Assembly: GCA_973895155.1 (NCBI GenBank)
Contig: OZ316894.1
Span: forward strand, 4,364,944-4,428,943
Direction of reading: 5' to 3'
DNA length: 64,000 nt
DNA from: Marsupella aquatica
Taxonomy: Eukaryota; Plantae; Marchantiophyta
In this document: positions 1 through 64,000 of the stretch, piece by piece
How positions within the stretch are numbered: position 1 is the first letter of the stretch
Layout of the letters: each line of letters begins with the position of its first letter
Made by a program: the position numbers and the translations under genes
Notes under the pieces: generated by a model
Told to the model about the DNA's origin: nothing
The model's input: the letters and a program-made list of their open reading frames with translations, nothing else
The model's database searches: none

Positions 1-1439
1 ATGGAGCAGAGAAGGGAGAAGGTGAATGCAATGAGAGATTTCTTTAAGCTTACTCCCGAAAAAGCTGAAAAGCTTCAAAGTACACTTGGACCTATAGTGA
101 TCCCAAGATCGCTAACGAAAACCACTGGAAACAAAGAGCTCCAAGATCTTCTTCCTGGAGTTTTCAAGAGTTTGATCTGGTCAATCAGGGCTTCTGTGGA
201 TGAAAAAGGTAATCCGGTGGTGATGCAACTTGATACAAAACTTAGGTTTTGTTCAAGTAAAGGATTTGGAACTGCTGAATTTTTAGATCCAATCGTCTTG
301 GAGTTGAAAGAAATGGCAGCATTCATATTCTTTGATGCTACCATGATGTCTGGAGTAAGTTCAATGACACGAAAGACATATGAAGCATTCTTTGATGCTA
401 CAATTATCATTGGGTCAAAACCATCTCATGTTGTGGTAGTGGTATCAACTGCAATCGATGCTTTTTTTGTGATGAGTGCTATTTCAGCACACCCACATTA
501 TGTTGCCTTTACCACACAGTACCAGACAAAATCTAAATCGTCATCTTCAACATCGACAGTTTATCATTCAAATTGTCTTTTTGTGACTTATGCATTCTTC
601 AAGATGTCATTCACTGAAGAATGTGAAGCAGAAGAAATTTCGACAAAAATTCTGTTAAGCTTTAAGAAAACAGGATTCTTGGGGAATTACGAAGAGACAA
701 CAGAAGATGTTGCAGAGCAGACTCAACTTGGGGAGAAGAGCAGAATATTCTACGATAACTTGACTTCTCAACTTGTTTCATTTGACAAGCTTTCAGTTTG
801 TTTTGGAGATGGCCTGGAACATCTTACTGACTCACTTTTGGTATGTGTTTCTAAACCCAAAACCTTAGAAAGTCTATTAAATTTCTGATTATATTCTAAT
901 CCCAAGAAAATATTAAAACTTTGATTGTTTTGCAGAAATTAGGAGCTCGGGTACGTTCATATTGTAATGAGTCCAACCACGAAAGCCTGACACAATTCTT
1001 TTCTTCCACAACCCAATCTGATGAGCCTGAAGAAGCACCGTGTGAACTACGGAGTATTTTGGTGAAAAATATTTCCAGATTGATGAAGTATAATTTGGCC
1101 AAGAAGAACATGAGAGAAGACATTGTTGGGCTTTGCAAAGATACCCTCCACCTTGGTGAAAGTAGTATTGCTCGTGTGATCAAAGAATATGGATTGGATG
1201 ACACTCATGAGTCAGATGATGAAGTCTACAAATTTCTTGTTGATGTACCAACTGGTCCACTTGGAGGTTAATATATTAACCATACTTTTTGATAAACTAA
1301 ATTTTTGAGTAACTTAAGATAAATTTTGAATCAATAAGTTCTCAAATAAATTATATATATGATTTAAGGTAGAGTGATTGATTTATAAGAATAGCTGCGC
1401 ACGAACCATGGTTTGAACAAGTTAAACTTATGAAATTAG

Positions 1440-1565
1440 ATAAGTTGAACTTGTGGAGTTAGATATTTAAAATGCATCAATCATGGCTCTAAGTATGCAA
1501 GTTAGTTGAACTTGTGAAGTTAGATATTTAAAATGCATCAATCATGGTTCTAAGTATGCAAGTTA
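1440..1565. repeat. Intronic tandem duplication (~61 bp x2)
   Basis: agttgaacttgtg..gttagatatttaaaatgcatcaatcatgg.tctaagtatgcaagttag occurs twice in succession. Confidence 0.85.
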
Positions 1566-2593
1566 GAGATAGACTCATTCATATAGAGTAGAACAACTCA
1601 TGATTTGAACTTGTAAAATGAATTTATTAATTCATTTAATTTATTTGTTTTGTGGAACTTGAAAAATGAGACATAATATAGTATGAACCATGGTTTACAC
1701 TTGTCATATATACATGTAGTCATCAAAGACAAACAAAACAACTTGATGTCTGAAGAATGACCATTGATAATTAAAAGTCAATCCATTCATTTATTTATCA
1801 CATTTATTTATAGTTCTTTGTTTTGGTTGACTTGTTTTGGTTGCAGGAGAAAGTGATCTTGTTGAGGATGAGGACGAAGAGGACAACATTGATCCACCAA
1901 ATGATTCACAACCATTAAATCTGGATAACATGGAATCACAAGATGATTCAATGAAAATTCCTGACTCGTTCAGGGCTTTCCAAACCGAACCAGAGTTCAA
2001 TGTTGAACAAGAGGCAGTTTCAATGGCCAAAGAACAAGACTCTACGGTCTCAACTCTAGACCCAAACAATGTTAAAAATATACAATCAGATTGTAGCCTT
2101 GTTAGGGTGCAAGAATAAAAAAATAAAATTACATATGATGAAACCAAAAATACAAATGAGCAAAGAATGATTGTCCGGAAATTTATGTGGGAAAATTACA
2201 TTCCTGATCAGGAAACTAGTCGACCCGGTCATATTTCTAAAGCTGATTGGGATGAGTTTTTTCAAAGCGAAGCTCAATTCCATGGGTGGAAAGCAAAAGC
2301 ATACTGGGCTGAAGCTTTGACTCGTCGCTCCGGTTTGGAAACCCCTGAACAAATCATTAATTTACAAGACAATATCTACTATGCATCAGAAGTATGTGAA
2401 ATGGTTGGAGACCCTCCTATCCATATTTTTGCCATTCAAAGTGAACCTGAAAGCACTATTCATGAGTGGACTTGGATGAAGCAGTATCAACTAACCTCTA
2501 GTAATTCTATCTCTACCTCTATAGAGACAGTGCCCGTGTCCAACCTTGACACACCAAATACATGTGCAATCAACAATTCAACGGTGGAGCAGA

Positions 2594-2749
2594 TGGATTT
2601 GTTAGTGATCAAAACTAACATTTTGGACAGGTCTACCATAACAACAGAGCCAAGAAGCATTGAAAATGGTCTGGATTTGTTAGTGATCAAAACTAACATT
2701 TTGGAAAGATCTACCATAACAACAGAGCCAAGAAGCATTGAAAATGGTC
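2594..2749 (+). repeat. In-frame coding tandem duplication (~78 bp x2)
   Basis: DLLVIKTNIL(D/E)RSTITTEPRSIENG is repeated twice in ORF 2167-3555. Confidence 0.9.
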
Positions 2750-3843
2750 CAGCGGTGGAGAAGATGGATCCTTCAGAAGTTGAATCTAATATTTCAATGG
2801 ACAACGGCATATTTAAGCGATTGCACAACATGACAATGGGGAGGCCGGTTTTTGCACAACATTTGGAGCCAAGAAATGTTGACACCAACCTAGCAGTGGA
2901 GCAGATAGATCATTTTTTGGATGTGCCTTTCACATCAATAGAGGCAAGAAATGGTGACAATAGTCAAGTGGTGGAGCACAATAGTCAAGTGGTGGAACAG
3001 ATGGATCCTTTTGAAACTAACGTCTTGCACCTGCCTTCCACTTTGACAGAATCAAGAAATGCTCATTTACATGTGGATCCGATAATGGTGTCTCACACAT
3101 CGTTGGATTCTATAAAAAATGGTGGTGATCCTAGAATGATAAGCAATTATAAAGTAATGGAGCCTCTAAGGGGTGGGAGTAGTATTTTAGAGGAGCCTAA
3201 GATTGTTTCACCAAACAAAGAAAGCCATCCTAGGATGTTCATTGATACTTTGCCAGAATCAAATGTGAAAGAAATTGTAGATTGGGAAGAGGAGGCATCT
3301 GCTGCAGCCTACGCTGATGGATTGAATGAATTGCCACCTCCTTTTTTGGGCATCCCATTAGTTTCAGCTTCTTCTCATGGAGATTGTTCACAAACAACTA
3401 CCGCAACAAAAATAGTGCTTCCTAAGGCCGATTCCAAGGTGAATCCAGTTCGGGCCACTCGGCGGGATTCAAAGCGATCTTCAGTGATAGAGGCGGTTAC
3501 TATACCGCCAAAGGTGAAGAAGATACCTCAACAGATTTTGCGAAACAAGAAGTAATGATTTTAGGGACCTTTTGTTTAGTTGTTTAGGTCCACTTTGAAT
3601 CCAAATTAGCAAATTTGCTCATTCTAAATGTGAATTGTGTACTTTCGTTAAGTTCAACTCTTTCAACTGAAGTAAATGTTGAATGTTCAAAGCGTTGTTA
3701 CCTATTAATGTGTTTCAAAGCTATTTATAACGTACCCCATTATTACACACATGGAATTTATTTATAGAACGAACCATGGTGCATGGTTAACTTAAATATT
3801 ATATACACTTGGGTACTATTATAAATCTTGTGTTGTGTACATG

Positions 3844-3892
3844 TTTAGGGTTTAGGGTTTGGATTCCATGTTTAGGGTTTAGGGTTTAGGGT
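3844..3892 (+). repeat. Short interstitial plant telomere-type repeats (TTTAGGG)
   Basis: Several tttaggg units in two short blocks. Confidence 0.8.
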
Positions 3893-4033
3893 GTAGATTC
3901 CATGTTTTTAATAACCAGGGTATATTTTAGACTAACTAACACATTTATTTGTAGAATGAATCATGGTGGGTAGTTAATTTATGACATATTTTTGGGTACT
4001 ATTCTAAATCTCATCTGTTTGTATTGTGTACAG

Positions 4034-4582
4034 GTGAGAGTTGAAAATTTATTAAGGAAATTACTTGTCATAAGTATCAACAAGTTCCTCATTTACACAA
4101 CTGGGGTCTCTCGTCATTTGAAGAAGACATCATCTTTCCGAGTGTATAACAAAATGATCTTCCCGAGACCATATAAGCAAGAATTTCTTGAATTTTGCAC
4201 TTCAACTTTTGATGTGGTTCTTTGGGCACTCACTGACGAATGTGAACTGGCTGATCAAATGGATCCAATACTCACAGATAAAGCTTTGAGTTTTTCTGGT
4301 CTTAAGTTTCTTACATCAACTCTGATGGACATGAAACAGATCAATGATATTTATCCACAATATCAAAGACAAAATATTATATTTTTAGAGTGTTATCCAT
4401 CATTTGATAGCGTAAATCCAACATATTCAAGGCTATATCCCAAGTCGTATTATGGTAATTGCAAAGACAATTTTCTTAGAGGCACACTTATTCCATATTT
4501 ACGTAAATTAGAAGATTCTGATCAGACAACACATAGTTTTATTAAACATAATTATCCTACTTGGTCTGTAAACGACCAATGA
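4034..4582 (+). CDS. FCP1/NIF (HAD-like) phosphatase-homology exon, probably catalytically dead
   Basis: Starts at acceptor tacag|gtg. Contains KLLVISINKFLI (DxDxT position lost), RPYKQEFLEFC..FDVVLW and LYPKSY.G...DNFL. Paralog of 16324-16857. Confidence 0.75.
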   Translation: MRVENLLRKLLVISINKFLIYTTGVSRHLKKTSSFRVYNKMIFPRPYKQEFLEFCTSTFDVVLWALTDECELADQMDPILTDKALSFSGLKFLTSTLMDMKQINDIYPQYQRQNIIFLECYPSFDSVNPTYSRLYPKSYYGNCKDNFLRGTLIPYLRKLEDSDQTTHSFIKHNYPTWSVNDQ

Positions 4583-6217
4583 ACCACAGCTTGTGTGGTG
4601 CATGTAGTATTTAGAATATATTCAATTGTATTTTTTGGATCATAATAAAGGTGACCTTATCCAAGTGAATGATTGATATTTATGAATGATTTTGATTGTG
4701 ATGTTTTGCCATATGTTTACTCGTCGAGCAAAAATTCTAGTGTTGACATTCATTTTTGGAGCATGTATTAATATACTTTTATTCCAATTTTCTTCAAGAA
4801 TGTTATTTATAATGGACAGCAAAACCCCAAAGAATTAGAACGCAAACAACACAACTATCCATGAACAAGTGGAACAATTCTCACCAAGAAAACTAGGGAT
4901 AAATATTGATTTTCATACTTAGAGTATGGTTTTTGTTAGCGGACTATAATAATTTTTCCCTTGCAAAGCTAAAGGATATTTTAATTTTCAAAACATTTTT
5001 ACATAATCCTATTTTCCTTAGAATGTCGCTCTTGTGTTAAGGAGGGTTTTGACTTATTTTATTATAAAGGAACATTGTTAAGAAATCATATTTTCCAGAG
5101 AGCATTGTTCTTGTCACAAAGAGTGCTTCAAGTAAGTTTTTCCATTGCGGAGCTCCAAGAAATCATGTTTTTCAATCAAGCTTGAAGCATTGCTCCTGTG
5201 ATAATAAGCACTTCGAATACGTTGTCGTTGTAAAAGTACTGAAAATTTCAAATACACTGTTAAATGTAAACTTTCACTCCATTCTATGCATGTTTTAAAT
5301 TCACTTTCATGTGCATAATCTTTAAAGGTAACTGAAATGTAGGTAAACAGTCAGTAAGAATTATTATCTAGAATATCTCATTGTTAAGTGGAAACTGCTC
5401 AGTTTATGTGTCACATTCCATAGAGATGATGACAACTTCCATTCCATCCAAGCTTTGGTTTTGTACAAACCATGGTTTACTGTATGTTTAGACACTTAAA
5501 TTGGTTTATTTGGTGTAAATTGCCACTAATCACATGTGATTAAACTTGGATCCATAGGAATGACCTATAATAGTAGTATTTTGTCGATGTTATGAAACAT
5601 ACTATACTTTCAAACTAGAGGAAAAGAGTTAGTGGAATGGGAAAAAAGGAAGTCTTAGACACTTCCCCCTTATATAGTGTTTTAAAAAATAAATAAATAT
5701 TATTAAATTAGTTAAATAAATTAGTAATAACTTTATCAAACTTCATTTAAGCATTTCTGGAATTGAATATTCCACTTTTATCTAAATAGGGGTTTATACG
5801 TTGTTAAGCTCCGGACTGTTGTCGGATGTCGTCCGGAGTTCCGACGGGATCAGATAACGTCGACTTGTGTGACGTTAACTTTACGTCCTTTAAGACACGG
5901 TAAGTTACCTCGTATATCACGTTGTACCTTACATTACGTCATACTAGACGTGGTAATTTACCTGTTCCCATAAGACGTAAACTAGAACGATGTATAGGAC
6001 GACGTTCTTAAGTTTAGGCGTTTGGAACGACATATCTGCAGATGCGTCGTCATTGAATACCATACGTGCATCGGGAAAAACGACGTTATTTCCACATATC
6101 AGCGGAGGACAGATTGAACTATAGGCGGGAGGCTCACTATAGCCAACATTCCCGAGTGAAGACATCAAAGGTCCTCAGTGTGGAGAAGTTGAACCGTGGG
6201 AGGCAAAGACTTCAGCT

Positions 6218-6757
6218 ATGGTGCGGAAGTTCTTTGCAAATGTGCATTGTTGTTTCCTCCCACTTGGTGAGGAGGAGAAGATGGTTCGAGGGTTCTTTTG
6301 CCGTGGAGGGCTTGTTGACAAGCTATGTACCTCACAGACCGATTTCTTGATTGCAAATACGTGGAAACAGGTTGTGGAGCACTTCAGTGACTATGCTGGC
6401 TTGATCGAGCATTTCACTGAAACCGTGCCCTTCATCTCTACTCAGTGGGTAGAGTGCTCCATTCTTGCCAACAAGCAGTTGGATCTAGGAGAGTTCTTGT
6501 TGCATCCGAGCAGTGATCATGGTCTGGAAGATTCGCCCGAGGATGATGATGGTGAGGCCTACCCTCCCACCTTGTCTAAATGTGACCTGTCACCCATTGA
6601 ACTTCAGATTGCTATGTTTGATTACAAGGAAAGTTGTGCAGCCGAGGTGGAGGCTCAGAGGCTACAAGCCGGTGAAGCTGTTGTGCGGAAGAATTGGAAT
6701 GCCAGCCAAAGGCGTGCTTCATACAAGAAGAGGAAAGCGGACGAGGAGTACTACTAG
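6218..6757 (+). CDS. BRCT-domain protein (CACTA cargo)
   Basis: FANVHCCF..RGGLV..TDFLIA..PFISTQWVECSILANKQLDLGEFLL fits the BRCT pattern (GG turn, W..C helix), followed by an acidic and then basic tail. Intact 179-aa ORF. Confidence 0.7.
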   Translation: MVRKFFANVHCCFLPLGEEEKMVRGFFCRGGLVDKLCTSQTDFLIANTWKQVVEHFSDYAGLIEHFTETVPFISTQWVECSILANKQLDLGEFLLHPSSDHGLEDSPEDDDGEAYPPTLSKCDLSPIELQIAMFDYKESCAAEVEAQRLQAGEAVVRKNWNASQRRASYKKRKADEEYY

Positions 6758-7429
6758 TCTGGAGAAGGGACTCCTTAATCAACATCAGTCTAGAGGGAGG
6801 GTGTAGAGGGATGACCATGACTCATGTAGGCTACATTTGCAGTAGAAAGGATGGTAGAGCTATGGTGTATCTCTATTTGGTCTATGTGCAGCAATAAACA
6901 CATCCATGAGTGCTATTTGTCGCAACAATTGTGTGGTTTGAATGTTGTATCTTTTGCCTGTGATTAACGTCAAAGAAAATTTAGTACGTTGACTGAACCG
7001 TCGTATCTAATTATTAACGTCGTTCTACTCGAGGTAATATATTTTCGTTGCGCCATACATCGTTAAGACCATCATTTTCACCGTGTTACAACGTATAGAA
7101 GGACGTAATAAACCCTTATAACGTTGACTGATGGTTCGGTACACGACGTTAACTACCATTACGTCAAATGTGCGTAGCTATAAACAACGTTAGAGAATTT
7201 GGTATCGACGTGCATTGTTTCAGACGACGTTAATGACAGTTATCCCTTGTAGTAGAAGGTCGAGGGATCATGTCCATAAATGTATGGTTATTACTTGTTT
7301 CTTTACCAAGTGATTTTAACAAGCCCATCCCACTCTCCAAATTGACAGATGCCTAGGCCATGAAATATGTCTGTTTATATGCGAACCATGACAACAGTCA
7401 ATACAAATGGGGATAGTGAGTCTATCATG

Positions 7430-8038
7430 TCAATCCTCATCGTCTGCAATAGCTGATGGCATGAAGCCCTTCCTGCGGCGTGGAAAGATGGGAATCACAA
7501 TGGACCATCCTCCCATGCTGTGCATCGGAACCATAATGCATTGATCCACTTGGCTAGGAAAAACTATAGTGTCACTAAACTCAATCCCGCTTGGTGCAAC
7601 ACGGGTTGTGTCCACACGATAAAATCCACACTCATCCTTCACCATGGTAGCTCTTGCTGGAGGTGACATGATGGACTTGTGCCACCTCACCTCTAACACC
7701 GTGGTGGTAAATGAGCCAAAATTAACATCCAAAATATCCAAGACAATGCCACAATAAGGAACCTCAACATCACCGACATCGGTCACCATATATACTCCAG
7801 AGTTACAAGTACTCTTCTTCATATGGTCCGTCCTCCAAGTCCGAAAGTGGTGCCCTGACTCATACATGTGAGTATGACTCATAGCCCACATTGAAGGCCC
7901 CCTAATGATGTTCTGTACATCAATGGGAATGAATGTAGGGCCATGCACTGCAAGGAGACCCTCCATGCGCTCCAAGGCCCATATGCAAAATGATGCATGA
8001 ACACGCTCTCGTGCTGCCCCTATCCGCTGCTGCTCCAC
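7430..8038 (-). pseudogene. C-terminal (DUF4216-like) remnant of CACTA transposase
   Basis: GHHFR..NSGV..YCGIVLDIL..DECGFYRVD..FPSQVDQC..WSIV matches the C-termini of the transposases ending at 43860 and 49063. Confidence 0.85.
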
Positions 8039-8059
8039 CCATGCCTTGCAAGTACTAGG

Positions 8060-8689
8060 TCACATATACATTAGATCCCAATTTGTGCCAACCACTTGAG
8101 CATACCTAGGGTCTAGCTTGACAGACATGCCATATCGACCAAAGGTTGGACATTGTCGAGACAAGATGCGCCATCGCTGTGCAGAATACTTTGGCCCATA
8201 GAATGGAAAGAGCTGAGGCAAGTCCTCGGGCTCACAACCATTAGGGACCACAATATCTACAAGTGCAAATAATCCTAATCCTACGTTAGGGCCCAATGTG
8301 GAGGGAAGGAGGACCCAAGGGCGACCCCAGACTATGATAGGTTCCCTGATTGGAAGGTCCAATGGGAGCCCAAATTGGGTAGGGAATGAGTCCTTTATGA
8401 TGTCCAAGGCTCTCCCACGTAACTCTCTTGGTTCCCGGGCACTAGATGCATCAAGAAAAGGGCAATGGGGTGGCCTCATCCTAGGCGGACGAGACTCCAA
8501 CGACCGTGGTCTAGTACTGACCACTACTCCCCTCTCAATAGGGTGCACACGTGCCACCCTCACCCTATCAAATACACGGTCTATTGCCCGTAAGGTGGCA
8601 TCTAGTGCCGATGGGGGGACCAGAGCTGAGAGCGCTCGACGTGCAACCTCTCTCATGCGGTCCTTAGGGGGAGACCGTACAATAAGAAT
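8060..8689 (-). pseudogene. Truncated SET-domain exon of CACTA element 1
   Basis: WGRPWVLLPSTLGPNVGLGLFALVDI..LFPFYGPKY..RYGM is homologous to the N-half of the SET exons at 39537 and 44829. The C-half is deleted. Confidence 0.8.
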
Positions 8690-8818
8690 CTGTTCCACAT
8701 GTATGCAACAAAATGTTCAGAAAGTGAGAAACATGAACATTGCTCAAGAAGCCAACCTACCCCAACCTAGTAAAAGTTAAAGTTACTCAAAATGGTTGTG
8801 CAAAAGGATAAAACTTAC

Positions 8819-9365
8819 CTCTGGTGTCGGTGGAACATAACGACCGTGGATCCCTAAGTGGCTAACGATGGTAGTGCTCTCGTGAGATACAACGCCCTTG
8901 CATCGTCTACAAGGGCAAGGCATCTTGCGGACTGGTCCAATACCATGAAGAGCAGCCATGGCCGCTCCAAACCCCTCCTCCACTGGCGAAGGTGAGCTGT
9001 ATGCCTGGGGCTCACGTGACCGCCGGCGACGGTGTGACCGATGATGGCGGCTCCTCTCTCTCCTTCCGTCCTCATGACTGGGACGGTGATGACGTCAAGA
9101 TCCACTAGTCGTCCTCCGGGGCAATGACTCACGACCCCTGCTCTTTGGTGAATAATCCCTCATCTACGGCGAATAATCCCTCCTATCCAGTGAGTCATCC
9201 CTCCACCTATCCGGCGTATAGTCCCTCCTCCTAACCAGCGAATGATCCCTCCTCCTATCCGGCGAATAGTCTCTACCCCTATCATGATGCCGGTATCTAG
9301 AGCCAAGACTCGTATCCCCATCATCTCTCTCATCAGACAGAGAGTCCGATGCATAGATCACCATG
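8819..9365 (-). pseudogene. First coding exon of CACTA-1 transposase: R/D/S-rich repeats plus transposase-associated domain
   Basis: MPCPCRRCKG....I..HL..HG motif, ending at donor gag|gtaagt; interrupted by stops. Confidence 0.7.
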
Positions 9366-9815
9366 CCCTGCAACAAATTGAACCATCTTTGATTAATGCG
9401 TAGGGAAGGATCCAAACCCTAAACCTACCACACAAACCCTAACCCTAAAGTACAATGCCATACAGTACGTTACAAGGCCTTAACGTCGTTTTTCGAAGAA
9501 ACCCTAACATTTAACGTCGTCAATGGACCCGCAAACAATGACCTTTAAAACACTAAGTACGATGTTTATCCAGATTAACGTCGTTAAGTACGATGTATTA
9601 TGTACATCGTTTCTCGTAACGACGTCTGTAACAACGTAAAATCAGGAAAACGGCGGATCCGCGAGGTTAGGCATCCCCGGTCATTTCCTTTGGGAAACAT
9701 TGGGGGAGTATCGAGGGAGTGTTTGAATGTGACTCACATTCAACATTCCCCACCTCTAGTCCTTACCTCTCCTTGCCTCCTCTACCTCACATAATCGCTC
9801 ATAGAATAGTCTACC

Positions 9816-11963
9816 ATGTCGTATCCAGGCTATCTTCCCTATAGTGTGAACTTTGATGCACTGAAGGTGGGTCTGGAGGATCCAGAGGAGTTGGAGAAGG
9901 TGCATCGAGCCCTACGTTCGACACATTCACTAGTTCAAGCATTCAACCACAGTTGGCAATTCATGGGAGGACAAGGAACAAAGGAGTCCAGGTTTATAGA
10001 ATACCTGGAGAGTATTGAGGCCAACACTCCTGCCGACGAGGAGGGGGCCGAGATTGAGGAGGGGGCCGCGATTGAAGTGCCTAAATCCGCGCCCGAGTTT
10101 GATGGGGCATCAATTGATATGCTACCTTCGTTCCCGAGTCTACCAGACGATGGTTGGGATGATCCTGCCTTCACTGGGATTCAACTAGATTCTCAGGCAG
10201 CAGCTCGAACTCCTATCAAGAGTCAAGTGACAATCCCACATGAGAGATACAGGCCAGAAGATGATAGGAGGGACCATCGGCAACATAGGAGGAGGAGGAG
10301 GCAATCTCGTTCTTCATCAAACAGCAGCACTGAAAGGAGAAGGCAAAAGGGGAAAGGATCCAATGACCACAATGCAGGCACTTCTAGCAAGAGACGTAGG
10401 GGAGATCGACATACAAGAGCAGAGAGGAGAGAAGACCACTCACGATCGTTTCCTCCAGAGCGGCGACGTCCTTCTCAGCAAGTTGCAGCTGCTTCTGCCA
10501 ATAGGGAGCACCTTCCCACCATCACCCTTGCCGCTTTTGATGCTAGGCCGGACGTCATGGATGAGAAAGCACTCACGAACAGAGTGCAGACGTGCGTAGC
10601 TAAACACTGTCCTGGTTGGACTACTTGGAAGGAGCTTGTGCATAACCAGAAGAAGTTCCAATTGCTCCTGAATGACGTGCAGGCTGGATTCAGAAATGGG
10701 CGAGAGATTGACTACCGCCACATTAGGAAGAAGATTGTGAATCACCTAGCTGATTGGCGTTTCAGGTGGAGAGCCAAGGTCCAAAAACTGAGATGCTTGA
10801 GGACAGGGGATTACAAGAAACCTGATGGGATGAGTGAAGAGGACTTCAAATTGATTGTCTCCGAATTGGAAGCAGCCCCAGACACCCCAGTTGGCAAGCG
10901 AGTGCATATGGGAGACAAGGCCACTGCTGTTCGAAAAGCAAGTGGCAAGAAGGTGACTAATTTTTGGGGGCAGGGAGGATGGGGAGGATTTCTTGCAACC
11001 TATGTAAGTGCAATGACTCACTCTATACTCATTGAAGTCTGCATTCGCCAGTTCGTGTGCTGCTGCGGTGTAATCCTGTGATTTACATCGTTTTTTAGTA
11101 TTAACGTCGTCTTGGCCGCGCATTACCCACCCTCTTACTACGTTTTTAGTATTAACGTCATCTTGGCCGCGCATTACCTTTCCTCGTACGACGTTTTCTT
11201 AGTAGTACCTCGCTTTGAACTACGTTAGCACTACATTAACGTCGTACTGTCGACGTTAATACTATGGGGTCCCCCTAAATGTCTTAATGGACAACGTATG
11301 TATTAGTAACGTTGTATGATGATAGGTAAATAACATCGCCCTGAATGACGTAAGTTCCCTTTGCTGCAGAAGCAGAAGTATGGCCGAGATGCCGAGCCGA
11401 GTGAGCAGGAGCGGCTATACTCTAAGCGATATGGCCCGGCAGCCCTATGGGCAAAGCTTGACTCTGTTCCGGAAGACCACCCGGTAAGTGTGCTAGCTTG
11501 TTCAGTACCATTCCATAGACCTAGACTAAAACTGTATCTTATGCAAACCTAGACTGAAATTGTATCTTGTGCACAGGTGGATTGGACTGCACCAGAGGGT
11601 TTAGTAGCACGACCCATTGAGGAGGATGAGGAGCCCAACACTGTAACCGTGGAGGAGGGTACCCAGGAGGAGGACCCAGTACCTTGCGGTCAGCAGGGCT
11701 CCACTTCTCGTGACCTTTTCCCTGCATTGGAGACTCATAGGGCCAGAGGACAAGGAAGGGAGAGACAGAGGGAGGAGGGAGATAGAGATAGAGAGAGAGG
11801 GAGAGATAGGGATAGAGATAGGAGAAGGAGGAGTGGTGAGAGGCGGTCCACTAGGGTAACACGTAGCATTAGGCAGATAGTGCCAAAACCTAGAGGCAAG
11901 GCTCCACCCTCGACTGCACCGGAACCAGAAGGCAGTAGCAGTGCCTCAAAGCAGGATGCATAG
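9816..11963 (+). CDS. CACTA ORF2 (TnpA/Ptta-like), 3 exons: 9816-11003, 11370-11483, 11577-11963
   Basis: Canonical GT/AG junctions in phase 0. F(R/K)NG..ID and GQGG....F|intron motifs are shared with ORF2 of the other two elements. Confidence 0.7.
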
Positions 11964-14900
11964 CAGTATTAGTTGCGTTGGCGACGAGGCGGAGGATCGA
12001 GACGTGATAGGCCCCATTCTCAACGGCATTAGGTTGTAGGTATTTCAGTAGCAGGAGGTCCTCCATGCATTATGTACATAGTTTTTGCCATTTTGATTCA
12101 GGCCACCCATTTGTGGTGGCACCTCATTCCGGTTTACAATATGTAAAAACACATGGTTATATTGTGTGTGAGCTGAACCCTAACAAGGACCCCACCCAGA
12201 CAGTGCAATGTGTAATAGGACGTATGTACTCCCGTTGTCGTGGTAACTTTGGTGCAAATAGTACACCTAAGTTACACGGGTATATTTTGGGTTTGCAACA
12301 TCTCGACTTAAGATGACAAATAAGACCATAAGTCGGGTACCTATGCTTGTAGCGGGTTGCCGATTCATAAAGAAACGAGGAACGAGAGGAGGCAACAACT
12401 CTAAGGCAAGAAAGCAACAATGGACGGAGTGCACGGGGCGCCAGTTGGATTTCCAAATCACGTTGAATTTCAGTTTTGGGTTATGGAGAAAGTTCATTTT
12501 TGGCAATTCATCGTGCATCACTTTGGTGTGCGGTTCCTTCGGGAGGTTGAAGAATCGGCTCAACCTTTGTTCTTACCCACGCTTACATATACACATAAGT
12601 GGGTTATATGTTTTTATATTTTAACATAATAGCTAGTTTGGTGATTCATCATGCCTAGTTACAAAATTTAGGCATCCTATGATGGGTTAGAGTGATGACA
12701 AAGCACTTCTAAATAAAGTATTGTGGGCTATATGAATAATTATCATAAACTAGAGTATAGGCCTACTAGGTGGCTTTACTTTTCCACTAGATTTGTGACA
12801 TAACAAAATATATAGGGATACGTGGCATACATGTGTAAAAAGGCCTTGCATGGTTGCATGTCCATTTAGAATCAAACACATGGCCAATTAGGTGTCGAAA
12901 GGAGGATAAGCATGGAAACATGCCCAATAGCATCCAAATACCTTGTTGTTTACATGTTCAAATATTATTGGACCATGTGTACCAAAGGGGTGAGTCATTA
13001 CCCCTCCAAAGCACTATAAATAAGAGGGGTGGCATGGTGAGTTTTCTTTGTTATTCCAAACTTATATGCAAGAATAGTGTGGGGAGTATAAGAATTCATA
13101 AAATGTGCTTGGAAGCTAGAGATGTGACATTGTTAGAAAGTTATTAAATAGTAAAGGTTGTACTATATAAAAAATCATTATGATATATTTTTCTTAGGGA
13201 AATAGTATTCTAACTTTGATCTCCTTGATGAGCACACCAAGTTTGCTTTTGGAATCACTTGATTTTGGTATAATACTAGAAAGTTATGATGACTTGAAGG
13301 TTTAGATTATGCTCAAATAGAACCATATTTTTCTGAGTTTGAATATTGCTTATAATATTTTCCTAGAATAAGATGCATATTTGAAATTTTTTCCTGGAAA
13401 TAGATAAGAAGCTATGTCATGCCTAGGAAAAAATTTTGAGGGTATATCTATCTTTAAGTGAGATATATAGTATGGTGACGGTGATAGGGTCTTCGTAGCC
13501 TGCAATCTAGATAGGTCCATCATTTTTCTTTGTACCTGTTGATGGAGATAGAGTTTTGACTCGAACCTTTGAGGGATGATAGGATAGTAAATACTTGGCT
13601 TGTTTGATATGGTACAAAGGAAATTGACAACCGTAGGTGAATTTCCTATGTTCAAGAAGCTTGTACCGTGATTCTGAATTACAAGATGGACCTCAATAAA
13701 GTTCCTAGGCCTAATTTTAGTATAGATTATAATGTTCGGGTGATATGTCGCCAAAAAACTGAGTTTCAAGCCTTCATCATCAGAAACTTTGGGGAGTCGG
13801 CATATACCATGATCATTTCATCCCCGATTCCATTCGTTGTTCCCATGACAATTGAACGATTTTGGGTAATGATCATAGTGTTTTATTAGCACGTCGTAGC
13901 GCATTGTTCTTCCGACAGACAGAAGCCCGGGCTTTCCCGACATCACCCACGAACTTCACGACACCGTATACGTCCTCCTTTATAAGACCTTTAACCACCA
14001 CAGTACATCGTTGAGCCCTACATAAGCCAACGTACGTCGCACAACAAGAGCACGATACATCATCCCCTACTATGTCAACTTACCCATACGTCTCAAAATA
14101 GGTCGTAATTTACCAGCCACGGACGACGCTAAAATAATACGACGTTTAGTCCATTGCACATTACGATGTACTAGACGTGGTTAATGTTTCATTACGTAGC
14201 CTGACACGACGTTTATGGGTAAAGTTAAACACGAGAGTTGGGTATATTTTACGTAGTCTGACATGTTGTAAACCCATATACCTCCTATTGTACGACGTTA
14301 AGAACAATGTGCTGGACGTGGTAAAGAGCGTCTCCCCAAACGTGGTAATTAACGTCGCTCTATTGACGTCATGAATGAGGTCTTTCCTCCGCTGGCCATA
14401 TATGTCGTGATTAACGTCTTCTAAAAGTCCGTTAATCAGCCGTAAAATGTAGTTGTGTATTCGTGGACGGATGGGTCCCTCCAGACCCTCACTATCAATA
14501 AACATAAGGTGAGTGCACCTCCTCAGAATTGTTTGCAAAGAAATAGATAGACTTGAAGTTCCATCATTGTTGTCAAAGAGGTGGACAGTATACTTTAATT
14601 ATTTTAGTATGTTATGTATCACTATATTCATTAAAAGTTTCTTTTAAAAGTCTAGAAAATGAAGACTAAAGTTGTTTTTTCTCAACCCAAATCTCTTAAA
14701 CATATTGAGCCCCAAAAGATGCATATGCTTTTTTATTTCTATTTTTCTCAACCAAATGTTTAATATTAAATTAAAATCTATATTTTAATTACTTTATAAA
14801 TCAAATTAAAATAAATTAGTCCAAAAATAAGAGGCCAATACCAATCAAAACATAAATCCAAAATGTAGTCATATCTATGATGATAATCAAGGGTCAGAAT

Positions 14901-15569
14901 GAAATTGACCCACTACATAGATATTATTATCATGTATAGTCTAGTGAGAGAGCCTCAAACTAAGCATATACTAATTAACTGTTTACTATATCCTACATGT
15001 TCAAGACATTTTTTCTACATAATTATATATGTACACTTTATATTAGAAACTAGAGCTACCCTAAAGTAATCCATGGTTACGCGGGCAACTTTTGTATAAT
15101 AGGCAGGGGTCTACATTTTTATATGGACTAAAAAGTTGACTATCTAAAATAATTAAATTTGAAAAACCTGGGTTTCCCACTCAAAACTTTTTTCAAGTCA
15201 TATAAAAGGTTTGGTTTTTCATCTTTTTCCATATGAAATTAAAAATATTCCTATATATAATGTAATTTTTATTAAAATATTTTTATAAGTTTAATAAAAA
15301 TCCTAAAAATCTGGCTAGTTTGGCTGTAGACCCTTCTATTAAAAAAATGTCATTTAATTTGGTTTTGATCAACTTTTTTATATCAAAACCTCGGGGGCCT
15401 CAATCCAAGGGGTGCCCCATATCACGCACGAAGTTTTGGGGGATCAGCCCCTAGTTCTTAGAACTTTCCAAATAATTGCCTACTATTTTGTCTATGAGAA
15501 CCGGAATAATTGTTTCCAAGTATTAAAGTGTTTATTAATTAAAAACTTTGCGAGTGATACCCTTGGAGT

Positions 15570-16123
15570 GAGCCCCTACGATGTGATTCACCTCAGCTGA
15601 GGCTACGTCCATGAGAAGACACGAGAGCTTTACTGCACTCTTTGCTCATCAGAATTCACCAAAGAAATGTAAATAATTGATGGAGAAATGGAGGAGTTAG
15701 TCTGCAAAGGATCCCGAAAAGGATGCAACTAAAATCAAGAATTTCCCCACATTACGATTAAGAATTCTCTTCAAATCCAAGTTAGTTGAAGGTTAGACAT
15801 GATAACTAACCTAAACATGCATTATGTGAAAGGTGGAGTCAACGCCCCTTGAGAGTCAGGCTACTATCTCAAGTAATTAATCTGTGGACCCCCTAGCTTA
15901 GGGTTCAGTTGAGCTAAAACATTACTGCGTGTAAAATGTATAAGGACGCAACTGTCTAGGGATACTAGAAATTCCCAGTGAAAAGGAAAGATTCATGAGA
16001 CAGAGGAAGATGTTTGAGACGAGGCAAAGCTTTAGAAGGTCTTACTTTGAATATCTAAATTTTGAACTCTGCACTTTGACGGATGAAGTCAAAAGAAAAT
16101 CTGAGCGCTGCCACCTATAAACA
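15570..16123 (-). mobile_element. Probable copia-type solo/partial LTR
   Basis: gatgtgattcacct...ctacgtcca...gagctttactgcactct resembles 57150-57216 in the copia LTR, and the segment ends in ..tataaaca. Left boundary uncertain. Confidence 0.45.
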
Positions 16124-16254
16124 AGTTGAGCAAGTAATAGAACAAAATGATATCTATCCAACCATTCATCTACCCAAAAGTATGACAAAATAAAATATGC
16201 TGGTACGTACTGCTAAACAGAACTGAAGGACTTCTAGCACATACTTTGTCTCAT

Positions 16255-16271
16255 AACACCTATTTGAGTAA
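16255..16271 (+). repeat. Left TIR of the giant element
   Basis: aacacctatttgagtaa, preceded by TSD tcat. Confidence 0.8.
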
Positions 16272-16323
16272 TAGTGTGACTTTTCATTTCCAGAAATTCC
16301 CAAATGTAAATTGTTGATATTTA

Positions 16324-16857
16324 TTAATTAAACTTGTAGAGTTTCGAAAGGAAAGGAATAAGTCTATCTTTCAAGAAAGTGTCTTCTTCATTGCCCATAT
16401 ATGTAGGTGGGTATAAAGATGAGAAAAAGGGATTGCATATGGTCTTAAGGAGTGAATCCTCCAAAAGAGTAATGTTTTCCCTTATCTTGTGTGGCATTTG
16501 GATAAATACATAGTTTATGATTTTGGCATAAAGGTCATTAGTGTCTTGATCTCGACCAATCAGCTGCAATTTCTCTTTGCCAAAGAAAAATTTGAGAGAA
16601 ACTCTTTCTTCTTTGCTGAGCAAGAGACCCAAGTGTTGCACAAGGTCCCTTACTGGCAAGCACGACCAAACTCCCACGTCAAAAAACTTGAAACAAAATT
16701 TCATAAACTCATGCAAGTATGGCCTGAGGAGTATTGTTTTATTTCCAATGTTGAATCCCTTCGAGCTGTTCACAGTATGAAATGATTTTGAATAGTAAAG
16801 AAGAAAGCCATCCATGTCAATAACAAGCAATCTCTTCGCCTTTGACAAATTCACCAC
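16324..16857 (-). CDS. FCP1/NIF HAD-family phosphatase-homology exon
   Basis: Acceptor caacag|gtg. Contains RLLVIDMDGFLL (DxD retained), LRPYLHEFMKFC..FDVGVWS, LLEDS and YPPTY.G..EDTFL. Confidence 0.8.
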   Translation of the reverse strand: MVNLSKAKRLLVIDMDGFLLYYSKSFHTVNSSKGFNIGNKTILLRPYLHEFMKFCFKFFDVGVWSCLPVRDLVQHLGLLLSKEERVSLKFFFGKEKLQLIGRDQDTNDLYAKIINYVFIQMPHKIRENITLLEDSLLKTICNPFFSSLYPPTYMGNEEDTFLKDRLIPFLSKLYKFN

Positions 16858-17073
16858 CTGTTGATTGCAAATAAAAAATAAATCAATAAACACTGATATA
16901 TGCAATTTGATAAACTAAAATCAAAATAATACTTAACAATTGATAAGAATTTAAAACAAGGCTTTTTGAGTTATATATTTATATTTTTTGAATATACAAG
17001 GAGTATGTTTAAACAATTGTCCAGCTAGATAATCTCAATTATATCTTTCATTGTTTCTATACTAAGAATGAAA

Positions 17074-17775
17074 CTACATAATCTTTTTCTCCAACAGTTG
17101 GAGAACCACTTTTCGTCTATTTTTGGGTCTATCACTCCAGTTCAACCTAAATGGTTTTCCTAAACTTTCACAATCTGCAAACATTATCAAAAATATCCCA
17201 CAATTGTGAGAATCATTCTGTTTGGGAATATCTTTTGGATACAAATGTATCCAATTGCAAGCATTGACTGGTTCTAATTATTGGGCATCAGTCTCATCTT
17301 CAATGTATCGTGATAAGTTTAGGAGCACTTTGGGGTCTTCATTGTGGTAGGAATCAAGATAGGTTAAAGTTTTACTCTTGAGGTCAATTACAGCGAGAGT
17401 CCAGTGAAACCCACAATGAATTGGAACAAGTAATTTGTCACAGTCAAATATACTGTATCCCAATTTGGTTGACCATCGGGAGATTTTGGAATTGTAAGAA
17501 TAACCTACCCCAACAAGTTTTGTATAGAACCAGGTATTGAAAAAGTGACATCTAAATGATTTGCACAACATCAATGTTTCTCTCTCCTTCAATAAAATCA
17601 TATAAGAGTTAATAACATCAGACTTCAACCATTCTCGTGGGCAGAGACATCTCATTACTTTACGAGTAATATGGAAATCTTCGATTGTTGTCAAAACCTC
17701 ATTTTGATCCAGGCTTCGACTGAGGCATGTGTCTACTGCAGTCTCGTTAGTTTTATCAATTTGAAGAGAAATTAT
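17074..17775 (-). pseudogene. Ulp1/SENP (peptidase C48) SUMO-protease exon
   Basis: WLKSDVINSY, FFNTWFY, PIHCGFHWTLAVI and YLDS; after an in-frame TAA (17278-17280) comes PKQNDSHNCGIF, giving a complete H-D-C triad. Acceptor ttgcag|ata. Confidence 0.9.
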
Positions 17776-18339
17776 CTGCAAGCATACAATTTTCTTTCAG
17801 AAATTGATTATGTACCCAAGAGCTACACCCCATGTGAACATGTATCTAATATTGTAGAAGCTTACATAAAATTGCATGTGTTGTACCTTTGAAATGTTTG
17901 ATCCGGATGTTTCCGATGTTGAGTTTCTCTCCATCAGGTCAGATTGTGAAAGTCTCTCTTTTCCTCTTTGAGATGTTGACTCTTTTGGCGGATCCTGTCC
18001 ATTTGGTTGTATGAACATTGGATGGTCAATTGACGAAACACTGTTCCATCTATCATGAATGTTTGGCGATTCGCTGCATGGTACGACCTTGCTCATCAAA
18101 CCTGCTGCAAGGAATGAATCATCTTTCATATCTTGTGACTTGCAATTGAAGGAAAGCCTTTTCATGTCAGACTCAGACTCTGTGCCAGGAGATAATTTTC
18201 CTTTTCTCAACTTCCGTCCACCAAATGGGGGTCGAAGTTCTCGCAAAGTGTCTGCATATTGCTCGTATGTTGCAGAATCAATTTTGGGATCGATTCTCAT
18301 CCACAATTTCGGTGAGTTGAATGCCTTTCTTCTTGTCTC

Positions 18340-18860
18340 TTAGCTCGTTGTCCTTCCCGTTAATGTTTCTCTGCTTTTTGCTCTCCTCCTTTTCTTGACC
18401 CTTTTTTCTTTTGTCCGTCTCTTTGTCAACCTTATACTTCTTTGTCCTCTCCGCATCAACCTTATCGTTCTCCTCCGTCTCTTTCCTATCCGTCTCTTTC
18501 CTATCCGTCTCTTTCCTGTACTTCTCCTCCTCCTACTTATCTTTCCGCTCCCTCTCCTTGCTCTCTTCCCTATCCTTCTCCTCCTTCTCGTGTTTATCTT
18601 TTTTCTCCCTCTCCTCCCTCTCTTTCCTATCCTTCTCCTCTTTATCCTCCTTATCTTTCCTATCCTTCTCCTCTTTCTCCTCCTTATCCGTCGCTTCCCT
18701 CTCCTCCCTCTCTTTCTCTTCCTTATACCTCTCCTCCCTCTCCTTGTGTTGTTTTTCCTTATGAACCATCTCCTCCTTGAGCTTCCTTGCTTCCTCTTCA
18801 ACTTTGGCCTTTTGTTTCTCTTCGGCCTTTTGAACTTCTTGCTCCCTTTTTTGTGCATCA
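18340..18860 (-). repeat. Low-complexity purine-rich tract encoding K/E/R/D coiled coil
   Basis: (GAG/AAG/GAT)n-like; it generates several spurious overlapping ORFs. Confidence 0.85.
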
Positions 18861-21800
18861 TGTGTATTCCTTATCGCCTCTCTTTTGCAATATCTACAAT
18901 ACGGTCGAGGTCCCACCCCAAGACTTTGAATAGGAATATGGATACATTTTTTTGAATTTCCCTCAATCGGATAGCTCATTTGTTCTTCGTCATCATCTTT
19001 GTCGCTATCCTCATCCCACGGTCCCCGAAAACCTTCACCTTGCAATTCCTGGCCCAATTGTGGAACATCTTCATTCTCACTGTCATCCCCTATTTCACTT
19101 GCCATTTCCTCCAAAGAACCTACATCTTCACCTTCACTCTCAGGAATAGTTTCTCGACTGTCTGAATTGTCTTTAGAGGGGGTATCATCTTGGCATGCAA
19201 ATGTGATCTCTCCTTTTTTTTCCTCGAAAACTTTAGAACGCCACTCTTTCCTCTTGGGCTCATCCTCACTCAAGTTGGACCTCTTCTCGATTTCCTTATC
19301 AGCAGAAAATTTTCCACTCACTCTCAATTGATCCTCTTCAGTTATACCTCTCTTAGACCTCTTATGATATTCCCCAATGATCTCGACTGGATGGTCACCT
19401 AGTGCAATCAAAGGAAAACTTTAATATACTAGACAAGTTAATGGAGATGGAAATGAACAAATTTCTATACATGATATATGTACAGTTCACGGAACGGTGT
19501 TCCGCCATAGATTCCAAAAGATTTACTCAAATATACTCAATAACTGTATTTGATATCAATTTGAATAATCAATAACCAATCTGACAAGTGCTTGGATTTC
19601 ATTGCAGATCCTGAGAAATCTAAAACGCTCCATACTACACTAACATTAACAGAATGAACCCAACACATTCGAATGAAAAATCTAAGATGGAACAATCTTT
19701 CAGCACCCATCTTAAACTGAATAAACTAGATAAACTGAATAAACACATTTAAATAAACTGAAATTCAGAGAATGGTTTTCTGCAATTATCCTAGTTCATT
19801 ACTCAAACAACTATTTAGTCCTTAGTTGTCTCAATGTTACCTCTTAAAGGTCCTTTTGGGATAATTGTAGGAAGCTCATAGGGTATATAAGGAGTCTGCA
19901 ATAGGATCACTTTGTTCCTGAAGTCCATACTCTCGAATGACTTGATAGATCTCATCATCACTGAGTCGATAGTTTTCTTTTAATGTGTCAGTCAAATCAT
20001 CTCGGACATGATAAATGCTTCTCTTTTTCTCGACCTTTCTCTTTAGGAGGTTTTCAAAAGATTCTCTGTCAGGACATTTTTGAGGCACTTCCTCAAATCT
20101 CGGAAACAAAGTGTTGAAGTAATTTGTGGTTGCTTCATGACTTTCTATTGAGCAATAGCTTCTGACATTGACTTCGAACTCCTGAAATTGGCAATGTGAA
20201 ATTAGTCTCAAACCATCTTCAGAAAGCAATAGGGAAACTTTTACAGCAAACTAAATTTGAGGAAAGATCATTCTTACCATAAGACATTGAGTTAACCTGC
20301 GGCCTTCACCAAAACAGATTGCTGTATCTTGAATTGATGCTTCATGAGAAGTTTCACTAGGTACTGATAAAATTCAGTGCTCTTCTCTTCGACAAGACTC
20401 TCTTCCGTTTCCGCTTCTTCAAAATTCCTGATGTTGTCATTTAGGCAAGCCTGAATGGCCTCCAGCCTGTCTGGTTGATCTTTTGAAGCATCAAATGCCT
20501 AATTGAAAAAGATATACGAGACATACTGGACTACTTTGCCATCATTTTCCAAAAGTTGTGTTCCATCCCAATCTCCTCCTGTTTTCTTCTGCATGTATTG
20601 AGCCTGCACTGTGATGTACCCTGGGATGCGACACATTGCCGAAGTCATGTCCATTACCTCCATTGGATTCATGATCAACACAATCTTGTGTTTTGGACAA
20701 CTGACGACCGCTGTTGCTTTGAAAAATCCGTCATAAAACTCTCGGTTGTATGGACCAAACGCTGGGGACGTTGTCAGGTCAAAGAAGAAAAAGTTGGCTT
20801 TGTTTTTGTAACCCTCGGCCAATTTTCTAAAAAACGTTATGCTCCCAAATCCACTTATTGATCTAAGACGGAAGAGGTCATTTGTCTTGACAACTCTCAA
20901 GTTTCCAGCCTGGTCAAACATCATTTGAATAGACTCAACAAGGTTCTCAAAAGGCGCAGGAAGTTTTTCAATCAAGTGAGTCCACTTGCAATTTTGATTA
21001 ATTCCCATCTTCAGAACTTTCTCTCCCATAGCCTCGCGCAGCAAAGCAATCCTCTCAGAATCAAGATGGAAGAACTCCTTCACCTCTTTGAACTTACGCT
21101 TGAGCTGCACCTTGTTCAACTTCTTGAAATCGTTCACCCTAGTTTTCTCTGTAACTTGCTTCAGGCATATCACCTGAAAAACCCTCTTGTACTTCTTGCC
21201 TCGACAGTATTGCTCAAATGATCTCCACTCCTTTTCCGCCACTGGATCGTATGACTTATCATTTCTCTTCTCAGGATAGAGAGAGATCTTCCTTCCCTCA
21301 ATCAGATAAGTGGCTATTTTGGACAAGTCCCGGTCTTCAAGCCCTTGAAGGTGTGTAAAAAACCTTCTCTTCGGATGCCAAGTTGTGCGCTCCTGATAAG
21401 GTTTTGCATCTGCCTGTCGAAGTCGATTATAGTGAATGAGTTCTCCTTCCTCCAACATCCGCTGCACTTCCATCCACTTTTGAAATGTCTCGTCTGACAT
21501 TTCAAATAGGAAAGGTGACATTTCTACAAATCGCCTCTGGCCATTCACTATAACAGCTGTCGGGTAAGCGATCCTTGCAGGTTTCAAAAATGCCTGCAAA
21601 CACAGTTCACAAAAAGGTGAATTCACTTTTGAGAAGACATGGACCAGCTAGGGAACACTATTTCGTATAAAAACTACTTGCATAAGGCACCCAAAAATCT
21701 ATGAATTACATTGTGCTTACCTTATACGTTGACTTGGCTGACTTTGACAAAGCTGGATCCGGTCAACCAGCAGAAATCCAAATTGAGCGGACTTGCTTTG

Positions 21801-23209
21801 CCATAAGAAGGAACTGGCTTTCTGGCATCGATGTCCGATTCATGTTGTTCAGAGCTTGAGACAACCCCATTATCTGTGTGTTTCCTGACATATTGAATGG
21901 AGTCCAAAAACGATAGGCATTGACAGTTTGAAGCAGATCCTTCCTCTTTGGATCAAATTTGGGATCTAACATCAGCATCTTGTAAGCTTCGATGGTATGT
22001 TGTCCACCAACAATCCAAAAGTAACAGGAATCAAGAACACTTCAGGATGGTCTTGATTTGAACGGTGTTCCATTGTACATATTGTTTGCCTTGGCGGATT
22101 CAGAATCCCATTGGATGGGGACAAGGTAGACAGTCTTCTTTTCCAGAGAAATTGATGAGTGACCCATGAGTGACCCTTTTAACAACTCACAATATTTTCT
22201 ATCAAAGACTCTACACTTGTAATCGTCTGGCCCTATCTTACATCGTAGTGTATTAATAGTAATTGATTCACCATCAAAAAGAGTGAGATCTTTGTACTCT
22301 GTCAAAAGGGAATTGAACAATTCAGTTGCACGTTCTGCAGTCAACTCTTCTGGCAAGTTTCCTGGTCCTATCTCCCCTTTCCTCCCAATGGAAAACAAAT
22401 TCACAAATGGTGATCCAGTGCTCTCAAACACTTCAACTATGTAGGCTGCAATGTTTTCACCAGTTGTATCTTCGGGAGTCAAAGGCATCATCTCCTGTCC
22501 TGGTGAAGGTCTGTACCTTGGAGACAGTTTGACTAGATCATCAATTTGACTCTGATCAAATTTTGTGTAGTCATTCATTCGCATACAACGCCCAACCATA
22601 GTTTTGGAATTCACATCTTCCATCAAGAAGCAAAATGCTTCTTGGAAGTCTTCCATGCCTAGGTTCTTCTTGAAGAAGCAACCATTGACCCGATGATCTG
22701 ATATCACTCTCAGAGTGCCACAGTCCATTGCTATGTAAATGTTTTCATTATAGAGCACGATTCCCCAGCTATCAACACTGTCAAATTTCACTGGATGGAC
22801 TACCAAAGCTTCATCGCAAACAACTTTCTTTATCTTGGGACCTCTGTATTTTCTTTACAGTGTGTCTTCAGCCGATTCAGACACCTTCTGTATTTTTCCT
22901 CGAGGATTTGATGTACTCTCTTCCACCTTCCTCTTTCCTTTCCCATCATCTTTGTCCTCCATCTGTAGAAATCAATATGATGTGTCTCAAGAATTAAATT
23001 CTTAGATCGATGACGCAACCGTAGATAGAGAAATAGATTCTGGCCAAAACTTTTTATTCACAAAATATGTAACGATTACAAATTGTTTCTGAGAGGAAAC
23101 AAATCAAGCAGCTCTAGTGATATTGTGCCTATGCTGCAAGTCTAATCTTCTCTAGTTTGCATAGAAGGTCTGTAGCTCATGAACCATTCACGGAATAGTG
23201 TTCCGTGAA

Positions 23210-23749
23210 TCAATTCATCTGATCCCATGGTGCACTTTCAATGTATCCTAAATTCCAACAATCTATTAGAAAGTCCCATTTTAGTCTTGGATGTAACCGA
23301 TCAAAACTTTTTGCGAATTGGTTAATGTGCTTAGAGGACATAGTTCCAAAAAACCGAAATGTAGGATACTTTGAGTAGAGACATGATATTGTCTGAGAAA
23401 GATGTTCTTCTGGAATTACTAATGGGTGTATGCCTTTTAAATCACTTTCTGTGATTTTAATGATTCCCATCAAGTATGTATTATTGACTAGATGATTCCA
23501 CTTTCTTGAGAGTCCTCGTAAGGAGAAAAAACTAAGGATGATTGGGTGTGTTAGATTCCCCGACTGAGCCCCATGGTCAAATGACATTTTTATTATTGGC
23601 CATATTATGTTTACAACAATGTCATCCGGAAGTCCGGGAATAAGATTCCCAGATAGCTGAGTTGCTGACTTCACCAATTCCTGTTCGGAAAGTATTCTCA
23701 CAAAGACCGGTAAGAAAGATTCAATTTTTTGTATTGAGCATCTGTCCAT
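23210..23749 (-). CDS. F-box-like protein (cargo)
   Basis: LIPGLPDDIVVNIIWP...LRGLSRKWNHLV is a typical plant F-box signature in an uninterrupted ORF. Confidence 0.65.
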   Translation of the reverse strand: MDRCSIQKIESFLPVFVRILSEQELVKSATQLSGNLIPGLPDDIVVNIIWPIIKMSFDHGAQSGNLTHPIILSFFSLRGLSRKWNHLVNNTYLMGIIKITESDLKGIHPLVIPEEHLSQTISCLYSKYPTFRFFGTMSSKHINQFAKSFDRLHPRLKWDFLIDCWNLGYIESAPWDQMN

Positions 23750-23974
23750 TGCTCCTTGACGTCTGTTAATTATCACAATACAAACAAGTTATCTCAGGAG
23801 ATCTATAGAGAAAAGCTTATTTGTTTCAATTGACAGACATTACTGATGAGCATTCCTAGTAGCATTGTCGTTTTCCATATATTTAGATGATTCACGGAAC
23901 GGTGTTCCGTGGTACATGTTAGTTATTTAGTTTAGAGTTCTTGGATTAATTTTAGACAATATCTAGGGAAGTAT

Positions 23975-24361
23975 ACGGAATAGTGTTCCCTTCATCCAGT
24001 GCCTGACGGGATTAGGCACTCACGGAACTGTGTTCCATGGATCCAAGTGTATGTCTAGATCAGACACTATGAACCATGTTTCCTGAACCAGGGAGTCACG
24101 GAACAGTGTTCCGTTCATCCAATGCTTGATGGGATTAGGCACTCACGGAACACAGTTCCATGGATCCAAGGGTATGTAGATCACAGCCTATGAACCATGT
24201 TTCCTGAATCAGGGAGTCACGGAACAGTGTTCCGTTCATCCAATGCTTGACGGGATTAGGCACTCACGGAACTGTGTTCCGTGGATCCAAGGGTATGTAG
24301 ATCACAGACTATGAATCATGTTTCTTGAAGTAGGGAGTCACGGAACATTGGTCCGTGGATC
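23975..24361. repeat. Tandem array, ~121 bp x ~3.2, two palindromes per unit
   Basis: Units start at ~23975, 24098, 24219 and 24340. Each contains acggaacagtgttccgt and cacggaac(tgt/aca)gttcc(a/g)tg. Confidence 0.9.
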
Positions 24362-26935
24362 AGATATGGTTACAGGTGTTTTATGTATTAAAGAATCATG
24401 AAGATATTCTCCACGTCTTGGTGACCCCTGAAATGGATTTTAGGGTTCTTATTGAGTTGAGCTTCAGAGAAAAATGACCTGTGACTGGTTTTTGCAGTGG
24501 AATTTAGGGTTTCAATCGTTCATTTAAGCATGTTCACTTGTGGCCGACTCCAATTCCTATTCTTCTATCATTGATACACATATTTAGATTCTTCCATGTG
24601 ACTGTAATATGTTCATAGAATTGTATTCAATTGGATCTTTCACATCTATCTCTCCAATCACTCTTGCACTCTTGGAAATTCCAACCAATGACTAAGCCAA
24701 GCAAAGATCACTCACCTTAATTTGGTTTGTTATGACTGTGTACTAGTCAGTTTGTTGCTTGTCAGCTTCTGGTTGCTCCTTTCTTTCAAAATGATTGAAC
24801 TCTTTGAAAATGCAGCGTGATTGGTGGTCGATGTCAAATCCAGTACACTACCAGATTTTCACAGAACAGGTCAATCCTTCATTAAACTTAAAATTTAGCT
24901 ACGTCATCTTGTGAAGTGTACTGTTTATGCTTCGGGTGAAAGAGAGTCAAACGCCATGGAAGACGGTAGGGATGCGAATGGAGATGAAGGAAGGAGTGCA
25001 CACAGGATTGAGGCGGGGTTTTAGGGCAAGGTGACGAGGAAGAAGAGGGGCCAATTCAAAAGACTACGGATAAGAGTCAAAATCATTTATCAAAATTTAA
25101 AAGGATCAGTGAGCGTGATAATTCTTCGGATTGGGAGAGGGACGGCGAGAGGCATCACGGAGGACATTCCAATGGCACAGAACTGAGCTGGAAGGAGATC
25201 ACCAAGCGAAAGCAAGGAAGACATATAATACTCAATGGGAAGAGTGGACACAATGAAGGAGATGGTAGTGGAAAGGATTGTTCAGCCACAGAGCAACGAT
25301 TTGACAAAGGGGGTAAGAAAAATGTAATTAAATACCTTGGTGCCAAGTGAAAAGCCCAAGCCGAGATAGACCGAGAAGAGTTTTGATTGATCGTGGCCTT
25401 CAAATGTACTTTGCCTCACTGAGTGTCGATTGTCACACTGACGACAGATAGAGAGCATGACAATGAGACACGAGAGAGCCAAGTGAGAGAAGCTTCAACA
25501 CAGTTTCAATCAACCTTCTGATCCAGACTACTTAGTATGAACAAATGGACAAGAAGACAACCTATATGCAGCCGCAACCATAACGTGGAGACTGTGTAAA
25601 GATATTCAAGCAATAACTGATAAAATTAATCCAAACTAGAGCAAGGACTGGCCAAACCTACCTGAAAAGCTGGAATACAGAGAATGGTGAAGGGCCGCTA
25701 AATCCCGCTTCTTCAAAATTATGGGAGGAACAAGCTTAGACATCAAGCGAGCGACTGCCAAACATTGCTAGCTTTTAGCAAGAGGAACAAGCAAAGACAA
25801 GCAAGCGCCACTACAAAAACTTGGGACGCTCACAAGAAAACCACAAAATTTGGAAGCACAAATGAGCGTACCACGTACCACGAATGTCAATCACTAGTTG
25901 TGGGGGACCGCCACCGGCGCGCGCAGCATAACATTTGTGCAGAGCCAAACATGTGAGAGCGCACAGGTCCAAGTACGTGAGGGCACACACCAAAAAGCCT
26001 GACTAATATGGCCACAGCCGATTAGCACTGACTGTCGAAGCATAAAGACATGCACAGTCACTCAAGATCGAGTAAAACCGGTTGACAATCGGAGCATAAA
26101 GACAGGCACACTCAAGATCCACGGGCGAGTACTCTTGACAATCAGAGCACGAAGGAATGCACACCCGGTGCGAGCGACATTGATGCAAGCAGCAACAATA
26201 GAACAAGATGCGAGTGCTAAGATTACACTGTCAGTCGAAGCACAAACAAACAATAAGGTGCATCATGAACAAACGATCAGCAAAATGAGCGCCAATTCAA
26301 GAATGAGAGAATGAGGGCAAAAGATTCCTTGACTCGACGGGGCATCCTGTCATACTACCTACGCATGTCATCACACATCCATCTGCACCCATGCATACTA
26401 ATTTTTACAGATTAAAATGGATGGTATTCACGTTACCAGATAGCTCAAGTGACAACTTTGAAAATTAAGTACTTGGCTTAAATACCTTGCACATATATAT
26501 AATTTGATAAAAGATAAATGTACATAACTATAATAGTAGTAAAACTATTATCCATACCTTTCACAAGGATATTGAAAGAAAATGTAGATTTCTTTTATGG
26601 ATGATGGCATATTTAAGTGAGGTAAATGTTTAACCTACCCCCAAACAACTGTTTCATACAAGTATTTGTATAGAGAAGACACAAGGTTACCTTGAAGACA
26701 ACATAGTTTTGGCTTGAACACAACACGAGATTGGTATTCAGGACTAGGCTCCTCTTTAGTGTCAAGATGGGATATGTTAGTACACTGTCTATGAGTTACC
26801 TAAATTTGTATAGCGCATCATGCTTGCCTTATTACCTTGATCAGTAGTCCACATCTCTTTGACCCTATATACTAGTTTGATACCTTACCTTGAGGTTAGA
26901 GTACCCCTTATACCTTTACTAGACAGGTGTTTTTT

Positions 26936-27625
26936 GGGGTATTTTCTAAACCCTATACCTTCCCAATTATCATCCAATTGTTGTGTTGCCCTTGAGGACC
27001 ACTAGTATAGAAACACAATGCCCTCATGCAAGTCAACGCATCTTATTTCTTGCATTATCAATTCTTTCTTAAGTGTACCATATTTGTCATGCCATCAACT
27101 TGCATTATTTATTTTTTGCTCAATAAGAAAGTCATTTTGTGTACTTTTTGCTCAAAAACTCCCCAAACTGAATCCCGCTGAATGTGCACAAAATGGATTT
27201 ATTATTGACGACTACTATGTGAGAAGTGAAGAGGTTGTTAATAGCTTTCTATTGAGCCTAACATTAGCTGTAATAGAGTGCACCTTTCTTAGATAATTAT
27301 CCAATTTTGAAGCAAGTGTTCCGAAAGCCTAGTACCCTTCCAGAAATGCCATTTTTTGAACTTCTCAAGTGGAACCCAAATTCACTGAGTAGAGTAAGCA
27401 GTACCCCCTGATTCCAAATACAAACTCAATTTTCTGAGACCATGTCCCTTTCCCTAAATATCCCCGTTTTCCCAACCTTACCCTTCCTTTGTATTTTTTG
27501 CTCAACATGTCGCCAAACCCCCACTTTAGAGCCCCTCCTTTAGTTTTCCGGGGTATTCTCTAAACCCTATATACCTTCCCAATTATCATCCAATTGTTGT
27601 GTTGCCCTTGAGGACCACTAGTATA
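26936..27625 (+). repeat. Dispersed ~74-bp direct repeat (26936-27009 and 27550-27625)
   Basis: ggggtatt.tctaaaccctata..ccttcccaattatcatccaattgttgtgttgcccttgaggaccactagtata occurs twice. Confidence 0.85.
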
Positions 27626-30376
27626 TATAATACTCGTTGATAGCCAGCTTTCCAATAAACCTAAGATTAGGGCAAATAGAGTGCACTATCCTACCCAATG
27701 GTGGAACTAAACTGGCTTGTCTTTTAAAACTTACACCTTTTATGACTTTTGTGAGGAGGAGACGTGGCTACTGTTGGTATGGGCTATCTAGCTTGACCTT
27801 CTTGTTTTGGTACTTTTAGGACCCCTAAATGCCACTAGTCGTATTAGAGACCTCCTAGAAATAGACCCTCACATAGAAAATGTCATCAATAGACATATTT
27901 CAAAAGGGGTATTATCATTGTTTGGTGTGTAAGTGCCCAGCTGATATTAAAGCCTAGGAATGATGATATATTGTACCATCCTTATTAAACACATCTAAAG
28001 TAATGCTTTGTTTTTCCAGGGCACCAACTTTACTTGACCACAAGAGAACTATATGGCATTTCACTGTCTAGTAAAAACAGGGGGATGATTGCCTCCTATC
28101 GGCCCCTCCTCTTTATTGTTCCTTTACTCCATTGGCCCCTTTACTAAATTTCACAAAGGTATTTACATGGGCACATACAAAGTACACATGAGGCCAACCC
28201 AAAGTCCAAAAAATGCACTACCATTGGATGTAAAACCATAGTTTGTGTATAAAACATAACAATGCAGTCGGAAGGAGGGGTAATTTCATTCATTTATAGG
28301 CAAGGGGCATAACTCATTAAATGGCTTCATTTGTGACTAAAAGGGAATAATTGTTTCACATTCCTCACATTGCCTGGTATTCCCGCTGGTATTAGAAAGG
28401 AGTGAGGTCCCAGGCTGGGGTATCTCTCAATTGCTTTACCACCTCAGCTAGACCCCTTGCTTACAATCCTTTAATAGAATCTCACACTACCTTGTGTTAT
28501 GTAGTTGTATGGTTTTCCGTGTGAAGGTCTCATTAGGGTCTAAACCCTAAACACTAACTATAATTAGGGTTTAGGGTTTACTGTCAAACATTGAGGCTTC
28601 TTATATTTGTCTGTCAGTTTATAAGCATTCTGAAATTGTCTTCAAATTAATGGGTTTCTTTGTAAAGCACGAGAGTTCAGGCCCCTTCATCCAATTTTGA
28701 AGTTGCAAGTTACTTGATAATTGTTCAATCCATGACGTATGAGTCCACATTTGCTTGAGTTAAATGTCCTTGTTGATATGGCCACAGGTGAGAAATTCAA
28801 TCCCTCATTTTCTACTTGAGGACTAGGATCTTTCAAAAGCTATTTAGCTCCCTTCATGCTGAAGGGCCTTGAGGCAATGGTGGGGCATATAAAACACTGT
28901 CTAGCTCATTAGAGTGACTGTATTTTATCTCCTCAAAAGTTGCTTTAATCTCAAAATTTTCTAGTCCATAAAACTATGTGGGCAATCACAAGTAACCCTG
29001 ATACAACTAAGGATCACAATTTTTGGAGACACCAACAAACCTCCTTTCTAAATAGCTCATCAATCTATCTCCTCTGTCACACCATTTGGAGTGATAGTAT
29101 AGTGTATTATACTATCTGGATTTTGTGGTCTATATCATGGGTGTCATATGTCAAGTACTTTGTTTATTTGTGTTTGTGAGGGATATTTATCCCTTTGAGT
29201 CTGATTGAATATTAAAGTGAGTCTCTTCTCTGGTCAATCATGGAAGAACTACTAACTTACTGTAATTTGTTGTGTGCACCAGTGATGAAATGGATGATTG
29301 CACATTAGTCTATTTGAGTTTCAAAGTGGAACTTAGGGAGCATTGGAACCCATTATAAAGCCCACTCAGGGCTGGTGTATATGCAACTCATTTAGACATA
29401 GTGACAGTAAAAGAGAAGATGTGATATATATCATGATTAAACTGACTAACCTTTTCAAATTGTTAGGGCCTCATCACCTAAACCCTTTGTTATTGTCTGG
29501 TGAAAAACATGGCGAGTATTTTCTCTGCCTTGGAAATTAACTCCTATAATACACAGTTGCGCCACTTTTAAAGTGGTCTTCATTCAAATTTCACTACAAC
29601 ACTATCGGCCGGTTTTGCGAAGACAATCTCATCGCAACTAACAAGCCCCTGATTTTCATAATTCTGGCTATTGCGAACATACGCGCATCGCACCCCCTTT
29701 GCACTTTGCGAACCTAATAACTTCGCACGCGGACCATCGCAATGGCATCGCAACATCATGGCAAACTGAGAAGCTGAGAGGTTCGCAATATTCAATACTT
29801 CTGCGATCCATTATACGTCGCATAAGGTTCGCAAACATACACGCACACGTCCCGCGCGGGCGTCAATATTTGAGACGGATTTACCATTGCATCATATTTG
29901 CGATTGATACTGGTTCAATTGTTTTGATGGGGATTGTATGACAAAGAGCGATACCAGTGATTTCAGAAGTTTGTGAACGGTTTCGATTAGGAAAGTGCGA
30001 TCCTAGAAGTATCACAAAAACCCGACATATTTGGATCTGAAGTTCTGAAGTTAATTGACTCAAAAAGTGCGACGCCTTGGGGTTAATATTGTGCGATGGG
30101 AATGAGTTCTTAAAGGGTTCGCAAAATTATGATCACACAGGATTCAATACATTATTTGCGAGGGGTTTTCCTTGGAATCCAATGTGGAAGGCAAAATTGT
30201 TGTTTTATAAAATGGAAAAGCATGAACAAAATGATAGGGCTTCAAAGAACCCTATACATGGACAAGAGGGGGGAAATATCTGATGCTAGGTCCGCCCTTC
30301 TAAACCTATGCTGCCTCTTCCTACCCTAAGCTCCGGCATGACAAGTCACTCTCATGCATGTATCTCTACAAAATAA

Positions 30377-32424
30377 CTAGAATGGGCTCTTGCGGCTCCT
30401 CTTGGTTGGCTTCTTGGCTGGCTTCTTGCCCTTATCCTTCCGGGGATCCTGTTGGTGACAGGTGCGTGATAGCCGTCGGCGCTCCTGCTCCTGCTCCTGC
30501 TGCTCCTCTGGCTCCTCCTGCCCCTCCTGCTCCTCCTCCTCATCCTCAGGGTCCTCCTCCTCCCCCTGGTCATCAACGTGTGCTGATGACACACGACTAC
30601 CACCACTACCACGGTGGGAAGAACCTACCTCACGACTACTCCCCCCCCGAGCACCACTAGTACCAGGAGTAGCCCCCTCATCGTCATCACTACTGGTCAC
30701 ATCAGCACCCGACCCCTCAGGCTCATCCGAATCCTGCATCCATTACATATCATTAGTTTCCGCAAGACATAAAGGGTCACTCACAATGTTCGCATGCTAA
30801 TCATATGGTTCACACTTAGACACTTACAATAGCCAACTCGGCATCTACCATCGCAAAGAGGTACTTTCGTCCATGCTCTATCGCCACCTCAATATGCTTT
30901 TTTGATATCTTCCTTTTGTACCTCCGATACTGCCATGCATAAAACCAATTAAAATTGGTTAAATTTGCCCTTAAGCATACCCTATAGCCACAAGTGACGC
31001 CTAAATCCTCAACTACTAAACATGACCCAAAAAAAATTTAAAATTCAAATTTGCGAACTTATAAGCATAGCAACTTGCGAACCACCTTTTTTTGCGAAGG
31101 CGTTGCGATGGAGTTTGCGATGCGCATTTGTTCGCAAAGGCATCGGAAAATTGAAATGGAAAAAGTCTATGATAGACTTTGCGAGGGGTTTGCGAACAAA
31201 TACGCATCGCAACACCTTCGCAAACTGTGTTCCCGAGAGTTTTTAAAAATTTGCCAGAAATTCTAAGTGTCAGAGTTGCCCTAAACTAGTAACCAAGCAA
31301 GCATGCACAACAGCAAGAACCTTCGGGGATGTCATTCACTTGCATTCCGGGCTTGCATTGCATAACTCTGAAAGGAATAGAGAGGTTAGGGAGGAGCAAG
31401 AGGCACTCACAAAGTGTGACTTGAGGCCGGGGAGCCCGCCTTGACCCAACTTGTGGACTGGATTGGGGGTGGATTTCACTCGTTTGGCTGCATCTGTGAA
31501 ACGCTTGGGTGGCTTTCCCTCCTGGTCGGCCACCTTCTGCATCTCAGCTACCTTCTGCTCAAGTGGCTTCAGGTCGTGGTCAGGGGGGAGCTTCCCGGCC
31601 TCCTTTGCTTTCAAGGCTCGATCTAGATTGCCCTTCCACTCTTCCAACTCGTGAGCTGCCTTAATTTGCACCTCAATCTTGTAAAACGAATTCCAGATGT
31701 CCTCGGTGAAGTGGAGGGGTCTGCGCAAGTTCCTGTATGATCTCAAGTCTTTCAGGTGGGCTCTAATCTTCATCCTGTCATGGTATCGCATTTGAGACAT
31801 AGAATTTGAAATCTTATCTGCCAACCATTGCTCATCTATGTCAGGCCCATTGCGAAATGCATCCTTGATTTGGTTGATGACCCTCTTTCGCTCTGCCTTC
31901 TCAATCTTCCCCCACTGCATGCCTCGTGAGAAATTGCTTGTGATAATCTGCTTGATTGTGCTCTTAGCCCCTGCATACGCTAGCTCAGTTGGAGTCCCAC
32001 TCGTCTCCAAGGCAATGAATGGAAGTTTTTTTCTTGCTTCCTCTTTCTGACGTTGCTCCTCCCTCTGTTTTTGAATTGAATCTCTCTCCTCTCTTCTCTT
32101 CTGCTTCTCTAGGGCTTGAGGAGAGGCAACTCCCGACTTAGTTCTTTCCTCTCTCTTCCTTTTTTTCTCTCTAGCCTTCTCTTCAGTTGCGGCCCTCTCC
32201 TCCCCCTCTCTAGTAGCTTGTCCTGCTACAATTCCAGTTTGCAAAACCTGTCCAAGAATGGCACTCAAAGAGGCAAGCCCTGCTGGAGAATTGAGATTCA
32301 CTTCTCCCAATTGTGCAGCACTGAGATGTTGGGCCACTAAGTCTGCCCAGGCATTCTTCTCTTTCTCTGGATTTCCCCCATTGCCACTACCACCTTGCCC
32401 TCCACTCCCCTCACCGGTAGCCAT
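30377..32424 (-). CDS. CACTA-2 ORF2 (TnpA/Ptta-like), exons 32424-31411, ~30930-30828, ~30733-30377
   Basis: FRNGPDIDEQWL and HKLGQGG..F|gtgagt motifs; same exon layout as the other two ORF2s. Confidence 0.75.
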
Positions 32425-32849
32425 AGCTCCCCTCTCTCACAGTCTCCCTCGTACTGTTGCGCGCGCCCCGGCCCTTCTCGTCTCGCTCAAAAACTGAAAT
32501 GAGCCCGAATGCGAGCTCCCGCCGATGTTTACGCCGTTCAAAAACGGGTTTGCGATGACATACGCATGGGAAACTGCGAAGCCCGCGCCCTCGCAAATAG
32601 TCTCGCAACTTGCGAGGCACTTCCGAATCTATTCCCTTCGCAAAGCCATCGCAACCCGCAGAAGACCCAAAAAATCGTTCTCGGCCTCTGTTTTTGTGAA
32701 GCAAGTGCGAAGGTCGTAGGTTCACAAAAAGATTCTCTAACTTGTGAAATAATTTGCGAGGCAGGTCTTATCGGTTTAGGGTTGGAAAACACTTTGGGGT
32801 GTCAAACAGCTATTAAGGTTTGTCAAACGACATTTAAGGTATGTTAAGT

Positions 32850-33715
32850 GCCCATAAGTTAACATGGAAGGGGTGTCAATGGATGTTTGGGTTGTAAGGA
32901 TAACTAGAATATAAGTTAACAAAGGTTTGGGTTTAATTAAAGGTTAGGTTTATATTTGGTTTTAATCTAGGAGTATTTGGTTTAATTAAGGGGGTTAAAA
33001 CTTGGGTTAGGTTGGAATAAAAGGGTTGGGTTTAAATTAATGGGTTTGGCTTAGGGTTCAAGGTAGAGGTTTGCATTAGGTTGTGAGTAATTACAGGGGT
33101 TGGGTTTGGTTTTAGTTGAGGGGTTGAATTGTGGTTGTTTTTTAAAGGGATTGGGTTTGGTTTTTAGTTGGGGGGTTTAATTGTGTTTTTTTTAAAGGGG
33201 TTGGGTTTCTAATGTAAGTGTTTGGGTTGGGGTGTAACATGATATAGGGTTGGATTTGGTTCTAATTGAGGGGGTACAATTTTTGCTTAAGTTTTAAAAA
33301 AGGGCCTCAATTTAGGGGTTAGGGTGAAGTTTAGAATAACTATAGGGGTGGGGGTTGGCCTATATAGGTAAAGTAAGGTGTAGATAGGGTAAGAGTTTTA
33401 TATGTAATTGGGGGATTTGGGTTGGGTTTAGGGTAAAGGTTTGAAATTTTAATGAGGGATTTGGGTATTGGTTAGGATAAGGGTAAGGGTGTAGGGTGCT
33501 TGAGGGATTTGGGTTAGGTTTTAATGAAGGGTTTCATTTCATGGTTTGGGTTTAGGGTAGGGGTTTGGGTTTAGGGTAAAGGTTTGAATTTTTAATGAGG
33601 GATTTGGGTATTGGTTAGGATAAGGGTAAGGGTTTAGGGTGATTGAGGGATTTGGGTTAGGTTTTAATGAAGGGTTTCATTTCATGGTTTGGGTTTAGGG
33701 TAGGGTTTGGGTTAC
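32850..33715 (+). repeat. GT-rich degenerate telomere-like (GGGTTT/TTTAGGG) tract including a 143-bp tandem duplication (33422-33711)
   Basis: Strongly strand-skewed gggttt/ttaggg runs in the spacer between ORF2 and the transposase. Confidence 0.85.
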
Positions 33716-35125
33716 TTATATTTCTTTGTCTATCTCATTAACATGGAGAGGAAAACTCTTTGGCGTTGTAGGGCACTTCCCCATGTTTTTTAAAGTTTTG
33801 GCTAATGCATGATAATGCCTTGCGAGAGCCCGGGCATCTGAAAGGTATAACATTTTCTCATGCATTTCTAGTCATTGCTGTAAATATGGAGGGTTACAAT
33901 CTATCATCCTTTTTTTATGGTTCACCATAAGGCATGGCTTAATTCATTGTATATTGGCAGATTTTCCCCTCCTTCCAGATTTGGTTCATGAAATTTGAGC
34001 CACAAGATCCGTCAAGGCATTGCTAAGCCCGGGTCTCATAAAGGTATTTTTCTGTCAATTCTTTTTAATATGTTTAGGTAGGGATTATCAATGATGGTTT
34101 TGGTGAAGTTTTTACTAATCGCCTTCCAATTGCTATACTTGTCAGATGTCTTCATCCTCTACAACTTCCACCACATCAGATTCCTCTTCCGATGAAGAAA
34201 GTCATCCTCCTCCTCAACCTGAACCAACTGTACGTCGACCTAGTGGTCCACCACGCCAACTTTGTGGTTGTAAAACACTAGTACATTTTTGGGCCTTTAT
34301 TCGATAGGATTTACATCGGATCCCTTCAGGAAAATTGACGCAAAAATTTCTATCATCCGATGCAATTCCCAACGCACTTTGCGATGCGCAAACCATCGCA
34401 TATCGACCATCGGACTTCCATCGGACTTTCCGATATTTTTTACGACGGACGTTCCGTTGTAACGTGTTACGGATATTTTATGTCCGTTGTAAAATGAATC
34501 GGATAACTAACACGCGACGGCACACGACGATTTCCTATGTCCAATACTATTTAAATCGGTATGTCCGATATATTTGACATGGCAATTTGCGAAGGAATTT
34601 GTATCAGACATTGCGTTATTTATAATAACGGAAAGTGCGTTACTTTTTGTATCGGACTATCCGATATATTTAAGATGGGAACCTTGAAGGAGGGGTCCGA
34701 TGCGTTGGGGATGGGAAAGTTCGAAGGCAGCAGCATTGGACACTGCTATATTACCGATACGGATGGTAACGGACTTGCAACGGATTATCAAATGTTCTGG
34801 GGGTGGAATACAGGGTTTCATGGGTGGTTTTTGGGGGGTTTGGGTATTGGTTTAGGGTTGAAGGTGACATACACCAATTAGGAACCAAAGATAATGCTAT
34901 AAACACGAGGTCAAAATATCATATTCAAAAAGGGGATCACCCCAATATGTACAAAATGGATTAGGCCTACTGGGTAGACCCATCCTGGTCGTGATGGCAT
35001 GATAGAAGATGTAAAGAGAGCTTTGACTAGAGACTACACTGAGCTATATACAAGGTACCTCCGAGTGAGTGTCTAATCAAAGCTGTCTAGCACTAGATAC
35101 CCGACCACCTAAATGCAACTAACCT

Positions 35126-37477
35126 CTAAAAAGGTGTGTTGCGTCCCTTCTTCTTCTTTGGGCGAGAACGAAGGGTGGGTACAGGTCTAGCATCATGAGA
35201 GCCCTCCTCCCTCTGGCTGCCCACAACCGTGGCAGCCACCTGCTCACCAGATGGCATGGGTTGGCCTGATGCAGGCCTAGACCCTGACCCACTAGATGCA
35301 CCGCTAGGGTGGTCAGGCAAGGTAGATGTCCCACCAACCCCCGACACGGCAGAGTGAAAGGACGCCTCAGCTCCTCCCGCAGACCTGCTAGAGTGATGGG
35401 ATGGTGCGCCGACAGATCCTGTGGGTGGCCCATGTCGTGCTGTACTCCCACCAGACTCACGAGATGGTGCGCGCCCTCTAGATCCACCATCCGGCACGTC
35501 GCCACTACCTCGTCGGGAAGGGCCACCTGCACCAGATACTCCTACGTGATCGCCTCGTCCCATGCCATCACCTCTACTACCCCCTGAGTGCCTGGGCCCC
35601 GCACCCCGTGATGCTCCACAGCGATGGGAGCCCACACCATCAGCAGCATGTGACCCACCCCTCCCTGCTGATGGGGCAACGGCACCAGATGGGGCAACAA
35701 CACCTCGGACCTGAGGAGTAGGGGTGACTGTGGGCACCCTCCCCAACCCTGCCTCAGCATCCTGCTCAGAATCTGAGTCCAGCTCCTCCGACCCAGACCC
35801 CTCCTCATCCTGCGCAATAGGGTTTAATTGCAGTTAGAATGAATGGTCCCGACCATAACTCTAACAAATTCATGACAACCTTAAACATTATATCACCCTA
35901 GGGTGAACACTTACCTCTCCCAACTCATCCTCAAGGTGGCGCTTTAGAGCGCGGGGTCCATCCGTCTTTGCCAAATTCCTCTCCAACGGCGCAATAGGGC
36001 GACCATACTCCCGCTCCTGAAATTTAAAGATCCAAACCATAGAGGCCAGGTTAATATCAAATCTAGTATTAGCGTGCCCTACCCTAAACCAAGCCACCCT
36101 ACATAGCCCTAATGTAACCTTAAACCATAGTTCACCCTAACTTATACTCTACCCTAGTAAAAAATTAACGTTAAGTATGTTCATTCAAAAATTTAAATGT
36201 TTTGCCGAGGGGTCCGATTTAGAGTCCGATACAGCCTGCATCGGACGTCTATCGGATGCGTAACAAGAAAAATGGCATGACACGGTGTCCGATGCTGCTT
36301 CCGATGCAAAACCTATCGGATGAGTATCGGAAAGAACAGGCCCAAGAGCAAAAATGAGTTTTGCAAAGGGTTTAAACAAAAGACATAAGGCACAAACAAC
36401 TCATTCTTCGTGCGAGGAGTCAGGTGATCAGGGAGTCGAGGTGGGGAGGAGAGGGAGGGCACTTACAAACTCAGCCTTCAATCGATTGGAGCCGCCTTGC
36501 CCCATCCGGTGAGTGATGGTTGGCCTCCCCTGCACTCTCTCCAATGCTGCTATGATGTGCCTTGGTGGTTTGGGGAGTCTTGCTGCCTGAGCTGCCCATT
36601 GTTGCAAGTTCTGTTGAAGGGGGAGGATATCAACATTCTCCCCAGCCTTTCGCTTCTCCTCTGCCAGCCTAATTTCGTTGTCCCAATGTCTTCTTTTCAG
36701 CCAGGCACGGACTGAGAGTTCCTCCTCAAGCCAAGCCGCCCACTCATCCGGGGAAACATCGTCTGGACAACCCTCCTCCCTGATCACCTCTACATCCACT
36801 GCCATATCTCCAAGGTACTTTCTGAATTTCTCTCGCTGATGATTGCGCATGTCTGAGAGTGATGCTGAAATTCATTTGTTTAGGAACCTGTCATCAATGT
36901 AGGCCCCGTTCCTGAACCGTTCCTTCACCTGCTCTCTGATTCTCAATCTCTCTTCCTCCTTCTTCTTGCCCCAGTAATCCAGTGGCCCCAAATTGGCCCT
37001 CAGCACCTGCTTGAATTGGCTTCGGAATAGATGGTAGCTCTTAGGCAATGGACCACCACCCGAATTGAGAGCTAGCTCAGGCCTGAGAGCTCTCTCTGCC
37101 TCCTTTCGCCTCTGCTCCTCCAATCGCACCTTCTCAATTGCCCTAGCTTCTTTTCGAAGCTTTTTCTCTCGTTTTCTTGGAGACAGTGTCTCCTCTGCAT
37201 CCCCCTTGCCTCTCTTTGCCTCTTTCTTCCTCTTCTTTGCCTCCTTCTCACTTGCAATGCTTGCAGTAGCAGTCTTCTCTGCCTCACGCCGAGAGGCATC
37301 AATCAGCGTTTGGAGGAGTGGGACTACTCTCTCTGCGTCCTCCACACTCAGCCCTGCCTTGGCCACAAAAATGTCCCTCATAACTTCATTGTATGGCTGG
37401 GACGGTCCCCCTTGCTCTCCACCACCACCTGATCCCCCTTCGTCTCTCCCACCACCTGATCCCCCGCCCCCCTCCAT
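35126..37477 (-). pseudogene. CACTA-3 ORF2 (TnpA/Ptta-like), frameshift near 36870
   Basis: FRNGAYIDDRFL and HRMGQGG..F|gtaagt; later exons ~36017-35915 and 35809-35126. Confidence 0.75.
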
Positions 37478-38140
37478 CTCTCCTCCTCCTTCAAGCTCTC
37501 CTCCTTGATCCAGCTTCAAAAAAATTGAAAAACACCAAGTGCGAAACGGGGCCCGACGCGCGGGTCTTCGCACCTGCATCGGTTCTTTTTTCCGAAACAA
37601 AACCTGCTGCTTCCGATTCTTTCTATTTTGGACTTTGCGAAACCAAAGGTATCGGACACGCAATCGGACTTTCCGAAACTATCTGCTTCGGACCCCTCGT
37701 CCTTTTCTTGTGGCCGTGTATTTACCAAGTGTGGCCCGTTTCCTATTGCATCGGACCCCTCATGAATTTATATCGGATACCTCTTGGCTTTCCCAAAGGG
37801 GGTCCAATATAATGTTTTGAATTTGGGTTGGGTATAATGGGATTGGAGGGTTTAGAGTATAATTTAGGATATTTAGGTTTTGTATGGGGTAAGGGCACAT
37901 GGTTGGAGTTATTATTTGCTTTCATATTTGAATCCGCGTTTTGTAGGGCTCTACATATGTGAACGGGACAGTGAACGTGTCATGCATGTAGAGGGACCTC
38001 TTGCAAGTTTCTTTGTTGCGGAGAACAAATTTTGGGGTTTGTACCGGACTATGTAATTTTTTTGATAAGCTATGGTCTTGCATGCTTAATATATTGGGCT
38101 CTAATTAATGATGCAATTGTGTATAGAGTCTTGGTGTTTT

Positions 38141-38850
38141 AGGGGTGGTTGTGGTGATGGGAACTCAATACTATGATATGTAATATAGGATCAAGAAAAT
38201 ACTACAAGAAGTTTTTGTATGAACCATTTTCGGGTGAAAGCCTTTTGTTTCATTTCTTTATAGGGGATTATGGGTGTACGTAGAGGTTTTATTAGTATAA
38301 CATTATACCTTTTGTTAGGATAATATTAAACCCCTTCATTAGGCTAATCTTTGTGTTTGGATTTGATGTGTAGTACCTTGCTTTTGGAGGGGTGGTTAAC
38401 TTTTTTTGAGGGGGTAGGGAGGTTTCAATTTTGGACAATGCACTATGCATGAAACCGTGCATCCAGGAGGTATGATGTCCTCTTGCAAGTTCCTTGCAAG
38501 TTTAGGGATGGTTGTGGTGATGGGAACTCAATACTATGATATATGATAGACAAAATACTACAAGAAGTTTTTGTACGAACCATTTCTTGGTGAAAGCTAT
38601 TTGGATCATTTCTTTGGAGGGGTTTATGGGCTTAGGGTTATGGGGTTTTACTAGGATAAGGTTACACCTTTTCTTAGGATAAGGTTCAACCTCCATATAT
38701 TAGCTAGGCTAATGGTTGTGTTGGATTTGATGCACAGTACCTTGCGTTTGGAGGGGTGGTTCAATGTTTGTGAGGGGGTAGATAGGTTTTGTTTTGGACA
38801 ATGCACTATGCATAGTGTGAGACCGCGCATCTAGGAGGTATGATGTCCCC
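38141..38850. repeat. Diverged tandem duplication (~360 bp x2)
   Basis: ggttgtggtgatgggaactcaatactatgatat...ggacaatgcactatgcat...aggaggtatgatgtcc occurs at ~38141 and ~38504. Confidence 0.85.
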
Positions 38851-39167
38851 GCTTCACGAGCCGCATCATTTACACTTAATTTGTATGTTGGAATTTTTTT
38901 ATATGTGGTGTGTTCTTCCTACACTCTTTCGCACTTACAGATTATGTATGCTCATTAGCAAAATGCTCACCCATATATGCAGAGATTTTGGATGTCCCAC
39001 ACCTTGTGTGTAGAAAATACGACACAGTAGGCTGGCAAAGCGCGGGTATCATTGAGGTACAACAGGACTTTTGTATCTCATGCATTAATTAATTCTATTT
39101 TGATACTCCAACACTTGTCTTCTTTTATGCAGCTTACATGAATTCAGAGTGTACTTCATGCATGCAG

Positions 39168-42100
39168 ATGTCTACTTCTGATAGTTGCACGTCAGATTCA
39201 GACTCAGACACAAGCTCGTCTGAGGGGGAGGTTCCTCCACCCCCTCCTCCAGATCGTCCTCGTGCTCCACTAGGACCCATACCTTGCTGGTGTGTGAGAT
39301 GTAAGGGACTTGTGGTTTGACATGCGTGGGAGACTTGTGAGCACATCGAGAACTATGGCCGCCACGAGGGTGATATGCCAGGGTATTTGCCTAGCCAAGT
39401 ATATATATGTTTATGTCCCCTATTCATTCCATATATGCATTCCAATTTAGGGTATTGCTTAATTATCTTGCATTTACATCCTGGCACTACTTAATTTATT
39501 AATTTGTGTAAAACCATTGTACGTGTGTTGAAATAGGTGCCTCGTAGGCCCCCACCTCCTTTGGTTCCTGAAGCTGTGTGGTTGGAAGGGTTTCTAGCAA
39601 GGGCCAGGGAGTTGCTTGCAGTTCCTCCTGCCCAGATGCCTCTTAGCCCACCTGCTCCTATCCCCACTCCCGTGCCCACACATGAGCATGTAGAGGGGGA
39701 ACCGGTCTCTCGGCCCGAGGTTGTGACTACTAGAGTCCTACGTACACGACCACGATCTGGTAGACGTAGACGGCAGTATGGACCACTGGACCAGGTAGAC
39801 AGACGAAAGGAGGTGTTAGGTACTAGTGATCGACCAGCCGGTAACGTAGATTATATTTGCGTTGAGGGCAGGTTTGGACTATCCTATCTCACTGGTAGGG
39901 CTGCCGAAGTTTTGAAGGACTTTTCTCCAAGTCTCTTCAAATTTCCAGATTTTATTCCTACAGATGAACCAGTTCAGATATGGGGTCGCCCTTGGATAGT
40001 GAAGGCATCCTCTATTGGTCATGATATAGGATATGGTCTTTTTGCTTTGGAGGATATTGTGGTCCCTCCAAAGCCATGGAGACGTGGTTATGATGGAGAG
40101 CACCTCTTTCCTTACATTGGGGCTGTATATAACTCCAAGAGTTGGAATATTTTGTTGCGTCAACACCCAAGTTGGGGGGTGTATGCATTGAGGATGGACT
40201 CAAACCCGGATGAGGTCTTCACTAGGCCGTGGCATTGCCGGATGATTGATGGTGACCCTATTCGGAACGGTAATTTAGCAGGGTACATCAATAGTACCAC
40301 AGGTAGAGATAGAGGTTTGGAGGCTAATGTAGAGTGGATTCAAATGTTTGGTCCACCTAGACATCCATATTTTGTGAAACATATGGACGACCATATCATG
40401 ACAGTAGCTGTTAGGACCATTAGAGCTGGTGAGGAGTTATTGTGTGAGTATGAGTGGGATGCACCAAAATTGTCCTTGCGTTGTCGTCCATGATAGTTTC
40501 TTGGACTTACATACATGTATATATATGTCAATTTATTTTACATGTTTACATGAGAATGATGTTGTTCAACAGTGCATGTGTTGATGAGATTAATTAATTG
40601 ATGTTGTATGATAGAATCAATATGTAACGCCTGATATTGGGGTAATATCACGAGCTATGCGACAACACCTTGTTGAGGCCATGGTGGCCAACCGTGGGCA
40701 TGAACCACAAAGGCAAGAGGATGGGGTACGACATGATGGTGATGATCCTATCCAAGACCATCTTGATGAGGAGAGGGCCATGGATGAGCTCATGGACCAA
40801 TTCTATGATGATCACGATGACATTGGTTTGGAGGACATTGGTTCAACCCATGAAAGGACTAGTCATCCACATCCTTCTAGGGGGTCCCAAGACAAGCAAT
40901 GGGAGGAGGCGCAACGTCATGCCCGTACTCGCATATTCGAGGGGAGTAGGTTATCTCGGCTCTCATCAATAATGTTGTTGCTCAACTTGCAGCAAAGACA
41001 TGGGGCAAGCAATCTACTTTTGGATGATGTTTTCCGTACCTTGCATGATCGTATTTTGCCAGTAGGCAATGCATTGCCAGCCTCTTGGAAAGAGGCTAAA
41101 CAGGTGTTGAGGTCCATTGGCCTGAAGTATGAGGTGATACATGCATGTGTGGATGATTGCATTCTTTTTAGGGGTGAGCATGAAAATGCCACTACATGTC
41201 CTAAATATCAGAAGCCACGGTACCGTGATGACATGTTGACGGGGAAGGTACCGCAAAAGGTTATGAGGTACTTTCCTCTTATCCCTCGATTGCGACATCA
41301 ATTCCGATGTGCAGAGTTGGCTGAGATGATGGTATGGCACTCACAAAATCGTTCTGATATGGCTGTACCCTCTAGTGCCATGCGGATGATGGTTGACTCT
41401 CCTGCCAATTGATTTGTAGAGGATAGATGGGGAGAGTTCAAAATTGACCCACGACATGTTCGACTAGGCTTGGCAGCAGACGGTATCAGCCCTTTTGCTT
41501 TGACAGGAAAAGCCAAACCATATTCGGTGTGGCCAGTAGTGTTGACAAACTACAACATCCCTCCTTGGATGGCCATGAAGAAAGGTCACCTACTACTCTC
41601 CATGATTATTCCGGGTCCTAAGCAAGTTAAAAAGATTGATGTGTACTTGCAGCCATTGATTGATGAGTTGATACAATTGTGGAGAGGAGTGGATTGTTAT
41701 GATGGACGTCACAACACAGGAGGTTTATCCCGCGTATTTACTCTAAAGGCCATCCTTATGTGGACCATGCATGATTTACCAGGTATGGTAAACCCTTATT
41801 TCCTCTAGTACCTAAACCTTGTATTTAATTGCAATTATGCAGATTTTTGCCTTGATGAACCTTATTTTATGAATGTGTTTTCTATGCACTGGGCAGGGTT
41901 TGGATATGTTTCTGGATTGCAAACATCAGGCTATCGAGCTTGCTCTACATGTGGACCCGATTTGGAGGGGGTGGCCAGGCCCAAGTCAAGTACTCTGCAA
42001 AAAATTGTTTACATTGGTCATACTAAATATCTTCCACCAGACCATCCTTGGAGGAGTGATCCATTCCTTTATGATACTGATGAGGGCCAACCTGATATTC

Positions 42101-43860
42101 GTCCTCAACCTCAGCGGAAGGATCTAGCATATTGGAGAGAGGTATGGGGGAGAGTTCAGGATCCGAGTGATCCATTACCATTATTCAGATGTGGCATGAC
42201 CCGTTTGTCTGCATTGTCACAATTGCCATATTGGTCAGATATGCCCATTAATCACTTGTTAGACCCTATGCACATTGAGGGGAATGTGGGGAAATCATTG
42301 ATTCGCCATCTATATGGGGAGAAAAATAACAATTGGAGAGAAAGTTGTGAGGAGATGGGGATGCATGGTCTTTTGGGTTTTTGGCCATCTTTGGACCCCC
42401 CTGGTGCTCCCCCTAGCATCCATCCTCCTTGGGTTTTGACAAGGGCAGAGCGCATTGAGTTTCGCAGACGTATTGGGTTGATGAGGTTTCCCACAGGTTA
42501 TGGTACCAATCTTCGGAAGGCATTTGGGGGGGAGGATTCTCCAAAATGGCCATCTTTCTTGAAGACACATGATTATCATCGGTTGCTTGAACATGTTCTT
42601 CCAGTTGCTATTATTGGATTGGGTAGTGAGGAACTTCGTGATGCCCTTTGGTCATTGGGTAAGCTCTTAAGATGGGTATGTCAAAAGGAGGTACAGGAGT
42701 CCGATGACATTGCTGCTATGGAGATATTTGGAGTAGAGGTTGTCTGCAAGTTGGAGAAGGCACTCCCTCCCTCATTCTTTGATGGTCAGGTTCATTTCCT
42801 CATACATTTAGTGCACGAGGTTGCAATTGCAGGCCCAGTACATTGTCGATGGATGTATTGGGTAGAGCGTTATATGGGGGTGATGAAGTCATATGTCTTT
42901 AATCGCGCTAGGGTGGAAGGTAGCATTGCGGAGGGTCATCTTGGAGCAGAGAGTATGTTTTACTGTACAAACATAGTTGCCACACTAGATCCTAGTGCTC
43001 CTAGGGGAGGGATAGATGAGGCAGCACGAGAGGCTGACTACGAGGATGATAGACTCACTGGGGCATCTGGAGAGCGTCTCATAGGCTCAGCAGAGCGTTT
43101 ACAGCTCACAACATTTATGTTGTATAACTCACCCGAGGTTGTCGGGGAGTGGACAACATTTTATGAGGAGGAGAAGCAAAACAGTCGATGCCCACGGTTA
43201 TTTCCCAAGTTTCACCCATACATGAAGGAGAAGTTGTTAGAAGTGGATGCCCTGGTGGGTACCGGGGAGAGTGTATTACACTACCCAAATGTGACAGATA
43301 AACTTCGTACCTTGGTTCATGGTCCACTACTTATAGTCACGACTCGGACTGCCATGTGGTCAAAGGGGAGACATTTTCGTGTGGAATGACTTGATGAGAA
43401 GAGGGCAGCTACACAGGATTGTGGGGTGATGGGTTGGTTCACCCAAGATTCCCAGAGTAGCATGTCAGACATGAATCCCATTCGCTCCACCGTGGCCCAT
43501 TATGGGAAGATTGAGGAGATCCTAACAGTGAAGTACCATGCACATACTACTTTGGAGGAAGTGGTATTCAAGTGCAAATGGTTCAAGATGAATCTTGTAG
43601 GCCACAATCGTACTTGTGAAGATGATGCATGCGGTTTTACTCGTTTGAAGACATCCGCAAATAGTGTCATCAGTTCCAACTGGAGGTCCTCAGATCCCTT
43701 TGCCTTCCCACATCACCTTGAGCAATGCTTTTACCTACCCTATCCCAATGACCCCGAGTGGTCCATTGTCATGCCGTATATTCCCAGATCACGGTCCATA
43801 GTCCAAGAGAGACCCAACGTAGTTGTAGTGGAAGATAGAGACATACCCCCCACGAGTTAG
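39168..43860 (+). pseudogene. CACTA-3 transposase (exons ~39168-39398, 40615-41782, 41897-43860), three in-frame stops
   Basis: PCWCVRCKG transposase-associated motif; HACVDDC, LAADG, LDPMHIEGN, WMYWVER. TGA at 39318, 41410 and 43387. Confidence 0.9.
39537..40493 (+). CDS. SET-domain exon (putative lysine methyltransferase) of CACTA-3
   Basis: IGYGLFA, FPYIG, YAL, IDGD..GNLAGYINS, NVEW and VAVRTIRAGEELLCEY; acceptor aaatag|gtg; open frame. Confidence 0.9.
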   Translation: MPRRPPPPLVPEAVWLEGFLARARELLAVPPAQMPLSPPAPIPTPVPTHEHVEGEPVSRPEVVTTRVLRTRPRSGRRRRQYGPLDQVDRRKEVLGTSDRPAGNVDYICVEGRFGLSYLTGRAAEVLKDFSPSLFKFPDFIPTDEPVQIWGRPWIVKASSIGHDIGYGLFALEDIVVPPKPWRRGYDGEHLFPYIGAVYNSKSWNILLRQHPSWGVYALRMDSNPDEVFTRPWHCRMIDGDPIRNGNLAGYINSTTGRDRGLEANVEWIQMFGPPRHPYFVKHMDDHIMTVAVRTIRAGEELLCEYEWDAPKLSLRCRP

Positions 43861-44828
43861 TATAAATTGTAGACCCCACCATCTTCATGTATATTTTTAC
43901 CGGCACTATCTTTTTATCGGCATTCTACGATTTTTCTCATTGTCCACAATTTCATGCAGTATACATATCTATTGCTTAAAGTATGCCCCATATCTGGATC
44001 CATTAATTCCATGCAACCTATACATTGTAAAACACTAAAGTCCCATATGTCCCATTCAAATACCATCGGAAACATATCGGACACACATCAGTACTGCCAA
44101 AGCCAAAAACCCCTTCCCATCCTCAAAGTATTGGATTTTCCGATACTATAAGAATCGGAAGCCACTATCCGATACTCCACAGATCGAACACTTAAGCCCG
44201 AGGCCGAGGAGGGGTCCGATAGAAATTTCAACGGATAATAACCGATACCTAAGCCTTTGCAAATGATTTCCGTTGTAACTAGTATCGCAAAAATAAGTCC
44301 GATAACACTTGTATCGGTAAATGTCCGAAAGCAAACCTATCGGAATTAGCTTTCGATACTATTCTTATCGGACGTCTGAAAAACATGTCGGCTCTCAATT
44401 TGCGATACAGGATGTTTCGGACATTGTCCGATATGATGGGGATTGGATAAGGTTTTCGATACAAAAACTATCGGATAGTAATGTCCAATTTTGGTAGTAT
44501 CGGAAGTTCCGTAGCTGAGAGTATCGGAACGTTTCCGTTGTGTTTAGTATCGGGCGCGTTGAGAAACGCGTGTTTTTAGTATCGGAAAAGTGCCTAAAAT
44601 GTACTAGTGAAAAATGTGTGGGGATGGTTGTCCAAAAGTCATATGTATGTGCGGAGCACATTGCTCGATATGGCCAACATCGAGGTCTTACACCGGGAGC
44701 TTCTTCATCCCGTATGGTGAGTTGTAAACTTACTGTGATTTCCATTTTATTTTGTAAATCTTGCTAGGTAGCATAAAATAAAATTTGGGAGGTTCATCAC
44801 ACTCACTTGGTTCCATTTCTTCCTATAG

Positions 44829-45644
44829 GTATCCAGTAGGCCTACACCCACTACACCAACACCCTATGTTCCCTCACAAGGAGTTCTAGATGCTATAGGC
44901 TCGGCACTTTCACAAGCTTTTCATTTAGTGGCAGCAGGGCAAGGTAGTGTTGGGACAATTAAGGGTGACAGTATTGTTACAAGAGGGAAAAAAAAGTCAA
45001 AAAGACAGCCTAGAGGGGAAGTGGATCAGTACACTTGTAGGGTTGATGGTAGATGGGGCCCTTGTACCTTCACAGGGAAGTGTGTTCCTATCATAAAGGA
45101 TTGGAATCCGGAGTGCCTTGGTTTGCCATGTGATATAACCTATGGTGAGGAGATAGAAGTTTGGGGAAGACGTTGGGTTGTCAAGAGTTCGACCCTAGGG
45201 GAGAGGCATGGGTATGGGATTTTCTCTTGTCAGGACATTATTGTGGATGATATGGGTGGAAAAGGGCGCTCTTCAGATGGACCAACGTTGTTCCCGTATG
45301 GTGGACCCATTTACAAGAGGAGACATTGGAACATGATCCTTGTTCAACACCCTTACTGGAAGACTTATGCATTGGACATGGATACTTTTGATGGTTGCAC
45401 CAGAAAGTATTGTGACCAGCGTATAATTGATGGTGATCCCATCCGTAGTGGGAATATTGCCGGTTTCATCAACAGTACTGTGGGGACCCGGCCTAAGCGT
45501 AGGAAAAACTGTGAATGGGTTTTTGTTGATGGTCCCTCTCCAGCCCCTTATGGGCAGAGATATCATCATGACCATTGTCTAGTTGTAGCTAATAGGACCA
45601 TTCTCGCTGGAGAGGAGTTGTTTACACATTATGAATGGGATTAG
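44829..45644 (+). CDS. SET-domain exon (putative lysine methyltransferase) of CACTA-2
   Basis: HGYGIFS, FPYGG, YAL, IDGD..GNIAGFINS, NCEW and VANRTILAGEELFTHY; acceptor ctatag|gta; open frame. Confidence 0.9.
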   Translation, partial: VSSRPTPTTPTPYVPSQGVLDAIGSALSQAFHLVAAGQGSVGTIKGDSIVTRGKKKSKRQPRGEVDQYTCRVDGRWGPCTFTGKCVPIIKDWNPECLGLPCDITYGEEIEVWGRRWVVKSSTLGERHGYGIFSCQDIIVDDMGGKGRSSDGPTLFPYGGPIYKRRHWNMILVQHPYWKTYALDMDTFDGCTRKYCDQRIIDGDPIRSGNIAGFINSTVGTRPKRRKNCEWVFVDGPSPAPYGQRYHHDHCLVVANRTILAGEELFTHYEWD

Positions 45645-48600
45645 GATTACTTTAGGGACATGTATTATACGTTCATCGTATGTGAATGTATGTTTTGTAA
45701 TGACATGTTCTTTTTATATTGTTAATAATATGTTTCGAGCACTACTATATTTGGCGTTAATTTCATTGTGAATACTTTATTGTATTGTCTATAGAATGTG
45801 CGGCCTAGTCAAGATATGTTGCCAAGGAGGTTGAGAGCTACATATCAAGAAATGGGCTTGCCACAAGACGGGGAAACATCATCAGCAGATTCCTCATCAA
45901 GTGACAATGATAATGACAGTCCAGATGAAGGGGCACCTCGGACAAATTATGAGGTCATGCAAGACCAAGAGTCAGCCATGGATGACTTCATGACAGATTG
46001 GTTTGGTGTAGACATTGGTGGTGAAGGAGGTGTCCCACCCAATGAAGGAGACCCTCCACCAAATGTTGCACATGATCCAAGGCCTCAACGTACACCTGAA
46101 GGACAAAAACAATGGGAAGAAGCTGAGGCACATGCTAGAACACCTATTTATGGGGGTGCTCATTTGAATAGACTATCTGCCATCTTGGCATTGATGAATC
46201 TTCAGGCAAAACACAAGGCAAGCAATGCGCTACTATCGGATTTGTTTGCAATTTGCCATGATCTCTTGTTACCTAGTGAAAATGTGTTGCCAGGAACTTG
46301 GAAGGAGGCAAAGAGGGTTCTATCATCCATTGGCATGGAATACCATATCATTCATGCTTGTGTGAATGATTGCATTCTCTATCATGAGACCAATGCCAGC
46401 GCAACTAAGTGTCCAATTTGTCAAGAGCCTCGATATGAAACCAACATGTTGACCTCAAAGGTGCCTAGAAAAGCTGTTCGTTGGTTTCCTATTATTCCTC
46501 GATTGTTGCACATGTACCGATGTTCTGACTTGGCAGAATTGATGGTATGGCATAAGACACATCGATCAGAGGCCGGTGTCATGCGGTTGCCAGTTGATTC
46601 CCCTGCTCACAAGCATGTGGAGTCACAATGGCCAGAATTTTCACGTGACCCTCGTCATGTGAGGTTGGGGTTGGCATCAGATGGGGTAAGCCCACACTCC
46701 CTTGGAGGGAAAGGGCGCCCTACTTCAGTTTGGCCGGTGGTTGTTATGAATTACAACCTTCCCCCATGGTTGTCCATGAAAAAGGGATTCTTATTGCTAT
46801 CATTGATTATCCCAGGTCCATCTAAGGTAAAAAACATGGACACCTACTTGGCGCTCTTGGTTGGGGAACTCCATAAATTATGGGGGGGTGTATGGGCATA
46901 TGATGGTCGGACAACTACAGGAGGGTTACCACGTGTCTTCCAATTGAAGGGAATCATTATGTGGACCATGCATGACTATCCAGGTGAGTGGTATGGATTT
47001 GTATTTTTTTCATGTATTGGAGATCAAGTTTGTTTGGAAGGAAGTCCCTCTTTAATTCTATGTACATGAACTTTTCAATTCCTTTGACTCTAATTGAGAA
47101 TGTTATTTTGTGAGCAGGGTTTGGGTTTGTTTCTGGGTTCCAAACTCAAGGGTACAAGGCATGCTCCACTTGTGGTCCAAGCCTTCACGATATGGCCAAG
47201 TACTCAAAATGGTTGCACAAGATAATCTACCTTGGTCATACCAAGTTTCTTCCACTTGGGCATCACATGAGGTCTGACCCCCTTTTGTTTTCAGACTTTG
47301 ACATGATCAATGGTGATGAGCGTGAGATACCTGACCGCACAACATTTTCGTATTGGAAATCCATAGCTGATAGGGTGGCAGACCCTGAAGATGCCATGGG
47401 ATTTGATGGTAGTGGATTGACAAGGTGGGGTATACTGGCCACTTTGCCCTATTGGCCTGAGTTGAAGATTCATCACTTGTTAGACCCCATGCATATAGAG
47501 GGAAATGTTGGGAAGGCTTTGATCAAGCACTTTTATGGGGAAAAGAACATTAATTTTAGGGAGGCATGCCAGGATCTAGAACGACATCCAGATGTATGGA
47601 TAACAGTTGATGAATCCACAGGGATGGAACATCGTCCTTCAGCTCCATGGGTTTTGAGTGTTGGTGAAAGAAGAGAGTTTCGACAACGCATAGGGCAAAT
47701 GCGGTTTCCTACAGGCTATGGTGCCAATCTACGTAAGGCTTTTGGGATGGAGGACAGTCATAAATGGCCAATGTATCTCAAGACACATGACTATCATCGT
47801 TTACTACAACATATACTTCCTGTGGCAATCATAGGTTTGGGGAGTGAAGAAGTGCAAGACGCCCTTTGGTCACTGGGCACTTTGTTGAGATGGATATGCT
47901 CAAAGGAAATATATGAAGAAGAGATACCACGGATGGAGGTATTGGCAGCAGAGGTGGTATGCAAGTTGGAGAAGGCCCTCCCTCCTTCCTTCTTTGATTG
48001 CCAGGTGCATCTTCTCGTTCATCTTGTGAGGGAGGTTGCCATTGCCGGTCCGGTGCATTGTAGGTGGATGTATTGGCTGGAAAGGTATATGGCCGTGTTA
48101 AAGGCTTATGTACGGAACCGTGCACGAGTGGAGGGGAGCATGGCAACTGGATACTTGGCAGCTGAGAGTATGTTTTATTGTAGTAACATCTTAGCTACCA
48201 TTGATCCTAGTTTTCCACGCACTTGGATGGAAGAGAGGGAAGTGGAGGAGGACCGTTTAACAGGTGCAAAAAAAACACGCTTACTAACCGCAGTGGAGTT
48301 GACACAGGTTAGTACTTTCATGTTGAGTAACAGCAATGTGATGGAAGATTGGAGAGAGTTTTATGAGGATGCAAAGAGGGAGAGTCGTCGCCCAAGGATC
48401 TTTCCAAAGTTCCTTGAGTATATGAAGGAGAAAGTACTTCAGTTGGATGCTATGGTGGCCCAAGGTGAGAATGTATCACATTTTCTAGATATGACTCCTG
48501 AGGTTCGAACAATTGTTCATGGTCCTTTAAGACTTGTTCAAACCAGAACAGCAATGTGGACACAAGGGAGGCATTTCAGGATTTCTGACCTTGATGAGAA

Positions 48601-50840
48601 GAGGGGAAGAACTTTTGATTGTGGAGTTCAAGGGCAGTTCATGCAAGATTCACAAAGTAGCCGTCATGACACTAATGTGATCAGAGATGTGGTGCCTCAC
48701 TATGGGAAGATTGAGGAGATCTTGATCATATCCTATGATGCCGATTCCAAATTTGAAGAGTATGTCTTCAAGTGTAAGTGGTTCAAAATTCACCTGGTTG
48801 GTGATAATCGCACGGTACTTCTTGATGAGTGTGGGTTTACTCGACTGAAGACATCAGCAACTAGCTTTCAACCATCTCATTGGCAAACATCTGAACCATT
48901 TACATTCCCAAGTCACCTTGAGCAGTGTTTCTATATTCCGTACCCACCAGACCTAGAGTGGTCAGTTGTTATACCGTATGTGCCACGGTCCCGTTCCATT
49001 ATCTCGGAAAAACCTGACGTTATTATTGTGTCAAATGGAGGCGAGGATGAGGACCAGGTTTGATGCACTAGTAGTAAAACTTGTTGTGGGCCCAGAATTT
49101 GACCCTAAACTAACTATCATGGTTTTATTTATATTAACATATTACTTTTCTTCTTTTGTTTTACAAACACTTAATTGAACTTTGAAATTTCATCTCACTG
49201 TTATATATGCAACCTTAGCCGTTTCCAAAGCTATCCTCATGCATGCCACCTTTTTGAAAACCCTAGCTGTAACCTAAACACATGCATTCTCCATCTTGTA
49301 AAGAAACTCTCTCAAACATTTCCATTCTACAAAATTTTCAAACAACTCTCTTTGCAAAACATTTTCAAGCTTGTCAAGAAGCAACTTCTGAACACTTTGT
49401 GAATAACACACCATCGGTAATTGTGATGCCAATGTGTTCTCAACTTTGCAAATCAACTGGATTCGGTAACTTGCGACTATTTATGCTTCACAATATTGTG
49501 CGAAGCTAATAGGTTCACAATATATATTTGAGTACATTATTATCGCTAAATTATGAAACAAAAGAGATCCAAATGCAGTCGCGATGGTTGCGGATCCACA
49601 AATACTTTGTGAGACGAATAGTATCTGAAAGAGTTGCGAATTCAATCCGATCTCAAACAAATTGCGAGGTATTTAGCTTCGCAACACCATGTTGCGAACC
49701 TGTGAGCATGGTTTATTGTGATGCGTGTTTGATCACAAAATATCTGAAGTCGATGACATCGCAAGACCATCCCGGCATAAAAAAAAAGCTTCGCAAAAGG
49801 GGCCAATATGTAGTAGTGTTTGCAGGGCACAAATTTTTTAAAAATCTGGTCAAAGGTAAGTAATACAGCCATGACCATGAACAATAATTTCATGATTGTG
49901 GCATCCTATAGTGTTGCTTAATATTTTTGCTTGAATGAGGATACATTTGGTCAATAAATTGGGATTCTGAGTAGACGTAGCTAGCCATGACAAAGGTGAA
50001 CTGTGTATTTTAGGAGTTGGTGTAAGGCATGTCTGGTTGTTGGTGTGTGGTATACAGTGTTGTATTTTCTCTCAACAAGTGGGGCTAATCACCAGATCTG
50101 ATGGTCCTCCGTTAGTAGTAAATTGAGGAGATAAAAATCCAGTGTTAGAAATAAGAAATAGGGTGAATTACATAAAATTTTGTGATATTTAATATTTAAT
50201 ATTTCCAAAGGTAGACAGTGAAGAAAAGAACGGATTTATTTTGCTAATCCCACAAATTGGTGGGCAAATTGGGTCTAGGAGATTATAAGATCAATTAACC
50301 ATAATTTTTTAATATATTTTATTTGTTGCAAACCTGAATGAGCAAAAATGATGCTCTCAGGAATAAACCCTTTGCCTTCTTACAAAGAGTTACACACCTG
50401 GCTAGTTAATAAGCAGGGGCTAAACGATTCATATAAATATTCATTTGATAATAAAATTTGTTAGCTACGTCAATGTGAATTATTTTACTTGCGATTCATT
50501 TTTTTGCATTTGTTTCATTCCAGCCTCGATATTCAAGAAGCGACTATAACATGGCTGAGTAAGTATGATGAAAGTTACTCTTGGGCAATCGTGACTGAAG
50601 ATATCAACATCTCAGTTCAAAATTTAAAATTCAAATTGATCAGCCCAAAACTTCGGAGTCGCACAGAGCGGGATTGGTTTACAGTGTTTCCAGTTTTCCT
50701 AACCTCGCGTCGTCCCCCTTTTTGTTTCATTATTTGAAGCGCGCGAACAGCATTTTTGAGTGGATCGAGCCAAGAGATTGGAGACCTGAGCTCGTTTAGG
50801 AGAGAGGATTGCTTACTTGGAGACGAGTATTTCCAAGCAA

Positions 50841-51483
50841 CAATCAAAGTCCGCGATGGATTGAAAGCTCGTGAGGTTGTAAGCAGGAGCTGCAATTCAT
50901 TGAAGTAAAGGCTCTGTCAGTTGCTTCGAGCTTGAATGTGTTGTTTTCCAGAAGTGGATGTGGTCTTTTGATTTGGAGGAGAGAAGAAGCGATTCATCAG
51001 CAGCGAACATGTTGCAGAATTCTGATTTTGATTAGAGCTCGACTGTGGGTGGAGATCTAGAATAGCCAAGAATCGAAAGGAGGCAATCCTTCCAAAGTGG
51101 ATATCATTTGATGATTTGGAGGAGAGAAGAAGTGATCCATCAGCAAAGAACGTGTTTCAGAGTTATAGAATTGTAATCTATTTTGTTTGAGAGCTCGACT
51201 CTGGGCGGAGATCTAGAATTGACTAGAATCAAGATGATCGAGTAACGACAATCAAAGTCCGACATGGATCAGAAACCTACGAGGTTGTAATCAGGAGCTG
51301 CAATTGATTGAAGTGACAGACGGGTCTGTCAATTGTTTTATAGCTTGTTCCGTTTCCATAAGTGGATGTGTTCTGGTGATTTCGCGGAGAGAAGAAGCAA
51401 GCCGTCGGCAAAGAACGTGTTTCAGAGAGACAAAATTGTGATGTATTTTGTTTGAGAGCTCGACTGTGGGTGGAGATCTAGAA
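50841..51483 (+). repeat. Imperfect duplicated modules upstream of the Sola-like transposase
   Basis: caatcaaagtccg..gaggttgtaa.caggagctgcaatt occurs twice (50841, 51250). gagagaagaag...agagctcgact.tggg.ggagatctagaa occurs three times. Confidence 0.75.
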
Positions 51484-52545
51484 CAACCAAGCAATTTATC
51501 ACAATCTACTTCAGGTCAGTTTGTATATTACTCTTTGAATGTTGTTGTTTTTCTACTCGAAGTTGTTTGTAGAACAAATAAGACAAGGAGTTATCCACTA
51601 TCATCCTTAACAACGTTGAATAGGAGGTAGAAAACAGTCAATGGAGGCTTCAAATAACCAAACATTTCAAGAAATCTAAGAGTATCTGGATAAATTTTAT
51701 TGTTTCAACCAGAATATTTAAAGCTTTTGACTTTATGACTCTCAAAATCTCTAGTACAGAACAATGAAGGACGGAATTGGAATAATATTCCTCAAGCCTT
51801 CATTTGATGTATCTTTGTGAGAAACCGTAAAAGAGGATCTGATCATTATTTAGGAGGGAATAGTTCAATCGTATAATGGCACTCTTGCCCATTATTAGAT
51901 CCACCCAAAATGATGACCTTGAGTCAAAAGACAAGATGATCTCTAATTAAGGAAAATAAGAGTTTGGACTCTAGAGTAAATGTCCTTCATCCTTTATATT
52001 ATGCTAAAATTATGGACAGGTGTCAATTTATTCTCAAATTCAGTTCATTTGGACTGGTTTTCAATCCTTGACTTACAGATTTAGGTTTTTGGCGAAACAC
52101 CGTTCCGTGCAACACATCCACCCTTATATAGACTATTGTTCACTAGTTGAAATCACGTTAAGCATGACCTGAGTATGTTTTTTGTAGAACATTGTTCCGT
52201 GAATTGGATTCTCGATGCTTTGATGACCCATAATAATATAATCCATTTATTCCATTAAGATAATCCATTTAATTTACTTTTGGGGAAACGGTGTTCCGTC
52301 ATCAAAAAGTTTCTATGGATGATCCATAAGTTAGTATGATACATCACTAGTTGAGTACAAGATAATTATTCAATACTTAGCTTAGATATGACAGATTGCC
52401 GTTTGGAGGAAGACCATTATGGAATATGATTAACTAAGAATGTTTATGTTCGAGTATTTGTTTATGTTTAGTAATTATGTAAATAAGTTTATATCATTTT
52501 CCAATACATTTATGCAAATAATAATAGTCTTATATCTTAATTCAG

Positions 52546-55500
52546 GGTGGTTTCTTCAAAACATTGGATTGTGGTCGGAGAAGGGGTTGGACTGTGCATT
52601 GGAGCTTTGCTGGTTGCCAAAGGCGTAATTATCAGTGTTGATCCTTTGAGGACAGTTGAGAAGTTTGTTCTAGGGTCCAATCAAGTTCTTGTAAAGATTA
52701 TCAAGGTTTTACCTAAAGACAATTCAGATTGTCAGATGGTATTCCATGAAGGGTCGTATGTGCCTTGGGATAAATCTCAGCTACTACCTTTAGCATCAAG
52801 TGGTGGCCAAGTGAAGGAAGTGATCAAGTGCGTAGACGACAGCGATGATGATAATGGTCGAGCACAAGGTGGAGGAAACCTTGAAGACATTATAATTCAA
52901 AAGTGTAACTGGAAGGAATTGACAGTGAAGGTCCTTGATGAGGAGAATATCAATTTCTCAATAGCAATGGTTAGCACAATTAATCCAGAAGCAGTGCTAC
53001 AAGGGACTCTGCTTGGTGACTCACACGTTGGAATCCTCATTATGGAATTTGTTGATGGTGCTAGGAGGGACCATTTGAGGTACAAAGACTGTCTTGTTCC
53101 CTGGCCAATCATAAGGTTAATTGCTCCTGGTGGGAGAAGTCTAGAGTACCATTTTTTGAAGCAAGGGTTAGATCTGAAAGACGCTTTGAGTCAAAAGAGA
53201 TCCTATGTTACTAAAGTGAGATCCCAAAAAAAGCTTCGAATAGATGTCTCAAAAAGGGAGAAAGCACTTTCTGTGGAAGATATACTACACATTAGTACAA
53301 ACAATTGTTGTAAGAGAAACTGTTGTCAATATTTTGATCGTGATTTGGCACTCATAATTAGGGAGAGATATTTTAGGAAGACATTTCAACAACGGAAGGA
53401 GGAAGAAATACTTGCTATCCAAAATGCGCTCCACACTTCTGAAGGTGAAAGGTTATTGGGAATTGAAGGAGTCCCAATTTGTTTGGAGGCATGGAAGGTC
53501 TTGCATGGAAAGAAGAAGACCCAGTTTGATATTATGAAGAAACATGTGAAGATGGGCTTGAAGATCTCCGAGCATGGAAACCAAGGGAAGCAATGGATGT
53601 CAGAGAGAGTTTCTCAATCTTTGATGTCTATGAAAATGATCATTGATGAAAGCGCAGACAATCATTTAGCGAAGCTCAGAACATTGGATGATAACACTCG
53701 TGTTGGTCTGCGGGAGTTGCCAACAAGCCTTACATGGGAGAATATGAGGGATAAAGTCAATGATATTAACATTAAACTTTGCCTTGGTCTCATTTCTCAA
53801 CCGACAATGAGCTTTCTTCACCAAAAGTACTTCAAAGAAGTTTTGATTCACAAGAAGGGAAATAACTTTTCAAAATGCAATACTTGCAGTGAGTTGCAAC
53901 AACGGAGAGCCCGTCTTTCCGGAGGAAAGGAGGAGTTAGAGATTTTTAGACAGGATGAGAAGGCACATCATGAAGATCACACTCAAGGGAGGCTCTTATA
54001 TCATGCTTGGAGGTCGCACTCAATTGCCCATCCAAAGGAGTCAATATGCATAATTCATGATAAAATGGATCATTGTAAGACAGCCCTCCCCAAAATGCCA
54101 TGGTTTCCAAAAGATTGTGATGGCGCGATACGATTCCCAATCACTGTCACTGGAATTTTGACACATGGTCATGGCCCAAAAGCTGTAGCCCAGTATAATC
54201 TTGCTTGTTGAGCACCAGATTCAAATGCAAGTATTGGCTCAATCGACTCTATCCTTAGGATGCTGGAAAATCCGGAACCCATGATGAATTCTCTTTTGGA
54301 GGGACATGACTCAACAAATGTCTTCAACAATCTTTTATGGGGAAGAAAAGATGTTCTTGAAGAAGATGTACGTAAAGCATTTATGGAGGACACAAGTTTT
54401 ATTGCTGATCAAGGTGCCTATTTTCCACAAAATAAGTTGATTTGAACAATTAATTATGTGTTTAATTTTATGTTTTGCGATATTTTGGAATGAATGCTAC
54501 TTTTGGTTCTTTCACAGGTTCTGAAATGGTGCCATTTTTTAATATGCAGCAAAGTCCTGATCAAGGCCAAAACATGATTGCTTTAGACCTCTCCCACGGA
54601 CGCTGAAACTACAACTTGACAATGCTCCTAGTGATAACAAGAACAAATTTGTTATGGGATATTTATCACTCTTAACAGCAAGGAAGGTTTTTGAGGAGAT
54701 TCAGCTTGGCTTCCTTATGGTAGGACACACTCATGAAGATGTTGATGCAATGTTTGGGAATTTCTCCGAATCTTTAATGCATAATCCAACTTGGACATTG
54801 CCTGATCTGATGAGCTTGTTCATGAAAGCAAGAACGCCTAGTCCCGTTCCACATTTTGTACAAGAGGTACCAGACTTCAAAGGATATGTTGAGCCTTTTC
54901 TATTAAGGGGTCCAGATACATTGGTGGGGCATGGAAAACCCCGTCTATTCCGATTCTATGTTCGAGATGATGGGATGCCAAGTTTTAAGTACAAGTTGAA
55001 GTCAAACGATGATGTGCCTTGGCTACCCAATGAAGGTATTGAAATGTGGTCGTGGGGACAAGATGGATGTCCAAACCTTCCAAATGGAATACCAAAGAGA
55101 CTACCGATGACAGAGATTAGCATGTTGGCTGATGTGCGTCAAGGGATAAAAAAGCATTTGAAGTTCTTTCAATTGATTGGGGACAGAAGTGAGACAGAAG
55201 AATTAAAAGAGTCGTGGGATGATCTCATTCAATATTGGAAGACTGTTCTAGCCACATTAGAAACAGAGGTTGTGCAATATCGACTTGAAGATGGGGAAGA
55301 CTTAAAGGCCGAATTTTGGCCAAGAACAAAGTGGAGGGACAATGTTCCCATCACTTTTTGCAATGTTGCATGTGAGTTGGATGAAAGGGAAGAATTTGTT
55401 GGACCTGTGAAGAATAGGCCTCGTGAAGCCTTTCAGCCAAGAGTAGATATTGTGAAGGGTCATTTTATCTTGCAACGACCAGCAATAGAGGATGAACATA

Positions 55501-55856
55501 ATTACCTGGTTCATTTGGGAAGAGTGGTGAGTGACGTGGAAGAAGGAGACCTCAATGTTGAGAACAAGCTTGAACATGTGTGTTTAGTTGAGTGGTTTCG
55601 GCCACATATGGGCAAGAGTGAAGTTGGAAAAAGAGAAAGATGGAAACATTGTTGGATTAAGAAATGGGATCGTGACAACCAAGGATATCCCGAGCCACAA
55701 AGAATAAGTGTCAACAGTATATTATGGTGCTACAAGGCACGAAACACCAACTTGACTACTTTGGTTTCAATCCCAAAAGCAGTTGTCGTTACAGCACAAG
55801 ACAATCTTGATAGATGTATTGATGTAGACAAGGCTAGTATGGGTGGCCAAGTATGA
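52546..55856 (+). pseudogene. Sola-like (DUF7869-type) DDD transposase
   Basis: CCKRNCC, ICLEAW, FSKCNTC..HH, IIHDKMD, LQLDNAPSDNKN (~54605-54645) and FLMVGHTHEDVDAMF. In-frame TGA at 54209, intron ~54413-54517, frameshift ~54590. The first exon is probably further upstream. Confidence 0.8.
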
Positions 55857-56465
55857 TGACCCAGTTTAAGTAGTAGTCATGATTACTTAGTGTACCTTGC
55901 AACTCTGAGGCAAGGGAGTATTACATAGGGCCCTGGCCCATTTTGCCATTCAAGAAAGACTCCAATCATGACTTAAGAGTGACTTTTTTGAATGATTTAT
56001 AATTATGTGTTTTAGTAGACACAAGTGACTGAAATTTGAAGTTTGTCAACTTCAATCATGAAATATGGAATTAATTTACATGTTAAGTGCTTCTTAATAT
56101 CAATATTAATATAAACAATTACTCATTAAAGATAATACTTGTATGAATACTATTTGTTAGCACATTTAGTCCAATATTTCAAATCAGTAAATGAGTGTAC
56201 TACTCTTTCCCTTTCTCACAAGTTCAGATTTCTAATATGGAATAAGGATGTCTGATGGTCTTCAATGACAATCATGGTAAAAGGTGTGGTTGTGAGATGT
56301 TCTTATTATTTATATTTCAGAATGTAAATCATGAAATATAGATTTCTCAATGTCTAGGTGGAGTCTTGACTAAAGAATGGTTAGCAAACCACTTCTAAGT
56401 CATAATTAGTGAATATTTTATTAACTATATTTAGGGAATACTGGAATTTAATGAATACCCTGGTT

Positions 56466-56482
56466 TTACTCAAATAGGTGTT
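56466..56482 (-). repeat. Right TIR of the giant element
   Basis: ttactcaaataggtgtt, followed by TSD tcat. Confidence 0.8.
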
Positions 56483-57076
56483 TCATCTATAATTGTGGAA
56501 CATTTCCTGAAAGGCTGAAACTCAAGTACTGTAGCTCACTTCTGGAGTGGAGAGCTTTGGTTCTAAATGGTTGAAAATCTTCTGGTAAAATATGTTTGCT
56601 AGAATCTTCTAGAGCAAACCACAGAATATCTTAGCTTGTATCACTTGCAAATAGTATAAGCAAAACAATCAAGTTTGGTGATGCAAAGTGCTCAATAGAG
56701 GTCACAAAATAATCCTGGGCTGAAAAGAAGATGATGTCCCGCTTCCTTGGGCACTAAGAGTTGAGAAGTATTGGTACCCACTAAGTTAGCCAGGTTTGAA
56801 ACGCAGGAAAACAGAAAAAATAGCTAGGGCCGTCTTATCATGAATTCTCTGTCCAAACAACATAGTGGGAGGAGTTGTAAAAGTGGTAAAGAGAGCCTAA
56901 CAGGGGTCACTGGATTTGTCAGCATGCAGCTCTATACAACTTTGTATCAGCTCCCCCCAAAAGGACTAAAGCAGCATATAAGTCAGATAATTATTTGCCA
57001 AATATTGAGAATGCTACAAGCATTGCTAGCTTATGACAGCCCAAAATGCGCCATATATAGCCACCGCGGGTATAAA

Positions 57077-58666
57077 TGTTGAGCATAGACGACATTTGTA
57101 ATGGCAAGCCCATGAACCATCCAACGCACAATAGTCAACATAGAGAGATATGTGGTTCACCTCCACATGAGACTACGTCCACGGGTACACACAAGTCAGA
57201 GCTTTACTGCACTCTAGGCCGACCGGCCATACCAAGCATCCACATCGCAAGCTCTCCCTATCTCTCAACTAGCTCCGTAACAATGAGCCTAAGTTCCACT
57301 AGGGTCTGGCATCAGCCCTGGGTTAATACACAACAGCACTACCGCTAATATTAGCTAAGTCCTAACCCGAGTTAGACTAAGTTCTGTGATTAGTTCATGA
57401 GTCACAAGACTAGAGCAATATCTAACAAACTCTCCCTTGACTCTTGTCTTGGGGACTAGACTAAATGCTACCATATGAAATCCTCAGTGGGAAGTTCTAG
57501 ACAATCACCTAAACAGGTCTCCCCCTAAAAACCACAAGGGTTAACTAAGGGTTAACTAGAACTAAGCCGTACCCAAACTGGAATGAGTAATCCATATACA
57601 AATAGTCACACATTACTAAATAACTCTACTTGCACTACAATTGCAAAACCTGCAAAGTAGCACGGTGTCTTGAGAAACTCTCCAAAGGAATCACTTTGGT
57701 AAAGGCATCAGCGGGATTGAGCTTTCCATCAATCTTGACTAGCTCAAAAGTTTTATCAAACACTGCTTGCCTGATAAAATGGTACCTGATATCAATGTTC
57801 TTCACCCTGCTATCCATCACCTGGTTAGCAGCCAAGTGAAGAGCACTCTGACTATCACAATTAGAGACATTTTGCCATGCTCTAAACCCATCTCCGCCAT
57901 CAACTTGTCCAACCAAATTGCTTTCTTTGCTGCTTCTGCTGCTGCAACATACTTTGCTTTTATAGTAGACTGAGATATACACTTCTGTAAGGTAAATTTC
58001 CAATTGATACATCCTCCTCCAAGAGTAAAAACAAACCCAGTTGTAGACCTCCTTGTATCCAGACAGCCTCCATAGTCAAAATCTACATAGCCAACTAACA
58101 TTCTATCTGATCTATTATCAAATAGTAATCAATAGTCATGTGTTCACATACCTGAGAATCCATTTCACAGCTTCCCAATGTACCTTCCTTGGATTTGACA
58201 TGAATGTGCTAACCTTGCCCATTGCTAGGACCAAGTTAGGCCTAGTACAAGTCATCAAATACATCAGACTGCTTACTGCCTTTTCATAAGGAATCTTAGC
58301 CATCAGACCTTTCTCCACAGCATCCGTAGGAGAGAAAGCCGATGATAACTTGAAATGTGAAGCTAAAGGAATACTCACTGGCATACAGTTTTCCATGTTG
58401 AATCGTGCAAGTACTTTCCTCGCATACTGGCCTTGACTCACGCACAACTGTCCAGAATCAGAGTTTCTAAAAATCTCCATCCCTAAGATCCTCTTGGCCT
58501 TACCAAGATCCTTCATCCTAAATTCAAAACTCAATTTTGCCTTGAGTTTGTCAACCTCAGATTGATCTTTAGCCACAATAAGCATGTCATCCACATAGAT
58601 AACCATAATGATGAAACCAAACACATCATTCTTGACTAATTTTGTATACGCACAATGATCATACAT
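57077..58666 (-). mobile_element. Truncated Ty1/copia retrotransposon (RT C-half, RNase H, PPT, 3' LTR 57077-57427)
   Basis: IYVDDML, MKDLG, TRPNL, RRSTTGFVF, IDIRYHFIR and NPADAFTK, with frameshifts. PPT caagggagag abuts the LTR, which reads TGTTAGA...TCAACA. Confidence 0.9.
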
Positions 58667-58843
58667 AGAGATAAAACCACTTTTACAACAGATTGGGGTA
58701 CTTATGCTTTTAATGTAATGCCGTTTGGATTGTGTAACGCTCCTGGAACATTCGAAAGGATTATGATGATCATATTCCAAGAGTATCTTCATAGATTTCT
58801 AGAAATATTTATAGATGATTTTTGTGTTTTCTCCTCTGCCGAA

Positions 58844-61679
58844 TTTCAACCTATGGGGTTTACGGAGGGGATTGTGGATCCAAAAGCCTGTCAGAAAATT
58901 GAAATAGAACCTGGCAAATTCCTTAACATAAGTAAACACATTCAAGGAGATTTGAGGGAAAAATACATAGATCTACTGAGGCAATACCGAGACGTGTTTG
59001 CCTGGAGCCACAAGGACATCAAGGGAATTCATCCTTATTTGGGACAACACCGAATTGATCTTCTTGAAGGATCGATACCAATCCGGCAAAGACAGTATCG
59101 ACTCAACCCTAAGTACTCCATTATGGTTAAAGAAGAGATAGATAAGCTAACTGAAGCATGATTTATTTTTCCAGTACTCAGCAGCGAATGGGTATCCCCC
59201 ATTGTCATTGTTCCCAAGAAGTCTGGACCTGATGGCAAGGTCAAGATCCGTGTGTGTCAAGATTATCGCAAGCTCAATGCGGTTACCAAGAAAGATCACT
59301 ACCCTCTACCATTTATTGACCTCGTTTTGGACATAGTAGCCGGTCATGCTCTATTCAGTTTCCTTGATGGGTATTCAGGATACAACCAAGTTTCCCGTCA
59401 GGGAGGAAGACAGAGATAAAACCACTTTTATAACAGATTGGGGTACTTATGCTTTTAATGTAATGCCGTTTGGATTGTGTAACGCTCCTGGAACATTCCA
59501 AAGGATTATGATGATCATATTCCAAGAGTATCTTCATAGATTTTTAGAAATATTTATAGATGATTTTTGTGTTTTCTCCTCTGCCGAATCTCATCTTGCA
59601 AAGCTAAGACTTACTTTTCAGAAGTGTAGAGAGGCTCAACTTTGTTTACACCCAGATAAGTGTTTCATTGGGATGCAAGAGGGAATTCTTCTAGGACATG
59701 TAATTTCCCAACAGGGAATCGCAGTGGATGCAGAGAAGGTGAGAGTTATTGAAAATCTGAAGCTGCCCACTAACCTTAGAGAGCTTCGAGGTTTCTTGGG
59801 TTATGTAGGTTACTACCGGAGGTTCATCCGCCTTTATGCAGATCTGGCCATGCCCTTAACACAACTGCTAAAGAAAGATGTGGAATACCAATGGACAAAG
59901 GAGAGACAACACGCCTTCGAGAAACTCAAGAGTAAACTTACTTCCGCACCTATCTTAATTCCACCTGATTGGAATAAAGATTTTCATGTATACATTGATG
60001 CGTCAGCATTTTGTATAAGAGCGGTCCTAAGCCAACAAGATGACCATAAGAAGGACCATCCTATTTATTATGCCAGCCGACAAATAAATGCGGCAGAGAA
60101 GAACTATTCAGTAACTAAACGAGAAGCCTTGGGAGTGATTTTTTCTTGCACAAAATTCAGGCATTATCTCCTGGGGTATAAAACTATCTTCCACACCGAC
60201 CACTCTTCTCTTAAGTACTTAGTGAACCAACCAGATTTATCCGGACGAATTGCTTGTTGGGTATTGTTGTTACAAGAATTTGATTTTGAGGTGGTAGTTA
60301 GACCGTGCCAACATCATGAAAATGCAGATTATTTATCTAGACTCCCCGGTCCAGAAAGTGCCACTCCCTTAACAGATGTATTTCCGGATGAGCACCTATG
60401 GCATATAGAAGGATCTGAATCCTTATACTTTGATATAGTCCAAGCCTTGCTCACGGGAACACTTCCTAAGAATCTCAGCCTTGAGCAACAAGCTGTTTTT
60501 ATCCACAAGATTTCCCCTTACACTTTGCAAAATGGGATCTTGTATAAACTCACCCCTGACCAGAAATTGAAACGATGTCTAGAAACCAAATAAATCTCTT
60601 GAGTTATTTCAGCTATGCACACCGAAGAAGCTGGAGGGCATTATGCAGTGAATGTGATTGTCAAGAAGATTCAAGCGGCCGGATACTGGTGGCCGACTAT
60701 GCATAGGGACACCTATCAGTATATCAAAGCTTGTGATCCTTGCCAAAGGTATGGCAGACCATCTTCCTCTTCTCATTGGCCACTAACCCCCATTCTACCA
60801 TTGGCACCTTTTGAAAAATGGGGAATTGACTTCATAGGCCCTATCCAACCTGCTGCCGCTCGGACACGGGCTCGATACATTATCTTAGCAACCGACTATG
60901 CCACAAAATGGGTTGAAGCTCGAGCGACTAAGAAAAATGATGCAGCAACAGCTGCCAAGTTTCTATTTGAAGACATCATCACCCGGTTTGGATGCCCATT
61001 GGAATTGGTCAGCGATTGAGGTTTGCATTTTCTTAACCAAACTATTCAACATATCACTGACTTATATTTAATCAAGCACAGGAAAACAACTCCCTATAAT
61101 CCCAAAGCAAATGGATTAACGGAGAGGGAAAATGGGCTAATGGGGCGAATCTTAACCAAGATTGTGTCCGCACACAAAACTGACTGGGACCAAAAACTCC
61201 ATTTTGCCTTGTGGGCATATCGGACAGCAGAGAAGATCACAACTAAACACACACCTTTTTACTTGGTATATGGCTTAGCAAGTATTGTGCCCATCGAGTT
61301 TGATCTTCCTACCCACCGAATTAGTTCCATTAATAGATTAAACATCGAAACCAGTCAAGATCTCAGGCTTGCTGCTTTGGAAAAATTGGAAGAGGATAGA
61401 TACCTTGCCTTAACCGAAACAAATAAACAACAGCAAATGAGAACTGTTCGTTACAATCGGAAGATGAAGAAAGTCGATATAGAATTAGGGAATTATATCT
61501 TATTATATGATAATCGACACATGGTTTTCCCGGGGAAGTTGCATACTCGGTGGTTAGGACCATACTTGGTGAAAGAAGTCTTTCCCAATGGATCACTGCA
61601 ATTAACAGATTTAGAGGGTGAAGATTTACCTACTAGGGTAAATGGCTCTAGGGTCAAGAAATATCACATGCCACCTTAA
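58844..61679 (+). pseudogene. pol: Ty3/gypsy pol (RT, RNase H, integrase)
   Basis: MPFGLCNAP, FIDDF, YIDAS, TDHSSL, H..H..CDPC, WGIDFIGP, YNPKANG and WLGPY. Stops at 59159, 60591 and 61017; frameshift ~59345. Confidence 0.95.
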
Positions 61680-62589
61680 TGAGGTTTGCGAGGGCGCTGC
61701 ACCAGTTGAGGAGGGGGCTATGTGAGATAAGGATGTTTATAAAAGAAGGGTTAACTAACCATAAATTTTAGAATTTTTACGTTTAAGATCTTAAATAATG
61801 CTGAAGAGGGACCTAAAGACTACTTTGAAGTGTTATGAGACTTTCAAGCTGATCTAAGGTCAACCCGGATTGATATTAGAGAAGGAGGATCAACCCGGAA
61901 CTTTTTGTTATAAGCCTTGAATGAGATATAAAGCTTATACCGAGACTCAACTCAACAACAACTGTCCATTGCCAAAGTTTTTAAAACCATAAGTCAAACA
62001 CAGGCACGACCACAGCAGAATCCGGATATAAGGAAGGAGAGTCGATCCGGCCTCTCACACCTCTCAAAGCCGAACTTAGTAGGTTTTGAGCTCCCGAGTG
62101 CATTAGGCTGTTTAAGCAGTAGAGTGAGGAGGCTCTACCCTTTTGGTAGAGGATCTTGGGTCCGGATTATAGGACCAATCTTGCATTGCATGATGAGAGC
62201 CTGGATATGAGGGTACTGACTGATTCGTTGTGAGGGGAATGCCTACTCCACCGCTGGAAGTGAAGGCAGGAAGTTTGAGATCCTGATCGTGGATACATCG
62301 GTTGTGAGAAGGGAGGTCAGGTCGACCCGAACATCACCATTGCAGGCCCGATTGAGTCCAGATTTTCCCCACGTTAGATGACCCTGCATTGTGGTTGATG
62401 AAATCTTGATGCAATTCTTCCAAAACAATTTTCAGTTGATCAGAAACACTGCGGCCAGGTCGACCCGGACATTTCTACCAGTGGTCGACACCGAAGCGAT
62501 TGAATATTCTGAAGTTGCAGAATTGTAGAGCTTGTCGTAGAGGAGGCAGAACATTTACCAGAAATCAATTTTCTGCTTCCAGAAATTCT

Positions 62590-64000
62590 ATGGAGCAAGG
62601 GGCGGATCCAGTCGGAATGTCCACTTCTCGCGTCTCTAAGGGGCATTCAACCTCAACATCACCTGCACCTACTCCAGTTAAAGCCCCTGTGAGACGATCG
62701 AAGAGAAAGGAGGTCCCTATTGCCATAAAAATTCTGAGGCCAGCTATTCCGGATAGTGAAGCTGAGAAGGTTAAACTGAGGGAGTCTTTGCTCAGGATGG
62801 GCTGTGAGTCTCTGATGGAGCTACCTTGGAGTTATCAGAGCGAAGATATGATCAGAGAGATCCGATCTAAGGAGTATCCGGCTGAGTTTAAGGATACCTC
62901 CAGAGGCCGACCTGAGCGATGGACTCAGATGATGATTGCAGGAGCTTTTGTATTGGAAGATGAAGGAGAAGGTCCAGTGGGGAGGGCTGTCAATCTAATC
63001 CTTCCTTACTTCAAAGGAGCCATCAACAGTAAGGACGGGTTCAATGTTTCTAAGTGTTTGGATCCTGATCTGAGACGAGTCTTCAGCTTTCTGCTACCCC
63101 TGCTGTACCCTGAGAAGCCAAGAAGAGTTACTGTTGGAGTTGGCTCTACCATTGTTGTTGCTTACAAGGGAGAAAGAAAAGTCAACTGGGCTAAGCTTAT
63201 CTTTGATTTGATAAGGAAGTTGGTACAGAACCTGTCCAACAAGAGTCCTACTCCCTCTCCTACTACCTGGTACATCTATATAGCTTTGAAGGAGTTTTGT
63301 TCAGAGAGGAGAAGAAATTACTATTGGCCAAGTACAACTTCATCAAGTATGGAGAGACAGATCCAGATATCACCCAGGCCACCTCTGATGACAGTGAGGA
63401 TGAGGAGCCAGCAGAGACAAATCCTCGAAAGACCCGGTCTGCTGCCCGGAACCTCGACCCGGACTTTTCCGACCAGGCCTTCGTCGACCCGGCTGAATTT
63501 CCGGATGCACCCGGCCATGCCTCCCTAGACATCCTAGCTGATTTCCAGATCATCTCAGACACATTCCAGAAGGTGAAGAGGAAGACCACTGTGATGGAGA
63601 AGACCACTGTGATGGAGAAGGCCATCACTGACATTTCTCAGAAGTTAGGAGTGAAACCAGGGCAGATTCTTGAGGAGATCTCCACCATGAGTGATGCCAC
63701 AGATAAGAGGAAGTTAGAGAAGGAGAATGAGTTCCTCAAGAAGAAGGTATCTGAACTCAAACAACAGTTGGAAAGGAGTAAGAAGAAGAATGAGCTTGAG
63801 CATACTCTCCAACTCAGTATCACTCAATCTTTGGATCTGATTGAGCCTTTGACTAAGATAGCTTCTCTGGATCTTCTTAAGGCCCAAATTTATGATGAGT
63901 ATTTGGCCAAGAACACCACACCCATCCTTTTCTCCAAGATTAACCATTTAGTGGTAGATGTGAGTACCAAGGTGGATGATGCACTTACAAGCCTCTCAAA
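62590..64000 (+). pseudogene. Accessory ORF of the gypsy element (unknown function, coiled-coil C-terminus); frameshift ~63255; runs off the window
   Basis: Long coding-like frame (LLPLLYPEKP, KVNWAKLI) continuing in a shifted frame into an E/K-rich coil; no gag or pol motifs. Confidence 0.55.

Follow-up and report, generated by a model that had tools for sequence, protein, structure and literature searches.

Within a 64,000-nucleotide stretch of the Marsupella aquatica genome (the window; contig OZ316894.1, positions 4,364,944 to 4,428,943), a gene predicted to join a ParB-like half to an amino-methyltransferase-like half (ParB-MTase) is a spliced transposon accessory gene, present here as a copy that broke recently. 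Its host is a 20-kb Sola-like DNA transposon with terminal inverted repeats (TIRs). The explanation that we favour, with confidence at about the halfway mark, is that the intact product is a self-recognition protein, the ParB-like half of which would bind the element's own CACGGAAC-N3-GTTCCGTG palindromes, with a likely non-catalytic methyltransferase-fold domain and a predicted PH-like domain as DNA or protein grips that would keep the element's promoters unsilenced.

The fusion of ParB with an N4/N6 methyltransferase is itself already published, in the accessory protein described from an Ectocarpus Sola1 element (PMC12477816), and ParB-based self-recognition is a recent algal proposal, which this locus extends to a land-plant-type genome. 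In the literature we found no land-plant ParB-MTase transposon protein, a point on which Iyer et al. 2011 and the Bostrychia and Marchantia supplements may bear. Anyone wishing to test the proposal finds at this locus an element with known limits, a candidate site of 19 bp and a divergent sister family, and another sample has a copy that is apparently open.

The host transposon

An earlier sequence-only reading of this DNA had placed the gene in a eukaryotic transposon, and it is indeed surrounded by a DNA transposon, delimited by TIRs with a target duplication outside them (Table 1). The window has five perfect inverted repeats of at least 15 bp; the TIR pair is the longest and alone has a 4-bp direct repeat at its flanks, and the score of its 70-bp alignment was reached by 0 of 1000 shuffles. 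Removal of a nested CACTA insertion together with its TTT duplication restores the net element with divergent genes, the transposase and the ParB-MTase gene lying on opposite strands. Membership of the ParB-MTase gene in the neighbouring CACTA elements was considered and rejected, as these are nested insertions with their own target-site duplications (TSDs).

Table 1. Features of the window (position 1 is its first nucleotide).
Feature	Position	Strand	Remarks
Divergent sister element, end	1..5794	+	Related TIR ends at 5794; open MTase-like exon 1-840; same-phase intron; exon 3 from 936; gene X; NIF 3974-4582
Sola-like TIR DNA transposon	16255..56482		40,228 bp including nested CACTA; 19,998 bp net
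Left TIR	16255..16324	+	17 bp perfect, ~70 bp imperfect; begins AACACC; TCAT before it
NIF/FCP1-like HAD phosphatase gene	16324..16914	-	PF03031 E 1.1e-10; DMDG motif; ends adjoining left TIR
Ulp1/C48 SUMO-protease-like gene	17100..17796	-	PF02902 E 1.7e-20; one stop
Gene X	17797..19420	-	Acidic and K/E-rich repeats; C-terminal stretch resembles sister-element counterpart
Palindrome	19488..19506		~370 bp downstream of ParB-MTase stop; score reached by 4/200 shuffles
ParB-MTase exon 3	19876..20181	-	101 codons; motif II-like strand VRSYC..ES and helical tail; conserved in sister element
ParB-MTase exon 2	20278..21593	-	Helical region, then MTase-like core with IV-like FFFFDLT, X-like EKS..FY..L and I-like CFGEG; one stop and a frameshift
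ParB-MTase exon 1	21721..22962	-	414 codons; predicted PH-like domain, then ParB/Srx nucleotide-binding domain with P..Y.CR, LVPI, FWIVGGQHT and LSQALN; three stops
Palindrome	23189..23207		~230 bp upstream of ParB-MTase ATG; score reached by 0/200 shuffles
F-box-like ORF	23210..23788	-	Upstream of ParB gene; weak candidate, PF00646 E 0.14, below cut-off; motif by eye
Palindrome cluster	23893..24357		Sites at 23893, 24021, 24097, 24144, 24218, 24265 and 24339; degenerate one at 23974
Nested CACTA	29592..49818		20 kb; TTT target duplication; splits accessory genes from transposase
Second CACTA, inside nested CACTA	34276..44609		AAA duplication
Three degenerate palindromes	52091..52300		52091, 52183 and 52282; just 5' of transposase ORF
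DUF7869 (Sola-like) transposase	52541..55856	+	Two ORFs; PF25273 E 1.2e-36
Right TIR	56413..56482	-	TCAT after it

The transposase belongs to DUF7869, which we take to be the Sola transposase; it contains the candidate acidic motifs HDKMD (54056), LDNA (54615) and GHTHEDVD (54723) and an in-frame stop at 54209, and its linkage to the accessory genes is seen in one copy. A 4-bp target duplication, here TCAT on both flanks, is a Sola feature (PMC10741241). The AWWT/AWDT target preference is unmatched at this sole site (ATGA on the other strand); that Sola1 preference derives from insect elements (PMC3845634), and for the Ectocarpus Sola1 TSD the description gives a bias towards a final A (PMC12477816).

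A broken, spliced accessory gene

The peptides quoted in the sequence-only reading lie where it had put them, on the minus strand: YKCRVFDRKYCELLKGSL, YLVPI, FWIVGGQHTIEAYKML and LSQALN occupy a single frame (22962-21721), and NFFFFDLTTSP, FYDGFF and EKSTEFYQYLVKLL are all in exon 2. The introns that it had proposed are two, both GT-AG (21720-21594, 127 nt, and 20277-20182, 96 nt), and the three exons give a product of ~952 aa. The peptide AICFGEG is present as well, though in another frame, after a frameshift that had been bridged without mention, a 5-nt duplication at ~20329-20338. The remaining lesions are four stops, three in exon 1 (first bases 22857, 22044 and 21765; codons 37, 308 and 401 in the numbering of the frame translation) and one in exon 2 (20501). 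All five lesions are absent from one public run, and lesions vary between samples. Between the broken and the open copy there are 28 coding differences, of which 6 are synonymous (27% expected, p 0.67), as in neutral divergence; on this ground and that of the sample-specific lesions we reject host domestication of this copy.

Stop-free relatives share 55-59% identity with exon 1 and 49% with exon 2, and an exon-1 profile picks out 35 proteins at E<=0.001, so that the signal of the gene exceeds chance. The fusion is supported by three relatives (P0023, P0024 and P0035) in which one ORF continues through the exon 1/2 junction. Wider searches found no full-length relative (640-2000 aa) among 1436 candidates, which is weak evidence, and confirmed no related locus from 558 and 305 pattern matches in metagenome contigs or from 46 in GTDB genomes. 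Phage tblastn gave matches at E 1-5 only, Pfam named no family for any of the 18 ParB-MTase family proteins scanned, and PDB sequence-profile searches returned nothing below E 0.1. As to the earlier proposal of a prokaryote-derived module, these searches turned up no close relative in prokaryotes or phages, and it is the fold that speaks for such an origin.

The gene might also be passenger cargo, captured without function for the element, with the palindromes described below being transposase sites or an unrelated local repeat. We consider this quite improbable. This copy is dead and drifting neutrally, its family is low-copy in the sequencing runs examined, and large elements often carry cargo; however, a brown-algal Sola1 is reported to have this architecture too (PMC12477816), and gene order and open frames persist in the sister element, where the corresponding protein is only 26.8% identical over 373 aa (E 5e-41) and ParB-MTase, gene X, NIF and TIR again follow one another.

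The ParB-like half

Structure models support a ParB/Srx fold for the exon 1 half, as the sequence-only reading had it, and predict a PH-like domain before it. The model of a relative 59% identical (P0004; pLDDT 85) drew ParB/Srx-family proteins in its first 16 Foldseek and first 8 VIA matches, with ParB, PadC, KorB and Srx represented. Its best ParB/Srx Foldseek match reached an E-value of only 5.2e-3 (prob 1.00), and its alignment with PadC gave Z 8.1 and rmsd 3.0 over 99 residues. Pocket residues are kept, namely the Arg of P..Y.CR (QPR-like) in 14 of 15 and the Asn of ALN (EN-like) in 22 of 22 aligned members. The arginine-rich GERRxRA motif of ParB has no match here; aligned to GERR the family reads GQH[T/S], with H in 16 of 16 proteins and T/S in 15 of 16. 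Profile comparison with 28 bacterial ParBs (relatives of N15 SopB were too uniform for a profile), from which the register of these positions is taken, was colinear and not significant (score 17.0, E 0.17), with 13.3 for its DBD part where shuffles reached up to 25.3; the models stop short of the exon 1/2 junction.

This half shares with bacterial ParB/Spo0J, KorB, Noc and PadC the predicted nucleotide-binding-domain fold, the conserved Arg/Gly/Asn positions and nearby palindromes, and differs from bacterial ParB in its GQH[T/S], in insertions, in an HTH that is only a candidate, in a spacer within the site, in having no ParA among the ORFs scanned and in being spliced and fused. Because the GERR arginines are replaced and no HTH match is significant, the earlier idea that the protein is a clamp is weakened. 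Developed into a structural role in transposition, this idea would have a nucleotide-gated ParB clamp load at the palindromes, spread or bridge, and join the distant ends of the 20-kb element or hold its excised copy; we accord it little probability. The modelled fold, the kept Arg and Asn, the palindromes in both arms of the element and a fungal look-alike typical of giant Starships (DUF3723, see below) all suit a clamp, but GQH[T/S] does not, no ParA-like gene was found among the 22 ORFs scanned, and the sites cluster around genes, away from the termini.

By ESM features the nearest clusters to this half are DUF3723 (0.96) and ParB_N (0.91). DUF3723 is an auxiliary gene of unknown function described as typical of giant fungal Starships (10.1101/2025.02.28.640899). 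Exon 1 proteins gave no DUF3723 match in Pfam, and in the literature we found nothing linking DUF3723 to ParB; the ESM link gives a hypothesis on the gene that is most common among the unexplained ones of Starships. Starships are described as using a tyrosine-recombinase captain. We reject membership of this element among them because of its TIR, 4-bp TSD and putative DDE-type transposase, and the 22 ORFs scanned include no recombinase.

The methyltransferase-like domain

For the C-terminal domain the likeliest assignment, a weak one that draws on a poor model (pLDDT 44), is to a beta-class methyltransferase fold in permuted order. Among the 43 Foldseek matches listed for this model, 37 are named methyltransferases, with MTA1/MTA9 and CcrM in the top four places, and none is a P-loop protein; the top VIA matches are Trm14 and RlmLK (Z 7.0-6.5). 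No match in the fold searches reached E<=0.001, nor did any in BFVD, where named DNA methyltransferases stand among the weak matches. Two consecutive strands of the model are as expected for the beta6-beta7 hairpin of a methyltransferase, and glocal fits to a 30-sequence beta-MTase profile gave Z 4.3, 2.5 and 3.5 with the motifs in permuted order and register (IV-VIII, X, I, II). Local hmmsearch with a beta-MTase profile did no better than shuffles, and Pfam gave no match for relatives P0002 and P0005 at E<=10 (PF01555 included) or for the MTase-like exon of the sister element at E<=5. Comparisons with MTase or AAA by hhalign were not significant; hhalign likewise missed the ParB domain, for which there is support from structure, and is therefore underpowered here. 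For the methyltransferase module proposed from the sequence, fold matches and motif order speak in favour, whereas no profile or structure score is significant and ESM features favour AAA/Zot/nSTAND3 (0.94), a contrary lead. Across the two halves, the fold searches returned ParB/Srx folds and, at weak scores, methyltransferase folds, rather than neither of the two.

Followed to its end, the contrary lead would derive the domain from a P-loop (AAA/Zot/STAND-like) ATPase, making the protein a fusion of ParB with an inactive NTPase and the methyltransferase reading wrong, which we regard as very unlikely. All ESM Atlas matches shown for P0005 200-415 are of AAA/Zot/nSTAND3 type (0.91-0.94), S..GFG[K/S/T] resembles Walker A, and an AAA profile reached Z 2.2-2.9 against three of the four sequences tested singly, and 3.15 against the profile of all four (beta-MTase 3.5). 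On three-sequence profiles, however, the AAA Z was 0.9 and -0.3; the fit accounts for the first ~100 residues only and not for the X-I-II-like block; the Walker B acid and the invariant Lys are missing; and, as noted above, the model has methyltransferase-type hairpin strands and no P-loop protein among its listed matches.

Across four members of the family, motif IV reads FDLT, FDGT, FDAT and YASI, the Asp being kept in three and the catalytic (D/N/S)PP(Y/F/W) absent from all four. The motif I-like F-G-[E/D]-G occurs in all three members that reach it, with a Gly-rich loop one residue short of FxGxG; the motif X-like K/R..FY..L is kept in three of three, and the acidic motif II-like strand end VRSYC..ES in two of two. 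The permuted order (IV, then X/I) and the eroded catalytic residues had both been claimed for the present copy and recur in these members. Since PPY is absent from intact relatives too, motif erosion is a family trait and not decay, whereas the stops are private to this copy, a distinction that had not been drawn. With beta-class amino-methyltransferases (CcrM, YhdJ, MT-A70/MTA1, bdelloid N4CMT and Marchantia DN4MT1) the family would share the order IV-VIII then X-I-II, the predicted Rossmann half-fold and the motif IV Asp; unlike them, the family has no PP(Y/F/W), a shortened motif I and no PF01555 match.

Judged by these motifs the domain is likely non-catalytic, and the loss of the catalytic motif across the family points to a role as reader or scaffold more than as writer. 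MT-A70 partners of the MTA9/METTL14 type are inactive, and the domain may work more like these. An active writer with a rebuilt site, in which the ParB half would target the palindromes and the methyltransferase domain would deposit 4mC/6mA on the element or modify another substrate, seems unlikely. The same role is proposed for the Ectocarpus protein (PMC12477816), and a liverwort employs a beta-class 4mC enzyme (10.1101/2021.02.12.428880); moreover, the motif IV Asp, F-G-[E/D]-G and the X-like and II-like motifs are kept across members only 27-50% identical, so that a SAM pocket may survive. The missing PP(Y/F/W) and the short Gly-rich loop nevertheless argue against a writer, as does the retention of SPPY by known eukaryotic 4mC enzymes; a change of SPPY to APPA abolishes N4CMT activity (PMC8885841).

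Palindromes and a proposed mechanism

The candidate palindrome occurs at 12 places (22 strand-matches against 0.6 expected), all 12 of them inside the net element. Six palindromes of the cluster fall within a 121-bp tandem repeat and represent one tandem amplification; with a matrix built from this array only, the top seven non-array matches are all inside the element. The degenerate palindromes near the transposase are individually not significant in a leave-out test (31 and 65 of 200 shuffles). In IMG/VR the exact palindrome has two isolated sites and no clusters. The palindromes could be sub-terminal sites of the transposase, but a distance of 3-8 kb separates them from the left end.

In the self-recognition reading that we favour, the ParB-like half would bind these palindromes as a dimer, and the probably non-catalytic methyltransferase-fold and predicted PH-like domains would act as grips on DNA or protein. 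Once bound, the protein might keep the element's promoters unsilenced and protect its chromatin, a role suggested because of an analogy with VANDAL elements and because palindromes flank both the accessory and the transposase genes. Resistance to repression is also a task to which the element's SUMO protease and CTD-type phosphatase might contribute. By the account of the Bostrychia paper, only in VANDAL elements have experiments shown transposon proteins to recognize their own DNA; the VANDAL anti-silencing proteins, of eudicots, would be functional analogues, accessory proteins that bind motifs of their own element, from a different superfamily and with homology not expected. A broader version is rather doubtful: land-plant Sola-like transposons would carry a complete parS/ParB-style kit for self-addressing and anti-silencing, in which a PH-ParB-pseudomethylase would load on palindromes specific to the element and bring in the SUMO protease and CTD-type phosphatase that the element itself encodes. 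In this version the protein would also be part of a single superfamily of ParB accessory proteins across eukaryotes, DUF3723 among them.

Relation to algal elements

Sola1-1_Ec32 of Ectocarpus, the nearest case in the literature, is described as an element of 21,549 bp with AACCG termini, a 4-bp TSD and an opposite-strand 1104-aa protein of ParB-like and N4C/N6A MTase domains (PMC12477816). Compared by description, the two are alike in being TIR elements of ~20-21 kb with a 4-bp TSD, similar termini (AACAC here) and an opposite-strand gene of similar protein size that runs from ParB to amino-MTase. The Marsupella aquatica element differs from that description in its land-plant-type host, its predicted PH-like domain, its Ulp1, NIF and F-box-like genes and its defined palindrome; the main text of the Ectocarpus paper makes no mention of palindromes. 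The loss of catalytic PPY is seen throughout the family of the present gene, the comparison with Ec32 being one of architecture only. For green-algal cases the Ectocarpus paper cites Iyer et al. 2011, where examples from basal plants may already be listed. In red-algal Plavaka transposons (PAG3 and PAG2), a ParB-like accessory gene stands beside inverted-repeat arrays and has been proposed to bind its own transposon (10.1101/2025.02.11.637652). Unlike here, the ParB described there has a 2OG oxygenase as fusion partner, the N6 methylase (with SET) is encoded apart from it, and the element is of Plavaka/EnSpm type.

Structure of the element and its sister

The window contains a giant Sola-like element of land-plant type that carries a predicted PH-ParB-pseudomethylase gene (the ParB gene), Sola features being those given in PMC10741241 and PMC3845634. 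A restricted search placed its ends at a perfect 17-bp inverted repeat (16255-16271 and 56466-56482), with similarity reaching ~70 bp imperfectly (0 of 1000 shuffles) and TCAT directly outside each end. The window has five perfect inverted repeats of at least 15 bp; this is the longest of them, and it alone is flanked by a 4-bp duplication (chance match of a 4-mer ~0.004). Net of the nested CACTA, the element spans 19,998 bp, and its gene blocks are divergent. The sequence-only reading had proposed a eukaryotic transposon as the setting of the ParB gene, and this is borne out: the gene lies between the TCAT-flanked TIRs together with a DUF7869 transposase. In the literature searched we found no land-plant description of such an element.

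Features of the element and its nested transposons
Feature	Position	Strand	Remarks
ParB gene, exon 1	22962-21721	minus	414 codons
ParB gene, exon 2	21593-20278	minus	
ParB gene, exon 3	20181-19876	minus	101 codons and stop
ParB gene, gene X (accessory ORF), Ulp1 protease, NIF phosphatase	in element	minus	
F-box-like ORF	in element	minus	weak
DUF7869 transposase	52541-55856	plus	E 1.2e-36
Nested CACTA	29592-49818		TTT duplication; splits the Sola-like element
Inner CACTA, inside the first	34276-44609		AAA duplication

Bases 1-5794 of the window form the end of an oppositely oriented sister element, ordered MTase-like exon, gene X, NIF, related TIR. The MTase-like exon is open, has an intron as in the ParB gene and is 26.8% identical to it over 373 aa; no Ulp1 was seen in this end (window 1-5794). 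The sister NIF lacks the DxD catalytic motif, which the copy at 16324-16914 retains.

Gene structure and recent decay

Six-frame translation located all peptides quoted in the sequence-only reading on the minus strand, and the introns it had held to exist are two in number, both GT-AG (127 and 96 nt), in a gene for ~952 aa. Stop-free relatives match exon 1 (P0003, 55%; P0004, 59%) and exon 2 (P0005, 49%), and at E<=0.001 a profile of exon 1 picks out 35 of 1.84 billion proteins. Single ORFs span the exon 1/2 junction in P0023, P0035 and P0024 (from the liverwort Calypogeia fissa), which supports both the splice and the ParB-MTase fusion. This liverwort relative and the plant-type repeats make a non-seed land plant the probable host.

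Four stops, beginning at 22857, 22044, 21765 and 20501, interrupt the window's copy; in addition, a duplication of 5 nt near 20329-20338 puts LVKLL and AICFGEG in different frames. Contigs covering the gene from four public runs (two studies) lack the duplication in all four cases; stop 20501 is absent from all three runs covering it, 21765 and 22044 each from three of four, and 22857 from one of four. One run, X3, is without all five lesions, on separate contigs that may not represent one copy; for its main contigs, the last 12 bases excepted, 30 of 31 substitutions are listed, and the coding ones among these create no stop. Where the window and X3 differ in coding sequence, the pattern is neutral-like (6 of 28 differences synonymous; 27% expected; p 0.67). 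The stops are thus recent decay, specific to the sample. Three of the four are C-to-T changes at CG or CHG positions, which is to be expected where DNA is methylated. A paralogue at ~81% nucleotide identity is present in three runs. That the gene is passive cargo seems quite improbable.

The ParB-like half

An AlphaFold2 model of P0004 (34-sequence alignment; pLDDT 85) is consistent with the ParB/Srx fold claimed from sequence: ParB, Noc, PadC, Srx and SbnI fill the best 16 Foldseek rows (top E 5.2e-3 at probability 1.00; E<=0.001 is not reached), and VIA ranks PadC (Z 8.1), KorB (7.6), SerK (6.6) and Srx (5.8) in the lead for residues 196-345. For residues 5-152, PH/PTB folds come first with middling scores (Z up to 4.6), so that ParB-like and PH-like folds are both predicted. 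Profile comparison of the family with 28 bacterial ParBs was colinear but gave no significant HTH match.

In the family's pocket Arg is kept in 14/15, Gly in 17/17 and Asn in 22/22, and the position of the ParB GERR motif reads GQH[T/S]. A clamp assisting synapsis or retention, to which the pocket and this replacement are both relevant, is an improbable reading.

By ESM features the domain is nearest DUF3723 (0.96) and ParB_N (0.91). In the ESM Atlas the nearest feature match of P0003 225-415 is fungal DUF3723, an unexplained Starship gene, described in 10.1101/2025.02.28.640899 as frequent in Starships and of unknown function; among papers judged by title or start of abstract, none on a DUF3723-ParB link was found.

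The MTase-like C-terminal domain

The fold assignment is less certain here, the P0005 model being poor (pLDDT 44). Named methyltransferases make up 37 of 43 among the Foldseek matches listed, led by permuted MTA1/MTA9 and CcrM (E 0.02-0.06, high rmsd); VIA leads with Trm14 and RlmLK (Z 6.5-7.0). Glocal alignment to a beta-class profile (30 sequences: YhdJ and 29 non-redundant of 71 extracted) puts motifs IV, VI, VII, VIII, X and I in register, with Z at 4.3 for three sequences, 2.5 when exon 3 is included and 3.5 for four sequences; a control profile built from 21 AAA domains reaches 0.9, -0.3 and 3.15. Single sequences did not discriminate the two. Local HMM, hhalign and Pfam tests gave no support for an MTase, and ESM features favour AAA/Zot/nSTAND3 (0.94). 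Weighing these, and in part the published ParB-MTase architecture, we consider MTase ancestry very probable and a P-loop origin of the C-terminus, despite the ESM features, quite unlikely.

Motif IV reads FDLT, FDGT, FDAT and YASI in the four members, with F-G-[E/D]-G and VRSYC..ES downstream. With PPY absent from all four, open frames included, the loss is fixed in the family. Of the eroded MTase module first proposed, the catalytic erosion therefore stands, also on the suggested check for DPPY/SPPY in intact copies; the fold leads the structural rows but fails in Pfam, local HMM and hhalign. An active writer with a rebuilt catalytic site is improbable, given this loss and the SPPY requirement described in PMC8885841 and 10.1101/2021.02.12.428880.

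Palindromes and a possible role

With up to 3 mismatches allowed, the palindrome CACGGAAC-N3-GTTCCGTG occurs at 12 places (22 strand-matches; 0.6 expected), all 12 within the net element; at this threshold none lies in the nested CACTAs or outside the element. A 121-bp tandem repeat upstream of the ParB gene holds six of them. A matrix built solely from these six copies ranks 23893, 23189, 19488, 52091, 52183, 18032 and 22056 highest, all within the element; taken singly, only the first three are significant (0, 0 and 4 of 200 shuffles). Palindromes stand on both sides of the ParB gene and ahead of the transposase.

We infer palindrome binding and anti-silencing by a product that would work like a ParB-type accessory factor. 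By analogy, the ParB-like half of the intact protein would bind the element's palindromes, and the protein, acting without catalysis as a grip or scaffold, would hold element promoters open by VANDAL-like logic; we give this scheme, the likeliest of those considered, an even chance.

Among known systems, ParB-like PAG3 adjoins inverted-repeat arrays (10.1101/2025.02.11.637652), and PMC4738411 notes that algae and phages have MTases linked to ParB and that DIRS1 elements contain inactive MTase domains. In the Sola-like element the candidate binding site is a defined one, and there is other chromatin-related cargo. Membership of the CTPase-clamp ParBs and of the catalytic beta-MTases was rejected on defining motifs.

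Other features of the window

Both nested CACTAs have exact TSDs. Besides a Tnp2/DUF4218 transposase, each has an ORF whose product includes a SET-like domain (39537-40493, PF00856 E 1.4e-5; a similar ORF, 44829-45644) and sub-terminal palindromic motifs of its own (TTTGCGA/TCGCAA; ATCGGA/TCCGAT). A third CACTA-like remnant (7430-11081), recognized on visual inspection and from short inverted matches to 39981-40067, holds two ORFs, one SET-like and decayed (8060-8716), the other TnpA-like (9810-11081). Just beyond the sister element's TIR lies an ORF (6143-6757) that is BRCT-like by eye, with no Pfam match at E<=0.1. A region dense in ACGT-containing motifs (ACGTCGT, ACGACGT; 13860-14600) is possibly another element's sub-terminal array, and repeats of 143/265 bp, present in three copies before the start of the Sola-like transposase (50700-51500), are probably a duplicated promoter/leader. 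A high-copy LTR-like repeat (15085-15641 and 57130-57250; 79% between copies) shows many loose ends in every run examined, its right copy being followed by Copia and Ty3 remnants (57.6-63.5 kb).

Follow-up and report, generated by a model that had tools for sequence, protein, structure and literature searches.

The window analysed here, 64,000 nucleotides of Marsupella aquatica DNA, holds a giant transposon that repeats a short palindromic word and carries a cargo gene for a ParB-like protein. Is this word read by the element's own protein and, if so, with what outcome? The original prediction was that the words are parS-like or anti-silencing sites at which the cargo protein delivers Ulp1 or phosphatase activity to its own element, an interpretation that our analysis partly supports. 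Our preferred reading, to which we give a probability of about 0.45, is that the palindromes are family-specific candidate sites for the ParB-fold cargo protein, which would keep the chromatin of its family open.

A giant transposon and its palindromic word

The element spans 40,228 bp, or ~20.0 kb without two nested CACTAs, and is organized as follows.

16255..56482, no strand: giant cut-and-paste transposon, DUF7869/Sola-like, with a TIR pair and a TCAT duplication
16255..16271, + strand: left TIR, 17 bp perfect and imperfect to ~75 bp, preceded by the 4-bp TSD TCAT
29592..49818, no strand: nested CACTA, TSD TTT
34276-44609, no strand: second CACTA inside the first, TSD AAA
52546..55856, + strand: DUF7869 transposase (Pfam E 1.2e-36; HDKMD, QLDN, GHTHEDVD), with one internal stop
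56466..56482, - strand: right TIR, followed by TCAT

DUF7869 is presumably linked to the Sola superfamily, and "Sola-like" is used here on that assumption, at the level of the superfamily rather than of Sola1 or Sola2. The TCAT on both sides agrees with the 4-bp target-site duplication of that superfamily (PMC10741241), and the TIRs fall within its range of 11-1124 bp. In DUF7869 relatives, D (HDKMD), D (QLDN), and HEDxD are conserved, and Pfam scans of the element found no MULE domain. The N-terminal half of the transposase gives weak Transposase_23 and HTH hints, all below cut-off.

At ≤3 mismatches, the window contains nine matches to CACGGAACANTGTTCCGTG (19488, 23189, 23893, 24021, 24097, 24144, 24218, 24265, and 24339), against an average of 0.04 in shuffled sequence, where 0/100 shuffles yield as many; the predicted copies are thus real. 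A further copy at 23974 brings a 121-bp tandem array to seven, the number anticipated. The right-arm copies (52091, 52183, and 52282) have 4, 4, and 6 mismatches, their right half being the strongest. When a profile is derived only from left-arm sites, a score of ≥10 bits is reached by 12 sites in the left arm, 3 in the right arm, and zero elsewhere in the 64-kb window, which is the scope of this specificity. All 15 lie within 16255-56482, which bears out the expectation that copies occur in both arms and are absent from the nested CACTAs and from outside the TIRs. Seven of the 15 derive from the single array and are not independent; a profile rebuilt with 4 left-arm sites recovers the right-arm trio (null mean 0.12; 0/1000 shuffles) and detects 0 sites in the 43,999 bp of window beyond the two element arms. 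The word had been described as a 19-bp palindrome with a single-N centre. Palindromic it is, but no copy is perfect and, because positions 9-11 vary, a more accurate consensus is CACGGAAC-N3-GTTCCGTG. The exact motif has 0 occurrences in the scanned viral contigs. CpG retention in the motif is 23/30, a figure that the choice of sites by likeness bars from use as evidence.

The copies are located as follows.

18032..18050, no strand: weaker copy (17.6 bits) within a cargo exon
19488..19506, no strand: copy in the cargo-gene intron at about 19402-19840
21649..21667, no strand: degenerate copy, within the cargo-gene intron at 21595-21720
23189..23207, no strand: copy directly past the stop of an F-box-like ORF, with the ATG exon of the ParB gene ~230 bp downstream
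23893..23911, no strand: copy with cargo ORFs downstream
23974..24357, no strand: seven copies in a 121-bp tandem array of 3.1 units (89% matches), each unit holding two
52091..52300, no strand: three degenerate copies, with the first long transposase exon 250-450 bp further on

Most sites therefore sit in introns and 5' regions of both element genes, some of them amplified in the array, and the clusters are densest immediately 5' of the two divergent genes. The TIRs are free of sites, and so are the outermost 1.7 kb on the left and 4.1 kb on the right. Every copy listed in the original prediction was recovered and is non-coding as claimed, but the list lacked the intronic copy at 21649, and the claim does not extend to the exonic site at 18032 or to a sub-threshold coding copy at 22056.

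Two origins unrelated to any element-encoded reader were weighed against this distribution. If the word came from an unrelated MITE or small repeat, or formed an RNA hairpin, its symmetry would be accounted for, and the element does contain a small TIR-like pair (29539-29558 / 49999-50018). However, the copies share no flanks or TSD, and Rfam yields 0 matches over 16000-57000. Contig depth (X1), a rough guide only, is 74-130 over left-arm and 44-61 over right-arm motif regions, which resembles the remaining element interior and is far below the 1,000-6,000 of flank and CACTA bins. A MITE origin had been named in advance as fatal to the prediction, and the array region has no depth excess of the MITE kind. 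This origin is largely refuted, and we consider it very improbable. It is also improbable, if less extremely so, that the words are host transcription factor sites or neutral products of tandem duplication, as the common origin of the seven array sites and a residual likeness between right-arm spacers in 2/3 pairs (p 0.02 and 0.005) could suggest. Against this, the dispersed copies, spread over 33 kb and both arms, have the word in common and not their flanks; dyad tests were significant in 0 of 10 control regions; and the words differ between families (see below). In the eight dispersed copies, motif identity is 0.73 vs 0.28 in the flanks, a figure inflated by choosing sites for likeness; the direction of this difference would fit selection on the word.

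A predicted ParB-like fold in the cargo gene

The cargo gene is divergent from the transposase, on the opposite strand, and pseudogenised. Since this copy is a pseudogene, what survives here is probably a remnant of the proposed system.

16327..16859, - strand: NIF phosphatase domain with DMDG (E 1.1e-10)
17100..17796, - strand: Ulp1/Peptidase_C48 domain (E 1.7e-20), H-D-Q-C residues visible, one stop
17803..19401, - strand: cargo exon region, low-complexity linker (acidic, K/E/R-rich)
20278..21594, - strand: cargo exon interrupted by one stop and a frameshift, with a helical region plus a SAM-methyltransferase-like fold whose motifs are degenerate
21721..22963, - strand: cargo exon, ParB-fold domain with GGQHT and PH-like N-terminal domain, broken by stops
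23213..23788, - strand: ORF with a weak F-box-like stretch (E 0.14, below cut-off), palindrome copies on either side

The ParB-like assignment of the original prediction holds for the fold. Foldseek on a modelled, 60%-identical homologue returned ParB as top matches (probability 1.00), and VIA of the same model against ParB gave Z of 9.1-9.2 and rmsd of 2.1-3.1, with KorB also among the structural neighbours (Z 7.5-7.6). The match spans the ParB N-terminal domain, with no HTH or other DNA-reading domain identified, and is followed by a helical region (pLDDT 43); the PH-like domain is weak (Z about 4). Atlas neighbours of the ParB part are a sponge cluster, DUF3723, and ParB_N, and a liverwort protein spans both the ParB exon and the next one (hhalign probability 97.6). 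Pfam, PDB, and PHROGs searches with the ParB and methyltransferase parts returned nothing significant, the best being the PHROG ParB family (E 0.13); when longer proteins were searched by word index for the ParB exon, 0/1,419 candidates qualified, and no protein was confirmed in the scanned viral contigs. The CTP-binding arginine patch of ParB is its GxxR motif. Since this position reads GGQHT in 5/5 aligned sequences, clamping and sliding on CTP appear doubtful.

The original prediction had missed the methyltransferase-like domain behind ParB. In a low-confidence model (pLDDT 43), the top Foldseek match is CcrM (E 9.7e-3), followed by SAM-dependent methyltransferases. DNA amino-methyltransferases are recognized by motifs named DPPY and FxGxG; the exon has no DPPY (DLTT, DGTI, and DATM) and an FxGxG reduced to FGEG/FGDG, and the modelled fold is probably inactive. 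DUF5906 was proposed for this exon (Atlas 0.87), fell below the useful threshold, and was not adopted.

A ParB fold need not imply anti-silencing. The cargo protein might instead read the palindromes as a KorB-like operator autoregulator or a looping architectural factor, as suggested by the clusters 5' of both genes, the KorB neighbourhood, and the degenerate methyltransferase motifs, which leave a conserved core with no evident modifying enzyme. We regard this as rather unlikely since downstream introns hold copies too (19488, 21649, and introns of the sister element described next).

Different palindromes in related elements

The window also contains part of a second element.

1..5794, + strand: sister element (right part), with a similar TIR and cargo exons at 26-33% identity

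The sister has a palindrome of its own, GAACCATGGTT, at 1402, 1538, 1684, 3770, and 5466 (3/200 shuffles reach this count), and three of these copies lie in an intron homologous to the one bearing 19488. Both elements have the methyltransferase-like domain behind ParB. Contig depth also shows a sister subfamily of DUF7869 elements, at ~80-85% identity and with high depth. In the sister, Ulp1 is not detectable (E 0.69) and the NIF domain is without its DxD aspartates. Because this palindrome-bearing relative has neither a detectable Ulp1 nor those aspartates, the proposed delivery of Ulp1 or phosphatase activity is unsupported as the core mechanism; the conserved core likely excludes Ulp1, NIF, and the F-box-like ORF, which would be lineage-specific additions.

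A metagenome scan confirmed 13/190 candidate loci (L001-L013). Five of them (L001-L005) have palindromes upstream of the transposase, 3/5 significantly so, a count that leaves out L006 (73 bp upstream), L007, and L008-L013 (too short, distant). L001-L004 form one transposase clade and share CTCAAAC-N4-G(A/T)T(T/C)GAG, with counts inflated by tandem duplication in L001 and L002, and an unbiased test that is not significant for L003 (159/200) and L004 (94/200). L005 uses another word, TTGGCCATATGGCCAA, with motif identity of 0.80 vs 0.31-0.38 in flanks and ~140-bp spacing, and its spacers are decayed. L007 has non-palindromic repeats (dyad test 9/60, not significant). The motif groups track the transposase tree, a quick IQ-TREE in which the window transposase sits on a long branch. 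No cargo homologue was found in any of the 13 loci, all only 1.2-6.4 kb long.

In an animal-like element (L014), 31 copies of GTTGAAATTTCAAC all lie within one intron of each divergent gene. These arrays are in the 3' introns of both genes, 0.3-1.6 kb from the element ends, and the intergenic stretch has no significant dyad (30/200 shuffles), an arrangement that makes a promoter operator hard to reconcile. For the second L014 gene, a ParB- and methyltransferase-like character is suggested by inspection of motifs only (hhalign E 0.17), with no HMM, Pfam, PHROG, or PDB support. Across the related elements, the palindromes differ but the kinds of position that they occupy do not, and the predicted VANC-like layout (introns, 5' regions, tandem amplification, and a motif per family) recurs in relatives.

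Could the transposase read the palindromes instead, either as enhancer or synapsis sites inside the element or to activate itself as the AtMu1 transposase does? Activation of their own family by transposases is on record (bioRxiv 10.64898/2026.08.24.746577), and motif groups that follow transposase clades are predicted equally by this alternative. Pointing the same way are the five loci whose palindromes precede a transposase with no cargo seen, the L014 arrays near element ends, and the sub-cut-off domain hints in the transposase. However, AtMu1 and TnpA bind termini, whereas the giant element has no sites in its TIRs or near its ends; subterminal motifs look as they do in the nested CACTAs, each of which carries its own subterminal hexamers. 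Moreover, palindromes paired with ParB have been reported with an unrelated transposase, that of Plavaka. We consider a transposase reader unlikely. Since Plavaka pairs arrays with the ParB-like PAG3 under another transposase superfamily, the cargo would seem to be the common factor, and it is probably the cargo protein that reads the palindromes. In our preferred reading, this protein would bind them as a dimer, and the outcome, by analogy with VANC and VANDAL, would be anti-silencing rather than repression, own-family chromatin likely being kept open as VANC does for VANDAL.

A candidate address system and its known counterparts

Two algal elements are close counterparts in the accessible parts of their reports. 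Sola1-1_Ec32 of Ectocarpus, a ~20-kb giant Sola-type element, has an opposite-strand accessory gene that combines ParB-like with N4C/N6A methyltransferase domains; its product has been proposed to bind the element's own sequence and modify it (PMC12477816). Likened by description only, the giant element also has a ParB-type gene opposite its transposase; it differs by its degenerate methyltransferase motifs and by Ulp1, NIF, and the F-box-like ORF, while the accessible text on the brown alga gives no target palindrome. In Bostrychia, a Plavaka (EnSpm) has inverted-repeat tandem arrays, proposed as self-binding sites, adjoining PAG3 (bioRxiv 10.1101/2025.02.11.637652). The giant element likewise has its array beside the ParB gene but, unlike Plavaka, also has copies dispersed in introns and beside the transposase; Plavaka has a 2OG-oxygenase effector, and the accessible report contains no motif sequence or between-family motif comparison.

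The accessible VANDAL/VANC papers describe short family-specific motifs in Arabidopsis, in introns and upstream, tandem-amplified and differing by family (PMC5735166, PMC10398659), a pattern that the giant element shares in its non-coding tandem repeats. VANDAL belongs to the Mutator superfamily, whereas the giant element has a DUF7869 transposase and a 4-bp TSD, and Pfam scans found no VANC homology in the cargo. VANC recognizes 8-9-mers, and the string "palindrom" does not occur in the accessible 2017 text (PMC5735166, PMC10398659); anti-silencing is proven for VANC and putative for the giant element. VANC sites are internal (PMC5735166), as are those of the giant element; TnpA (En/Spm) and AtMu1 transposase are element-encoded sequence-specific activators whose clustered, family-specific motifs are terminal and, as given in the accessible part, non-palindromic (bioRxiv 10.64898/2026.08.24.746577). 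With bacterial ParB/parS (KorB, Noc), the giant element has in common the ParB N-terminal fold (Z about 9) and palindromic sites of 16-19 bp. In contrast to those systems, there is no ParA among 34 long ORFs scanned in the window, no HTH identified, and no GxxR arginine, and the sites are in a nuclear transposon; a segregation role is implausible.

More tentatively, these comparisons could point to a domesticated address system of ParB-parS type in DUF7869/Sola-like transposons of land plants and animals, a possibility that we hold to be on the doubtful side. A family-specific ParB-fold protein would co-evolve with a private palindrome in introns and promoters, and would deliver to its own copies an exchangeable effector tail, be it an inactive methyltransferase fold, a SUMO protease, or a CTD phosphatase.

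The self-binding idea is already published for red-algal Plavaka (bioRxiv 10.1101/2025.02.11.637652) and brown-algal Sola1 (PMC12477816), two 2025 papers that do not name the target word in their accessible parts. What is new is a land-plant-type case and the divergence of motifs between families; outside Repbase, subscription papers, and supplements, we found no literature on ParB-bearing land-plant Sola elements or their palindromes. The window adds an explicit candidate word and the sister's different word in a homologous intron, while five plant-like relatives and one animal-like relative contribute more distinct words. Because words differ per family, the proposal becomes a cross-specificity experiment (protein A against words A and B). 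If confirmed, sequence-specific self-recognition by transposons would reach beyond the Mutator and Spm elements of Arabidopsis, and a bacterial partition fold would have been reused in eukaryotic chromatin conflict. Were the address-system reading true, VANC and TnpA would be joined by a third sequence-specific anti-silencing system, this one bacterially derived, which would also offer a natural library of orthogonal pairs for DNA targeting.

The palindrome in the window element

The giant DUF7869 (Sola-like) element encodes its transposase on the plus strand, with 35–39% identity to the five closest database relatives across most of the query, and, on the minus strand, a spliced cargo gene disrupted by several stops as well as frameshifts. 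Without its nested CACTAs, it measures about 20.0 kb. Its 4-bp TSD and TIRs fit the description of the Sola superfamily given in PMC10741241. A liverwort homologue, together with the CACTA and LTR context, suggests that the host is a non-seed land plant. To the right of the element lie Copia and Gypsy remnants (RVT_2, RVT_1, and RNase H; 57635-61679).

Giant element, nested CACTAs, and additional palindrome copies
16255-56482, giant element, 17-bp perfect TIR and TCAT duplication
29592-49818, outer CACTA, TSD TTT, splits the giant element
34276-44609, inner CACTA, TSD AAA, nested in the outer CACTA
21649, palindrome copy, intronic, absent from the original prediction
18032, palindrome copy, exonic, absent from the original prediction

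The original prediction was that both arms of this element carry a 19-bp palindrome, always in non-coding DNA. The palindrome is real, with nine matches in the window at three mismatches or fewer versus 0.04 expected; its consensus is CACGGAAC-N3-GTTCCGTG, and every copy is imperfect. A looser scan recovered every predicted position, including the seven copies that sit in a 121-bp tandem array. When the whole window was searched with a profile trained on the left arm, 12 left-arm and 3 right-arm sites scored at least 10 bits; the nested CACTAs and the flanks had no such site, as had been claimed. A profile retrained on four sites recovers the right-arm trio, which 0 of 1,000 shuffles do, and has no match in the 43,999 bp outside both arms. 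Within this 64-kb window, the motif is element-specific. Its confinement to non-coding DNA stands for the positions originally listed but not for the additional copy at 18032.

The 121-bp unit also carries a TGAACCATGTTT-like word (24070, 24191, and 24312) that resembles the sister-element palindrome and may be left over from an earlier specificity or have arisen by chance. The palindrome is absent from a degenerate duplication located upstream of the transposase (50840-51500, about 75–84% identity).

That the word might be a MITE was rejected on sequencing depth, a rough guide that is not equal to copy number. In four runs, the left-arm interior, array included, is covered about as deeply as its long near-identical contigs and much less deeply than the flanking repeat and CACTA, and the right-arm motif region shows the same pattern. 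Transposase exons attract contigs at about 80–85% identity, with a depth of 760–1,340 in one public run (X1). Read roughly, the window-element family looks low-copy and decayed, and a sister subfamily more abundant.

Palindromes in the sister element and other relatives

A relative with a similar TIR and a cargo 26–33% identical contributes its end to the window, at bases 1-5794. The window element's motif is absent from this sister element; GAACCATGGTT occurs there five times, always in non-coding DNA, a count reached in 3 of 200 shuffles, and three copies occupy the intron homologous to the one with 19488. Since no Ulp1 was detectable between its methyltransferase-like exon and NIF, and this NIF is without the aspartates, a palindrome needs neither Ulp1 nor phosphatase activity as companion, which weakens the earlier proposal that these activities are the effector.

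Among metagenome loci, 13 were confirmed, six with close transposases (32–38%), and the five of these with upstream DNA all have long palindromes there. L001-L004 share CTCAAAC-N4-G(A/T)T(T/C)GAG (3, 2–3, 2, and 1 good copies, respectively), and L005 has about ten copies of TTGGCCATATGGCCAA at roughly 140-bp spacing. An unbiased dyad count was significant for L001, L002, and L005 (0/200), the first two being inflated by tandem duplication. L003 and L004 fell short of significance, as did all 10 control regions. In a quick tree, palindrome words track transposase clades. No cargo homologue was seen in the metagenome loci, whose contigs are short.

An intron-rich contig filed in a bacterial bin (L014), with a Helitron (OTU domain) and a DUF7869 transposon, is likely eukaryotic and, we infer, probably mis-binned animal DNA. 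Its complete 11-kb DUF7869 element carries, besides a divergent second gene, 31 copies of GTTGAAATTTCAAC, confined to one intron in each gene. By eye, the second gene's sequence looks ParB- and methyltransferase-like; statistical tests gave no confirmation of this likeness.

Two other repeats were seen. GGTGTT-N4-AACACC, downstream of three related transposases (L002:4429, L005:5170, and L006:3620 and 3664), resembles both window-element termini joined via four bases. Downstream of the transposase in a distant DUF7869 element (L007:3830-5730) lie non-palindromic CGGTCAGGCAGC repeats, which occur in both orientations.

The cargo protein as candidate reader

The cargo had been called ParB-like, and the predicted fold of a homologue bears this out. 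For the first long cargo exon, HMMER returned 21 relatives. The closest of them, at 60% identity, was modelled (pLDDT 73.9), and its fold matches ParB (by Foldseek at prob 1.00 and E 1.8e-3; by VIA at Z 9.1–9.2 and rmsd 2.1–3.1). The confident stretch is the N-terminal ParB domain, and no HTH was found in the modelled homologue. At the ParB arginine patch (GxxR), all five aligned sequences have GGQHT. The view that this exon and the following one form one protein is supported by a liverwort protein that continues from one into the other. The second exon gave a low-confidence model (pLDDT 43), with the adenine methyltransferase CcrM as top match (E 9.7e-3) alongside other SAM-dependent enzymes; judged from sequence, its catalytic motifs look degenerate. 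Ulp1 and NIF come next, with catalytic residues visible in both. Some of the disablements may reflect a single haplotype or errors of assembly, since public runs disagree with the window over one cargo stop codon and two small indels (20501, 20329, and 18288).

A dyad of 19 bp implies a reader that binds as a dimer. This reader is likely encoded by the element itself, with a probability of roughly 0.8, because the word differs between families and persists where the DNA around it has decayed. A putative dimer of such a protein would bind its own family's palindromes, and the ParB-fold cargo protein, a candidate by predicted fold, is probably that reader. More tentatively, at somewhat under even odds, the cargo would both read the palindromes and act in anti-silencing.

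Comparison with known systems

The palindromes keep off the element ends (1.7 and 4.1 kb away), unlike sites of the activators TnpA and AtMu1 transposase (bioRxiv 10.64898/2026.08.24.746577) and unlike the subterminal hexamers of the window's CACTAs. Their placement, in introns and in upstream tandem repeats, matches that reported for VANC (PMC5735166 and PMC10398659).

Subterminal words differ from one CACTA-like element to the next (TCGCAA, ATCGGA, and ACGACGT), the pattern expected for TnpA sites; TCGCAA resembles the Arabidopsis Spm1 motif CCVTCGCAAA given in the same bioRxiv source.

CACTA subterminal-word regions
29592-30200
49400-49818
34276-34900
44000-44609
5795-7300
13800-14460

Ahead of both nested CACTA transposase genes stands an ORF with a SET domain (39537-40493 and 44829-45644, both plus strand; Pfam E about 1e-5), recalling the SET accessory gene reported in Plavaka; a homologue at 33–45% identity is present in a third CACTA-like remnant (8063-8716, minus strand). 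The outer CACTA seems to have inserted into a small multi-copy element, because a 20-bp inverted pair (29539-29558 and 49999-50018) brackets it and many loose contig ends lie at 29536-29569.

Ectocarpus Sola1-1_Ec32 has ParB and methyltransferase in the same gene layout as the window element (PMC12477816), and Bostrychia Plavaka, of an unrelated transposase superfamily, has the ParB-like PAG3 with inverted-repeat arrays (bioRxiv 10.1101/2025.02.11.637652); self-binding is proposed for both. Literature searches returned no land-plant report of ParB-bearing Sola elements or their palindromes. The palindrome with a ParB-type cargo is a variant of an already proposed, still hypothetical arrangement, and its explicit, family-diverged words make the self-binding hypothesis testable.

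Follow-up and report, generated by a model that had tools for sequence, protein, structure and literature searches.

The 64,000-nucleotide stretch of Marsupella aquatica contig OZ316894.1 analysed here (the window) holds three copies, A, B and C, of a transposable element with a SET-domain exon (Table 1). A and B are true CACTA elements, with CACTA/G terminal inverted repeats and a 3-bp target duplication. The Tnp2-type transposase is recognized by PF02992, PF13960 and PF13952, by its D, D, E residues and by C(2)C and H(3-4)H motifs. Family-specific hexamer clusters form subterminal repeats, a CACTA/EnSpm feature, and TCGCAA-type clusters in B and ACGT-type clusters in C lie at places matching the cluster of A. 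Although A and B had been taken for neighbours, their termini and target duplications refute this: A is nested in exon 1 of B, and contigs from two of four sequencing runs join 34272 directly to 44610. Because A was inserted there, this copy of B is unable to make an intact exon 1. The two transposase exons of B are free of stops across 1045 codons. A has stops in exon 1 and in both transposase exons, yet its SET reading frame is open.

Table 1. Features of the three element copies, in positions of the window.
Feature	Positions	Strand	Details
Element B (outer)	29592..49818	+	termini start CACTAC; TTT target duplication; split by A
B divergent left gene, first exon	31336..32436	-	helical protein
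B exon 1, 5' half	34146..34275	+	Ser/acidic N-terminus; start of CxCxxC motif
B exon 1, 3' half	44613..44716	+	remainder of CxCxxC-x13-H motif; phase-0 donor
B SET exon	44829..45644	+	271 codons; own stop
B transposase exon	45795..46983	+	phase-0 acceptor; first two catalytic Asp motifs
B last transposase exon	47118..49063	+	DUF4218, DUF4216, catalytic Glu
Element A	34276..44609	+	in B exon 1; 12/12 terminal inverted match; AAA target duplication
A divergent left gene, first exon	36428..37678	-	one in-frame stop
A exon 1	39138..39398	+	CxCxxC motif; in-frame stop 39318; phase-0 donor
A SET exon	39537..40493	+	318 codons, open; own stop
A transposase exon	40615..41782	+	phase-0 acceptor; stop at 41410
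A last transposase exon	41897..43860	+	stop at 43387
A right subterminal cluster	43880..44609	.	CpG-containing hexamer ATCGGA/TATCGG
C transposase 3' remnant	7430..8059	-	by eye; no Pfam match
C SET exon	8060..8689	-	cut off before INS motif by internal deletion; acceptor 8689
C exon 1, 3' part	8819..8990	-	CxCxxC-x13-H motif; phase-0 donor (exon end 8819)
C divergent left gene	9810..11081	+	homologous to left genes of A and B

The third copy is internally deleted, and its SET exon runs into the 3′ remnant of the transposase; C therefore has no transposase acceptor. This corrects the layout that the original prediction gave for all three copies. The truncated SET reading frame of C (8063-8716, minus strand) has no Pfam match, and its sequence was placed within the family tree despite the truncation. 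One plausible end, at 14457, was located for C, and a search for its paired terminal repeats found none.

All three copies also carry a conserved, homologous gene on their left side, oriented away from the SET and transposase exons. Its product has no Pfam match, no Foldseek match at E ≤ 0.001 and no structural match at Z ≥ 8. Residues 1-79 align weakly to Reb1 and BEND6 (Z about 6, rmsd 2.6-3.3, 62-69 aligned residues), and we regard the product as a candidate TnpA-like DNA-binding factor.

Splice phases and the route to the transposase

The exon 1 donors ending at 39398 in A and 44716 in B, the SET acceptors at 39537 and 44829, and the transposase acceptors at 40615 and 45795 are all in phase 0, just as originally described. 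The order of exon 1, a SET exon with its own stop and a transposase exon recurs in relatives down to about 30% SET identity. At the 17 loci with both exons, the exon 1 donor is always a phase-0 GT, and the SET acceptor is an AG in 15; the transposase acceptor is a phase-0 AG at 20 of 21 peat-family loci. Being copies of a single family, these loci represent one lineage. Two more distant loci, L034 (33% SET identity) and L038 (30%), have all three sites in phase 0, and the acceptor phase equals that of the exon 1 donor in all five lineages with a visible frame. The transposase was not detectable at 6 of the 25 loci with enough downstream sequence.

Exon 1 was also described as the transposase-associated-domain exon. 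The CxCxxC-x13-H spacing agrees with this, being that of 68 of the 72 flowering-plant transposases that have the motif, but PF13963 itself appears only below the Pfam cut-off (E 0.031, in one of nine proteins or fragments with the motif region). On a profile of flowering-plant transposases, exon 1 of B scores 10.5 bits, compared with at most 4.5 in 200 shuffles; exon 1 of A and the protein P0065 score no better than shuffles. In ordinary CACTA transposases the zinc motif is part of the transposase chain itself, and the resemblance of exon 1 to their N-terminal motif suggests that skipping of the SET exon is likely to be needed to make the transposase.

Taken together, the phases, the homology of exon 1 and a conserved peptide that opens the transposase exon are indirect grounds on which alternative terminal exons appear to be the best reading. 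We consider it probable that one transcription unit yields both an exon 1-SET and an exon 1-transposase splice form. Alternative splicing is documented in Spm elements.

Alternatively, exon 1 may always be joined to SET, with translation of the transposase beginning at a start of its own, or with splicing past the SET stop in a long transcript. The transposase exon has an ATG at codon 8 in B and the peat family and at codon 1 in L038, where a separate start is therefore possible, but the first ATG lies downstream of the conserved peptide at codon 15 in A and at codon 60 in L034, whose transposase start was assigned by eye only. Likewise, B has two donor-like sites past the SET stop, but the peat-family locus L001 has none. 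In public gene models exon 1 is joined to SET, and none was found in which it leads directly into the transposase, which would also suit this arrangement. However, the agreement of acceptor and donor phases in every lineage with a visible frame, and the presence of the zinc motif within ordinary CACTA transposase chains, make it very improbable in our judgment.

Fusions of SET to transposase, as in gene models P0027, P0081, P0125 and P0160, were rejected as likely predictor artefacts, because their joints differ from one another and from the conserved acceptor and no internal donor is shared: A, B and L001 have no phase-0 donor in common within the SET exon. Long proteins that contain exon 1 were also looked for, in a weak search, and none turned up. 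Contigs of the four sequencing runs cover introns and exons alike, contain no usable splice joint and are silent on expression.

Selection on the SET exon and its predicted activity

The element type is also present in peat mosses and other liverworts, and all of the named relatives are mosses or liverworts. Purifying selection acts on the SET core, with a dN/dS of 0.157 (95% CI 0.089-0.247) between B and L002, compared with 0.115 and 0.114 for the transposase of the same pair. Paired families are nested alike in the SET and transposase trees, which shows co-inheritance of SET with the transposase. The dN/dS comparison that the original prediction had proposed thus argues against neutral evolution, and the claim of a conserved CACTA lineage with a selected SET exon is upheld by the recurring layout, this ratio and the congruent trees.

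Capture of host genes is common in plant DNA transposons, and single copies of the SET exon do decay neutrally (pN/pS 0.96 for copy-private changes), as would be seen if the exon were a neutral captured fragment of a host gene (Pack-CACTA). However, neither the dN/dS of 0.16 between lineages nor the congruent trees fit such an origin, nor do the 91 SET representatives at 50% identity or the lack of a host SET gene among the named relatives. The selection test already refutes capture of this kind unless the dS estimate of 1.0-1.3 is far off for both SET and transposase, and we give it next to no weight. Among viral contigs, none of 178 pattern matches encodes a relative. Identity to SET8/KMT5A, SET7/9, LegAS4 and giant-virus SET proteins is 15-26%, from which ancestry is not assignable.

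As a side observation, copies of this family inflate the counts of "SET domain-containing protein" in Sphagnum and Riccia annotations, one cluster having 360 members. The nearest clusters in the ESM Atlas consist of SET proteins from Streptophyta and Haptophyta, which we note as a lead only.

In B, the SET exon comprises a basic NLS-like stretch, a family-specific N-terminal extension and the SET core. PF00856, with a cut-off of 22.4 bits, scores 25.9 bits for A (39537-40490) and 26.8 bits for B (44829-45641); NCBIfam gives no match for either frame. The predicted structure has a pLDDT of 91, and a structure search matched 295 solved chains (E ≤ 0.001), of which the best 40 are all SET enzymes. 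Alignments to SET subfamilies are tied (Z 10.9-12.1), and Pfam finds none of the flanking domains of the host SDG subfamilies E(z), ASH1, TRX, SUV39 and ATXR5/6. Since no subfamily stands out, neither substrate nor direction of effect can be read from the fold.

Across 51 aligned family members, the two GxG glycines are each kept in 49, YxG has Tyr in 40 or Phe in 11 with Gly in all 51, and the catalytic Tyr of ELxxxY is kept in 46. At the position of the SET consensus RFINHxCxPN (PMC3980110), the family has Asn in 45 of 51, followed by Ser in 49 and His in none, and the closing Asn in 50; it departs from the consensus by the replacement of NH with NS that was noted originally, and the retention of GxG, YxG, INS and the catalytic Tyr noted with it is likewise borne out. 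The bacterial LegAS4/RomA likewise has no His at this position in our alignment, yet it is an active histone methyltransferase, so the missing His is not disqualifying.

The family also ends early, a serious reason to doubt activity that the original prediction did not mention. Among 46 members, 44 stop 2-18 residues past the catalytic Tyr and 16 within 3 residues. No aligned member has a post-SET cysteine cluster, and the C-terminal flank is missing throughout the family. The SET model ends where SET8 and SET7/9 go on into this flank, which in SET enzymes helps to close the active site. It is thus conceivable that the SET protein is not a stand-alone enzyme, and serves instead as a histone-tail binder, as a Polycomb/Trithorax decoy or as part of an active site completed by a partner. 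The family-wide loss of the flank and the replacement of the His in all 51 members would fit, as would several alignments in which the N-terminal extension falls on a distinct N-terminal part of EZH2 (at the level of ranges, model 8-207 and chain 110-729). Nevertheless, conservation of the SAM-pocket glycines, the Asn and both tyrosine positions extends to sequences with only 24% identity; a pure decoy would not need these residues, and we hold this class of explanation to be unlikely. Our preferred reading is that the exon 1-SET product is a predicted lysine methyltransferase, and we lean toward the SET protein being catalytically active.

An active enzyme could still have a non-histone substrate, such as the transposase, the left-gene product (as self-regulation) or a host silencing protein. 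SET7/9 and SET8, which have non-histone substrates, are among the best structural matches, no histone-specific subfamily stands out, and exon 1 is common to the SET protein and the transposase. However, the closest solved sequence match to the SET domain acts on histone H3, and a non-histone target strikes us as distinctly unlikely.

A proposed model and its place among known systems

In the model that we propose, a selected SET exon lies within the transposase gene, after its first coding exon and before its second. Joining exon 1 to this SET exon would give a zinc-motif SET protein, a predicted lysine methyltransferase, and skipping it would give the full transposase. The SET protein would then methylate a host histone at element copies and so keep their chromatin permissive, with targeting through the shared zinc motif or through the left-gene product, which would bind the family-specific subterminal repeats like TnpA. 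For the model as a whole, we see the chances as roughly balanced; the specific role in permissive chromatin through histone methylation at element copies is a more tentative proposal. A broader reading is more doubtful still, namely that this is an ancient, still-spreading bryophyte CACTA lineage whose minimal histone methyltransferase is a splice isoform of the transposase aimed at its own copies and needs no post-SET flank to close the active site, and that the family moved between peat mosses and liverworts.

If the model is correct, a plant transposon would itself write lysine methylation by means of a selected SET exon, and by choosing at splicing between the writer and the transposase the element would have a regulatory switch built in. 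Bryophyte PRC2 is described as helping to repress transposons, and tractable bryophyte hosts allow a direct test of enzymatic countering of Polycomb or H3K9 silencing by an element.

Transposon-borne SET genes are already known. SET-bearing HarbingerS and MuDR families of Phytophthora and SET-bearing Helitrons (PMC12730594; bioRxiv 10.1101/2025.02.11.637652) are likewise DNA transposons encoding a SET histone methyltransferase, but they belong to other superfamilies and hosts, and these sources describe SET as an accessory gene. The literature searched reports no assay of a transposon-borne SET protein. It also contains no description of a SET exon in a bryophyte CACTA element or of a form within the transposase gene of a land-plant element, although Repbase Reports and bioRxiv supplements may bear on novelty; term searches of two liverwort genome papers gave no matches. 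The main text of a survey of 962 Spm protein models mentions neither SET nor mosses nor liverworts (bioRxiv 10.64898/2026.08.24.746577).

That canonical En/Spm has no SET domain, as the original prediction stated, fits the flowering-plant relatives, but the EnSpm superfamily already includes the SET-bearing red-algal Plavaka PAG2, a proposed chromatin modulator (bioRxiv 10.1101/2025.02.11.637652). Both PAG2 and the elements described here place a SET domain on an EnSpm-superfamily DNA transposon, with a chromatin role that is proposed in each case. They differ in gene layout and domains: PAG2 is described as a separate gene in which an N6-adenine DNA methylase is fused to SET, whereas here SET is an exon within a classic CACTA transposase gene, and PF00856 is the only Pfam domain in the SET reading frames and exon 1-SET gene models, with no DNA methylase domain. 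Minimal SET enzymes such as SET8/KMT5A, SET7/9, Legionella RomA/LegAS4 and giant-virus SET proteins share the fold, but the family has its own N-terminal extension, insertions and a shorter C-terminus.

The plant anti-silencing factors VANC and TnpA are reported to bind DNA and bring about loss of DNA methylation (bioRxiv 10.1101/2025.02.11.637652; 10.64898/2026.08.24.746577). As in maize En/Spm and Arabidopsis Spm3, where transposase and regulator are alternative isoforms or the products of separate genes and the termini carry family-specific CpG motifs, the elements in the window would pair a transposase with a regulator, and the TCGCAA-type repeat of B resembles the Spm1 target CCVTCGCAAA (bioRxiv 10.64898/2026.08.24.746577). 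TnpA differs in being, as described in that preprint, a DNA-binding protein without SET that acts through host DNA demethylases.

SET exons and the elements that carry them

The system that carries the SET exon is a member of CACTA, and the exon itself is almost certainly borne by the element and maintained by selection. Scanning all CACTA/G starts and ends delimited two of the three copies in the window, A and B; the third, C, is internally deleted, with a single plausible end located. Directly downstream of the SET frames of both A and B are frames matching PF02992, PF13960 and PF13952 in Pfam. The transposase exons of B comprise 1045 codons without stops and every catalytic motif; in A, a single stop interrupts exon 1 and two interrupt the transposase. 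Exon 1 of B houses element A, whose removal leaves an open exon of 78 codons; contigs from two of four public runs join 34272 to 44610. The divergent left gene, on the strand opposite the transposase gene, is homologous among A, B and C, and family-specific clusters of CpG hexamers lie near the ends of all three and around the first exon of this gene.

SET frames, elements and neighboring features of the window
Feature	Position	Strand	Observation
SET frame of A	39537-40493		open; Pfam SET 25.9 bits (cut-off 22.4)
SET frame of B	44829-45644		open; Pfam SET 26.8 bits (cut-off 22.4)
SET frame of C	8060-8689		truncated; no match in Pfam; groups inside SET family in tree
Element A	34276-44609		12/12 terminal match; AAA duplication
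Element B	29592-49818		TTT duplication
B subterminal repeat	29592-30300, 31000-31300, 32480-32780, 49100-49818		TCGCAA type
Flank of B, one side	16324-23788	-	PF03031 (NIF/FCP1-like phosphatase), PF02902 (Ulp1 protease), unnamed ORFs
Flank of B, other side	52541-55856	+	DUF7869 (transposase-like gene)
Similar flanking repeat	near 23189-24361 and near 52100-52300		second position by eye
ORF	20499-21647		no match in Pfam, NCBIfam or PDB sequences
ORF	22042-22854		no match in Pfam or NCBIfam
ORF	3974-4582	+	second NIF-type phosphatase
ORF	2119-3555		internal repeat; adjoins phosphatase ORF
ORF, 204 codons	6143-6757	+	unnamed; between two C repeat clusters; no match in Pfam or NCBIfam
Retrotransposon remnants	57635-63528		copia-like and gypsy-like, by eye

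As the tabulated flanks and repeats indicate, B seems to be placed inside a larger element. The second phosphatase and its adjoining ORF are possibly cargo of yet another element.

Predicted splicing of exon 1

The splice sites and phases of the original prediction, which had made SET an alternative terminal exon, proved correct as written, and the arrangement recurs elsewhere. In the peat family the exon-1 donor is in phase 0 at all 17 loci, with the SET acceptor kept at 15/17, the SET stop at 20/21 and the transposase acceptor at 20/21; two other metagenome loci, L034 and L038, keep the donor and both acceptors, all in phase 0. Exon 1 shares the CxCxxC-x13-H spacing with ordinary CACTA transposases, 68 of whose 72 motif-bearing members (118 examined) start with it. 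Against a profile of that start, exon 1 of B scored 10.5 bits (at most 4.5 in 200 shuffles), and six of ten exon-1 peptides tested exceeded all shuffles, four not; Pfam PF13963 matched a single protein only (E 0.031). The transposase exon opens with a conserved peptide. In A and L034 the first ATG comes after this peptide; B, L038 and the peat family differ in this. No phase-0 donor common to A, B and the peat locus L001 was found inside the SET exon. The simplest reading of these sequences is that exon 1 would be joined either to SET as terminal exon or, with SET skipped, to the transposase, and such alternative splicing is likely.

In the Logan protein P0054, encoded on a 2.1 kb contig, a single frame spans the exon-1 motif and SET; the contig may be a transcript after splicing or come from a family without introns.

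Selection, inheritance and distribution

The SET-exon layout is genuine, is under selection and has been conserved in mosses as well as liverworts. Between B and ten loci, dN/dS is 0.157-0.209 for the SET core, indicating selection and not the neutral evolution that would have spoken against the original prediction, and 0.113-0.151 for the transposase cores, at a high dS of 1.0-1.3 for both; for B versus L002, bootstrapping of the SET-core value gave an interval of 0.089-0.247. As a neutral control from within the data set, changes confined to one copy each, across 32 peat-family copies, gave pN/pS 0.96. A quick SET tree and the transposase tree share the nesting order L038, Riccia, A, B, peat family. 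Low dN/dS and congruent trees together argue that selection acting on transposing lineages preserved the exon, which was passed on along with the transposase. A 100/99 branch splits eight SET-linked transposases from 27 chosen flowering-plant ones, in a tree without outgroup in which host and SET status are confounded.

Relatives of the B SET frame numbered 41 among 486 candidates, the 11 named being from Sphagnum (8) and Calypogeia fissa (3). A full HMMER search gave 91 representatives at 50% identity; among the 30 looked up, the seven named were all Riccia sorocarpa or C. fissa. To judge by these relatives, the host of A, B and C is probably a bryophyte. Metagenome contigs yielded 48 loci from 462 pattern matches, viral contigs none from 178. 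Where the SET end was complete with at least 450 nt beyond (25 loci), a transposase came next in 19. Of the other six, five are far diverged (24-33% identity) and one, L034, breaks off in a stretch that looks, by eye only, like a transposase start. The link is therefore strong, but may not extend to the whole SET family. Loci L040-L048 form a far-diverged clade on AT-rich contigs, with no transposase detected within up to 4.2 kb downstream of SET.

B groups closely with a protein from the liverwort Calypogeia and with copies from the moss Sphagnum (P0001, P0003, L002; 66-77% identity, support 99), whereas A, B and C, from one genome, are far more distant from each other. Because of this, horizontal transfer between co-occurring bryophytes is possible.

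Fold, possible role and known systems

By predicted fold (B core: pLDDT 91, pTM 0.86), the exon's product is a SET protein. Foldseek placed SET8 (E 1.7e-7) and LegAS4 (E 4.7e-7) first; in VIA-align PRC2, Set1, SET7/9, ASH1L, SET8 and LegAS4 tied at Z 11-12 (solved enzymes: rmsd 2.2-3.1, 117-136 aligned), and viral SET proteins scored similarly. Among 51 family members each GxG glycine is kept in 49, the Asn in 45 and the catalytic Tyr in 46; the YxG position is Tyr in 40 and Phe in 11. Two residues before the catalytic Tyr stands a small or aliphatic residue, which in SET enzymes allows multiple methylation. The C-terminus extends at most 18 residues past this Tyr in 44/46 members (at most three in 16/46), and none of the 46 has a cysteine cluster there, which counts against activity. 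N-terminal to the core, both A and B have a basic segment that resembles an NLS. By sequence, the family profile best matches, among solved proteins, the Legionella enzyme LegAS4 (E 3e-4). In the alignment its NH motif likewise has no His, and it is reported as an active H3 methyltransferase (PMC3980110); the change to NS thus does not imply a dead enzyme. On balance, we predict that the protein is catalytic.

One gene would then give two isoforms with a common zinc motif, of which the SET isoform would methylate lysine, most likely of histones at element copies, and so keep these copies transcribable. Sequence recognition would come from the divergent gene product, in the manner of TnpA. This product had no Foldseek match, and its residues 1-79 weakly match Reb1 and BEND6 (Z ~6). 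A histone anti-silencing role is tentative, and a self-targeted histone writer somewhat more doubtful still. The subterminal repeat of B resembles the TnpA target motif of Arabidopsis Spm1.

A literature search with Repbase and bioRxiv supplements outside its scope found no description of a bryophyte CACTA SET exon. The main text of a survey published in 2026, covering 962 Spm protein models, mentions no SET, moss or liverwort. The portions consulted of PMC11982613 and PMC12477816 contain nothing on a CACTA-borne SET exon, nor did searching PMC11735767 and PMC12885004 for relevant terms turn one up. SET genes have been described for the HarbingerS and MuDR elements found in Phytophthora (PMC12730594), and in Helitrons and, as PAG2, red-algal Plavaka, an EnSpm-superfamily lineage (bioRxiv 10.1101/2025.02.11.637652). 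The bryophyte CACTA with its SET exon, undescribed in our search, is a variant of an association already known, that of SET genes with DNA transposons.
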